Source: Cetorhinus maximus (Eukaryota). From it: 64,000 nt of DNA. A program made the translations under genes and the position numbers. Where the stretch lies: assembly GCF_964194155.1 (NCBI RefSeq), contig NC_135899.1, forward strand, positions 21,514,001-21,578,000, written 5' to 3'. This document shows, piece by piece, positions 1-64,000 of this stretch; position 1 is the first letter of the stretch, and the number at the start of each line of letters is the position of its first letter. Below the pieces are notes generated by a model that saw nothing but the letters and a program-made list of their open reading frames with translations, was not told the origin of the DNA and ran no database searches.

Positions 1-345
1 TGTGGATATTATGGGATAGAATCTGTATAAACTCTGCTCCTTCATTCACTGGATATTCAGTCCTGAACATTAATGTGGATATTATGGGATACAATCTGTA
101 TAAACTCTGCTCCTTCACTCACTGGATATTCAGTCCTGAACATTAGTGTGGATATTATGGGATAGAATCTGTATAAACTCTGCTCCTTCATTCACTAGAT
201 ATTAAATCCTGAACATTAGTGTGGATATTATGGGATAGAATCTGTATAAACTCTGCTCCTTCACTCACTGGATATTCAGTCCTGAACATTAATGTGGATA
301 TTATGTGATGTAATTATTATAAATTCTATTTCTTCACTCACCGTC
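1..345. repeat. 73-bp minisatellite, ~4.7 units, runs off the window start
   Basis: Unit tgtggatattatgggatagaatctgtataaactctgctccttcattcactggatattcagtcctgaacattaa starts at 1, 74, 147 and 220, with a degenerate unit at 293. Confidence 0.95.
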
Positions 346-460
346 TCTTCACTTGGTTTTCAGTCCCAACAAGAGGCGGAGGAGGGAATGGGCTGAGTGG
401 CTGGCTCTATTATTGACGTCACTCCCAGCCAATCAAGGACAAGACTACATTGAACTCCAG
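336..460 (-). promoter_or_regulatory. Candidate Pol II promoter and short first exon reading leftwards
   Basis: Full CRE TGACGTCA at 414-421, NF-Y box AGCCAATCA at 427-435, GC-box-like gaggcggagg near 373, minus-strand donor ACG|GTGAGT at 341-336. Confidence 0.4.
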
Positions 461-469
461 CCCACAATC

Positions 470-1232
470 ACCAACAAAAACAGAAACAGAAATACCTGGA
501 AAAACTCAGCAGGTCTAGCAGCATCGGTGGAGAAGAGCACAGTTGATGTTTCGAGTCCTCATGACCCTTCAACAGAACTAAGTAAAAATAGGAAAAGGGT
601 GAAATATAAGCTGGTTTAAGGGGGGCTGGGGGGTTTGTTGGGATAAGCAGCCAGTGATAGGAGGAGATAACCAAAAGATGTCACAGACAAAAGAACAAAG
701 AGGTGTTGAAGGTGGTGATATTATCTAAAGGAATGTGCTAGTTAAGAGTGGAGAGCAGGACAAGCAAGGTACAGATAGCTCTAGTGGGGGTGGGGTGAAA
801 TAAGACTAAAAGGGCATAAAAGGTATAGATAAACGATGGGTGGAAATACATTTAAAAATAATGGAAATAGGTGGGAAAATAAAAATCTATATAAATTATT
901 GGAAAAAACAAAAAGGAGGGGGAAGAAACGGAGAGGGGGTGGGGATGGAGGAGGGAGTTCAAGATCTAAAATTGTTGAACTCAATATTCAGTCCGGAAGG
1001 CTGTAAAGTGTCTAGTCAGAAGATGAGGTGCTGTTCCTCCAGTTTGTGTTGAGCTTCACTGGAACAATGCAGCAAGCCAAGGACAGACATGTGGGCAAGA
1101 GAGCAGGGTGGAGTGTTAAAATGGCAAGCGACAGGGTGGTCTGGGTAATGCTTGCGGACAGACCGAAGTTATTCTGCAAAGCGGTCACCCAGTCTGCGTT
1201 TGGTCTCTCTAATGTAGAGGAAACCGCATTGG
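470..1232 (-). mobile_element. Penelope-like element, 5'-truncated: GIY-YIG endonuclease C-terminus plus 3' terminal region
   Basis: Minus strand 1232->960 reads QCGFLYIRETKRRLGDRFAE*LRSV...PVACHFN...KLEEQHLIF*LDTLQPSGLNIEFNNFRS (YIG/ET half of GIY-YIG, with stops), then a pyrimidine-rich UTR and the hammerhead-bearing terminus. Confidence 0.9.
541..579 (-). ncRNA. Minimal type-I hammerhead ribozyme motif (variant core)
   Basis: Reverse complement AGTT-CTGTTGA-A-GGGTC-ATGAG-GACTC-GAAAC-ATC-AACT: stem I AGTT/AACT, stem II GGGTC/GACTC, CUGnnGA and GAAA cores. Confidence 0.7.
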
Positions 1233-1267
1233 GTATTTTAAGACCTTGATATTTTAAGACCTTGACT

Positions 1268-1935
1268 GTAACAAAATAAAATCAACTTCGACTAAACATT
1301 ACTTAGTAAGAAAGTAATACATTAAAGTACAGAACAAATATGCCCCCTTCAACTTCTTAATAACACAATGGAAAACCCCATGCCTCATTTATACATTATA
1401 TTACACTCTCCATAGACATGTAATCTTTTAAGTTTAAAATACAACTCCTCTTGGTGTTAACAGGATTCCTCTTCCTGCTTCGCTGAGGTGAATTTTCCAG
1501 TGTCCTTTCAGCAAAGTCCTCTTCACTCAACTCTTTGAGCATAATCAAATGGACTCCCCATTGTAAGGTTCCTTCTGGTGATTCTGTGGCTTCTAACCCC
1601 ACAGTCCTTGTTCCCATGGGTTCCATCCTCACTGACCCTTCACTTTCTTCCCCAAATCCTTCGATGCGACTGATTCTGAGTATCTGAAGTCTGGCAACAG
1701 CAAGGCCAGCTGCTTCTTTCTTTATGTCCAGGTGTTAAAGCTCACACCTGACTTTGAATAAGTGTTGATCTAGACCCCCTGTTTCCATGGCAACTGGTTC
1801 ACATAGATTTGTCGCTGGGCAGACCCCTTTCCAGAACTTTGTTTTACCTTGAATTAAAAAAGTTTAAAACATAACCGACTTTATGAAGTCTAGTGGTAAT
1901 AATGCTGTGTCCTAGTTCTAGATTCCCCCATGAAG
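1268..1935 (-). mobile_element. Unclassified repeat, possibly a degraded LTR
   Basis: Begins TGTAACA and contains the X-box palindrome GTTTCCATGGCAAC (1781-1794); no TSD confirmed. Confidence 0.3.
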
Positions 1936-1939
1936 ATTC

Positions 1940-2235
1940 AGCATCTACTCTGTCAAGCCCCCTCAGAATCTTTTATGTTTAAATAAAATCATCTCTCATT
2001 CTAAGTTCCCAATGAATATTGGTCCAACATGCTCAACCTTTCCTCATAAGACAACCCCCTTCATCCCAGGGATCACCCTCATGAACCTACTCTGAACTAC
2101 TTCATGTAGTTCATGTTAGAATATCCCTCTTTAAATAAGGAGACCCAAACCGTACATAGTATTCTAGGTTCCCCCACTAATGCCCTGGACAGTTGTAGTA
2201 AGACTTTACTTTTATACTCCAAATTCCTTGCAAAA
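1940..2235 (-). mobile_element. CR1 LINE 3' fragment
   Basis: Similar to 7950-8220 (ctctgtcaagcccc...aacctttcctcataagacaaccc). Confidence 0.8.
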
Positions 2236-3567
2236 TGTTCTTTAAAACTCGCCATTCTCTCAGGACCAATGTGTTTGCCTGTCTGTTAGTTTGGTGTTGC
2301 TTGTTTGTTTAATGCTATTCACATTCATGTTTAAGAATTGGAAAACTTCAGTAGCTGAAGATTCTTTGAGAATGATTAACCTTATCAGAAGGGTGTTAAT
2401 GGTCTGAATGGGCATCTATGAATCACATTTGTGATGAAGACGGGATATTTCTGAGTATTCTCTTCAGTCAGCAGAACTTAAAGATTACAACTACTGTTTT
2501 TTTGGGGTAAAGGGAAAAGCAAAAACGCAGTTAGTGAGGTGACTGACTAGGCATTTATGTGCTTGTATGTGGCAGGAAGAATTTTCAATGGAATTTAGAC
2601 ACCATCCTGCAACTTCAGACTCCACTAACGAAATGCCAGATACATTCAGAAAAATGATAACTCTCTTCAGGTATTCCATCGAAGTGAGTTGACTAAACAA
2701 ATGTGGGAGATTGTACAGAATGAACAGCACAGACGGTGGAAATGCTATGCACAGTAGAAATTGATATTTGAGGAAGAAATTGCACAACAGTGTACAGAAC
2801 AATGATCTCATTGCCGGATGATTTGAGTGGAAGGTGAATAACTTTGATTTCATTTGGAAAGCGGCAGAGAACTTTCCATCTGCAAATACTGTCAATCACA
2901 CCTTTATATTCAGCTTCATGTTGGAAATAGAAAATCTTCCAGTGGTGTGCGGTTGTATTTTTCCTTCACAATTCTTTTTGTAGGTGGAGCACCAAACCTG
3001 AGGGGAGTTCGGAGGAACATTAAATCTTAAAGCAATTGTAAATATGTAGTAAAAGAAAGAAAATTCTAAATAAATTGTTCAGAATTAATCAAACTGGCTG
3101 GTATGTTTTGTTGCTAATGTTTATACTGTAACTGTGTAAAGATGCTGACTCATGCCCCTTCGATTGGAATATGCTGATTGTTGCTGTCTCCTCTCCACCA
3201 CCCCCCTCAAATCTATCCTGAAGGAATTAATTCATACTCCCTCCTTATTCCTGAGGTGCTGGCTGGTGGCATTCCCCTGATATGACTCGTGCACCTCCAG
3301 TTTAAAGTTACTGATTCATACTCTTCCAGTATTTGCTAACAATGCTGACTTGTGGGCTACTACTTCATGAACACTGGCACTCAAGGAACTGCCCCTTCAG
3401 GAAAGAACAATTTGTGAGAAAATGCATAGAAAGAGAAACTTTTTGAAAGTCCTTTTTAAAAGTTACGAAGCATAGAGATTACATAAATGCTGCTCACAAC
3501 TGCAAACATCAATGGTTGTTGAATTTTGTCTATTAGTATTTAGTTAACTTTCTGCTGTTGTGAACTT

Positions 3568-3870
3568 TGGCTTAGCAGTAGCACTCTTGCGTGTGAGTCA
3601 GGGGGCTGGGGGTTCAGGCAATATTGAGGAAATTCAGCACTTAGGTCTTTCGATGAGATGATCCACTGGGAAGTTCTGGTCAACATTTATCCCTCAACTG
3701 GCAATATCCTATTAAATTTTGGTCACTCGTCTCATTACTGTATGTGGGACGTTGCTAGGTACAAATTGCCTACTGTGGTGACTACACTTAAGTATTTTTG
3801 TTGGTATTTAGTGCTTTGGGACATCCTGAAGACGTGAAAGTTGTTACACATATTCAAATAATTTCTTTCC
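3568..3870 (+). mobile_element. tRNA-headed Deu-domain SINE (SacSINE1-like), degraded
   Basis: A/B-box-like head ggcttagcagtagcactcttg...ggttcagg, body ttcgatgagatg...caacatttatccctcaac, tail gtgctttgggacatcctgaagacgtgaaag. Confidence 0.7.
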
Positions 3871-3879
3871 TCCCTGATA

Positions 3880-4870
3880 GCAAGAGTTTTTGGTTTAGTC
3901 AAGACTGGAGAAGGGGTTGCTGCCAATGCAGCAGTAAAGGAAGACATTGTAATGGTACTGGATAGGATAAAAATAGATGAAGTAATGGAGGGGTTGCTGA
4001 GGATAGTGTGGTTCATACAGTGCAAATTAACTTTCAAAAGACATTTGTAAAGTACTATGTAATAGACTTGTTAAAATTAAAGGTCAAGAAGAAACAGACG
4101 AGAGAGATGAATACAAAATTGGTTAAGGTACTGAAACAGAGTTATGAAAATAGTTGTTTTTGAGACAGGAGGGAAGTATTCAGTGGTGTTCTCCAGAGGT
4201 AGGTATTCGCACCACTGCTCTTTCTGATGTAGTAATGATCTGGACTTGGGTAGAAAGCATAATTTTGCAGTTTAACAGTTGGCATGAAACTTGGAAATAT
4301 AGTACCAACATCAGAAGGAACACCAGGACAAACACTGTGAAATGGGCAAATAAAATTTAATTCAGAGTGAGACATTTTGAGACCTAGGAAGAATAAGGAG
4401 GTGCAATATGAACTGAACAGCGTGATTTTAAAGGGGTGCAGGAATGTAAAGACCTGGGGATAACTGTACATAAATTCTTGAAGGTGGCAGGACAAGTTCA
4501 GAAGGCTGTTACAAAAGCTTATAGGATCTTTAAGCTTTATTAATAGTGGCATAGAAAAAGTAAATAAGTAATGTTAAACCTTTATGAAACTCTGATTTGG
4601 CCTCATGCAAAGCAACTCTGGGCAGCACAGCTGAGGAATAATGTCCAGGCCTGAGGGAGAAGGGATTTATTTGATTGTTATCAGTAATGAGGACTTCAGT
4701 TCTTTGGAGAAATCGGAGTGGTGTCCTGTTTGGAACAGAGAAATTTAGGAGATTTGCTAGTGGTGTTCAAAATCAGGAATGATTTTAATAGAGTAAATGA
4801 GGAGAAACATTCCAGTTGCAGAGGGGTTGGTAACCAAAGGTTAAACATTTAAAACAATTTTATAAAATAA
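3880..4870 (+). mobile_element. Old, internally deleted CR1 LINE ORF2 remnant
   Basis: Degenerate RT and C-terminal motifs (ggtgttctccagagg, gacctgggg...gtacataaattcttgaaggtggcaggacaagt). Confidence 0.75.
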
Positions 4871-4879
4871 GCTGAGGAA

Positions 4880-5920
4880 ATAAGGTAGCCAGGGAATGGA
4901 GCTTGAAGCAGGAACTGAAGAGAGTGGCTTCAGTCTTCCCAATGTTTAGTTAGAGGAAATTTCTGCCTATCCAATACTGGATATTGTATAAGCGGTCCAC
5001 TAATTTAGCAGCAGTGGAGGAGAGAGAAATGCTGGTGAGGTAGAGCTCGTGCATGTGAAAACTAACACTTTTAGATGCAGTATGTAGATAAGAAATGGGA
5101 AGAAGCCAAGGAAAGATGCTTGGAAATATTAGAAGTAACGGTGTGAGAGCGGGAAGTGAAGCTATAGTAAGTAATACTCTGGCTATGATTAGAACCGGTG
5201 AGTGCAGTTCCACCTATTTGAATGATAGTGCAGAGGTGTTGGAGGCATTTGCAAGGATCATGGGGTCAAGGGTTTTTTTGAGGATAATGGTAATAATGGC
5301 AGATTTCAAGGAAAAAGGGGCAGAATCTAAAGAGAAAGAACAGTTAACAATGTCAGCTAACATGAGGTCCAGGAAGAGTCAGCAGCTTAGTGGGAATAGG
5401 GTTGTGGGAGCAGGAGGTGGTCTCATGGATAACATGAGCTTGGAGAGAGGAAGAGGGGAGATAGGAAAGAAACTGGAGAAAGATGTGAGGTTGGGGTGAG
5501 GCCAGGGGGATATTTAACTAGTTTGGCTAGGTTGGCTCCTGGAAGGGAGGAAAGCAGCAGAGGCAGATAATCAAATCATCGTAATCTTTATGACAAATAA
5601 CACCATTAGCTTCTTGCACTGTTGTTGGAGGTAAGAATGGAGGAGACTGAAGAGAGGGCTAAGAAAACAAAGGAAGAAGAAATAAACTGGCATTCCATAT
5701 GGAGGGGATTATTCAAGATAAGGTGGTAAGGCTATGGAGATATTTGAAAAATCAATGTGGTATTGTAAATTCAAAGAGTTCATGCAGTTGGTAAAATTAG
5801 GAAATGATGGCAGAGGCTGTGGGTCTCAATGTAGTTGAAGAGGCCAGCAAGGGCTATAGCATATTAGATAATTTGAATCTCAAGGTGTTCAATGTTAGGT
5901 TTTTGGTAGCAATGATAAAG
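4880..5920 (-). mobile_element. L2 LINE ORF2 remnant
   Basis: Minus strand SVSFHM..ELYLT...KLVDRLYNIQYWIGRNFL*LNIGKTE, typical of the L2 post-YADD region. Confidence 0.75.
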
Positions 5921-5934
5921 ATAGGGAAGGAGAG

Positions 5935-6058
5935 AAATAGATAGATTTTTGGAGACTAATGACATCAAGGGATATGGAGATAGGTGATCAGCCATGATCT
6001 AATTGAATGGCAGAGCAGGCTCGACAGGCTGAATGGCCTCCTCCTGTCCTGTGTTGCT
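5935..6058 (+). mobile_element. CR1 3' tail
   Basis: gatcagccatgatctaattgaatggcagagcaggctcgacaggctgaatggcctcctcctg, the same terminus as at 7610-7690, 30000, 39450 and 41930. Confidence 0.85.
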
Positions 6059-6349
6059 AGGAGGTGGTCATTGTTTCTGAAATGAAAGGAAGTCTTGGCA
6101 ACAGTTTGGTTAAGAGAAGAATGCTGAGCTTGCAATAGAGGAGAACACAAAAACTTATGCACCAGCTTTCTTGTTCACTTTTACACCATGTGTATGGTCT
6201 AAGCAGAACCACTTGTTTTGCAGAAAATCTGGGTAAGCTTGCTAAATTCTGTGTAATTTATTTTTCCCAAGTTAAGGAACTGTGGTGTGTCTACCGTTGT
6301 AATTGTTATAGATATAATTTAAAATATTGCTCACACTCTCCCACTTCTG

Positions 6350-6615
6350 AAGAAACCTAGCACCCCTAAGTGCTTTCACCCGCTGCAGAATGTCACCCTC
6401 AAACTTGACTACTCCTCCTGGCCAGTCTCCAATTTCCCACCCTCCATAAACTTTAGCTCAATGAAAACTCTATTACCGTTATCCTAACCTGCACCAATCC
6501 CACTCATCCATTACCCCTGTGTTTGCTGATCTACATTGGCTCCTGGTCTCCTAATGATGCCTCCCAATTTAAAATTCTGATCCTCATGTTTAAATTCTGC
6601 CATAGCTAAGCCCCT
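6350..6615 (+). mobile_element. L2 ORF2 C-terminal fragment
   Basis: KLDY..LLAS...LHKL..ILTCT...ITPVFADLHWL motif. Confidence 0.8.
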
Positions 6616-6639
6616 TCAGGATGCTGTCTTGAAGTCTCA

Positions 6640-6968
6640 AGCCTGACATTTCCTGTATCATACTGAGGGAGTGTCACACTGTCCTGTCAGGGGTGCCTCG
6701 TTTGAGACATTAAAACAAGATTCTGTCTGCCTTCTTGGGTAGAGGTCCCGTGACATGATTTCGAAGAGGAGTAAGCGAGTTACATCCAATGTATTACATC
6801 CAGTGCATTGGCCAGTATTTATCACTCAATCAACATCACAGAAACAGATTATCTGGCTCGTATCATATTGCTGTTTGTGAGCATTTGCTGGAGGCAATTC
6901 GTTGTTGCAAAGTGCTTTGAAACATCCGGCAGTCACGAAAAGCACAATATAAATGCAAGCCTTTTTCT
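6640..6968 (+). mobile_element. Deu-domain SINE (SacSINE1-like)
   Basis: tactgagggagtg...gagacattaaaac...gaagaggag...aacagattatctgg...gtgctttgaaacatcc...tataaatgcaagc. Confidence 0.8.
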
Positions 6969-7605
6969 CTGTCTTGAGTTACAGACAACAAACATAGTCT
7001 GCAATTTCCTAGTATTTTTCAGCAAACATAATGTGGAATGGACAAGGACAAACAACATCTGCTCTCCCAGTGAGTAGCCTAGGACTGGTTCTGGCTGCAG
7101 GTTCTCTAGAACCACAGCTTATCTGAGGCAAGAGAAACCTGGTCTACCTGGAATCTTCGAACGACAGAATTGCAGCCAAGCAATGTACCTGACAATAGTA
7201 GATGGGCTTAGTTGTAAATGAATGACTACCGCTAGGTCCAATCAATTGTAAGTGCAGATAATAGATTGACATGGGCAGTAGCCAGTGATTGGCTGGCTAT
7301 CTGCTGCTTTTCTTTTAGCTATCCTTCATTTTATAACAGGTTTAGCTTGTGCTGGTCTGTTTCTGATCTATCTGCCTACAGTCCTCCATCTCTTGGTCTG
7401 GCCTGCCCTTCACTTTCTACTGTTATGATGTTTGGTTTGGCCTGACTGTCACTGGCACTGCTTCAATTCAATAATTTCTGCTGCCCCCAATTTGCAGTTA
7501 CTTTTCTTTTCCTGTTGGTTGGATTCTTTTCAGTGTGACCAGCCTGGATGATTAATACAGGTTCCTTCCTCTTTGGTCAGAACAAGCTTCACATTCATAG
7601 CTCCA

Positions 7606-10600
7606 AATAAGAACATACAAATTAGGAGCAGGAGTAGGCCACTCGGCCCCTCAAGCCTGCTCCGCCATTTAATAAGATCATGGCTGATCTGGTTGTAACC
7701 TCAACCCCACATACCTGCCTACCCCCAATAATGTTTCACCCCCTTGTTAATCAAGAATCTATCTAGCTCTGCCTTAAAAATATTCAAAGACTCTGCTTCC
7801 ACTGCCTTTTGGTGAAGAGTGTTCCCAAGACACTCTACCCTTTAAGAGAAAAAGTTTCTCATCTGTCTAAAATGAGCGACCCTTATTTTTAAACAGTGAC
7901 CCCCTAGTTCTAGATTGTCCCAAAAGAGGAAACATCCTCTCCACATCCACCCTGTCAAGACCCCGTAGGATCTTAAAGGTTTCAATCAAGTCGCTTCTTA
8001 CTCTTCTCAATTCCAGTGGATACGAGCCTAACCTGCCCAACCTTTCCTCATAAGACAACCCGCCCATTCCTGGTATTAGTAAACCTTCCCTGAACTTCTA
8101 ATGCATTTACATCCTTCCTTAAATAACGAAGACCAGTACTGTACACAATACTCCAGATGTGGTCCCACCAGTGCCCTGCACAACTGAACATAACCTCCCT
8201 ACTTTTGTAATAAATTCCCCTTATGTTAAACAGTAACATTCTATTAGCTTTGCTAATTACTTGCTGTACCTGCATACTAGACTTTTGTGATTCATGCACT
8301 AGGACGCCCAGATCTCTCTCAATCTCAGAACTTTGCAACCTCTCACCATTTAGGTAATAAGCTTTTTTTATCCTACCTGCCAAAATGAACAATTTCACAT
8401 TTGCCCACATTATATTCCATTATCCAGATCTTTGCCCATTCACTTGACCTATCTATATCACTTTGTAGCCTCCTTATGTCCTCTTCACAACTTACTACCC
8501 TACCTATCTTTGTGTCAACAGCAAATTTAGCAACCATTCCTTCGGTGCCTTCATCCAAGTCATTTATATAAATTGTAAAAGTTTGAGGCCCCAGGACTGA
8601 TTCCTGTGTCACACCACTCGTCACATCCTGACAACCAGAAAAAGTCCCATTTATGCCAACTCTCTGCTTCCTGTTAGCTAGCCAATCTTCCATCCATGCC
8701 AACATGTTACCCCCTATACCATGAGCTTTTACTTTCCGTAATAACCTTTGATGTGGCACTTTATCAAATGCCTTCTGGAAATCTAAGTACAGTACATCCA
8801 CCGGTTCCCTTTTATCCACAGCACATGTGACTCCTTCAAAGAACTCCTATAAATTGGTTAAATGTGATTTTCCTTTCACAAAAGCATGTTGACTCTGCCT
8901 GATTGCCTTGAATTTTTCTAAGTGCTCTGCTATAACATTTTTAAAAATAGTTTCTAACATTTTCACTATGACAGATGTTAGGCTAACTGGCCTATAGTTT
9001 TCTAATTTCTATCTCCCTCTCTTTTTGAATACAGGAGTTATATTTGCTATTTTCCAATCCAATGGAACCTTCCCCGAATCTAGGGAATTTTGGAAAATTA
9101 AAACCAGTACATCAACTATCTTACTAGCCACTTCTTTTAACACCTTAGGATGAAGTCCATCCGGACTTGGGGATTTGTCAGCCCACAGCCCCAAGAATTT
9201 GCTCAATGCCACTTCCCTTCCACTTCATAATTTTAATGAGTTCCTACCTCCTTTCCGTTTTCTGATTTGCAGCTATTTCCAGGATGTTACTTCTATCCTT
9301 GTATCATGAAGACTGAAGCAAAATACCTGTTTAATTCATCCACACTTTCTATAGGACCAATGCTCACTTTCTTAAATCTTTTCTTATTTAAATTCCTATA
9401 GAAACTCTGACTATCCATCCTTATATTACTAGCTAGCTTTCTCTCGTACTCTAATTTTTTCCTACTTATTAATCTTTTTGTCATTCTTTGCTGTTTTTTA
9501 TCTTCTTTCCAATCTTCTGACCTGCCACCCATCTTTGCATAATTATAAGCTTTCTCTTTCAGTTTAATATTGTCTAACTTTTTTAGTTAACCACGGATGA
9601 TGGGCCCTCTCCTTGGAGTTTTCCTTTCTCATTGGAATGTATATATTCTGAAACATCCCTTAAATGCCTGCCACTGAACCTATATTGACCTATCCCTTAA
9701 CTTCATTTGCCTGTTCGCTTTAGCTAGCCCTGCTTTCATGCCCACATAATTGCCATTATTTAAGTTTAAAATATTAGTATTGGACGCACTTGTTTCTCCC
9801 TCAAAATGAATGTAAAATTCAATCATATTATGATCGCTGCTTCCTAAGGGTGCCTTCACAATGAGTTTATCAATTAATCCTATTTCGTTGCTCAATACCA
9901 GGTCCAGTATAGCCTGCTCTCTGGTTGGCTCCAGAACGTGCTGTTCGAAGACACTAGCCCGAAAACATTCTATGAGCTCCTCATCTACCCTACCTTTGCC
10001 CATTGATTGTTCGAGTCCATATGTAGATTAAAATCCCCCATGATTATTGCTGTAACTTTCTAATAAGTTCCCATTATCTCTTATATGCTCTGTTGTACCA
10101 TGTATTTACAATTAGAGGGCCCTTACACCATTCCCACAAGTGACTTCTTGCCTTTATCATTTCTCATCTCAACCCAAATTGCTTCTGCATCCTGGTTTCC
10201 TGAACTCTCTAATGTGCTAATACCAGCATTAATTGACAGAGCCATCACTCCACCTTTTCCTAACTTCCTAAATGTCATGTACGCTTCAATATTCAGGTCC
10301 CAGTCTATGCCATCCTGTAGCCATGTTTCTGTAATGGCTATCAGATCGCACTTATTTATTTCTATTTGAGCTAGCAGTTCACCTGTTTTGTTTCGAATCC
10401 AACGTGTATTTAGATACAGAACCTTTAGTTTTGACCTTGTATTATTTTCATAGCGTCCAGCCTTATCTGCTGATTTACTCTTTGATTTGTACTTTCTATC
10501 CTTTCCTGTCATGGTCTGTTTATCATTTCCCATATTAATACCTTTTTCTCTTGCCTTGTCTCTACTGTTTGGTTTACCACATCTTCCAAATCTGATCCCT

Positions 10601-11760
10601 TGGCCCCACTATTCAGTTTAAAACCCTCTCTACTTCCCTAGTTATGTGGCTCACAAGGGCACCAACTCCAGCACCGTTGAGGTATAGACAGTCTCAGTGG
10701 TAAAGATCCCACTTTCCCCAATACTGGTGCCAGTGCCCCGCAATACGGAACCCACTTCTCCCACACCAGTCTTTGAGCCATGCATTCATTTCTCTAATCT
10801 TATTGGTCCTATGCCAATTTGTGGCTCAGGTAATAATCCAAAAAAATAATTACCATTGAGGTTCTGCTTAATTTGGTGTGTAGCTCCTCATACTAACTAT
10901 GCCTCCTTCATCCTGCCTATGTACCTGCATGGACCACAACCACTGGATCCCCGCAACCCCCCCACCCCCCCCCCACTTCCCCGCCTCCCCCCTCCCCACT
11001 GCAAGTTCCTCTCCAGTCCTGAGCCCTATACCGGGCAGGCAACACAACTCTCGCTCTTTGCTGCAGAGAGCAAATCAGTTCCCCCTCTCTATACTGTCCC
11101 CTACGACCACTACGCTCCTTTTGCTCCCGCCACTTGGATGGCTACCTGTATGACGGTGCCATGGTCAGTTTGCTGATCCACCCTACAGCCTCTGCTCCCA
11201 TCCAAAGAAGCTGAGAGAACCTCAAACCTAATGGACAACCTGCACTCCTGCCCTCTGGGTCCCCTTACCTGCCTCATTCACAATCACGCCCTCCTGTCCC
11301 TGACCACTGACCAAATCGAAGACCCTATCCTAAGTGATGTGACTGCCTCCTAGTACAGAACATCTAGGTAACTCTCTCCCTCCCTGATGTGTCACAGAGT
11401 CTGCAACTCCGCCTCCAAGCTCAATGACTCTGAGTTGAAGTTTCTCAAGCAGCAAATAATTATTGCAAATCTGTTTGTGCTAGATCACAATGTTATCCAG
11501 GAGATCCCACATGCTAAAGCCTTGACACATCACCTGAGCTGCTGTCCTGAATGTTGTAAATAATTACTTAATTATATTAATCACTTACTTATGTTGCTTT
11601 CTTATACTTTATTAATTTTACCACCAATTTGTGTACTATTTTAAACCTTAGGGATAGAATAGAACTTATCACTTACCAGATACTTACCAAACAGCTAGCT
11701 CCTTTCCCTGTGGTAGAGCAAGTAGCAATTCCTATGAGTGAGAAAGATAGAAAAAGGAAA
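7606..11760 (-). mobile_element. Near full-length CR1 LINE with ORF1 remnant and APE+RT ORF2, inactivated
   Basis: ORF track: LYLNTRWIRNK and AITETWL (APE), LGSSDHNMIEF, KSPSPDGLHP, YLDFQKAFDKVPH, GVTQESVLGP, KFAVDTK; 3' tail near 7610; esterase-like ORF1 remnant 10640-11540. Confidence 0.95.
7867..10533 (-). pseudogene. CR1 ORF2 (AP endonuclease + reverse transcriptase), fragmented
   Basis: Consecutive ORFs 10123-10533, 9680-10003, 9293-9532, 9009-9212, 8373-8819, 8048-8410 and 7867-8067 are broken by stops and frameshifts. Confidence 0.92.
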
Positions 11761-13099
11761 TGCCCTGTTCCCCGTTATCAATTCTCCAGTCGCATCCTCC
11801 AAGGGTGCCACACTCACTTTAGCTACTCTCTCTTTTTATATACCCATAGAAGCTCTTGCTGTTTGTTTTTATATTTCTTGCCAATTTACTTTTGTAATCA
11901 ATTTTCTCCCACTCTATTAGCTTTTTAGTTATCCACTGCTGGTTCCTAAAAAAATTCCCAATCCTCTGGCCTACCACTAGTTTTCGCTGCTTTGTATGCC
12001 TCAATTTTTGATTGGATACTCTCCTTGACCGCCTTTGTTAAGCACGGGTGGTTCATCCTTCTCATCGAGTCCTTCTTTTTGACCGGGATAAAGTTTTGCT
12101 GAGTGTTATGAAATATCTGCTTAAATGCCTGCCACTTCTCATCCACTAACCTTCCCCTTAGTCTATTTTCCCAGCCGCTTTATACAATTCTTTCTTCATA
12201 CCTCTGTAATTGCTCTTATTTAAGTTGAGGACACTGGTTTGAGATCTGAGTTGCTTGCCCTCAAACTGAATTTGAAATTCTACCATGTTGTGACCGCTAC
12301 CCCCTAGAGGATCCTTTATTACGATATCTCTTATTAACCCTACCACATTACACATTACTAGACCTAAAATAGTCTGTTCCCAGGTGGGTTCTGCAATGTA
12401 TTGCTCTAAGAAACAACTGATGCATTGTACAAATTCGTCTTCCATGTTACCCCTGCCAATCTGATTTGTCCAGTCAATATATAGATTAAAATCACCCATG
12501 ACAATGGTAGCGCCCTTCTTACACGTCTCCACTATTTCCCGATTTATACTTTGCCCTACAGTGAGGCAACTCTTCGGGGGCCTATAGACGACTCCCACCC
12601 ATGACTTCTTCCCCTTGCTATTCCTTATTTCTACCCAAACTGATTCCACATCATGATCTATTGCACCTATATCACTACTCACCACCACACTGAGACCTTC
12701 TTTTATTAACAAAGCTGCCCCACCTCCTTTTCCTTTTTGCCTACTTTTCTGGAACGTTGAACCCTTGAATATTGAGTTTCCAGTCTTGGTCACCCTGCAA
12801 CCACGTCTCTGTAATAGCTATCAAGTCGTATCCATTTATTTCAATTTGTGCCGTCAACTCATCTTTCTTGTTACAAATACTACGTGCATTCAGATAAAGA
12901 GCCTTAAGCTTTAACTTTTTACCATTATTACTAATTTTGGTTCTAATTTCTGCTGCACTCTTCTGCTTATATTTTTTGCCCCTTCCTGTCACACTTTGAT
13001 TATTGTTTCACTGCCATCTCTCTACCTTTGCTTTCTTATTTGTTTTTGATTTTCTAAACTTCCCTTCAGTTGAACCCTCCCCCCTCACTAATTCATTTA

Positions 13100-14026
13100 A
13101 ATTCTCATTTACAACCCTAGTTATACAATTCGCCAGGACATTGGTCCCAGCATGGTTCAAATGAAGCCTGTCCCAACGGAACAGCTCTCCTTCCCCAGTA
13201 CTGGTGCCAGTACCCCATGAATCAGAACCCATTTCTCCCACACTAATCTTTCAGCCATGCATTTACCTCTCTAATTTTATTTACCCTATGCCAATTTGCA
13301 CGTGGCTCAGGTAGTAATCCATAGATTACTACCTTTGTGGTTCTGCTTTTTAATTTAGCCCCGAGCTGCTCGTAGTCCCTCAGCAGAACCTCTTTCCTAG
13401 TCCTAACTATGCTGTTGGTACCGAGGTGGATCACTACAACTGGATCCTTCCCCTCCCACTCCAAGTTCCTCTCCAGCCCAGAAGAGACATCCTTAATCTT
13501 GGCACTAGGTAGGCAACACAGCCTTCGGGACTCTCTGTCATTGCTGCAGAGAACAGTATCTATTCCCCTAACTATGTTATCCCCTATTTCTACTATATTT
13601 CTCTTTTCTCCCCCCTCTCTGTAGCATGGTGCTGTGATCAGTTCATACATCCTCCCTGCAGCCTGTGCCCTCATCCACACCGGGAGCAAGAACCTCATAC
13701 CTATTGGACAATGGCACTGGCTGAGGCTCCTCCAAAGCTAGATTCTGGATCCCCACACCTGCCTCACTTTCAGTCACACCTTCCTGTCCCTGACCACAAA
13801 CCAAATTTGATGTAATTAACCTAAGGGATGTGACTGCCTCCTGAAACACAGTAACTCTCCCACTCCCTGATGTGTTGCAGTGTCCGCAGCTCTGACTCCA
13901 GCTCATCGACTCTGAGCTGAAGTTCCTTGAGTAGCCAACACTTGCTGCAGATGTGGTCACCGTGGTTCGCATTGGCATCCACCAACTCCTACATGCTACA
14001 GCTGCAACGCATCTCTGCCTAGCCAT
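13100..14026 (-). pseudogene. CR1 ORF1: zinc finger / leucine zipper / SGNH esterase
   Basis: IGDNIVRG (GDS block), CCLPSAK, IHLGTNSI (GxND block), WDRLHLNHAG (DxxH block); upstream CCSC...ICSKC followed by a heptad repeat. Confidence 0.88.
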
Positions 14027-14278
14027 CTCTATTCTATTTAATTAATTAATTTGGATGTTAAATATTTTAAAAGTAAATTTCCTAACTGTGCTCTTCAGCT
14101 TTAATAGCATCTCCTGATTTAAACCATTTGGCCAATCAAAAGAGACACGGAAGAGATACCCACCAATCACGTACCTGTTTTCCTGTGATGACACACACTG
14201 GCTCTGATAGTTAGAAATGCTGGTTTTTATCTCCTGCAGCTGCTGCCCTTCTCATGCAGATCTGCTCTCCATGTGCTC

Positions 14279-14719
14279 CCGGCTCTCCTCTCACTGCTTT
14301 AAACTGTGAAAATACCAGCTTTCCTCTCGCTGTTTTAAACTATGAAAATCCCGGCTCTCCTCTTGCTGTTTTTAACTGTAAAACTCCCTCAGTCACCAAT
14401 CTCCAACTGAAGCTCTCTGCTGCAGCCGAACACAGCATTCCAGTGCAGACAAAGATAGCCGACTCCCTGAACCTTGCCTCTGAAAACCTGATCAAGCCAG
14501 TTATCTAATTAACTAATTGCAAGCAGAGCCTGTACAAGCCCTGTTTTAACGCTGGACTAAGACTCAACCTTCCAACCCTAACAGCAACTTTTAGTTAATT
14601 GTTAAATTAAAGAAAGACTAGACTTCAGATAGACTTTAATCCTTAATTTAACCCTTAAACTTCCTCAGTCACCAATATCCAACTGAAGCTCTCTACTGCA
14701 GCCAAACACAGCACTCCAT
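14279..14719. repeat. CR1 5'-UTR repeats: three 36-bp tandem units plus a ~62-bp direct repeat
   Basis: cggctctcctctcactgctttaaactgtgaaaatac-like unit x3 at 14279-14385; aaact(c/t)cctcagtcaccaat...acacagca(t/c)tcca at ~14381 and ~14658. Confidence 0.85.
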
Positions 14720-15029
14720 TTTGGAATGTGTGTGTATGGGATGTCATGTGAGGGACTGTTTGGACTAGACTGTGTTGTCTGCCATTACCAATATGGTCCA
14801 AGTTCACATGAATATTAGTCACATGAGTGAGATACTGAAAGTCAACCATTGCCCATGGAATGACATTACAGTAAAATTCTGCATCTTCTTCAGTAGAGGG
14901 GAGAAAATATTTTTGGAGGAAGCTGGAGGCAAAATACCTCACTCTAAAGGGATGATCGTGTAATGACCATTCTGGATAATCACTGATAAGGATGTCTTGC
15001 ATTGTTTCCTGAAAACTGGGATCTACCTA

Positions 15030-15445
15030 CAATCATAGAATGATTACAACATGGAAAAAAACATTCAGCCCACCTGAGAGAGCAACTCAGTTCATCCCAC
15101 CCCCTGCCCTTTCCTTATACCTGCATTTTTTTTTCTTTTCAGGTGCTTATCCAATTTCCTTTTGAAAGCCACAGTTGAATCTACACTTTCCAGATCCCAA
15201 CCACACGCTGCATAAAAAACGTTTTCCCTCAAGTTGTCGTTGGTTCTTTTTCCATTCACCTTAAATCAGTGTTCTCTGCTTCTCGACCCTTCTGCTAATG
15301 GAAACATTTTCTCCCTAACTACTCTATCTATACACCTCATGATTTTGAACACCTCTATTAAATTTCTTCTCAATCTTCTCTAATGAGACAACTCCAGTTT
15401 ACCAATCTATCCATGTAACTGAAGTCCCTCATCCCTGGGACCTTT
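15030..15445 (-). mobile_element. CR1 3' fragment (different subfamily)
   Basis: atcatagaatgattacaac...cttatccaatttccttttgaaag...ttccagatcccaaccacacgctg. Confidence 0.8.
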
Positions 15446-16091
15446 CTTACATTGTTAGAGAACATTTTTTATGAGAAGCAGTGCTGTACCTGCCACAAGA
15501 ACTAGTTTTAAATTTTTCTTAGATATTTCCGTTGAATAGATCAGTAACTCAACTTTGAACCTTTTAGGCTTGCATGTGGTGCTGCTCACTGGTTAAAATA
15601 TGAGCCTTCAGGGGGGTCCCTTTTTAATATACTGGAGTATCCTCACCTGGTTTTTTGCTAATGGAGAAGGATGGTCTCTCTAGTTTTAAATGTAAAATTT
15701 TCCCTTTAATTTCTATGATGATTCACATGAATTTGCTTTGTTACCTGCCCCCTTCTAACTATGAGTATCCCTGTCCACCTTCTGTGCACAAGAGTAAAAA
15801 TAAAAATAGTCCTTGAAACAGTTACGTTTTCTGATTGTTTGCTAAATAGTAAAGAAATCCAATAGTTTCATCTGGCTGAGACAGGCGTTATCTGATTAAC
15901 CTATGGGTGTCACTACCACAACCCCAGGCCTTGAGAATAGATTAACTAGTGACACTCTTGGCAATAAAGACATATTTTCTGGCTGTTTGGCTTCACACAC
16001 TTGAAGAACAAAGGTGATTTTAGAATTGGAAAACTTGCCCTACCATCTTCAACGATTTGTGCACATATGCCTATGTTCCTTCTGCCCCTAT

Positions 16092-17830
16092 TTATTCATG
16101 GCATTTGGGCTTCACTGGCTGGGCCAGCATTTAATGCCCATCCCGAGTTGCCCTTGAGAAGGTAGTGATGAGCTGCCTTCTTGAACTGCTGAAGTTCATG
16201 TGCTTTAGGTACACCCATAGTGCTGTTAGGGAGGGAGTTCCAGGATTTTGACCCAGCAACAGTGAAGGAATGGCTATATATTTCCAAGCCAGGATGGTGA
16301 GTGACTTGGAGGGGAACTTCCAGGTGGTGGTGTTCCCATGTACCTGCTGCCCTTATCCTTCTAGATGGAAATGGTCATGGGTTTGGAAAGTGCTATCCAA
16401 GGAATCTTGGTGAATTCCTGCAGTGCATCTTGTAGATGGTACACACTGTTGCTACTGTGCATCAGTGGTGGAGGGAGTGAATGTTTGTGGATGTGGTGCC
16501 AATCAAGTGGGCTGCTTTGCCCTGGGTGGTGTCAAGCTTCTTGAGTGTTGTGGGAGCTGCACTTATCCAGGTAAGTGGGGAGTATTCCATCATACTCCTG
16601 ACTTGTGCCTTGTAAATGATGGACAGGCTTTGGGGAGCCAGGAGGTGAGTTACTCATTGCATGATTCCTAGTCTCTGACCTGCTCTTGGAGCCACAGTAT
16701 CTATATGGCTAGTCCAGTTCAGCTTCTGGTCAATGGTAACCCCCAAGATGTTGATAGCGGGGGATCCCATGATGGTAATGCCATTGAATATCAAGGCGTG
16801 ACGGTTAGATTCTTTCTTGTTGGAGATGGCCATTGCCTGGCACTTGTGTGGTGTGAATGTTATTTGCCACTTGTCAGCCCACGTCTGGATATTGTTCCAG
16901 TCCTGCTGTATTTGGGCATGGACTGCTTCAGTATCTGAGGAGTCGTGAATGGTGCTGAACATTATGTAATCATCAGCGAACATCCCCACGTCTGTGCAAT
17001 CGTCAGCGAATATCCCCAGTTCTGACCTTATGATGGAAGGAAGGTCATTGATGAAGCAGCTGAAGATGGTTGGGCCGAGGACACCACCCTGAAGAACTCC
17101 TGCAGTGAAGTTCTGGAACTGAGATGACTGACCTCCATCAACCACAACCAGCTTCCTTTGTGCTAGGTATGACTCCAACCAGTGGCGAGTTTTCCCCTTG
17201 ATTTACATTGACTCCAGTTTTGCTCGGGCCCTTTGATGCCACACTCGGTCAAATGCGGCCTTGATGTCAAGGGCAGTCACTCTCACCTCGTCTCGGGAGT
17301 TCAGCTCTTTTGTCCATGTTTGAATCAAGGCTGTAATGATTGTCATGAACTGAGTGGCTCTGGCGGAACCCAAACTGGGTGTCAGTGAGCAGATTATTGC
17401 TCGGCAAGTGCCGCTTGATAGCACTGCTGATGACCCCTTCCATTATTTTATTGATGATTGAGAGTAGAATGATGGGGCGGTAATTGGCCAGGTTGGATTT
17501 GTCTTGCTTTTTGTGTATTGGACATATCTGGGCAATTTCCCACATAGCTGGGTAGATGCCAGTGTTGTAGCTGCATTGGACAGCTTGGCTAGAGGCGCAA
17601 CACCTTCTGAAGCACAAGACTTCGGCACTATTGCCAGAATATTGTCATGGCCCATAGCCTTTGCACTATCCAGTGCCATCAGCTGTTTGTTGATATCATG
17701 TTGAGTGAATTGAATTGGCTGAAGATTGGCATCTATGATGCTGGGGACTTCTGGAGGAGGCTGAGATGGATCATCTACTTGGCACTTCTGGCTGAAGATT
17801 GTAGCAATTGCTTCAGCCATATCCTTTGCT
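16092..17830 (-). mobile_element. LINE-B (CR1/L2-group) RT and 3' end
   Basis: ALDIKAAFDRVWH, GVLQGGVLGPTIFSCFINDL, FADD, WADKWQITF; 3' tail gctggcccagccagtgaagcccaaatgccatgaataaa. Confidence 0.92.
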
Positions 17831-17894
17831 AGGTTTTGTTAGAGATACTGTCACTTTGATGAGCCTGAAGTCCAACTTACCTTTTACCATGATT

Positions 17895-18065
17895 CTATTG
17901 GATGTTAAACATCTGTGGTGCTATTGGAAGAGGAGCAGCGAGCTTTCCCAGTTCCCATGCTGACATTTTTCATTCCGCCCCTGTCACAAAAAAGGGATTG
18001 ACTGTTCGTTCATCTCATTTCTGTTTGTCAGACCTCTCTTTGGACAATTGACAGCCATACTTTCC
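17895..18065 (+). mobile_element. Degraded Deu-domain SINE fragment
   Basis: gtggtgctattggaagaggagcag...gacatttt...ggacaattgacagcc resembles 6740-6900. Confidence 0.45.
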
Positions 18066-18129
18066 CACACAATATTTACTTTGTCCTGGACGTTGACAAA
18101 CCTCTTGAATGTTGTAGCTACACCCATTG

Positions 18130-18435
18130 AGGCAGTTGTTCCAACAGATTTCCGTCTTGAGCTTTGTGATGTTGGGAAAATTTTGAAAATAAGCCACTCA
18201 TTGCAGATTACTTGCCTCCGTCATGCTTTCCTAGCCACAGAGTGGTCTGGCTGGTCCGGCTTCTCATTGGTGACTCAAGATGTTGATGTTTGGTGATTCA
18301 GTTGTGATGGTGCCCCTGGAGGTCAGGCAGAGGTGGTTGTTCCTTCTTGCCTGTACTAATTATTTCCAGGGACTTTTGTGGCATAAGTTACCTGACAATT
18401 GTCAGACCAACTTTGGATATTGTCCAGACCCTGCT
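18130..18435 (-). mobile_element. Highly degraded LINE-B fragment
   Basis: ctagccacagagtggtctggctggtcc...gatgttgatg...ggatattgtccagaccctgctg parallels 16690-16910. Confidence 0.55.
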
Positions 18436-20221
18436 GAAGGCCAAAATAATAACTTGTTTATTGGACTGGGGTACAGTGCCATCACATTTCTGTCAGATAT
18501 GCGATAACTACTAAGCATTGAAGCATTGGCAAGGGCAACCTCATCAGAAAATGTTCTCAGTAATTTTACCCATCATCAAAATACCTTGGAAATTGGATCA
18601 TCTCTGACAAATTTTCAGCTAATTGCAAAAGTTTATCAGCTGCTAAATTCCCTATTGATTAGGCCTTAGACTCCAAATACAATACGCGTATATTCTTCCT
18701 TTAGGAGTCACATGCTGGCTGGCTTTCTGTCAGCAGTTTACCACAAAAGACTGAGAGATTGAAAGATAATCTCTGTATAGCAAGTGCTAGCCTGTATTAG
18801 AGTAGAATTTGCTGATACTGCCATTTAATTCAGATCTTTGTGGTATCAAGACAGCCTGCAATTGCAAGTTAAAAGTCCTTTTCAATTTTAGCGAAGATAT
18901 TGCCATTTGTACTGTTGTCCCAGATGACTAGATAGAAGGACAGCTACTCAATGTCTTGCTGCTAGCTTTTTCCAGGTTCTTCAGAAATCTGGGGGAAATG
19001 TTAGCAAGCCCTCAGGCATTAACTATTTGTAATTTTCAACACCTTTTCTGTATAATCTGCAGTAAATGTCTAAAAGTCTTCAGTTTCAAGAATGTAATGG
19101 GTGACCCTTGCTAAGAGCTGAAAATAAAAACAAAAAACTTGTTCAGCAAATTAGCTGGTTCAACTGTGCATGTACAGAGATTGTGTGCTTGTTTTGTGTT
19201 ATTTTGAGGCAGAGTATTACTGCCTCGTATGGTTCAACTCTTGTCACACAGTATTAATAATCAAGCTGCTAACTGAAATTATGCATAAAATAACAGGTAC
19301 TATGGACATTTCAATACATTTCCTTTCAACATCTATTTCATAAGGTGCAAGACATACCACATCCTATACTGTTTAGATAAATGCTTAATCTCTGAACCTA
19401 ACATCTTGTCTCAAGACTCCTCATTTAAACAATTCATATAAGGAACCAAAATATTCCCTCCAGGTGATGTTTTAGGTGATGAGAACAAGCTTAACTCCTA
19501 ACTGATGCCTATATAGTGACATATCCAATAGCATAGTACCTTACTCTTTACCTTTCACACGATGTGAGGATATAGATCACTTACATCAGACGTGGTATGA
19601 TCAGGAATGCTGCAAATGACTAAAAATGAGACCTCCTGGAATCCTCCCTTTGCTGCTATGGCTAGTTAGAAAGTGCACATGGTCGAAGGATGCATTCATC
19701 AGCAAAAGCCGTTTGGTTCTCTATTAGATTAACACAATGTTCTTCACTTGACCATTGAATAGTTAGAACATTTAAACAAGCATGCTATACTTAATAGTCT
19801 ACGTACATGCAGTCAGAATAAATACATTTTATTTGAAATTGTGAATTAAACTGAAAATCGTAGAATCATTTTCAAACAGTCTCAGTCCTGCCCTTATGTT
19901 AGAGAGAAAGTAATGTTGAAGCACCTGAAGATAGTTGGACCAAGGTGCTACCCTAAAAATGCTCTGGGTTGTGATGTTTCCACCTTCTTGTGCACCTGGT
20001 ATCGCAACCATTGCTAGAGTATGTCTTTTTTATTGATTACTGACAACTGTTTTCTAGGATTCCTTTGATTGAAAGCAGCCTTGCAAACAAGAAAAGTCAT
20101 TTTCACCTCCATCCTCATTTCCCCACATTTACACTTCACTCATGTCTGTATTTGGATAAATGTTTTAATAAGGCCTGAAATCAAATGGTTCTGGCAGAAC
20201 TCAAATAAGTGCCAAGAAGCA

Positions 20222-20412
20222 GGGAGGTGGTGGCATAGTGGTATTGTCACTGGACTAGTATTCCAGAGAACCAGGGTAATGCTGTGGGGAACCTGGGTTA
20301 AAATCTCCTATGGCAGATGCTGAAATCTGAATTCAATAAAAATCTGGAATTAAAAACCTGATGATGACTAGGAAACCATTGCTGATTGCCATCTGGTTCA
20401 CTAATGTCCTTG
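20222..20412 (+). mobile_element. tRNA-Ser-like SINE / LINE-B head
   Basis: A box tggcatagtgg, anticodon arm ctggactagtattccag, degenerate B box gggttaaaatc; homologous to the 41400-41707 minus-strand copy. Confidence 0.8.
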
Positions 20413-21486
20413 GTTCATTAATATTCATTCATTGAGCAATTTTTCACATTGCTGGGTAGAGGCAAGTTATCCCAAATTGTGGGAGGAAAAGAAAATTACT
20501 GGAAACAGACATCATGAATTATAGAAAATGGAAATCCTCGCAGTGGTAATTCACGCAGTGTTTCTTTCTGGAATCCAGTGAATGTGGGCAAGCATTTTGA
20601 TTATCAGAACATCATCGTCAAGTCAGAATCAGTTCAATTGAGCTGCACATGCATGGTTTTTTTTTTAGGGTATCACCCGATAATGACCAAGAGGTGAATC
20701 TCTGGCTAACATTTCCCTTTCCTTTATCGTTGCTACTACAACTGTAATAAATTAAGTCAGCATAGGCTAGAAAGCGAGCTTGAATTCCCTTGTGGAGTTC
20801 ACGTGATTGTGAGGTGCACCACATGATGTTTTATCACTAAACCAATGAGTAACACACAATTGTTGTGGTAACTTTATGGACAAATTATTAATTTGAATGA
20901 GACAAATACTTTTTTCCAGCTTTTGTGATTTGTAATAGGCTATTTTCATATATATCAAATCTTCGTATATTGTTTCTTTGTAGTCAAGCCATGTGATAAT
21001 TCCTCACTATTTGATTGTTGAAAGCACTTGTTCTTAAATGTCTACCCCAGATTCTTGCAGTTTGAATAGGAAAAGTATCTTGACCGAAATCAATCCAACA
21101 TGTTTTATTCTAATGACTTTACTAATTTTATTGTTGTTTCCTGTCCATGTCTGGCTCCCCATAACACAATCGTCTTTTTGTTTTCATGGGGTACTTAGTA
21201 AGATTGTGTTCTGTGAATATACTGGTTTCAGTGAATATTATCAAGTGGCTCGTGTAAGGAAAGCTTGTAGGTAAAAGCCTGAACTTCAACGCTAATATCC
21301 AAAGTAATGATAACTATTATACATTTTGCTGATATTAAACCCATAAAATAATGACTACTGCAAATGATTATCACTATTGATTAAACAGCCGAGGAATGAT
21401 GGCTATAATTTCCTAAATATTAGAATAAAGAGTGATTAGGAAGAAAGTTTAAATTTGCAAACCAAGGTGACAGATCATCGTGTAGG

Positions 21487-21772
21487 CCACCTAGAAGGAC
21501 AAGGACAGCAAATGCATGGGAATACCACCATCTGCAAGTTCCAGTCCAAGCCGCACATCATCCTGACTTTGAACTATATCACCGTTCCTTCACTGTCGCC
21601 AGTTCAAAATCGCAGAACTGCCTAATGGCACTGTGGGTGCATCTGCACCACATGGACTGCAGTGGTTCAAGAAGGTAGCTCACCACCACCTTCTCAAGGC
21701 TAATTAGGGGTGGGTAATTAATGCTGACCTTGCCAGCAGTGCCCACATTCTGTGAAAGAATAAATTAAAAAA
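21487..21772 (+). mobile_element. LINE-B 3' end
   Basis: ccacctagaaggacaaggacagca...ctcaccaccaccttctcaagg...gcccacattctgtgaaagaataaa. Confidence 0.9.
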
Positions 21773-22465
21773 GGCCATTTCCAGGAGTGGCAATTGACAT
21801 TTAAGAAGAAAAAGTGAGGAAGGTTTGGAAGAACACTGCTTATAGGAATGTCTCTAAAATGATTGCCAAGTAAATATGAGAGATCACATTTTCTTCCACC
21901 ATGTAGAGTAGTGCGACAGAGAAGGTACTTGGGTAAAGAGCGTAACTGTTATGAGACAGCGTGAGAGCTAAAAGGATTGAATACCAAATCTGCAAAAACA
22001 GCGCATTTAAAATGTGATTAACTTTGTTAAAATGTATCATTTTTTGGCAAACATTCCAGTTCTTACACAGATTTAGTTGACCCTGAAGTTACTGATACAC
22101 AAATTCAACACAGTAAACAACTCCATTGTTGAATCCATCTCAAAAATCGTGTGATCGTATATCGCAGTGGATTTCAATCATTTTCAATCTTGAAAATTCG
22201 CCATAGGTAAGCTAAATTGGTATTACTTTAATAGTGTTTCGACATAAGAATTAGTTTGTTACTGAATGAAAATTACTTTTTATGATGTTCATTGATAATT
22301 GCAGTCCAGCACTAATAGTGTATTGATTGATTTAGATGGAAAAATTTTCATCAAGCCATTTCTGTTTCTTTCCATTACTGCTTCTAAAGGTTATATTTTA
22401 TTTCCTCTTGAATGGGATGCCCTTGCTGAAAATAACATGGGGTTGACAAATTTCAGAATCTGCTA

Positions 22466-22561
22466 ATGAAGAGTAATACGGACTCGAAATGTTAACTCTG
22501 TCTTCCTCTCCACAGATGCTGTCAGACCTACTGAGAGTTTTTCCAGCTATTTTTGTTTTTG
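22466..22561 (+). mobile_element. Short PLE-terminal element with partial hammerhead
   Basis: atgaagagtaatacggactcgaaatgttaact...gatgctgtcagacctactgag; flanked by 15-bp direct repeat tttcagaatctgcta (22451-22465 and 22562-22576). Confidence 0.85.
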
Positions 22562-23386
22562 TTTCAGAATCTGCTAGTTGGTTTTCTATGCCATTGTGCA
22601 CTGGCAATCTTCAGATTAAGCATGGCCAGCTGGTGGAATGTACTGGAATCCATTTGTGGCAGCTGTTGAAATGAACATGGGAGAAGAGAGGAAAGTGAAA
22701 GGTAGTGGGAGGGATGAGGAGAGGTGAGAGAGTGCTGAGGGAGAGATCAGTGGAGACCGAGTCATACTTTCAAGGGGATAGGGTCTATTTATGTGAGAGA
22801 TTATTGATCCTAAACATGAGAGAGAATGCTTAGTGCAGACCTGAAACTTGCAAAATTTGTTAAGCCTACAAAGTCTTAATGTTAATTTATATTGCTTGAA
22901 AAGTTTCAGAAACAGAGGACCCACTTGACTGATATGCTCTACCATTCTGCACCTATGGTGGTATAATAGAGTGGGACCTCCTCTGACCTTCTGAGGAGCA
23001 GTGAAGGAAACTAGAAAAGGAGTTTCTTCTGACATGATGAGGGCACAAACCACAAATTTGCACAATTTAAAGGCTTTCTGAGCTATCTTAACATTTCTTG
23101 AAGAAAAACATTGAAACAGTTCCTGTGATCTGAGTTTGAGAACTCTGTAATCAGAATAAGTGCCTGACGGATGGAAAATGCAAATTAGTTTCATTGCAAC
23201 TGCTAGCCAAGAAAAGACAACAGTTCATCTAAATGGGTTTGTACCGTTCTGGTAGTTGCACATTACAATTCTAATGTGTTGTTGACTAATCATAGCATTG
23301 AATCTCACTCGATTACTCTGCAAACATGACCCTGGGACAGGGATTGCCAAGCTGTGGAGAGCTCTGTGTATTATAGGTCTGAAGCC

Positions 23387-26300
23387 TGTTATGGTCATTG
23401 GCCAGACCCCAGGCTGTTGGTGAGATCCAGTTAGGGACCAATATTGTTTTGTTTAAAGTAGACAAAGTTTGAGATCCAAGACACTTGCTAGGTGAAGAAA
23501 GCCACAAGAATCCATGGGTTTTGAATAAACAAAATTTAACTTTACAAGGTTAGAAAGTTAAAACAAGTTACAATATCTATTTTATGCTGAATGCTAGAGT
23601 ACAAGTAAGAGGTGCATGTGAATTAACAAACCAATTGTGCTCGAACACATCACACTACCTAAAAATGAGGCGTCAACCTGGTGAATCTACAGCATAGGAC
23701 TACTTGCATGCCAAACAGCATAAGCAGCAGGTGATAAACAAAGCTAAGTGATTCCACAACCAATGAATCAGATCTAAGCTCTGCAGTCTTGCCAGATCCA
23801 TTTGGTGGTCCATCCTTGTGAATGGTGATGGACAATTAAAGAACTCACTGGGGGGGAGGAGGCTCCACAAATATCCCCATCCTCAATGATGGGGAGCCCA
23901 GCACATCAGTGCAAAAGATAAGGCTGAAGCATTCGCAACAATCTTCAGCCAGAAGTGTCAAGTGGATAATCCATCTTGGCCTCCTCCGGAAGTCCCCAGC
24001 ATCACAAATGCCAGTCTTCAGCCAATTTGATTCACTCCACGTGATATCAAGAAACAGCTGAAGGCACTGGACACTGCAAAGGCTATAGGACCTGACAACA
24101 TTCTGGCAATAGTACTGAAGACTTGTGCTGCAGAACTGGCCATGTCCCTAGCCAAACTGCTCCAGTACAGCTACAACTGGCATCTACCCAACAATGTGGA
24201 AAATTGCCCAGGTATGTCCTATACACAGAAAGCAGGACAAATCCAACCCTGCAATTACCGTCCATCAGCCTACTCTCGATCAACAGTAAAATAATGGAAG
24301 GGGGTCATCAACAGTGCTACCATGCAGCACTTGCTTAGCAACAATCTGCTCACTTACGCTTAGTTCCGGTTCCGCCAGGATCACACAGCTCCTGGCCTCA
24401 TTACAGCCTTGGTTCAAGCATGGACAAAAGAGCTGAACTCCAGAGGTGAGGTGAGAGTGACAGCCCTTGACATCAAGGAAGCATTTGACCGAGTGTGGCA
24501 TCAAGATGGCCGAGCAAAATTGGAATCAATGGGAAACAGGGGAAAACTCTCCGCTGGTTGGAGTCATACCTAGCACAAAGGAAGGTGGTTGTGGCTGTTG
24601 GAGGTCAATCACCTCAGTTCCAGGAATCACTGCAGGAGTTCCTCAGGGTAGTGTCATAGGCCCAGCCATCTTCAGCTGCTTCATAATGACCCTCCTTTCG
24701 GCATAAGGTCAGATGTGGGGATGTTCACTGGTGATTGCACAATGTTCAGCATCATTCGTGACTCCTCAGATACTGAAGCAGTCCATGTCCAAACGCAACA
24801 AGACCTGAACAATATCCAGCCTTGGGCTGACAAGTGGCAAGTAATATTCATGCCACACAAATGCCAGGCAATCACCATCTCCAACAAGAGAGAATCCAAC
24901 CATTGCCCCCTGACATTCAATGGCATTACCATCACTGAATCCCCCACTATCAACATCCTGGAGAATACTTTGACCAGAAACTGGACTGGTCTAGCCATAA
25001 AAATACTGTGGCCACAAGAGCAGGTCAGAGACTAGGAATCATGCGATGAATAACTCACCTTCTGACTCCCCAAAGCCTGTCTACTATCCACAATACATAA
25101 TTCAGGAGTATAATGGAATACTCTCCACATCACTGGATGAGTGAGGCTCTAACAACACTCAAGAGGCTTGACACCACCCAGGACAAAGCAATCTGGTTAA
25201 TTGGCACCCCATCCACAAACATTCACTCCCACCACCACTGACGCACAGTAGCAGCAGTGTATACCATCTGCAAGGTGCACTGCAGGAACTCTCCAAGCTT
25301 CGTTAGACAGCAACTTGCAAACTCACAACTACTAACGTCTAGAAGGACAGGGGCAGCAGCTAGATGGGAACACTGCCGCCTGGAAGTTTCCCTCCAAGCC
25401 ACTCACCATCCTGACTTGGAAATATATCGCCATTCCTTCACTGTCACTGGGTCAAAATCCTGGAACTCCCTTCTTAACGGCATTGTGGATGTACCTACAC
25501 CATATGGAGTGTAGTGGTTCAAGAACGCAGCTCACCACCGCTTTCTCAAGGGTAATTAGGGATGGGCGATAAGTGTTGGCCTAGCCAGCAGTGCCCACAT
25601 CCCATGAATGAGCAAATAAACTACATAATAAATTCAAAATGCGACCAAAGTAGATGCCATGGGTCTCACTATAACTCACCCAGACGTCTGGAATGCTGAG
25701 AGTTAACCAATCTCACTGAAACGTCATCTCTCACGGTTTATAATCTTCACCTTTGAAGATCTCGCCTTGGAATTGTCTCCAAACCTCTGTCCATCATGGA
25801 CGCCCACCTCACAGGATTCAAGTCTTGCCTTCTGAGGTTCCCTACTCCTGGGTTCCCGAGTACCCTCAGGCATCAACTTAGAAGCACAATTTCAGCTTTT
25901 CGGCTGTGCCGAGCAGAACACCACTGCTCTGAAAGGGTGCATTTGTCCCAATAGTTTTGGATCTTCGGGCTTCTTGGTTACTTGAATTTCTCCTGAGTCC
26001 ACTTCGCTTAAGGTCTGCTCCCTGCAACCCTTTTCTCTAATTGGAACCTGTTTCTCTGTTTTGTTTTAACTGGGACCTGCTTCTGTCCCCTGTCTTTGTC
26101 CCTTACCTGGGATTTCTTTTTGGGACCCCTCCGTGTCCCTGTCCCTTGTCTTTTTCTCTTGGACACTTCATGGTCCTCTCCATGTCCCCTCTTCCTTGTC
26201 CCCTACCTTGGCCCTTGCTGGTCATGGTGCTGTGCACCCGGTCACCTGACCCTTTTTTATTTTTCCTATGCACAAGCATGGAGTGCTTGTCCTGGATCTG

Positions 26301-26475
26301 AAGAATGTAAAGATGAAAAACTGCGAATGTGTAGCCTGCACTTGGCCTGCATGTGCGCTGGAACTTTAAAGATTGTCAGGACTTGGAATTCCCAACCTCT
26401 GTTCCTGATGAGCAGGTAAGTTTGGGTTTCTTAAGAAACCACTTACGACCAAATGCCCCAGAGTTCTCCATTACT
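23387..26475 (-). mobile_element. Gypsy-type solo LTR (reverse orientation) split by a LINE-B insertion
   Basis: Starts TGTTATGG; ctcgccttggaattgtctccaaac (~25760-25785) is the reverse complement of gtttgggagaagattccaaggcgag in LTR 46916-48180; right end uncertain. Confidence 0.6.
23657..25620 (+). mobile_element. LINE-B, ~2 kb 3' portion
   Basis: KAMGPDNI-like, ALDIKEAFDRVWH, GVPQGSVIGP, MFTGDC, WADKWQ motifs; tail gcccacatcccatgaatg. Confidence 0.92.
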
Positions 26476-26479
26476 ATCC

Positions 26480-26885
26480 ACTGGCAGCACAGACCTATTA
26501 AAGGTTGTAGGACAGTGATATACAGTCCGGAGGGAGTTTCCTTGGGAGCCCTTAACATTGACCCCAGACCCCATGATGTCTCATGGCATCGTGTCAAACA
26601 TGGTTAAGGGATCTTACTGCTGATTACCCCTCCCACCCTCCCCAAAGTGATGAATTAGTATTTGTCCATGTTGAAAATTACTTGGAAGAAACACTAAGGT
26701 ATCAAAGATACAGAATGTACTCTGGATGGAGGACCTTAGTCCTTATCACCAAGAGTGCCTTGGTAGCACGACAACTGACTAAGCTAGCTGAGTTCTGGGC
26801 CTGTGGCAGGCGATGAGGGAACTAACAAGAGGGAAAAATCTATTTGATCACGCCCTGACAATTTTTCTGTCACAAATACATCTAT
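26480..26885 (+). mobile_element. LINE-B AP-endonuclease fragment
   Basis: Inverted near-copy of 28380-28800. Confidence 0.8.
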
Positions 26886-27283
26886 TGCCCAACCCTAGTA
26901 GCCCTTGAGAAGGTGGTGATGAGCTGCCTTCTTGAACTGCTGCAGTCCATTTGGTGTAGGTACACCCACAGTGCTGTTAGGAAGGGAGTTCTAGGATTTT
27001 GACCCAGTGACAGTGAAGGAATGGCCGATATATTTCTAAGTCAGGGTGGTGAGTGACTTGGAGGGGAACTTGCAGGTGCTGGTGTTCCCATGTACCTGCT
27101 GCTCTTGTTCTTCTAGATGGTAGTGGTCGTGGGTTTGGAAGGTGCTGTCAAAGGAGCTTTGGTAAATTCCTGCAGTGCATCTTGTAGATGGCACACACTG
27201 CTGCTACTCTGCGCCGGTGGCGGAGGAAGTGAATGTTTGTGGATGCGTTGCCAATCAAGCGGGCTGCTTTGCCCTGGATTGTC
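26885..27283 (-). mobile_element. LINE-B 3' fragment
   Basis: gcccttgagaaggtggtgatgagctgccttcttgaactgctgcagtcc, as at 16150. Confidence 0.9.
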
Positions 27284-27284
27284 C

Positions 27285-27520
27285 TTTAATTGCCTTGGTC
27301 CCAAGCTCTTGAATTCCCTCCTTAAACCTCTCTGTGTCTCTACTTCACTTTCCTCCTTTAAGACACTTAAAACCTACCTCTTTGACCAAGGTTCTGGCCA
27401 TCTGACCAATATCTCTTCATGTGGCTTGTTATACATTACTTTATTATGCTTCTGTTAAGTGCCTTGGGATGTTCCACCATGTTAAAGATGCTAAGTAGAT
27501 ATAAGTTGCTGTTGTTATTG
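27285..27520 (+). mobile_element. L2 3' end
   Basis: PKLLNSL...SFKT.LKTYLF, then gtgccttgggatg...aagatgct...ataagttgctgttgtt tail. Confidence 0.75.
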
Positions 27521-27853
27521 CTGTGTCCACTGCCTACAGACATTTCTCCACATCACATGGAGTGAATTCAATTGGCTGAAAAGTGGCTTCTGTGATGTTG
27601 CGAACCTCAGCAACATGCAAAGCTGGATCACCCACTCCCCGCTTCCAGCTTAAGATTGTTGCAAATGCTTCAGACTTGCCTTTTGCACTGCCATGCTGGG
27701 CTCCCCCCTCATTGAAGATGGAGTTATCCATGCAACCTCCTCCTCCAGTTAGCTATTTAATTGTGCCCCACTGTGGATGACTGTTTCGGGCAGGATTGTA
27801 GAACTTTGTCCTGATCCATTTGTTTTGGAATCAGATAGCTCTGTCTATCACAT

Positions 27854-27964
27854 TTCTACTTCCCTTTAGCTCTGAAGAAGTGTCATATGGACTCGAAACA
27901 TTAACTCTGTCTTTCCCTCCACAGATGCTGTCAGACCTGCTGAGTTTTTCCAGCACTTTTTATT
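27854..27964 (+). mobile_element. 111-bp PLE-terminal element inserted into LINE-B
   Basis: 14-bp TSD tctgtctatcacat at 27840-27853 and 27965-27978. Confidence 0.88.
27868..27906 (+). ncRNA. Minimal type-I hammerhead ribozyme motif
   Basis: AGCT-CTGAAGA-A-GTGTC-ATATG-GACTC-GAAAC-ATT-AACT: canonical CUGAnGA and GAAA cores, with stem mismatches. Confidence 0.72.
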
Positions 27965-28802
27965 TCTGTCTATCACATGCTGCTTCGGCTGTTGAGCATG
28001 CATATGGTCCTGTAGTTATGCAGTTGTAACTTCATCAGTCGGCACCTTGTTGTTAGGTATGACTGGTGCTGCTTATAGCATGATCTCCTGCACTCCTTGT
28101 TTAAAAAAGGCATGGTCCTCTGGCTTGCTGCTAATACTAGAATGAAGGAATATGCTGGGCCATGAGGTAACAGATTGTGGTTGAGTATAATTCCATGGCT
28201 GCTGATGGTGCACATTGTCTCATGGATGACCCCCAGTACTAAGCCGCTGGGTATGCTCTGAGTTTATCCTATTTAAAACAGAGGTACTGCCACATAGCAT
28301 GGATCATATCCTCATTGTGAAGATGAAACTTTGTCACCATCAGGACTACGTTGTGGTCACTCCTACCAATATCAGCATTGACAGATGCATTTGCGGCAGA
28401 AAGATTGGTCAGGGCACGATCAAACAGGTTTTTCCCTCTTGTTAGTTTTCTCACCACCTGCTGCAAGCCCAGCCTGGCAGATATTTTCTTCAGAACTCAG
28501 CTAACTCAGTCAGTAGTGTTGCTACCAAGGTGCTTTTGGTGAGGAGGACTAAGACCCTTCACCCAGAGTACATTCTGTGCCTTTGATACCTTAGTGTTTC
28601 TTCCAAGTAATCTTCAACATGGACAAATACTAATTCATCACTTCAGGAAGGGTGTTAGGTGGTAATCAGCAGTAAGTTCCCTTAACCATGTTTGACATAT
28701 CATTAGACATCATGGGATAAAGGGTCAATGTTAAGGACTCCCAAGGCAACTCCCTCCCATCTGTATATCACTGTCCTACAACCTTTGGTAGTCTGTGCTG
28801 CG

Positions 28803-30057
28803 AAAGATAAACCATGTTTACCCAATTTATTGAAGTTCTTTGAAGGAGTCACATGTGCTGTGGATAAAGGGGAACTGGTGGATGTACTGTACTTAGATTT
28901 CCAGAAGGCATTTGATTAAGTGCCATATCAAAGGTTATTGCAGAAAATAAATGATATCGGGGGTAACATAGTGGTGTGGATAGAAGATTGGCTAGTTAAC
29001 AGGAAGCAGAGAGTTAGCATAAATGGATTTTTTTCTGCCTGGCAGAATGTGATGTGTGCTGTGCCACAGGGATCAGTGCTGGGCCCTCAACTTTTTACAA
29101 ATTATGTCAATGACTTGGAAGAAGGGACTTAAGGAATGGTTGCTAAGTTTGCTGTCGACCCAAAGATAGGTAGGAAAGTAAGTTGTGAAGAGGACATAAG
29201 GAAGTTACAGTGGGATGTAGGTAGGTTAAGTGAGTGGGCAAAGATCTGGAAAATGGAGTATAATGTGGGCAAATATGAAATTGTCCACTTGGGCAGGATG
29301 AATAAAAAGGAAGCTTATGATCTAAATGGTGAGAGATTGCAGAACTCCGAGGTTCAGAGGAATCTGGGTGTCCTAGTTCACGAATCACAAAAGGCTAGTA
29401 TGCAGGTACAGCAGGTAATTAGGATAGCTAATAGAATGTTATCATTTATTATGAGGGGAATTGATTACAAAAGTAGGGACATTGTGCTTCAGTTGTACAG
29501 GGCACTGGTGATACCACAACTGGAGTATTGCGTATAGCACTGGTCTCCTTATTTAAGGAAAGATGTAAATGCATTAGAAGCAATTCAGAGAAGCTTTACT
29601 GGACTAATACCAGGAATGGGTGGGTTGTTTTATGAGGAAAGGTTGGACAGGTTGGGCTTGTATCCACTGGAGTTTAGAAGAGTGGGAGGTGACTTGTTTG
29701 AAACCTTTAAGATCCTGATGGGTCTTGACAGGGTGGATGTGTAGAGGATGTTTTCCCTTGTGGGAGAATCTAGAGCTAGAGGTTACTGTTTAAAAATAAA
29801 GGGTTGCCCATTTAAGACAGAGATGAGAAGTTTTTTCTGAGGGCTTTGAGTCTTTGGAACTCTTCCTCAAAAGCATAGTTTTTGAATATTTATAAGGCAG
29901 AGCTAGATTGATTCTTGATTAACAAAGGGGTGAAAGGTTATTGGGGGCAGGCAGGAATGTGGGGTAAGTTTACAGTCAGATCAGCCATGATCTTATTGAA
30001 TGGCGGAACATGCACAAAGGGCCGAGTGGCCTACTGCTCTTAATTCGTGTGTTCATA
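28803..30057 (+). mobile_element. CR1 LINE 3' 1.25 kb (same subfamily as the 7606 copy)
   Basis: CLPNLLKFFE, YLDFQKAFD, VPQGSVLGPQLF, KFAVDPK, LYRALVIPQLEYCV, plus 3' tail. Confidence 0.95.
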
Positions 30058-30184
30058 AGTTGAAGGTCAGCATGCATAGGGGTAATATGGGAATGGGACT
30101 TGCATTGAGATAAGATATGGGCAGTAGAGTTTACAGAGGGTAGAATATGGGAGAACAGCCAGGAGTGCGCCATAAGATTCATCA

Positions 30185-31010
30185 TAAGATCTGAAGTGGG
30201 GTTGTTCACTTATGATTGTGTAATGTTCAGTACCTTCATGACTCCTCAGATACTGAAGCAGTCCATGTCCACATGTTGCAAGACCTGGACAACATTCAGG
30301 CTTTAGATGATGTATGGCATGAGTGTTACTTGCCACTTAAGTGCCAGGCAATGACCATCTCCAAGAGAGAGGATTTAACCATCTCCCCTTGACATTCAAA
30401 ACAATTACCATCATTGAGTCCCCCACTATCAACATACTGGGGGGTTGCCATTTGCCAGAAACTGAACTGGACTAGCCATATAAATATGGTGGCTACAAGA
30501 GCAGCTGAGGGTCTAGGAATTCTGCAGCGAGTAACTCACTTCCTGACCCACCAATGCCTGTCCATCACCTACAATGCGCAAGTCAGGAGTGTGATGGAAT
30601 ACTCTCCAACTGCCTGGATGAGTGCAACTCCAACAACACTCAAGAAGCTCGATACCATCAAGGACAAAGCAGCCCATCATTGGCATCCTTTTCATCACCT
30701 TAAACATTCACTCCCTTCACCACTGATGCAAGGTGGCAGCAGAATGTGCCATCAACAAGGTGCACTGCAGTAACTCACCAAGGCTCCTTCAAAAGCACCT
30801 TTGAAAGCTGTGATCTCTACCACCTAGAAAGATAAGGGCAATAGATGATTGGGAACACAAGCTCCACCCCAAGACTCTCACCATCCTGACCTCAAACTTT
30901 ATTGCGATCCCTTCCTTGTCACTGAGTCAAAATCCTGGAGCTCCTTTCCATAACAGCACTATTGGTGCACCTGGTGGATTGCAGCAGTTCAAGATGGCGG
31001 CTCACCAAAA
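30185..31010 (+). mobile_element. LINE-B RT/3' fragment
   Basis: QKLNWTSHIN, YNAQVRSVMEYSP motifs. Confidence 0.88.
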
Positions 31011-31011
31011 A

Positions 31012-31530
31012 CTGGTTGAGTGTTTCAGCAGCATATGAGCTGAGACAGAGGAGAAGGTGAATTATATTATGGAATTGGAAAAAGGCAATCAGAGGTTAAG
31101 CTCAGGATCAAATGTGACACCAAAGTTGCTAACTGTCTTATTTTGGACTGTTGCCACGGAGAGGGATAGAGTTGGTAGATATGGAATTATCTAACAATTT
31201 CTTCAGTCTTAGCAATGTGTAAATTGGAGGAAACTTCTGCTCATCCAGTACTGGACACATGTGTTGGATGTGCAGTTTGATAATTTAGCAACAGTGGAGG
31301 AGTCAAGCAAGGCGGTGAGTAGTTCTGGATGCCATCAGTGTACATGTGAAAACTAACATTGTGTCTTGGTATGAGGTTGCCAAGGGGCAGTATGTAGGTG
31401 AGAAAAAGTGTGCCAAGGATTGTTCCCTGGAGGATGCCTATGATCATGCTGCAGGAGCAGGAACAGAAGCAATCGAATGTGCTACTCTGCTTCTGTTTAG
31501 ATGGATAATAATGGAACCATTTGAGAGCAG
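31012..31530 (-). mobile_element. L2 RT fragment
   Basis: GILQGTILGTLFLTYILPLGNLIPRHNVSFHMYTDGIQ (PQGS and YADD equivalents). Confidence 0.85.
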
Positions 31531-31544
31531 ACACAGCAAAGATT

Positions 31545-33880
31545 ATGAGGCCTGATAACATTCTGACTGTAGTATTGAAGACTTATAGTCCTGAGCAAGC
31601 CATGCCCCAAACCAAGCTGTTCCAATATAGCTTCAATAACAACAATGTGGAAAATTGCCCAATGTCTCCAGTCAACAAAAAGTAGGACACAACCAGCGTC
31701 ATGAAAATTTAATAATTTTCATAATGTTATTCTGCTTTATTGTAAAGGTAGGTTAATAGTGGGGTTTGGATTAGTTTCTCTGTGTGGATGTGTGTGTGTG
31801 GTGGATTTAACTGAATTTGAGACAGCTAGTCTGGAGCTTTTGAGTGATCAAAAGGGGAGCTAGGTTTGAAATGCTAAATACATAAACATGGCTGACGTTT
31901 TAGTATGTGAGGTGTGAGGAACATTTGCATCTTTAGATAAACCAGAGTCGTGAATTTCAAAGAGATGGTAAAATGTTTAACCTAGCCAAAAGAGGCTAAG
32001 CCAAACTGTGTGTTTATTTTTCCCAAAGATTACTGATAAAATGAATACTATGGACGATTTATATTAGGGAAAAAGTTGCAAAGACATATTGGAACAATGA
32101 AATTTACAATAAAGAGGGCAAAACATATAAAGGAGATGAGGTTATGTGTAAGGAAGAAGGAATTCTAAGATCTAACAGTGTGAAAAGCCTCCAGCCTCTC
32201 GGTATCAAGTTGCTGTCTACAGGAACCGAAGCTAAGAAAACTCACTATGAATACCACTGTCTAGGGTATTGTGTGCTTTGCCTGGGCCTGTTGAAATTTA
32301 TTCATTTTTTCTATGCCTTAACAGAGGTGTAACTGGGAGTCAGGTTAATTTAGGGAATTAGGAGTTATTTAGTAGTAATTTGTAGACCTATTTATTTGCT
32401 TAAAATCTTTTCTTCTATTAATAAATGTTTAATTTAGTTTTGTAAAAATCCTCAAAGCCTCAGTGGACTTATTACTTTTGAATTCAAGGCACGCATCTCG
32501 AAATACAAATTGCAAAGCAGTTGTGGCAGCTGTTTCAAGTTCCCCTCTGGGATTTGAGCAGCTCAGCATTTACCATCTGCGGTGCCATAACACCAGTCTG
32601 GACAAATACTGCCTATCGGTCTACCCTCGATCATCAGCAAAGCGATGGAAAGTGTCATTGACAGTGCTATCAAGTGACTCATTCACAACAATAACAGTTT
32701 GTGTTCTGCCAGGGCACTTGCTCCTTGATCCAAATATGGTCCAAAGAGCTGAATTCAAGAGGTGAGGTGAGAGTGACTGCCCTTGGCATCTAAGTAGCTT
32801 TTGACTAACTGTGATCTCACAAAATTGAAGTTAAGAGGAAATCGGGGGAAAACTGGCCACTCAGTGAAGTTAGATGTAACACAAAGGAACAGAATTGTGG
32901 TTGTTGGAGGTTAGTCATCTCAGACTTAAGGCACCATTGTTGGAATTCCCCACGGTTGTGCCCTAGGCCAAATCATCTTCAATGGTTTCATCAATGACCT
33001 TGCCTCCAACATAAGGTTACGATTGGGGATGTTCACTCATGATTGCATGATGTTCAGTACTATTCATGATTCCTTTGATATGGAAGAAATCTGTCTCCAT
33101 ATGAAGCAATATCTGGACAACATTCAGGCGTGGGCTGAGAAGTGACAAGTAACGTTCATGCCATGCAAGTACCATCTCCAGCAAGAGAGAATCCAATCAT
33201 CTTCCCTTGACATTCAATGGCATCACCACCACTGAATCCCCCACCATCAACATTCTGGGGAGTACCACCGATCAGAAATTGAACTGCACCAGCCAAACAA
33301 ATTCTGTGACTACAAGAGCTGGTCAGAGGCTGAGAATTCTGTGGTGAGTAGCTCACCTCCTGTCACCCAAAGGCTGTCCACCATCTCCAAGGCAGGAGTG
33401 TAATGATATATTCTCCACTGTCTGGATGAGTGCAGTTCCAAAAACACTCAAGAAGTTCAACACCAGCCAAGACAAAATGGCCTGCTTGATTGGCACCCTC
33501 ACAATAGCTGAAACATTCACTCCCTCCACCACTGACACAGTGGCATCAGTGTGTACTACATGTAAGATGCCCTCACCAACTCACCAAGTTTCCTTTGGCA
33601 ACACCCTTCAAACCTGCGGGCTCTACCACCTAGATGGACAAAGGCAGCAAACACATGGTAACCACTAATCCACACACGATCCTTATTGGCACCATTCCTT
33701 CAGTGTCCCTAGCTGTAAATCCTGGAACACCCTTCCTACTGGCACTGGGTGTACCTACACCAGATGGGATTCAGCGGTTCAAGAAGGCAGTTCAATATCA
33801 CTTTCTCAAGGGAAATTAGAGATGGGTAACAAATACTGGCTTTGCCTGTGATATCAATATCTCTTGAAAGAATAAAAAAA
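31545..33880 (+). mobile_element. Degraded LINE-B interrupted by a solo LTR
   Basis: gtggaaaattgccc...ggacacaaccag | tctggacaaatactgcc is continuous across the LTR; tail at 33780-33880. Confidence 0.85.
31697..32592 (+). mobile_element. Gypsy-type solo LTR (896 bp)
   Basis: cGTCATGA...CCATAACA termini, 4-bp TSD CCAG (31693-31696 and 32593-32596), TATA-like catataaa near 32124, AATAAA at 32420. Confidence 0.85.
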
Positions 33881-33889
33881 GGCTCACAG

Positions 33890-36620
33890 TTTGATGTTCT
33901 CTTTCATGTTGCTGTCATTCTATAAACTCTTATTCAGCATGGACTCAACAGCTACAGCTCCTGCAATGCCCAGGTTGATTTCAGCATTAAATTACAGATT
34001 GCTGGTGCTTGTGGAGCTTAGGTATTTGAAGTTATCAACAGTCTTCGGCATCACATTGTCAGTGCTGATTCATGGTGGTATGGCAACGCCTGGACCATGA
34101 TATTTATCTCCATGATGCTGATGGTCTAACCAAACTCTGCACAGGTGTTCCTCAGTATGACATACTTGTGTGGCAACATCACAATTGTAATTGCTGCAGT
34201 CACCCTTTATCTTTTACAGGGTCACAATCTTTGCCTTACGCATACCCTGAGGCACCACCACACCCCCACCCCACCAACGCTCCAGATGAGACAGAGATGT
34301 TTTTGCAGATGCTGCAGGAGTGCCATTTTTTTCCTTGCTCGATGAATTCAGGTGGTATAGCATTGTCATCTGGAACTTTGCCAATGGCAAGCGGGTCAAT
34401 AGCTTTGCTAAGTTCCTCTGCTGCAGGTTTGATATCCAGCTGTGCCATGAAAGACAAGGCAAAGTGCCTAGAGCTCCATCAGTGATGCTGTTCTTCTTAA
34501 AGTACAACTCAGGTTAGTGTTCCACCCATTTCTTCAACTCTTTATTACAGTCGATGTTGACCTTGCCTGCCTTTGTTTTCAGTGGAGCTGTTTTCTTTGC
34601 TGATGGACCTGTTGCCTGTTTGATCTTATTATACATGCCCCTAGCATTCCTGTGTTGGAGGACATCTAGATATTCTGAAAAAGTTATGCCAGTTGTCATT
34701 GGTGCACCGTATAGTTATCTGTTGGACTTTACTTTGAGCAGTTTTTTGTGCATTCAGTCGCCTCGTCCAGACCTCTCGTGATTAATGACAGCGAATTACA
34801 TGTCTTGAAAGACATACAACAATGTTAATCTCGAACCAGTCAGAGTTTTTTTTTCACTTTTGCTCCCTGTATGTTCAGAACACTGTCTTGTAAATGGCTC
34901 CCCAAAACATGTTCTATTTCACTTTTACACTCTATGAGAGAATGCCGGAGAACAGCTGTTCAATGAAATTCAGGAATGGTTGGTTTGCATCTGGGTAAGA
35001 AATATGGCTGACGTTGATACGAGGAAGGCCTTTCTGCTTTGAATGATAAAGCTTCAAGACTGGCAACCTAACTTGACTGAATACCAGGGAGTGATCTGTA
35101 TTATAGCCAGTGCTGTGGTAGCTGTGTGTGTGGAGACTACGTCTGGTGTTGAGCAGCTCCAGCTGATGCCAATGCTCTGATTCTGAATGCCTCCAGGATA
35201 CCTTAGTTGGTTTGTTCTGAAAGAAAGTGTTAGTTACACCAAACTTGTGGTAGTAGCAAAGCTCAAGAAATCTCTAAAGATAAAAACAAAAAACTACTGC
35301 GGATGCTGGAAATCCAAAACAAAAACAGAATTACCTGGAAAAACTCAGCAGGTCTGGCAGCATCCTGAAGGGTCATGAGGACTCAAAACGTCAACTCTTT
35401 TCTTCTCCGCCGATCCTGCCAGATCTGCTGAGTTTTTCCAGGTAATTCTGTTTTTGCTCAAGAAGTCTCTATCCATTTTAATTTATTTTTCCCAAGCCAT
35501 TATATCCAGATAGGAGGGCCATGCCTCATGGTCCATGCCCAAACTTGACTTGAAAGCCCAAAGATGTAAAGACTTCTATCTTGAGGATTCTGCTGATAAC
35601 AGTGTCAATCTTCTCGTAGAACTGCTCTTTCATCACTGTAGTGGAGCAGAGTGTAGGAGTAAAGGAGGTTAGCTGGCTCTTTTTGAGTTGAGAGGCGGAG
35701 GGAGAGAACATTTGTCAGGGTCTCTATCACCAACAGGAGTGAGTTCCTTATAGCAAAGACTGCATGCAACTCATTCTTTTCTTCTGAACTCTTTCCCTGA
35801 TAGATGAACGTGGAATATTTTTCTTTTAGTAGCCCACACTCCGTGAGCCTTGTCTTTTGTAGGGAAGCTCTGTCAATATTCAGCAAGTCAAGTTCCATGT
35901 TGATCACAGCTGTCCTGCAGGCATTATTGACCATCTGCAAGTCATCTGTCAGTCTTGTGCACATGTTCTGACATTCTAGCTTTCCAATGAAGAGTTGGCA
36001 TCTTTTGTTTCATTTATTTAATTTTTTTCTGCCTGGTGCTATGGATTAGTTCCACTTTTTGAGGAAGAACACTAAGTTCCAAGCACCCATTGAAGCACAT
36101 GAGCCGGAGCAGATCAGCAGCTTACTAGTTGGGAGCTGCCCAGTTTGAGGTAGGTCTTAGCTGACCAGTCGAATGCAACGGTCCTTCTCACCATCAGAAT
36201 CAGTCATAGCACCCATTTCCTAGGCCAATCAAGTTGGGCTTATTGCTCATAACTCCCATCTCTTGTGTCGTGTTAATGGTCTGCAGCCAAATTGGAGTGT
36301 GCTGTCTTGGCTGCAAGCCTGGATGAAGTTTGTGGTGACCCTGGGCTGCCCAAATTTCAGGGTCTCCCCCTCAATCTTTCCCGTTGGGTCCAAAGGAATG
36401 AAGAGCAATATATTTGGCAGCGGCTAGGTTGCAGAAGTTGCTAGAAAGATGACATTTAGACAACAATGTGCCTTTGGGTTCCACGCCAGATTTTTGTCAG
36501 GGTTTATTTCTTTAACCTTCAACCCTGCCCACATATCCACAAGGCAGGGGAGCTATTTTCCCATAGTTGGGAGTTTGGTTCATGAGTGCCAGGGCACCCA
36601 TAGCCGGTGAGCCTGCAACC
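33890..36620 (-). mobile_element. RTE-clade LINE, internally deleted
   Basis: WNVRTCAQ/MCTRLTDDLQ...INMELDLLNIDRASLQKTRL (RTE APE), KEQFYEKID, RGMYNKIKQATGP, ELSKAID..GKVPDDNAIPPE. Confidence 0.88.
35277..35455. mobile_element. PLE-terminal fold-back element containing a hammerhead remnant
   Basis: Inverted arms aaaaacagaattacctggaaaaactcagcaggtctggcagcatc / gatcctgccagatctgctgagtttttccaggtaattctgttttt; loop carries gaagggtcatgaggactcaaaacgtcaact; 16-bp TSD gctcaagaa(a/g)tctcta (35261-35276 and 35456-35471). Confidence 0.88.
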
Positions 36621-38110
36621 TGAAAGTGTAGGTGTCAAGCCTTCTCCAAATTCTTCAGGAGCTTTAGCCTGGGCTGCGAGGGACATTTTTGTGAGTCACC
36701 ACCAGGAGGCCTAGAAGAGGGACTGAATAAGAGGGGCTTGGGTGCCTAGGGTGAGTTCCACTTTCAGAAGATGGCAGCCTTTCAACTTTAGGGCCCGCCT
36801 TCAGAACATGGCCGATAATATATTGGCTGGGGCTTATTAATTTCCATAACAGGTTTGAGGCTGTCATCCTGCCCAATCTGTGTTGGAGGGCCAGCCTCCG
36901 AGGTAATATAGAGGGCCCCAGGCACGGGACAGTGTCAGAGGACCCAGTAAATGCAGAATTGCTTCAAACTCTGCAGGATAATTTGTCATTGAGCAGTTTG
37001 CAGGCTTCTAAGGTGAGTGCATTTTATTCTGAGTTCTGCTGCCTCTGGCACTGATCAGAGGTGGCATTCTTTTTTTAATCTGAACAAGTTAACCACTTAT
37101 ATGCATAGAGGAGTTGTCTAGTTGTTGCATGCTTCCCTCCAGAGATGTCAGCACCATTGGAGCGAGGGGAGAAGAAGGGGAGGAGGACCAAACCAGCCCC
37201 TAGATGCAGTGAGGTCTCCCTCAGAGCCCTCCAACATGTACTCTCCAACTGATGTGAGCAGCTGATGCTTACCCCTGGTAAGAGGAGGAAGTCGAGACAG
37301 GTGTGCAGCCTGGGGGTGAGTGGATGAGGAGGTCAGCAGTGTTGGGCTGGTCAGAAGGAAATGGTTCCAATGCCAGAAAAGGCTCAATGACCTATTGAGG
37401 GTGGCCAGCGTGAGTATGGCCTCAGGATCTGCAATTTTGTGCCAGTGTGCTCAGGACATTCTTGCGAATGCAGGAGGAATGTCACTTTGGCTGGAGGATA
37501 CAAGAATACAGCTGTCTTAGACAATGTCATTGTGCATTTAAAGCTTTGGTCCAGTTATAGGGTGGGTGGTTGGCAGAATGAGCATATGACAGATGAACAC
37601 AGCATCCAGGCTGGCATGCACTTAGCTAATAATGGTTAGGCAGCATGCCATAAAATAATCTGAAACTGTTAATGAGTGCACTCTTACACTTATTTTCAGG
37701 AGGAACGTGACCACAATTCCTATCTCTCTGTCATACTTTATAGCCCTTGGAGATGGCCGGGGGCAAAATATACATTCAGCAGCTGAGAAAAGGCCTCTAA
37801 ATCATGATTTTAAAATGGATAGTCTGCTCATTCCAATAAGCACTGCCAGCAGTAACAGACCCATTAACTGCTGAGCTGAGACTCGGGGCTCAGCTGTAGC
37901 TTTTAAACCTGCCCTAACAAGCTGCCCCTTAAATGTGGAACCACACACAGCATGAATCTGACTCTAAAGGTGTATTATTCACACCGTATTATTGCAGTCA
38001 ACTGGGTCATTAACAACCTTAAATACACTATTAATTTACATCTACACAATGCAGGCAGGGTTCCGACTTTTAAACCCACCCACCTGCTTTTAAATACAAA
38101 ACTGGCATGA
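36620..38110 (+). mobile_element. Harbinger-derived element carrying a Myb/SANT exon
   Basis: ATG 37145 MSAPLERGEKKGRRTKPAPRCSE...EEVSSVGLVRRKWFQCQKRLNDLLRVAS|GTGAGT (37410), acceptor ttttcag at 37699 then EERDHN; outer boundaries uncertain. Confidence 0.7.
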
Positions 38111-38574
38111 TGCTGTCAGAAACGCCACCTGATGTCATCACGCCCGATAATCCGTCTCTGGATATGGGGAACTCTCCCAATCTGGGAGTGTATTCTGCTC
38201 GAGCAACCTGCTGATAGAAAAGCTCTGTACTGACAGGGAGGGACTCATGCATTTGGCTCTCCTTTCTGCATTGATGCTAACCATTGTTGTGGGCTGAAAG
38301 TGAGAAGCAATCTAGTAGACAACAAACAGGAAGCATGCTAACTCTTTATACCTGTGCACTAGATCATCAAATCAACCTATTTATACAAAAATCTCTTTAA
38401 TATGGCTCAAAGAGCAATAGTCAAGTATCATCTTTATTGCAAATTGGAACCTAAACATCTTATAAAATGTCATGAGGTTAAACCAAAAGTGTAGTTTTGA
38501 CTGAGATTCCTTTTTCCCTTTCAGAGCAAAAACAAAGTCATTATGACAGGTAAACCAAATTTTTAACATTTTCC

Positions 38575-38862
38575 CCTACCTTAGGCCTTACACTTTGGCC
38601 TTACATCATTAACTCTTTTGTTATTTAATCACTCTGCCTTCCACTCAATTACAGACCTTCACCTTTGGCCTTTTCCTCCCTTCTGCATTTCACTTTCTTA
38701 AAACCTGCTACGTTTCTAATTTTTCCCAGTTCTGATGAAAGGTCATCAGCCTGAAATGCTCACATTGTTTCTCTCTCCACAGATGCTGCCTTACCTGCTG
38801 AGTATTGTAGCATTTTCTGTTTTTATTTCAGATTTCCAGATCCACAGTATTTTGCCTTTGTC
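38575..38862 (+). mobile_element. PLE 3' terminus (older subfamily) with hammerhead motif
   Basis: AGTT-CTGATGA-AAGGT-CATCA-GCCT-GAAATGC at 38728-38760, then ctccacagatgctgcc...cctgctgag...tttcagatttccag. Confidence 0.8.
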
Positions 38863-38919
38863 ATAGAATATCAAAATTTGTTGAAGACATAAGAATATTT
38901 TGAGAAATAAGAAAGCTAT

Positions 38920-39530
38920 TAAAGATTTAAGTAGGGAAGTTTTACTGCAGCTGTACAGAGCCTTGATGAGACCACATCTGGAGGACTGTGTACAGTTTTG
39001 GTCTCCTTATTTGAAAAAGGATATAGTTGCATTAGAAGCTTTTCAGAGAAGGTTCATTCAACTGATTCCTGGGATGAGGGGCTTATCTTATGAAGAAAGG
39101 TTGATTAGGTTGGGCCTATAACCATTGGAGTTTAGTAGAATGAGAGGTGATCTTATTGAAATATATAAGATTGGAAGGGGTTGATGGGGTGGATACTGGA
39201 GAATGTTTCCTCTTGTGGAGACTAGAACTAGGGGCACAGTCAAAGAATTAAAAAATAATAATTTGAGACTTTGATGAGGAGAAATTTTTTCTCTCTGAGA
39301 GCCAGTAATCTGTGGAGTTTTGTTCTCCAGAAATCAATGGATGCTGGGTCACTGAATTTGTTCAAGACTGAGTTAGATAGATTTTTGATAGACAGGAGAG
39401 TCAAGGGTTATGGGGAGCAGACAGAAAGGTGAAGTTGAGACCACAACCAGATCAGCCATGATCTTATCAAATGGTGGAGCAGGCTCGAAGGGCAAAATGG
39501 GCTACTGCTTCTGAGTCCTATGTTCCTGTT
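38920..39530 (+). mobile_element. CR1 3' fragment
   Basis: LLQLYRALMRPHLEDCVQFWSPYLKKDI...GLSYEERL plus 3' tail. Confidence 0.92.
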
Positions 39531-40059
39531 TTCCTTTGATTTCCAGAGGAAAGGGACAGATTTGTGGAATAGGCAGACAGGTGACAGATTGAACTTTAGT
39601 GTTCAGACATGTGTCAACATTTAGTCCAAACTAGGACACATCTTCCATGAAAACATCTTTACCAAAAGGTTTCCTCCTCTGCCCTGTGGGTTTGCTTCTG
39701 TTTCTAGTTGGTTTTTTTTTAAATGTTGCAAAGTATATTGAATGTTCCTTTTTGCTTCCATTCCAGAAGTTGACTCACTTCGCCTGCTGCTCGGTACAGT
39801 ATCAGTTTGATTCTCCATGGCCTGACTGCCCAGATAACAGCTCGCAATATATTTTTTAATCATTATTTTGAAGGATGGCATGTTGTACCTTATTATGGCC
39901 TGGTACATTTGACAGACCATTTTGAAAATATCTTTCTATAGGGTTACATAATTTAGCAAAAGATACAAGTGTTCATTATTGCTATAAACAGGCTATAATT
40001 TTTAAGTCGGAAATTTCTATATTTTCTTTCTGTTACTTCCATTTAATGATAAATCTTGA

Positions 40060-41042
40060 TGATGTTCCTAGAAGATAAATTGGTGTACTCTGGTTCTCAA
40101 TGCCTCAACCAATAGGACAGTTTCTTCCTAACGACTCTGTCCAGTTTTTCATGATTTTGAAAACCTCTATCAAACCTCCTTTCAACCTTCTCTAAGGAGA
40201 AGACTACCTTCAACAATTTATCCATGTAAGTGGAGTCTCTCATCCTTGGAACCACTCTCCTAATCTTTTCAGCATCTTTTCAAATCTTTTCTAAATTGTG
40301 GTACCCAGGATTGGACTCAGTTCCAGTTAAGGTCAAACCAATGTTTTATAAAGGTTCACCATAGGGTGTTTTCCTTTGTACTCTGCTTCTCTATTTATAA
40401 AGTTCAGAACCATATTCTGAATGTGTCCTGCCACCTTTATCAATTTGTGCAATATAATCCCCAATTTCCTTTGCTTCTGCATTTCCTTCAGAGTTGTACC
40501 CTCACTTCATATTTCCTACAAATATGTTTCTATAAAAATTTATCACTTTATACTTCTATGCATTAAATTTCATCTGCCACTTGCACCCATTCCACCAGCC
40601 CATATATCTTCTCTTGAGGTCTATCACTATCTTTCTCACAGTTCACAATATTCCAAGTTTTGTGACATCTGCAATTTTGGAATTGTGCCTGTATGCCCAA
40701 ATCTTGGTCATTGATTTGGATCAAGGAAAGCAGTGGTCCTAAAACTGATTATGCGGGACACCTGTATACTTTATTCCAGTCTGAAAAGCAACCGTTCACC
40801 GCTAATCACTGTTTCCTGTACTCAGCCAATTTTGTATCCACGCTGCACCTGTCTATTTTATTCCATAGGCTTTAACTTTGCTGACACGCCTGTTATGTGG
40901 CTGTTCATCAAACAACTTTTGGATATCAAACAACTTTTTGAAGTCCATGTAGATCACATAAACTGCATTACGTTCATCAACCCTCTCTGTTACCTTATCA
41001 AAGTGCTCAAAACCAAATTAATTAAACTGCATTTGCCTTTGA
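40060..41042 (-). mobile_element. Degraded CR1 RT/3' fragment
   Basis: Reverse-strand YMDFKK..D, cccag/aggacc and C-terminal motifs as in other CR1 copies. Confidence 0.8.
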
Positions 41043-41044
41043 TG

Positions 41045-41707
41045 ACAGTCAGTGGTAATCAGCAAGAGGTTACCTTGCCATGAGACTTCGTGGGGCCTGG
41101 AGTCAATAATTAATGTTGAGAATTCCGAGGGCAACTTCCTCCCAAGTGTATACCACTGTGCTGCCACTTCTGGTGATGGTGGTCTCTGGGACATTGTCTG
41201 TTAGCTATGATTCAGCATGCAAGGTATGAGAATGTCTATGTTAGGCTGTCATACAGCTCTCACAATTTTGCCCCCAGTGACCAGATATTAGTGAGGAGGA
41301 CTTTGCAGGGTCGACTGGGCTTGTTTTGCCGTTATTGTTTCTGTTGCATAGGTCAATGTTGAGTGGTATGTCTGGTTTCACTCCTTTTAGAGATTGTAGT
41401 GATTTGATACAACCGAGTGGCTTGCAGGCCATTTCAAAGGGCAGTTAAGAGTCAACTATATTCCTTTGGGTCTGGAGTCACATGTAGGTCACAGGTAGGG
41501 ACAGCAGATTACATTGGTGAGCTAGATGGATTTTGCCACAATTGACAAAAGTTTCACGGTTGCAGTTACTGAAAATGGCTTTCCATTCCAGAAATATTAA
41601 TTACATTTAAATTCTACCAACTGCTATGATGGAATTTGAACCCATGCCCCCAGAGCATTAGCCTGCACCTCTGGATTACTAGTCCAGTGATGATACCACT
41701 ATGTCAC
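41045..41707 (-). mobile_element. LINE-B 5' end with tRNA-derived head contiguous with the APE start
   Basis: Minus strand: A box tgacatagtgg, arm ctggactagtaatccag, B box ggttcaaattcc, then ~350 bp, then APE-type sequence homologous to 26500-26600 and 28680-28790. Confidence 0.8.
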
Positions 41708-41711
41708 AACA

Positions 41712-42015
41712 TCTCCTTATGTTTAAGAATAAGAAGTCTACCATTTAAGATGGCGATAAGGAAAATCTTTTTCTCTAAAAGGGTCATTAGCATATAGAAT
41801 TCTCTTCCCCAGAAAACAATGAAGGCTGGTTCATTGAATTCATTCAATGCAGAGTTAAACAGATTTTTGACAGACAAGGGGGTCAAGGGTTATTTGGGGC
41901 AGATGGCAAAGTGGAGTTGAGATCACAACCAGATCAGCCACGATCTTGTTGAATTGCAAAGCAGGCTCAAAGGATTGAATGGTTTACTCCTGCCCCTAAG
42001 TTCTATGATCCTATT
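41712..42015 (+). mobile_element. CR1 3' tail
   Basis: ccatttaagatggcgataagg...gatcagccacgatcttgttgaattgc. Confidence 0.85.
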
Positions 42016-42019
42016 TAAG

Positions 42020-42625
42020 CATCAATGAACATGTGGAAACTGATGTTGTGTTTGCTGATAATGTCACCAAGAGGCAGCAGGCAAGTGAAAAATAGGACCT
42101 GGACAATAATAGATCCTTGGAAAACAAGAGATATAATGGTATGGGAGTGGATAGAGAAGCCATATTAAGTGTTGCTCTAGCTATGACTAGATAGTTACGA
42201 CTGGAACCAGGTGGATGACAGTTGAGAGGCGTTGGAGGAGAATGGTTTGCTCAGCCATGTAAAAGGCAGCAGACAGTTTGGTCTAGACAAGGAGGGCTAG
42301 TTTTAATTTGTCATAGTCACATTGGGTTTCATTTCTGACTTTGCAAAGGGCTGTTTTGGTACTGAATAGGTGTGAAAAACCCATATGTGGGACTCAAATA
42401 TGGAGTTCTGGGAATGTCAGATTCAACCTCCTGGTTACCAGGGAAAGGGATAGAGTCAGTGGCCAGGGTACAGACTTTCTAGTGAGGCTCTGAGACAATG
42501 GCTTCTATATCCTAGTACTGGTTTATGAACAATCAGTGTGACCATAGAGACAGTGGAGTGGTCAAGGGCATGGAGAGTGAGGCTGAGCCAGGTGTCTTCA
42601 GCATGCATGTGGAAAATGCTGTATC
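42020..42625 (-). mobile_element. Degraded L2 RT fragments
   Basis: IFHMHAEDTWLSL and gatctattattgtccagg (PQGS-like) motifs. Confidence 0.65.
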
Positions 42626-42629
42626 TCCT

Positions 42630-43705
42630 GATAATGTGCATGATAATTCTTTGTTGACATTACCTACATTTGTCATGATCTTGTACTCTGTCAAATTTCT
42701 CCTCAATCTCCTTTGCTCCAGGGAAAACAACTACAGCTTCTCTAACCACACCTCACTCAAATCTCTGAACCCTTGAAACGTTCGGGTGAACGTGCTCTTC
42801 ACTCTCTGAAGGACTCTTATATCCTTAAAGTAAGGTGTCCAGATCTGGACACAATTCTATGATTGTGGTCTAATCAGAGCTTTATACAGCTTCAGCATAA
42901 CTTCCCTGGCTTCGTACTCAAAGCCTCTCCTTATGAAGCCTAAGGTCCCATTTGCTTTGAGAACTGCACTCCAAGTATGTTGTGCTATCTTCAAAGATCT
43001 ATGGGCATGAACCCCAGTTTCTTTTGTCCCTGTACACGTTTTAAAACTGTGTTATTTAATATATATTACCTCTCACTCTTTTGCCAACATGTATCACATC
43101 ATAGTTCCTTGTGCTAAATTCTATCTGCCACTTCTCTGCACATTCTGCTAGTTTTTTTTATGTCCTGTTGCCATTGATGTCAGCATCACTGTCAGCCACA
43201 TCCCTAAGTTTGTAATCATTGGCAAATTTTGAAAAGAAAAATGATCCCAGCACTGGGCTGTGAAAACAACACTGTCCACACCACCAGCCTGAAAAATATC
43301 CATTTATCACGACTTGCTGTCATCTTTTCTTAAGCCGTTTTTTTTACCCACTGCCCCTCCTATTCCATCAGCCTTTTCTGTCGCACTTTGTCAAAGGCTT
43401 TGTTGAAATTCATATAGACAACACCCATTGCTTTCCCTTCATCAGCATTCTCTCTAGCTTCATAAAAAAAATCAATTAGTCAAACACAGTCTGTCTTTTA
43501 CAAATCCTTGCTGACTTTCCTTAATTGACTCAAATTTCTCAAAGAGCTTGTTGAATGTTTCTCTAATTATTCCTTCTGAAATTGATGTTAAACTGACTGG
43601 CCGGTAGTCAATAGGACTGTCCTTACAGCTTTTCTTGAATGAGTGTGTCACATTTGCCGTTCTTGGATCCTCTGGCACTCCCACGTCATCGGCTGCCCCC
43701 TGATT
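42630..43705 (-). mobile_element. Degraded CR1 RT/3' fragment
   Basis: ANVTHSFKK..DYRPVSLTS, QQGFVKDRLCLTN, YMNFNKAFDKV, FSLEQRRLR. Confidence 0.88.
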
Positions 43706-43709
43706 CAAT

Positions 43710-45740
43710 GATGATGGCGACTCAGGTTTGCAAGTTTTTGGCAAAAGTCTTGATGTAGCTGAACAGGCCAGCTTTAGATCCACAAATCACTGGGCACATG
43801 GGGCAGGACAATTCCACAGGGTTGCAGAATCTGGAGTGCAGGGTTTTCTTTGTTTTTTTTCCTTCTCTGCTCTTGTTCTCCCTCATCATTAAGGCAATGA
43901 GACTTGAAGCATGATGGAGATTGATGGACAAGTTATCATTCTAAATGATTGGTAGCAAAATCCTCCCAGTGACTAATGCCAATGCTGTCACACTTCAAAG
44001 AGGGTCCCAAGAGTGTTTTGTGAACACAGTATATTTGTGTTTCCCTGGAACGTTAACCATTTGAGAGATGAAAGAACAGGACTTGGTGGAGTAGATGATT
44101 TTGAGCCATAAACATACAGTGACTGTCAATTGAGATGGTTTTGCAGGAGTTTTACAAGAATATTTGTGGACCTTTGATGGATGAGTATTCAGCCAGGAGA
44201 TCAATTGTTCACCATCTTTGTTGGCGTTGTCTTTAATGTGATGTGAAGTTAAATCCCGATTTGCAAGTCCAATTGTAAATATTTATATGAAGCTGCTGTT
44301 GGAAGGATGGCTGAAGGCAATGGCTTTGTGGTGTGCTCGCTGATCCTTTAGGGATCTGACTCTATTTTCCTCAAATATTAAGTTTCCTTGATGCCAGAGA
44401 TTTCTCTATATGGATCTGCCCAGGAGTGTTTTTTCCACATGTAGTGGAGCCCAGCTTAAATGCTATGAGAATGGCTTTCAGATTATCTTTCAAATACTTT
44501 TTTCTTATGGTGCAGGCTCCTGTGTTCAGATGGATGTAGAATACCACTACTGGTATATGGGAATCCTCTATGTGAGCTGCAGGGGCAACCCAGTGAAGCT
44601 GACTTCTGATAAGCACGGTCTCCATACAAGGTACGCAGCATAATGCAAGAATTTTGGAGTTGGGTATTTTGTCCTGACACTAGGGCCAGGATTTTATGGC
44701 CCTGCTGCAGCGTGTCTGCCCCCGGCGGATTTATTTAAATCACCAATCAGTTTGGCAGGATCGTAATGTCCTGCTGGGCGGAGGCGCCCTATAATCTGGC
44801 CTTGATGTTGCATCTAGATATTAAAAAATGAAGATTGAATGCATCTGCTTGCTTTATGGTTGCAAGTAGGTTGTCCACGCCTTACAGCTATAGAGAAGTG
44901 ATGTGAGAACCACTGCTTGGTAGTCTCTGATATTTGCTTTGAGACAAAGCCTCTCCAAACTCTCTGTGAGAACTTGCCAAATACTGAGTTTGGTTTTGCC
45001 ATGTGATGGGCAATTTCATCCTCCAATGCGGTGTTGTTGGAGAGGATGCTTCCAAAATAGCAGAACTTCTGAACTGACCTGAAGGATGTATTATCGATTG
45101 CGACTATGGGTCTTGGAGTTTGTCACAAGGAGCAGGTTGGTACAAACTCCCTTTCTTTTCCAGAGCTATTATAAGACTAAAGCACCCTGAAACTTGGGAA
45201 AGGCATTCAACAAGCAGATGTATATCCTCCAAAGTGTTTGACATGAGAGCACAGTTTTAACAAATAAGGGTTCATTTATTAGTTGTTCCATGATTTTTGT
45301 GCAAGCCTTGAACCTTTTAAAGAGGTTGCCACCTGGCCTAAACTGAATGTCTACTCCTATGTTGAGATCTTTGAGTGCATACAAGAGCATGGCTGAAAAG
45401 TGGATAGCAAACAGAACTTGCATCAGTGCACAAACTTCAGTGGTGCCATTGATAACTGAGAAGGTACCTGATGAGGTACCATTCTGCATCATACTGGCCA
45501 TCATGTTGTCATGAAATAATGGATGACACTGATCATTTTTTAGGGCAGCCATATTTGTACAGCACCCTTCATGGTTTACTGCATTCAAAAACCTTTGATA
45601 GATCAGCAAACACCATGTAGAGGTACTTGTTCTTTATTGTTTTCCATCTATTTAATTGCTTGTTGCAGGCCTCCCATTGATGGTCATCCATTCATGGATT
45701 CTATCACACAGCACTAAGTACTAACCTGGAGCGTAATTTT
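43710..45740 (-). mobile_element. RTE LINE RT and C-terminus
   Basis: EDEIAHHMAK.NSVFGK, SQLHWV..HIEDSHIP..VFY, KDNLKA, terminal CPMCPVICGSKAGLFSY. Confidence 0.85.
44683..44802. mobile_element. ~120-bp GC-rich MITE with Harbinger-like termini inserted in the RTE
   Basis: Imperfect TIRs ggccaggattttatgg / cctataatctggcc; sharp GC contrast with the flanks. Confidence 0.55.
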
Positions 45741-45744
45741 TAAA

Positions 45745-46640
45745 AATTCATTTATGGGATGTGGGCTTCGCTGGCTGGGCCAGCATTTATTGTCCAACCC
45801 TAGTTTCCGTTGAGAAGGTGGTGGTGAGCTGCTTTCTTGATCTGCTGCAGTCCACGTGCTGTAGGTACGTCCACAGTGTTGTTAGGGAGTGAGTTCCAGG
45901 ATTTTGACCCAGCGACAGTGAAGAAACGGAGATATATTTCCAAGTCAGGTTGGTGACTGACTTGGAGGGGAACTTCCAGGCGATGGTGTTCCCATTTATC
46001 GCTGCCCTTGTCCTTCTAGATGGTAGTGGTCATGGGTTTGGAAGATGCTGTCAAAGGAGCCTTGGTAAATTCCTGCAGTGCACCTTGTAGATGGTCCATA
46101 CTGCTGCTACTGTGTGTCAGTGGTGGAGGGAGTGAATGTTTGTGGATGTGGTGCCAATCAAGTGGGCTGCTTTGCCCTGGACAGTGTCAAACTTCTTGAG
46201 TGTTGTGAGAGCTGCACTCATCCAGGCAAGTGGAGAGTATTCCATCACACTCCTGACTTGTGCCTTGCAGACAGTGAGCAGGCTTTGGGGAGTCAGGAGG
46301 TGAGTTACTTGCCACAGAATTCCTAGCCTCTGACTTGCTCTTGTGGCACAGTATTAATATGGCTAGTCCAGTTCAGTTTCTGGTCAATGGTAACCGTCAG
46401 GATGTTGATAGTGGAGGATTCAGTGATGGTGATGCCATTGAATGTCAAGGGGCAATGGTTAGATCCTTTCTTGTTGGAGATGGTCATTGCTTAGCACTTG
46501 TGTTGCTCAAATGTTACTTGCCACCAGTCAGCCCAAGCCTGGATATTGTCCAGGTCTTGCTGTATTTGGACATGGATTGCTTTAGTATCTGAGGAGTCGA
46601 GAATGGTGCTTAATATTGTGTAATCATCAGTGAATGTCCC
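45745..46640 (-). mobile_element. LINE-B 3' fragment
   Basis: Colinear with 16095-16990. Confidence 0.92.
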
Positions 46641-46689
46641 TCCCTTTGAAAATGGTGGGGCCTAGGACAGTAACGTGAGGAACTCGCCT

Positions 46690-46905
46690 ATTTCTAGAAA
46701 CTCTTGCTATCCATCTTTATATTTCTAGCTAGCTTTCTCTCATACTCGAATTTCCCCTTCTTATTCATCTTTTTGTCATTCTTCACTGTTCTTTATATTC
46801 TGTCCAATCTTCTGACCTGCCACCTGTCTGTGCAATTGTATGCATTTTCTTTAAGCTTGATACTGTCTTTAACTTTTTTAGTTAGCCACAGATGGTGAGC
46901 CTTCC
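46690..46905 (-). mobile_element. CR1 ORF2 internal fragment
   Basis: Homologous to 9400-9610 (ctagctagctttctctc...tccaatcttctgacctgccacc). Confidence 0.8.
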
Positions 46906-46915
46906 ATCAACATAT

Positions 46916-48180
46916 TGTTAGGAAATAAAGATAATTTAAGTAAGTTATATTTGCACTTGTGGGTGTTAGGAATGAGTTTTAGCTTTAATGTTTAAGTTTG
47001 ATTTGTATTTCTGTATGTGTTAAGAAAAAGTCAAGTTTTAATTTCACTTGAAGAGTTGCCTGCATTTCTAAAGAGAGTTTTATGACTGTTGCAGCTAAGT
47101 TAAACAAACAAGAGTAGAGAAACCTGGGCTGGTGCCTAGCAACAGGTATCCAGAGAGGCAAGTCCCTCCCACAGACACACCCACAAGAAACCAGAATCAG
47201 CAGTTTGATTTGGAAGATGTTTGAGTTCAGTTGGTTTTGAAGACAGTTGCCAGGAGAGACTAGAGCAAAGGGGACATATAGCAGGTTCCCAGCTAAAGAA
47301 AATACCTCAAAATCCTGGGGAGTGGAACAGGAGAAAGTCCCAAGCAAAGGAAGGACAGGAACTTGGAAACGGTACTGTTAAGTGAAGTTAAGAATGAGGG
47401 GCAGAGAGAAAGGCTGCAAGCTTCAGATTTAGAGGCAAACACAGATTTAAAGCGAGAACAGCTTGCAAGAGGCAAGAAGGTCCAAAGAGATGGCTGAAAG
47501 TTTGTAACTCTTTGCTATGGGCATGTGAAGCAGAAGTACTGTTGACAGCTGAGTCAGTGTGAGAGACTCTATGGATGAAAGCTTGAATGCATGTGTGACC
47601 CAGGGGACAGGAACATCAAAAGGAGGGCTCAGAGCCCTGGAGGTGAACCCTTGCAGAAAGTGTCTGAGAGAAAGCATTGGTTTGGGAGAAGATTCCAAGG
47701 CGAGTTCTTGGAAAGTGAAAATTGAAAACCCTCGTGTGAAAGACGGAATTCAGTGAAACTGGCGTGTCAAGCTTCTGGGAGAAGTTGAGAGATCCATATC
47801 ATCTGTCTGGGGTGGCATCTGTCACTTGGTTTCAGAGTGTGTTGTGCTTGACTACAGGTTGCCTGTTGGTACATGGACTGTGTACTTACTGGGAACATTA
47901 GAGTATTAGATAGCTTTTGTAACTTGTGTTATCCTAACAAATCTGTATATATCTGTAAAGGTATAGTTATGGGTGAAGCAGTATTATAATATAGCTCATC
48001 ATTTTATATTTAATAAATGTCTTATGCTTTTGTTATAAGTTCATTAGCTGACTCCGGTGACTCTGTTCAGTAGCCCTCTCCACCTATCTAAACAAACAAA
48101 TGGAAGTTAGGATCTATCAAATTGGGTTCTGTCCTGGGATCAGGCTTGTCCAGTGGTAACCTCAGTTGGGGATCATAACA
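46916..48180 (+). mobile_element. Gypsy-type solo LTR (~1265 bp)
   Basis: TGTTAGGA...TCATAACA termini, flanks ATAT/ATCT (4-bp TSD, one mismatch), AATAAA at 48012. Confidence 0.82.
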
Positions 48181-48184
48181 ATCT

Positions 48185-49065
48185 GGCCCTGGTGGCTTCA
48201 AAAAAGCTTTGCATGCCACGATAGTCAGCACAATTTTAAGGCTCTCGGGTTTTCTCTTCCCTATATGTATCCTTTAATTCCTGGATTTGTCTTTGCCTGT
48301 TACCCTTGGACTGTTGAAGTGCTGCCTTCTTGAGATATAACTTCATGTTGTTCTTCCGCAACGAAGGCTAATCATTTTTGTTCCAAGGGGTCACATATTT
48401 GAGCATCATTTTCCTGAACCAGTCCTGCTTACAGTGATGCTTGAACAAAATGTTCTGGGCACAGAATTATTGTACAACTGACATTTTTTTGATCCCACTG
48501 ACCTGCATTTGAGTTAGATGTGTAGAGATTTTCCAGATTGATTGTGGACTGCTTTAGGGCTGAAACATTGTTCTGCTTCCTTTTGACTTTTGGACCTTAC
48601 TATATCTTGATTCTGAATGGATGTTCATCACCAACTGAACAAGTCGATGAACTGACCAGCAGGCATCAGTTCCCTGCATGGTTATGGTGATTTGGACATC
48701 AATTAGACCTTTGACCTGAACAATGATGTACCAATGCTTTGAACTATGATGCCTCCATGTGGTTTTGTATTTGTTCTTCTGACAGAAGAGGGTGTTTGTT
48801 AGAGTTAGGCCATGCTGAGCTCACTTTGTCAGCATGGCGACGCCATTCGATTTTCCCACCCTGTATATTCCAATGGTTCCAGACTTCAGAGTCACAGCCA
48901 ACCCAGGCATAAAGCCCCTCAGAAGGATAGCACTTTTTTTCTTCTTTTGGGATGATAGTGAGTGCTTTATCAAGGTCAGGGTAGAACTTTTCCTTCACAT
49001 ATTCATTGGAGTCAACGGCCAGGGCATAAGCACAATTCACAGTGGCATATTGGCTGAGCTGTAGG
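48185..49065 (-). mobile_element. RTE LINE 5' (APE) portion
   Basis: AYALAVDSNEYVKEKFYPDLDKALTIIPKEEK; tccaaatcaccataaccatgcaggga (RDV.IT.AM.G-like). Confidence 0.8.
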
Positions 49066-49999
49066 CAAAGTGTCGTAGATTATTTATTTATATCATTGGG
49101 GATTTCTGACAATGCTTCCTTCTGTATTACAACCCAAAACTCACTCCTTTATACACATGATCCCTCTTTTCTACTTCTATTTTGTTGGGTCCCATCCCCC
49201 TTCCAATTTGGTTTAAACCTTCTGTGCAATCGATAATATTACCTGTTGAAATACTCCAGATGAAATTGTCATAACTGTCGAACACCAGGGATGTACTGTT
49301 TGAAAGGACTTGCTTTATAAGATCGAGTGAAGTTGACACCATTGACATCAGAAACTGATGAAGATAGTATTTTGTAGACAGTGGGAGCAGTAAAAGGTTG
49401 CAGAATCTTGTGGTCAAATAGGCCCAGATGCAGGAGGGATATGACCAGTAAAATGAACATTTCCTGGTGATGAAACATGATGTATAAAGCTGAAAGTGAT
49501 AATCCAGCAACACATGATGGGAGTTGGGCAAGAGTAAGCTACCCCTAGGCAAGTTTGGAGGGAATAACTTTAAATTACTAAACATGGCTAAATACACCCA
49601 TTATTAGAGGCAGAGGAACATAAAAATTCAGAGACGACTGGTGATGGGAGAGACAAAGCATAGTTATGGATGACTATGGTTTCAGATCTACAGCAAATGA
49701 CCTCACTAGCACTATGGAGCTCCGCACAGGTGGCAGAGAATTTTACTAAAATTTCTTAGAAATGCATTGTAGATGAATGCTCAAAGTTCTTCACTTCTGA
49801 AACTATTTCACTGATTTCAATCTTTGAAATCACCTGGAAAGATATCACATGAACTGCTGACAGAAATTTGAAAAGTCACCTGCTAAGGGGTTACCTGGTA
49901 TGAGTAATGATGTCACTGTGCAAACTCCAGTGGATGACGACTTAATCGCTCAATCATCGATTTAATGATTATGTCACTATGTATTTACCATCAGCATGC

Positions 50000-50350
50000 T
50001 TCCCCACAAGGGCACTGGTTCCAGGCCTGTTGAAGGACAACTGTCAGGCCTGTACAGGTCCCACCTCCCCTAGAACTGTTCCATGTGTCCGAAAAAAGTT
50101 AAAGCTCTTCCTGGTGCAGCGAATCTCCAGACATGTATTCTTCTGCTTTATCTGTTATCTTTACTCATCACCAGGGGTACTCCCAAAGTTGTTTCTACTT
50201 ATGGAACTGTTACCAATATGAACTATGGCCTCTGCTATTCACCCTCGCAAATGCTTTGCAGCTGCTCAGTGAAATCCTTGAGCCTTACACGAGGGAGGCA
50301 GCATGCCATCCTTAGTTCACGTATGCAGCAGCTGAATATCTTCCCCTCTA
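50000..50350 (-). mobile_element. Degraded CR1 ORF1 (esterase) fragment
   Basis: ggcactggttccaggcctgttgaagg and gggaggcagcatgccatcc resemble 13140-13170 and 13505-13530. Confidence 0.55.
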
Positions 50351-50974
50351 ATGATTTAACTATAGCTATTTAAATTAATTTGGCAGGGGAATGGGCATTA
50401 TCTTACTGAGGTGGAAAAGAGGATAAAGTGCATAAAGTGAGATCGTTGGAAAGTTCAAGAGATGTAATACCATATGAGTTAGGCGTGCACTGACAAAGGA
50501 CAACAGTGGAATGCAAAGACATGGTTATAATGCATGTACATGAAACCACAAAGTGTGAATAAAGCTGATGGGCTAAGCAATGTAGTAACAGAAATGTGGC
50601 TTAGAAATGCACCCACCAGCATTTTAAGGGCCGATTAAGGCCATTAGCAAGCCATTAGACAGTGATTTTCTGCTGCCCACGTAATTTTTAGTTCATTGCA
50701 TGGGCGAAATGAGCGGGCAGAAATCACGCTTTAATAGATTTCTCTTCCACAGGCAGGATAAAAGACCTCAGCAGCAGCAGTGTTTTATCTGTCATTACCA
50801 GTTAGTTGCTTTGTGAGTACAGAGTTGTCCCAGTTTCTTTGCATCTTGTTTGATTGTCAAGCCTGCCTTTCAGCACCTCAGGTCCTCAGCTTCCCTGGAA
50901 GGCTCCCCTGAGTATTGCAGCACAATGATCTTTCATTTTCAAGGCACTGGCCCTCTGCATCCCATCTAATAGGG

Positions 50975-52095
50975 ATGGCGTATTCTGCTGGTGGAACCTC
51001 CTCTGAAGAGGAAGAGAGGGATAGGAGGGAGATGAGGCCAGCTGAGCACAGGCAGCATCACAGGGACAGACCGTTAAGAGGAGAGACAAGGGCTCAGTTG
51101 GTACAGGGCCAACAGGGAGGCCAAGGTGGGAGGGCACACTGAAGATGCCACTACCCAGCGGCTCAAGTGTTCAGGCAGTGCTCCAGCTACCTCCAGATGT
51201 CTGAGGTCCAGTGCCGCAGGAGGCTTCGCCTCTCCAGAGACACCGTGACAGCCATATGTCACATGATACGTCCGAAAATCGCCTCCAACTGCGTGGGCGG
51301 ACACCCCATGCCGGTGGCTTTGGTCACAGTGGCCCTCAACTTCTATCCCTCTGGTTCTTTTCAGGGCTCAGTGGGGGATCTCAATTAGCTGCACACAGTT
51401 GCATAATGCTCACAACTGATGCTATCTATAGACACGTCCGCACGTTCATCCACACCCGGGCAGACAAGGCAAGCCAGGCGGAGAGTTGCCCTGCATCCAG
51501 GATGAAATAGATTGCACTCATGTGGCCACTAAGGCACCAGCTGGTGAGCTGGGAGCTTTTGTAAACAGAAAGGGGTTCCACTGAATGAATGTTCAGATCA
51601 CCTGTGACCACAGGACACAGATTCTCCAAGTTTGTGCCCATTACCCTGGGAGCTTACACGATGCTTACACCTTGCAGCACTCACAGGTGCCAAAGCTGTT
51701 CATGGCTCCTGCACGAGTGGATGGATGGCTCCTGGGAGACTAGGGATATCCCATGAAGAGGTGGCTGATGACCCCACTCTATCACCGAAGAATTAAAGCC
51801 GAGGAGAGATACATCAGGAGTCATGCCTCAACACGGGTGGTGCTGAAGATGCACTTCAGATGCCTGGACCGATCAGGGTGAGCATTGCAGTATTCTCCAG
51901 AGCATGTCTCCCTCTTGGTCATCACATGCTATGCCCTGGAGGCTGAGGAAAGTGAGGCAGCTCCACATGCCAGGGATGATGACTGAAGTGATGGCTCAGA
52001 GGAAGAGCCTGGGGAGGTGCAGGTTGAGGACTTTGAAGCAGGGGCACCAGGGATGCCTTGATCCAGTGAACCTTTCTGAGCAACAGGCACCTGAT
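50975..52095 (+). pseudogene. HARBI1-like DDE transposase
   Basis: CRRRLRLSR, VTVALNFYPSGSFQ, IDCTHV (51507+), NRKGFH*MNVQ, YPGSLHDA, LLGD*GYP, LKMHFRCLDRSG; stops at 51582, 51741 and 51879. Confidence 0.92.
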
Positions 52096-52135
52096 TAAAA
52101 TTCCCTGCACAGGTCCATGCCTTCTTTGCACTTAC

Positions 52136-52410
52136 CCTTGCTGACTGCAAAAGATCATTGAACCTTTTATGACACTGAAGCCACAAGCGATGCACCATGT
52201 CATGTCCACTGGCCTGGGAAGTGACCTCTGCCTGGGCCTTCTTGGCCAGGTGGATTGACCTTCTCTTGCTGTCTCTGGGCACTAAGATATGCCGGCTGGC
52301 ACTGACCTCCTTGACCAGCACTCGCAGGCACTCATCTGAGAAATGGGGGGGGCAGAGTGCCCACCCGACTTGCCCTCCTGCCTTCCATGACCACCAGGTG
52401 CTGAGGCCAT
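52136..52410 (-). pseudogene. Harbinger Myb/SANT (trihelix) DNA-binding exon 1
   Basis: MASAPGGHGRQEGKSGGHSAP/frameshift/FSDECLRVLVKEV...WLQCHKRFNDLLQSAR followed by donor GTAAGT (52135-52130). Confidence 0.85.
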
Positions 52411-54942
52411 GACCGCAAGCCAGGACATTTGTTGGATTGCTTCAAAACAGCTCCTTCAGCCTGGCCCACAACTCCTGGCAGCCTTCAGGGAGATGCCTCT
52501 TCCGTTTTTGAACAACCTCACAAGTCCTGATTGGTTCCCACCCCCAAGCATGGAAAGACCAACTGGCAGTCGTGTTGCATGCTGGGTGGGTCTTAGTTGG
52601 TCACCCAGCGTAATATCGCATTCACAGCGCGACCTCGGCCGGGAGCCGGTTTTACATCCGCTTCCGCCCATGCCGACTTCGGGCACACCCCGAGGGTAAA
52701 ATTCAGGCTGATATATAAAGACATAAAGTATTCAGAAAAGGGAGGTGGTTACCAGTACTGATTATGGAAGACATTGCATTTTTGGACAAAGTGGATGTCC
52801 TTGAGCAAGCAAGGACAGAATCCATTTTAGAGTTGAGAAGGAAAAATAATGTAAGATTATGCTACTTCAGGTATTCAAAAGGCCTCCAAATAGTGTTGAG
52901 AGAGAGAGGAACAAATCTGTAGTGAAATCACTGACATAAGTAAGAACTATAGAATGCTGATATTAGGCGACTTAAATTACCCAAATATCAATTGGGGTAA
53001 TTTCAGCGTAAAGCTTGAGGAGGGAGAAGAATTTCAGAAATGTGTTCAGGAGAACTTCCTTGATCAGTATGTTCTTGGTGCAACTAGGATGGAGGCATTG
53101 TTGGATCTGGTGATGGGAAGTTAGATGGGCCAAGTGGGCCTAGTGTTTTTGGTGGAAAAATTATGCAGGAGTGACCATTTTATACAAAGATTAGATTAGA
53201 AATGGAGAAGAGCAAAGAACAATCTAATTCAGAACCTTAAAGTTGGGAGAGGGCTAACCTCAATGTGATGGGAAGGGATGTAGCCAGGATAAAATGGAAC
53301 CTGAAACTGACTGGAAAATATTGTAATGCAACAATCTATAAGGAAGTGATGTTTCAAGTACAGGCTAGGTACATTGAGACAAGGGTGAACATTAAGGGAG
53401 CCAAAACCAGGGTGTCTTGGTTGATGAGAGAGATGTATGTTATGATGAAATACAAAAAGCATATTATGCATGTCCAGTGAATGCTTCTAGTGAGAACTAT
53501 GTCAAATACAATAGGTTGTGAGGGAGGGTGAAGTGGAAAATAAGGCTAGCAAAGAGAAATTATGAAAGTAGAATGCCAGTCAAAATGAAAGGGAAGCAAA
53601 AATCTTATACCAGAATGCAAATAATAAGCGTGTAGTAAGAGGCAGAGTTCCTCCTATTAGTGGCAAAGAGGCACAGGACAAGGCTAAAATACTTAGAGTT
53701 CTTTGTATCTGTATTTACTAAGGAAGAGGAACCTGACAAAATATTGACTGAGGTGGAGATAGTGGAGGCAACGGATACTGTGAATATTGAAAGGGTGGAA
53801 ATACAAGAAATGATGGCTATGCTTTGTGTAGGTTAGTCACCTGGTCTGGATGGCTTGCATTGCAGGTTGCTGAAGGGAGTTGGGTAGTGAAAATGGAAGG
53901 GCTTGCCTTAATCTTTCAAACATCCCTAGATACGGGGAGGTGCCAGAGGATTGGAGAGTGCTAAATGTGACACCCATATTCACAGAAGCGTGAAAGGACA
54001 GTCCTAGCAACTACAGTTAATATAGCATCAATGGCAGTAAGGGTTTGGAACCATAATTTGGGAAAAAATCAACAGGCACTATGAAAATTTTGAGGTAATT
54101 AAGGAGAGCCAGCACTGATTTGTAAAAGGCAAATTGTGTTTGACTACTCTAACTTAATTTTTTGATGAAGTAACAGAGAAGGTTGATGAAAGGAATGTGG
54201 TTGATGTTGTCTATGTGAATTTTAGGAAAGCATTTGACAAGATACAAAATAAAAGGTGAAAGGACAAAATTGAGGCTTAGGGAATAGGAAGATCAGTGTC
54301 CAATCTGATGAAAGAGTGTTTAAGGACAGAAAGCAACAAGTCGTTGTAGATGTTTGTTTTTTCAGACTGGAGGCTGATAGGCAATGGTTTTGCCAAAGAG
54401 TATCTGGACAAAATGGTTCTGAAATTGTCTCTATTACCTTAGTGGAATCTTAGCTAATGGATACTGTAATCTAATTTCTACCCTTGCAGTAAGGATTTAA
54501 CCTGTCCGAATCAAACGTTGCAACACCTTTGCTAAAATAAGAAACAGAGGAATTATGAGTGATCAGCCAAACCATGGCAGAGAAACCCTAAAACTGCATA
54601 TGTGTAGCGTTGGCAGCAAACGCAACCTTTTATAAATTGGTTACCATGCAAAACAAAATAAAACAGCACTTAAGTTTTTCTGATAGTAGGTCTTTCATTG
54701 TCACTGGGATCCCTGTGTCCCAGTCCTAGAGTTTATTTAATTTTAAGTGGTCATCACCTCTGTCAAAGTAGCAAAATAATTAGTTTTATACCATAAGAGT
54801 GAGGAACCTTTCCCATATGCAATTGCATAGCTCCAGATCTAAAGCAATGTTACAGGAAACTAGAGCTTTTTTAGACTTTCAATTATAATAGTAACCGTTC
54901 TGTACTATGTAGCTATACTACGTAATCTCTGTTTTTAAAAAA

Positions 54943-55058
54943 ATCATTCATAGGATGTGGACATTGCTGGCTAGGCCAGCATTTATTGCTCATCCCCAGT
55001 TGCTCTTCAGAAGGTTGTGGTGAGCTGCCTTCATGAACCACTGCAGTCCATGTTGCAG
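54943..55058 (-). mobile_element. LINE-B 3' tail
   Basis: ggatgtggacattgctggctaggccagcatttattgc...agctgccttcatgaacc. Confidence 0.85.
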
Positions 55059-55517
55059 ATTAATGAGAATAATGAAGAATGCAAAGAATAATAGTTGTTG
55101 ACAGCTTTGATGAACGTAGCTTGTGTTATTTTGATAATAGTTAGCTTTTTTAATTCACCATTATAATGACATATTAACATGCAAAGCGATATGGAATTTC
55201 ATCGCTGTGATTTATCCATGTATGACATGACAGCTCTCTAAGATACAAGCAGTTGAAATTGATTTGAAATCAATTTCTGTTTATGTAACTGATCAGAAAG
55301 GCAATTCTTGAAAAAAATGCTTGCGTAGGCAGAAAATGTTATATCCATTGAAGATATTCACTAATAAAAGACATGCAGTAATCGTTTGTCAATGCAACTG
55401 AATTTATAACATACACAAATAAATTAGCCATTTTGTAACTAATATATGTTTTGCTTTATTAGTCGACAAGATTGCGGAGATAAAAGGTAATAAATCTTCA
55501 ACCTCTTAACTTTGTTT

Positions 55518-57505
55518 TATTTATTCATTCATCGATGTGGGCTTTGTTGACAAGGCCAGCATTTACGTTGAGAAGGTGATGGTGAGCCACCACCTTGAAA
55601 CGATGCAGTCTTTGTGCTGTAGGTACACCCACAGTGGTGTTGGAAAGGGAGTTCCAGGATTTGACCCAGTGACAGTGAAGGAATGTCAATAATGTTCCAA
55701 GTCAGGATGCTGTGTGACTAGGAGGGGAACTTGATGGTGGTGGACCTGTTGCCCTTGTCCCTTGAACTAGTGAAGGTCGCGTGTTTGGAAGGTGCTGTTG
55801 AAGAAGCCCATGGTGAGTTGCTGCAGTGCATCTTGTATATGGTACACATTTCTGCCAGTTTGCGTCAGTGGGTGGAGGAAGTGAATGTTGAAGGTGATGG
55901 TTGTGGTGCCAATCAAACAGGCTGCTTTGTTGTGAATGGTGTTCAGCTTCTTGAGTGTTGTTGGAATTGCACTCATCCAGACAAGAGTAGTGCTGACTTG
56001 TGTCTTGTAGTTGGTGGGCAGGTTTTGTGGAGTCATAGGTGAGTTACTCTTCTCAGAATTCCCAGCCTCTGATATGTCCTTGTAGCCACAGTATTTATGT
56101 AGCTGTCCAGTTCAGTTTCTGACCAATGGGTAACCCCTTGGATGTTGATAATGGTGGGATTCAGTGATGTCAAGTGAGGATGGTTAGATTCTCACTTGTT
56201 GGAGATGATCATTGCCTGGCACCTGAATGGCATGACAATTACTTGTCACTTATCAGCCCAAGCCTGATTGTTGTCCAGGTCTTGCTGCATATGGACAGGG
56301 GCTGTTTCCGTATCTGAGGAGTTACGAATGGTGCTGAACATTATGCAATCATCAATGAGCATCCCCACTTCTGAACTTATGATCGTGGAAAGTCATTGAT
56401 GAAGCAGCTGAAGATGGCTGGGCCTAGGAGACTACCCCAAGCAATTCCTACAGTGATGTCCTGGGACTGAGATGATTGACATCCAATAGCCACAGCCATA
56501 TTCCCATTTACTAGGTATGCCATCAAACTGTGAAGAGTTTTCCCTCTGATTCACCTTGACTTCAATTTTGCTAGGGTCCCTTGATGCCACACTTGGTCAA
56601 GGGGCAGTCACTCTTGCCTCACCCCTGGAGTTCAACTCTTTTATCCATATTTGGACCAAAGCTGTAATGATGTCAGGAGCTGAGTGGCCTTGGCAGAATC
56701 CAAAATGAGCGCCATTGAGCATGTTATTGCTGTGTAAGTGCTGCTTGATAGCAAAGTCAACAATACCTTCTACGACTTTGCTGATGACTAAGAGTAGACT
56801 GATGGGGCAGTAATTGGCTGCGTTGGGTTTGTCTTGCTTTTTGTGGACAGGACATACCTGAGCAATTTTCCACATTGCGGGGTAGGGATGCCAGTGTTCT
56901 AGCTGTACTGAAACAGTTTGGCTAGAAGTATGGCTAGTTCTGGAGGCAAGGTCTTCAATATTGTTGCTGGATGTTTTCAGGGACCATAGCCTTTGCAGTA
57001 TCCAGTGCCTTCAGCTGTTTCTTGATATCACGTGGAGTGAATTGAATTGGCTGAAGACTGACATCAGTGATGCTGGGGACCTCAGGGGGAGGCTGAGACT
57101 GATCATTCACCTGGCACTTGTGGCTGAAGATGGTTGCAAATGCTTTAGCCTTGCCTTCTGCACTGATGTGCTTGGCACCCCCATTATTGAAGATGGGAAT
57201 ATTTCTGGAGTACCCCCCACCCCCAACTCTCTGTTAGTTGTTTAATTGGCCACCACCATTCACGACTGGATGTGGCAGGACTGCAGAGCTTAGATCTGAT
57301 TTGGGATCACTTAGTTCTGTCTAGCACATTACTGCTTCCGCTGTTTGTCCTGTGTTGTAGCTTCACAAGGTTGACACCTCAGTTTTTAAGGTATGCCTGG
57401 TGCTACTCCTGGCATTCTCTCCTGAACTCTTAATTGACCCAGGGTTGATTCATCGGCTCAATGGTAATGGCAGAGTGGGGGCATGCAGAGCCATGAGGTT
57501 ACAGA
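55518..57505 (-). mobile_element. LINE-B ~2 kb
   Basis: WKIAQVCPVHKKQDKPNAANYCPISLL...KVVEG, FGFCQGHS; tail at 55520-55560. Confidence 0.92.
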
Positions 57506-57509
57506 TTCT

Positions 57510-58795
57510 GTGGTGCAAATGTTACTTTCCCAAGCCTGATTGTTACATATAGACACGGATTGCTTCAGTATCTGAGGAGTTGCAAATGATGCTTAACATT
57601 GTGCAGTCATCCGCAAACTTTCCTATTTCTGACTTCATGTTGGAGGAACATTGATGAAGCTGCTGAAGAAGGTTGGGCCTAGGACACTGCTCTGAGGAAC
57701 TCTTGCACTGATCACAGAATCACATTATCTTTACAGTGCAGAAGGAGGCTAATAGACCCATTGACTCTGCACTGGCACTTTGAAAGAGCATTCCATCTAG
57801 TCCCACTCCCATGCCTTATCCCCGGAACCTTGCATATTCTCTCTTTTTTTTTCAGGTAGAAATCCAATTCCCTTTTGAATACCTCGATTGAACCTGCCTC
57901 CACCACTCTTTCAGGAAGTTTGTTCCAGACTCCAACCACCCTCTGAGTGAAAAAATTTCCTTCACATCATATTTGCTCTTTTTGCCAATTATTTTGAATC
58001 TGTGCCCTCTAGCTTTTGATGTTCTCTTGAGCAGGAACAGCTTCTCACTATTTCACAGAATCAGAATCACAGAATCACAGTGCAGAAGAGGCCCTTCGGC
58101 CCATCGAGTCTGCACCAACACGTGAGAAACACCTGACCTACCTACTTAATCCCATTTACCAGCACTTTGCCCATACCCCTCAGGACCTTGAATACCTTTA
58201 TCAAGTCTCCTCTCAGCCTTCTTTTCTCCAAGGAAAAGTGTCCAACCTCTCCAATCTATCCTCTTAGTTACAGTTCTTTGTGGAATCATTCTCTTGTGAA
58301 TCTCCTCTGTATTCTCTCCAATGCCTTCACATCCTTCCTCAAGTATGATGCTCAGAACTGGATGCAGTACTCCAGATGAGGCCTAACTTGTGTCTTATAC
58401 ATGTTCAACATGACCTCTTTACTCTTGTACTCAATGCCCCTATTAATAAAGCCTAAGATATTATATGCTTTATTAACTGCTCTCTCAACATGCCCTGCCA
58501 TCTTCAATGGCCTATGGACGTGCACACCGATGTCCCTCTGTTCCTGCACCTCGTTTAGAGGCTATCTCCTTATCTTATACCGTCTCACCATATTTTTCCT
58601 GCCAAAATGAATCATCTCACACTTCTCCACATTGAACTTCATCTACCACATGTCTGCCCAATCTACCAACATGTCTATATTCTTTTGAAGTTCAAGACTA
58701 TCCCCATCACAGTTAACAACATTTCCAATCGCAGTCATGGACTGGGACTGAGATGACTGACTTCCAGCAATGACAACCATCTTCCTTTGTGCAAC
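57510..58795 (-). mobile_element. LINE-B RT fragment split by a CR1 insertion
   Basis: ctgaggaactcttgcactg (57710) resumes as gcagtcatggactgggactgagatgactg (58731). Confidence 0.75.
57711..58730 (-). mobile_element. CR1 3' 1 kb with a nested second CR1 tail (~58054-58166)
   Basis: QRDIGVHVH..KAYNILGFINRGIEYKS..RPHLEYCIQF, VWNKLP; nested copy begins with (cacagaat)n. Confidence 0.9.
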
Positions 58796-59094
58796 ATGAT
58801 ATAGAATTACACATCGAATTGTGCCGAGACTTCATACTTGAACATTAGTGTCGTGTTATTATAGTACACTATTCTACTTTGGCCAAAGACACTGTTAATT
58901 TAAGCATTCGAAATTATTGTCATGTCCATGAGGGGATCATCATGAACAAAATTCCCTTATTTTTGCTGAGTTAGCTCATGGGAAGTGCATTTAAAAGAAC
59001 ATAGCACAGAGACAAAGATTTTTTTAATCCTTCTCATTTTGAGAAAACGATATAGGTAGAAAAAGACATGAAGCCCTCTCAGCATATTTTAGGC

Positions 59095-59472
59095 ATTAAG
59101 GAAAGATAGATGTTATGGTGATAATGAAGATCTTTCTCCAAAAATTACAGGGCTGGATACTAACTATTCTGGGATTCAGGGTGTTCAGGAAAAATTTGGA
59201 AGGAAAGAATGGATGAGGGGTGGCAGGGTTGGTTAAGGATAATAGTACAGTAAAGGAGATAGAGGATATCTTGGAGAGCTGAAGGGCAGAACGTATTTGA
59301 CTCGAGCGAATAAACAATCAGAGCAACAGTGCACTATCAGATGTATTTTATAGGCCTCCAACTGTTGAAAAATATAAAGGAACAAATTTGCAAAGAAAAT
59401 GCAGAGAGGTGCGCCAACCATAGAGTTGTTAGAATGGGTGGCTTTAATTATCCCAATATAGACTGGGATCCA
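59095..59472 (+). mobile_element. CR1 APE fragment
   Basis: Degenerate FRKNLEG...GVA, FYRPP, MGGFNYPNIDW. Confidence 0.75.
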
Positions 59473-59924
59473 ATTTGCCTGTTAATTCCTTCTTAATTTA
59501 TGTCGATTTTGGTTTCATTGTTACAGTAAAAGTTTTAAAATGTGAAATATTTTCTATTGTGTTTTTTTCATTGGGGTCATTTGGGAAGTCCAGTTCTTTC
59601 ACCTTATTCAACTCTATGGGGATTGTAACATACTGTTGTTATCTTTCTCCATCGCTGTCTCTCTCTTCTCTTTCAATCGCCATCCCCCCTCTCTATTCTC
59701 TCCCTCCTTCTCTACCTGTTCACCCCCTTTTCACTCTCCATCTTTATTTCTTCCTCTGTACCCTCTTTATCCTGGTCTCTCCCTGTTGTCTTTCAGATAT
59801 GGGAGGTGGGGGGAGGGTCGGTGATGGGGGTGTGGGTGGCGTCGGATAGGCATGGTGGCACAGATAGGGAAGGATGGAATGAGCTACTTAAGCAGACAAA
59901 GGAGGAATGAAGATGGCGTATGTG

Positions 59925-60325
59925 GAGGGAGCTTCATTCTATCCAACGTATGCTCTATGCGATCTTAATGTTTGATGGAATAGGCTAGGGGTAACTCAGT
60001 ATCTAACTTGGGCTTTGCCTGTCATGGGAGACTGTCTTTTGATAGAACAGATTCGAGGGACATTGACCGTTTCTAACCCATGCTGTACCTGACATTGATG
60101 TCTTTTTTTTCAGGACAGTATACATAACCCATGATGACCTACCTGCCTTGCGGGTGTTCGATGTGAAAGTTTAGACAGAACATGTCTAAACTCGCATCCA
60201 ACTCGCACCGAGCCTGCCCTAGGTGTGTTTAATGGGGGACAGTTTAGACAGAGCTTTACACTATTTAACTTGTGCTCTAATTGTCTTGTGAATTTTGATG
60301 GGACCATGTAAATGGAGAGTTCTGG
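59925..60325 (+). repeat. Degenerate ~70-bp tandem repeat
   Basis: Recurring gagggagctt..tatctaac..tgctgtacctg..gtgtttgatgggacag motifs at roughly 70-bp spacing. Confidence 0.55.
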
Positions 60326-60995
60326 GTCCAATACCCTCATATTGCTTTATAACTGACTAGGGATTAAAAGAGCAGTGCAGAGTAGACACGACAGTGGCTA
60401 AGAGACAGAACACAGAGAGTAGTGTTCAACTGTTCTTTCTCTCCCTGGGGAACAACATTTTGTACATTCCTGCAGTCTGAAAGACAAATGAGAGAGGCCT
60501 GGGAAAGGGACTAATTGAGTGGCTCTTTCCTAGGCCGGCACGGGCCCAACAGGCTAATTTGCGCCCCATCCCCACCCCGTGCGGTAACCCTTTTATGATT
60601 CTGTTAATCGAGTATATATTTAGCATTTTCGACATATATAGTGATATAAATATGCGTCCATCCTTTCATTTATGATTCGATTTAGGAACATAGGAACTTC
60701 CTAAAGAAATATAACCAAGGTCCATGAAGTTCGCTTTCTACCATCTTGGTAGACTTACTAAAACTAGAATGGAGTTGACGGCCAATCATAACAATCAATC
60801 TCTGTCAAGTAATAAACAACGATTCAAGTTTGGGGCAAGGCCAACCCATCAGTGGTGGAAATCTTTGGGAATTGTCGGTTTAAAACGATTAGTTTCCTTC
60901 AGTTAGAACTTCTGAATATTCAGATTTAACTCAGGTTAGTCCAAATTACATCTTACGCCTAGTCCTCAGTCAATAAAAGTTAATTGAATTCAATC

Positions 60996-61045
60996 CATTG
61001 TCATCATCGTCATCATCATCACCATTATCGTCATCGATGTCATTA
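60996..61045. repeat. Imperfect (CAT)n microsatellite
   Basis: cattgtcatcatcgtcatcatcatcaccattatcgtcatcgatgtcat. Confidence 0.8.
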
Positions 61046-61899
61046 TATTGTGAGGGTCATACCTGTCATTATTAATTAGTTCTTTTTTTTTCAGGGTTAG
61101 AACGCAGTGTTACACTGTTAGGTGAGAGCTATTACAATATTTTATCTGTTACAGTATAGTGCGATTCGCATTATAATTTACAGTTAAAACAAATATCTTC
61201 AGTCTTTGCCCATTCCGTTTAATTATCTTAAAGTACGATGTAAAAAAAAAACTGGGAACTCGTCTATTGTTGCAGAATTGCAGCTCAAAGGGAAAGAAGA
61301 AGGTAGATACATCGATTATATGTGTCATACTTGTTTTCAGAGGTACTGTCATGAAAACTGTTGGCTCTTTCTGCAGAGACGTATGTTTCCTAAATAGGCA
61401 AGAGTGCCCGAATTGTTTGCGACCGGGAGGATTCTAACCGCGCGCAAAGGGGGATGTTCAGCTTCATTCTTGCTTTCGTTTCGATGAAACTAAGAGTGGG
61501 TACTATTTCCCTCTGATTACTTGCTTAATTTTACAAGTACTGGCATATGTTATATTCAATTTACTGCTGCCACTGGGCATACGTTTTTGAAATGAAATCT
61601 AGTGAAAAACAGCACATGTGGCCCAATCATGAAACTTGGAGCATATAAGTCATGGCCTGTATCATATATACTCTAAGCCTAACATCAATAAGTTATTAGT
61701 TTATTAAGAAGGACCATATATAAACACACTAACCGTCAGCAAGCATGTGCATGTTTGGGGATTGTTTTTCCTAACATTACCAACACTGCGAACATTTATA
61801 CTTAGAATTTATAGTCACGGTTGTGTCTCCTATTATGAAACGCCAAGTAAGAATCTCCCGTGCATTTTCATTAAAAACCTGACCACCTACGTGCCCTTG

Positions 61900-62830
61900 A
61901 TAGCTCTGACTCTATGAACAGAATGCACTGTCGCCCCTAATTTTCCCTTTTACCTCTAATGCGTTCGCATGACATTTCAGAGTTATCTTTAATGCATATG
62001 TAGAAAGAGGGAAAGAAGGCGAGCAAGGCGCACTGAGCAAGTTGGATGAACAACATTTACGGGACGAAGGTTGCCAGCAAAGGGGGATTGCATTTAACCA
62101 ACTTCGCGCGAGATTGTAGTCGAAAATCAGTTGGCACAAATAATGGAAAACGTTATTCCTCGGTTATATTATACCTGCTTTAGTGAGATCTTATGTGAAG
62201 AGTCATGCTGTGATTTTGGCATTATTTAATTTCTGGATACAGCTGAAGGTAGCTTGCACAGTTGAGAACAACGATTCTCTTGACAGACAAACGCAATTTA
62301 ATAACCTTGTTAGTAGTTGTTTACATTACAGTAAATCAGAACAAATCGATTTTTCTGAACCTCAGAATTAACTCAACTTCAGGACTCAGGTAAGGAGAAC
62401 ACTTCCAGTTTCCCATTCTTCCCCCAGCCCTTGTGAGAAATACGTTTCTCATCAGTTGTATTGTGTCAGAGTTTGAAGCGTATGGACTTGATCTTTCTGG
62501 TTAACAGAAATGCAGAATTCGTTTAGTCCTGATTTGATTGAGCCGGCATCGCAACCAAGTGTTCTTGCTTTTATTTTTAATTTACAGTTTTAAAAAAAAT
62601 CCGCTAGGGTGCGTTGGTTTTTCCAGCAATTCAGCCACGTCAGTGCAAAAGAGTGGGGAATTTCAAACGCAAATAACATCGAGTTTTTGCGATTTTTTGT
62701 GCTGGTTTGAAGAAACATCGCGCCGGAAGCCTGCCGCACCAACAAATCTGACCAAGCCTCCAGGTTGAGTCATAAGGCAATTTCCCGCTAATTGCCAATG
62801 TTTGCTGACCTTTAAGGAGGCTCTTAGAGT
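61900..62830. promoter_or_regulatory. TE-free, CpG-retaining promoter-like region
   Basis: Many CpGs; minus-strand GACTACAATCTCGCGCG (~62105-62121), GCCACGTCA (62634-62642), CCGGAAG (~62723), TGAGTCA (62766), CCAAT (~62795). Confidence 0.45.
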
Positions 62831-63034
62831 TAGATTTTTTTAAACGTGCAACTGCAGTAACGAGTACGGTTAAACTTTTAAAAACATTTTAAGATTTTAC
62901 TTTGCTAAGAAACTGAGTACCACTGAAACTATTAAGAATGTGCTGCGCAGTTTTCAGTCAATTTTAGTTATTTAAAATCAGGTTACTTACTAACACTTAT
63001 TGCAATGTTTGTTTTTGTGATAAACCCATTTACA

Positions 63035-63240
63035 ACTGTGTTAATAAAACGGCACCAGGTTACCACTCCCAAATATATCAAAGAATATTGATAAGAAATA
63101 AGAAACAAATAAGTTCAGAAGAATTGCCCAATTACTGTATTAATAAAATGGCACCAGGTTACCATTACCAAGTATATCAAAGTATATTAATAAATGTAAG
63201 AAATAAGAAACAAATTAGTTCTAAAGAATTGCCCAATTAC
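63035..63240. repeat. ~100-bp tandem duplication
   Basis: actgt.ttaataaaa.ggcaccaggttacca...aagaaataagaaacaaat...gaattgcccaatt at 63035 and 63134. Confidence 0.9.
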
Positions 63241-63411
63241 GTTTATTCATAAAAGATTTTACTTTTATTATTATTCAAATGGGTTCCCGTGAATGCTTAG
63301 TGAATGGAATCAATTCTTGAAATTAACGAACTTTTGAGCGACGTTTTTGAGAAAGGTCATAATTTTCATCAAAGTGAAACTTCCAGAAGCATTGCTAAAT
63401 GTTGTCACTTC

Positions 63412-63550
63412 AAATTAAAAACAGACTCTGCTGGAAAAACGCGGCAGGCCTGGCAGCGTCTGCGGACAGATACTGCCAGACCTGTCGAGTTTTCCCAGCG
63501 CGTTCTGTTTTTAATTTCAGATGTCCAGCATCTGCAATATTTTGCCTTCA
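63412..63550. mobile_element. PLE-terminal fold-back palindrome without hammerhead
   Basis: aaattaaaaacaga...ctggaaaaac...cagg.ctggcag.gtctg / cagatactgccagacctg...gttttcccag...tctgtttttaattt, then cagatgtccagcatctgcaatattttg. Confidence 0.8.
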
Positions 63551-63619
63551 TTTGCTTGCTCGTCAGCCAGTAACGGTGGGCTATGAAATTAATAACATGA
63601 GAATTTTAATCCAAATCGC

Positions 63620-63895
63620 TGGCTGAGAAACCAAAAGGATCACGTGGAATGCTCATTTTACACTGAGGACCAATATTATTCTACATTGACTTTAATTTCA
63701 GATCTTTCGGTTGGCACATTAAACCCAGACCCGATATGTCCTGTCAGTTGGACCTAACAGATCCCATTGTGCGAGTCGATGAAGAGCACTGGAGTTCTCG
63801 ATGCCTTGAGAAATGTTTAGCACCGAAACGATATCGCTAAAACAGATTATCTTTCCATTCATCACATTGCTGTTTTGAGGATTTTACAATGCCAG
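63620..63895 (+). mobile_element. Degraded Deu-domain SINE
   Basis: ctttcggttggcacattaaacc...agatccc...gaagagcactggagttctc...ctaaaacagattatct...atcacattgctgttt. Confidence 0.7.
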
Positions 63896-63934
63896 ATTTT
63901 AATGCCACTTTCTTCTTAGTTGTCCATTTTGTTT

Positions 63935-64000
63935 TTTATTCATTCATGTGATGTGGAAGCCAGCATTTAGTGCCCATACCAAATTGCTCTTGACAAGGTA
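63935..64000 (-). mobile_element. LINE-B 3' tail, runs off the window
   Basis: ttattcattcatgtgatgtgg...ccagcatttagtgcccat...ttgacaagg. Confidence 0.75.

Follow-up and report, generated by a model that had tools for sequence, protein, structure and literature searches.

In a 64,000-nt stretch of the Cetorhinus maximus genome (NC_135899.1, positions 21,514,001 to 21,578,000; hereafter the window), a module of about 100 bp recurs at six loci and carries a hammerhead ribozyme motif at several of them. Is this module a mobile family of its own, as the initial annotation proposed, or the end of a larger element? Very probably, the six loci are 5'-truncated ends of an autonomous, endonuclease-bearing (EN+) Penelope-like element (PLE), with the excess of copies of about 100-145 bp likely produced by run-off of reverse transcriptase (RT) at the front edge of the hammerhead.

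The six loci and their parent element

All six loci lie at about the positions first given for them (Table 1). Self-BLAST among them gave E values of 1e-5 to 1e-25, far beyond chance, and a profile of the module found 8 matches at these loci and 102 in 864 kb of position-chosen DNA, with 0 in the reversed control. The view that each locus holds one module of ~100 bp is right for most of them, but 35277-35455 and 63410-63549 are two-arm, head-to-head pairs. The 5' ends differ among the six loci, with none in common. The copy at 477-1234 matches a longer natural copy at 93% over 757 bp, and neither a target duplication nor an end repeat of at least 8 was found for it; the GIY-YIG remnant described on it was recovered by comparison with a longer natural copy. 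The copy noted at 38720 is longer than earlier stated, since its homology starts at ~38593, with 74% to copies bearing GIY-YIG remnants. The terminal direct repeats described for three short copies were confirmed (15 exact, 14 exact and 15/16). The copy at 27854-27964 sits in an older interspersed repeat, and a paralogue of this repeat near 57,300 has the 14-mer once, which represents the empty site.

Table 1. Features of the Penelope-like copies in the window
Feature	Positions	Strand	Details	Basis
5'-truncated PLE copy	477..1234	-	holds end of GIY-YIG ORF, a low-complexity 3' UTR and the hammerhead module; lacks tail	BLAST vs 30 young loci
GIY-YIG endonuclease remnant	962..1234	-	in-frame stops	tblastn, 89% to aa 323-413 of L053 ORF; translation
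Minimal type-I hammerhead motif	541..579	-	U at position 6, A replacing G16.2; predicted cut 545/544	profile alignment
Short single copy	22466..22561	+	begins within hammerhead core; target duplication 15 bp exact, 22451-22465/22562-22576	
Short single copy	27854..27964	+	starts 14 bp ahead of hammerhead (27868-27906); target duplication 14 exact, 27840-27853/27965-27978	
Head-to-head pair	35277..35455	.	inverted arm + tail 35277-35364, without hammerhead; direct arm 35365-35455 begins within core; target duplication 16 bp, 15/16 matching, 35261-35276/35456-35471	
Older-subfamily pseudo-LTR fragment	38593..38859	+	decayed hammerhead, tail; no target duplication found	
Head-to-head pair, very short arms	63410..63549	.	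both arms truncated downstream of hammerhead; tail on direct arm; no clear target duplication	

The module forms the 3' end, or pseudo-LTR, of an endonuclease-bearing Penelope-like element encoding RT and GIY-YIG. As had been proposed, it is PLE-derived, abundant and equipped with a minimal type-I hammerhead; one young 24-mer of the module has 75,855 exact matches genome-wide. Long copies have an ORF with RT (YIDD) plus a C-terminal GIY-YIG directly upstream of the module. The module closes every copy, and in full-length units it continues via the tail straight into the ORF. Among 25 loci chosen for the 5' part of the ORF, 11 showed module and tail leading into the ORF N-terminus, which is the pseudo-LTR arrangement. 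The longer copy L053 has a 413-aa open frame with YIDD and LYIGET motifs. The Pfam matches of this RT-EN frame, to GIY-YIG at E 6e-4 and to RVT_1 at E 0.06, stayed below the curated cut-offs, and a PDB sequence search with it gave no match.

In this ORF a Cx4CxxC linker, one mark of the Neptune clade, precedes the GIY-YIG domain. According to PMC8557442, a CX2-5CxxC linker before GIY-YIG occurs in Neptune and also in Nematis and is absent in Penelope/Poseidon. The element looks Neptune-type by this motif, and the Poseidon clade was dropped as a candidate on the same motif. The traits of EN+ PLEs that were found are the RT/GIY-YIG ORF, the pseudo-LTR, the inverted partner with a one-sided tail and a continuum of 5' truncation with target duplications; an inverted 5'-truncated copy and a one-sided 30-40-bp tail are standard in PLEs, as stated in the same paper. 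EN+ Neptune-type PLEs (PMC8557442, PMC3846280) are alike in RT with C-terminal GIY-YIG with CCHH and a Cx4CxxC linker, in the hammerhead pseudo-LTR, heavy 5' truncation and adjacent inverted copy, and in the one-sided tail of 30-40 bp, target duplication and partial tandems with the pseudo-LTR running into the ORF. The rotifer PLE examples have duplications of 8-10 bp, whereas those here are mostly 14 bp.

The hammerhead motif

On the evidence of aligned copies, judged against a layout of core CUGANGA...GAAA, stems I and II and a palindrome at 15.2-16.2, the minimal hammerhead is real at the family level, and stem II covaries between subfamilies. The covariation, for which the initial annotation had called, shows in counts over 53 hammerhead-spanning copies: pair 41-55 is G-C in 29, A-U in 13 and G-U in 7, and pair 42-54 is A-U in 19, G-U in 14 and G-C in 12, as sequence counts without tree control. 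The relaxed core (CUG..GA, GAAA and U16.1) is retained in 23 of 53 hammerhead-spanning copies, and a U or a C occupies core position 6 in 17/53, including the young subfamilies.

Five window copies had been said to keep some or all of the hammerhead. Two of them (579-541 and 27868-27906) do so with a relaxed core, both without the G of the ACGU palindrome, and the remaining three are incomplete: the copies at 22466 and 35365 begin partway through the core, and the one at 38720 is missing U16.1 together with stem I's 3' strand. No window copy has a fully intact hammerhead. Scanned against Rfam with E values of up to 5 allowed, the window gave no hammerhead family, which is expected of minimal variants. 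Stems I and II form in the predicted fold of 541..579, which is not significant alone (z -1.2). Folded as single strands, five copies from the window and a young copy gave nothing significant against shuffles (z -1.6 to +2.0); therefore, folding energy alone is no evidence here.

Minimal hammerheads of PLE pseudo-LTRs (PMC4209133) likewise have a short helix I, one additional base ahead of stem II and a palindromic ACGU for helix III. They also show the same thousands of solitary copies, which the authors regarded as truncated PLEs, and the same subfamily-level covariation. The young subfamilies here differ from them by U or C at core position 6, and self-cleavage here is putative.

Short copies compared with long copies

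The initial annotation held that the copies were inserted by retrotransposition with their own target duplications. This was borne out: duplications with a score of at least 11 were found at 18/77 loci vs 2/385 mismatched controls. In a further count of 57 duplications, both arms of a pair being counted, 26 are 14 bp, in long and short copies alike. The 3' ends fall into two classes spaced about 35-40 bp, depending on whether the tail of 30-40 bp is present. These classes, the 14-bp duplications and the head-to-head arms are common to short and long copies and are all familiar from PLEs. Head-to-head arrangement was observed at 25/77 loci (1.2-kb rule). Only one arm is tailed in 22 of 25 young pairs (one pair listed twice), and arm lengths within a pair correlate (25 pairs, rho 0.67, p 3e-4). 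The arms of pairs are matched in length and sequence. Mobilisation by LINE machinery, which had also been suggested, was not upheld, as there is no poly(A), A-rich or simple-repeat LINE-type tail and the PLE-type tail and arms are found instead.

A separate non-autonomous family, SINE-like or retrozyme-like, would consist of short copies that, once transcribed, cleave themselves in dimeric form and become circles, with PLE or LINE proteins putting them back into the genome. We consider it very improbable. The great number of short copies, their own target duplications, their preferred 5' end and the covarying stem II are in its favour. In addition, there are a few head-to-tail dimers and trimers with a unit of 86-100 nt (L200, L228, L229 and L230), and animal retrozymes are PLE derivatives and have been reported from one chondrichthyan (bioRxiv 10.64898/2026.07.22.740005). 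However, no short copy among 16 was strictly nearest to another short one; 11 were nearest to a long copy and 5 tied. The mean distance was 0.124 between short copies vs 0.123 between short and long copies, and the short copies carry the subfamily variants of the long ones. The head-to-tail junction pattern, in one junction form for the young subfamilies, has 4 genome matches vs 15,271 for the intact hammerhead. Arrays with head-to-tail hammerhead units were 2 of 41 in 1.40 Mb of module-enriched loci, and the tandem repeat occurs at 0 window loci. The U or C at core position 6 of young subfamilies and the avoidance of the cut site by 5' ends (see below) also argue against it. Thus, with 5' ends running on to RT-containing copies, no short-only cluster and shared duplications and tail classes, the proposal of a discrete retrozyme-like family is not supported, and for the window copies the retrozyme reading is largely refuted. 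Metazoan non-LTR retrozymes (PMC7229834, bioRxiv 10.64898/2026.07.22.740005) are alike in being non-coding and PLE-related, with a type-I hammerhead and long target duplications. They are head-to-tail repeats with a hammerhead per unit and circular expression, whereas those in the window stand singly or head-to-head and have minimal motifs, most of them damaged.

5' ends at the front edge of the hammerhead

We mapped 5' ends in 88 consecutive young copies from the first 3 Mb of chromosome C1 (one young-subfamily group). The 0-point is the first base of the young 24-mer, stem I begins at -63 and the cut site is at -29/-28. The initial annotation took random 5' breakpoints as a sign of ordinary truncated PLEs; the breakpoints are non-random, forming a continuum with one sharp peak that whole-genome counts support. 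The ends are continuous up to about 1.8 kb, reaching RT-containing copies; 38/88 extend past -250 and 14/88 past -1000. In -65..-55, 19/88 ends were found, that is, 2.6% per nt vs 0.1-0.5% elsewhere, about 10-fold. The peak lies at the A-G-U-U strand of stem I with a spread of ~10 nt, and the cut-site zone (-34..-25) holds only 1/81 5' ends. At L236, a near-full-length unit and its inverted arm both start at -68. When single-arm copies only were counted, paired arms not being independent, the peak held 5/38 (p about 0.005 vs an assumed 0.3% per nt).

Exact counts in the genome drop with the start of the pattern, from 15,271 (-59) to 12,132 (-63) and 9,569 (-66). Genome-wide, 712 copies have a wrong base at -64 and 703 at -62. 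The upstream pseudo-LTR is missing in 30/30 sampled -64 variants and 27/30 sampled -62 variants; therefore, these are true ends and not point mutants. The base before -63, where an excess of G could be the signature of a cap, is about half G and half A as judged by eye in the variant list. Furthermore, 34 of 53 hammerhead-spanning copies in the position-chosen sample lack the upstream pyrimidine tract; therefore, by this rough measure, the peak also exists in older subfamilies. No sharp 5'-end excess at the front edge is described for EN+ Neptune-type PLEs in the consulted portions of PMC8557442 and PMC3846280, whereas it is present here.

The peak most likely reflects run-off at the 5' end of the RNA, a step that we infer. 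Following the biochemistry of Poseidon PAc from Anolis (PMC11167929), the protein of the element would nick both target strands, and RT would start from two internal positions a little downstream of the hammerhead, giving two 3' end classes and two arms. If the template were the leader of a transcript starting at the front edge, copying would stop after 100-145 nt; if instead a longer transcript supplied its 3' pseudo-LTR as the template, copying would continue to random truncation. The ribozyme would then be cargo in the stubs, copied uncut. In PAc, there are two internal RT starts, both strands are extended and ribozyme cleavage is dispensable for insertion in vitro. PAc has the same two 3' end classes set apart by the tail, about 100-145 nt downstream of the hammerhead start, the same use of both target strands and a hammerhead copied uncut. 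Against the analogy, PAc belongs to another clade by its linker motif, and the ORF here apparently starts after the tail rather than in the hammerhead. Where short copies have their 5' ends is not a subject of the PAc paper.

With its pyrimidine tract, CTAAY-like motif and YAG, the peak sequence fits a 3' splice site as well as an initiator. The peak could thus mark a 3' splice acceptor in the same elements, at which bound splicing factors or structure just upstream halt RT on unspliced RNA. We regard this as rather unlikely, even though the pyrimidine tract and YAG are retained in all subfamilies that keep the upstream sequence. The intron of D. virilis Penelope stops at the matching point of its own hammerhead, where helix I has its 5' end (PMC4209133), and the start site is 121 nt (46 + 75) further upstream (PMC4209133, PMC2377424); introns are retained in genomic PLE copies (PMC8557442). 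However, no more than about 10 nt separate the branch-point-like motif from the AG, and of the young copies reaching the site most (54/73) continue past it. A search of 18 non-inverted junction flanks for a constant first exon ahead of the peak found none, the longest common suffix being 7 nt and the longest match to the upstream element 12 nt; therefore, spliced RNA is not the template. Contigs of the relevant ones among 23 runs, only guessed to be RNA, were compared with a long copy; none of the 15 joints listed of 311 was a GT..AG joint leading to the acceptor-like site, the module end being skipped as repeat. Their summed depth across the peak, on a 211-bp piece, rose 13-fold, 24-fold and 2.6-fold in runs guessed to be RNA and 1.3-fold in a large unlabelled run; contigs show neither starts nor levels, and this rise is therefore not counted as evidence.

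It is quite improbable that the hammerhead fold itself fixes the breakpoints by stalling RT or making the cDNA fold back. Some partner arms do terminate within stem II (-51 to -55) or are joined via stem I words. However, the 3' stem strands (-25, -37) are what RT encounters first, and the peak lies at -63, where the whole motif is already copied; only 8/81 ends lie in -54..-25, and the fold is predicted to be weak, at about -10 kcal/mol (z -1.2).

Within the run-off reading, we tentatively suggest, with somewhat less than even confidence, a product like 'strong-stop' DNA. A protein dimer would copy one RNA leader onto both cut strands from two starts, with run-off at the 5' end of the front-edge transcript, and re-priming would give the rare head-to-tail dimers and trimers of ~95 nt, which would be retrozymes at birth.

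The family itself is ordinary, as PLE ends with minimal hammerheads have been known since 2014 and the link between PLEs and retrozymes since 2020 and 2026. The useful part is the geometry, which bears on the completion of PLE insertion, the nature of the inverted arm and the role of the hammerhead. A peak of about 10-fold at the front edge and not at the cut site, together with matched paired arms, indicates that the ribozyme is copied uncut. This geometry predicts a capped 5' end at -63 and run-off there in vitro. If the strong-stop reading is true, hundreds of thousands of stubs would record both template ends and the second-strand step of PLEs.

Module copies and their parent element

The initial annotation placed a ~100-bp module at six places in the window, and all six were recovered, linked to each other by self-BLAST (E 1e-5 to 1e-25). 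The copy at 38720 starts further back, at about 38593, and the loci 35277-35455 and 63410-63549 are head-to-head pairs, in which two arms form one insertion. The three target duplications described there are real, and an empty site for the 27854 copy is visible in a paralogous repeat. A module profile, iterated from one natural copy, was run on 864 kb of sequence selected by position: the window, 20 nearby 10-kb pieces and 60 pieces across other chromosomes. It gave 102 hits there and 0 in reversed sequence, which extrapolates roughly to ~470,000 copies in the 4.0-Gb genome. One 24-mer of young modules has 75,855 exact genome matches.

Young relatives extend upstream by 0.1 to 2.8 kb, and coverage drops steadily from a fixed 3' end. 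Of 25 loci selected by the 5' part of the ORF of the parent Penelope-like element (PLE), 11 have the module and an optional 3' piece, the tail, leading straight into the ORF. Therefore, the module is a pseudo-LTR, the final piece of one copy and the leader of the next. A linker before GIY-YIG has been described as marking Neptune and Nematis, as opposed to Penelope/Poseidon (PMC8557442). The parent element has a linker of this kind, which would place it with this group by motif. At the tail/ORF junction of three loci (L236, L238 and L241), an ATG of the module opens a short Cys/Phe-rich frame with a stop just past the tail. The following ATG, at which the long ORF seems to start, lies in the same frame; this is possibly an upstream ORF or read-through. 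At another locus (L045), the target duplication of the module copy sits in sequence similar to the 73-bp tandem repeat of the window.

The hammerhead motif

The hammerhead is spanned by 53 of the 102 module copies. Its order (stem I, CUGANGA, an extra A, a 5-bp stem II, GAAA and the palindrome ACGU) is the minimal type-I layout reported for PLEs (PMC4209133). Stem II covariation, proposed as a test of the motif, was found; in two pairs, both partners differ from subfamily to subfamily (G-C 29, A-U 13, G-U 7; and A-U 19, G-U 14, G-C 12 in the 53 spanning copies, counted as sequences and not as events). A relaxed core is kept in only 23/53 of these copies. In 17/53, U or C replaces A at core position 6, a change found in the most recently active subfamilies. 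Two copies in the window keep the core, both without the G of the palindrome. An Rfam scan of the window gave no hammerhead match, and no fold of the window hammerhead copies was significant.

Features in the window and at loci elsewhere in the genome (L-numbers)
Feature	Location	Strand
Core position 6 changed, young-subfamily example	window 569-575	-
Head-to-tail multimer	L200:1247-1530	
Head-to-tail multimer	L228:1228-1661	-
Head-to-tail multimer	L229:1324-1648	-
Head-to-tail multimer	L230:1436-1701	
Perfect 16-bp tandem duplication exactly at 5' junction of a long copy	window 1234-1265	
73-bp tandem repeat, about 4.2-4.7 copies, 94% matches	window 1-341	
Many other interspersed repeat copies, 70-88% identical, probably LINE fragments	window 7605-8880, 16089-17829, 23656-25620, 28799-31007, 32603-33851, 45737-46640, 55515-57393	

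A peak of 5' ends at the front edge of the hammerhead

Ends were surveyed in the first 88 of 100 listed 24-mer matches, consecutive along one chromosome, with coordinate 0 at the first base of the 24-mer, stem I starting at -63 and the cut site at -29/-28. The 5' ends lie beyond -1000 in 14 copies, in -1000 to -250 in 24, in -250 to -66 in 16, in -65..-55 in 19, in -54..-25 in 8 and closer in 7. Thus, breakpoints are not random, a pattern that would have refuted the short family of the initial annotation if it had been random, and pile up in a peak at -65..-55, where the hazard is 2.6% per nt versus 0.1-0.5% elsewhere; they are not the ends of one discrete short unit. Only 1/81 lies around the ribozyme cut site. 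The peak is also seen among single-arm copies alone (5/38, p about 0.005 assuming 0.3% per nt). Whole-genome pattern counts accord with it (15,271, 12,132 and 9,569 for starts at -59, -63 and -66), although their fall is partly due to point mutation. Sampling of copies that mismatch the pattern at -64 or at -62 showed true ends in 30/30 and 27/30, respectively. In the position-chosen set, the upstream pyrimidine tract is missing from 34/53 hammerhead-spanning copies by a rough measure. No report of the peak was found in a literature search of main texts that covered few subscription papers; earlier publications already describe the motif, the anatomy of the insertions and the link to retrozymes.

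The simplest cause, which we hold slightly more probable than all others together, would be that reverse transcription runs off at an RNA 5' end at the hammerhead front edge. It is favoured because both arms of a pair often end together at the peak site, units of multimers restart there, one near-full-length unit starts at -68, and the site fits an initiator consensus (YYANWYY). The leading alternative is that the site acts as a splice acceptor, since it consists of a pyrimidine tract and YAG, and a D. virilis intron ends at the equivalent place, 121 nt past its start site (PMC2377424). However, peak copies have no first exon in common, and a spliced template is therefore unlikely; a block of copying by splicing factors bound at the site remains as a rival. 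If copying stalled on the hammerhead fold, stops would be expected on the 3' side of the fold, and these were not seen.

Paired arms, multimers and retrozymes

The 3' ends of the 88 young copies form two classes, near +39 or near +78, which differ by the tail. Target duplications were found in 57/83 testable rows, 26 of them of 14 bp (both arms of a pair counted), and flank kilobase and 100-bp copies alike. In the position-chosen set, 18/77 loci reached a score of 11 versus 2/385 controls. In vitro, a PLE protein of Anolis has been reported to cut both target strands and to extend them, from two internal starts bounding the tail and without need of ribozyme cleavage (PMC11167929). Such a protein, extending both strands from two start sites, would produce both the two 3' classes and the two arms. 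The tail is on one arm only in 22/25 pairs, the lengths of paired arms correlate (rho 0.67), and, among 12 pairs whose sequences were listed, most have private variants common to both arms, as expected if both arms copy one RNA, although later gene conversion may be the source of their likeness. Another published model explains palindromic junctions of this kind by self-priming and an antisense template (PMC3846280).

The proposal of a separate short family found no support. Three second arms were set aside, and for the remaining 16 peak copies the nearest neighbour was a long copy in 11, a tie in 5 and strictly a short copy in 0, and every stem-loop variant is present in both classes. The short copies are very probably stubs of PLEs. 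What defines a retrozyme is a tandem array of hammerhead-bearing units together with circular RNA (PMC7229834; bioRxiv 10.64898/2026.07.22.740005), and the window copies fall outside this definition. The latter source argues that retrozymes derive from PLE termini and reports them in one chondrichthyan. One head-to-tail junction form of the short unit was searched and has 4 genome matches. Short head-to-tail dimers or trimers with an 86-100-nt unit are rare, and some lie behind an inverted arm; their junctions are identical in L200 and L230 and different in L228. These multimers, including those of L229, could fit the tandem part of the retrozyme definition, and a handful of loci outside the window might fit it.
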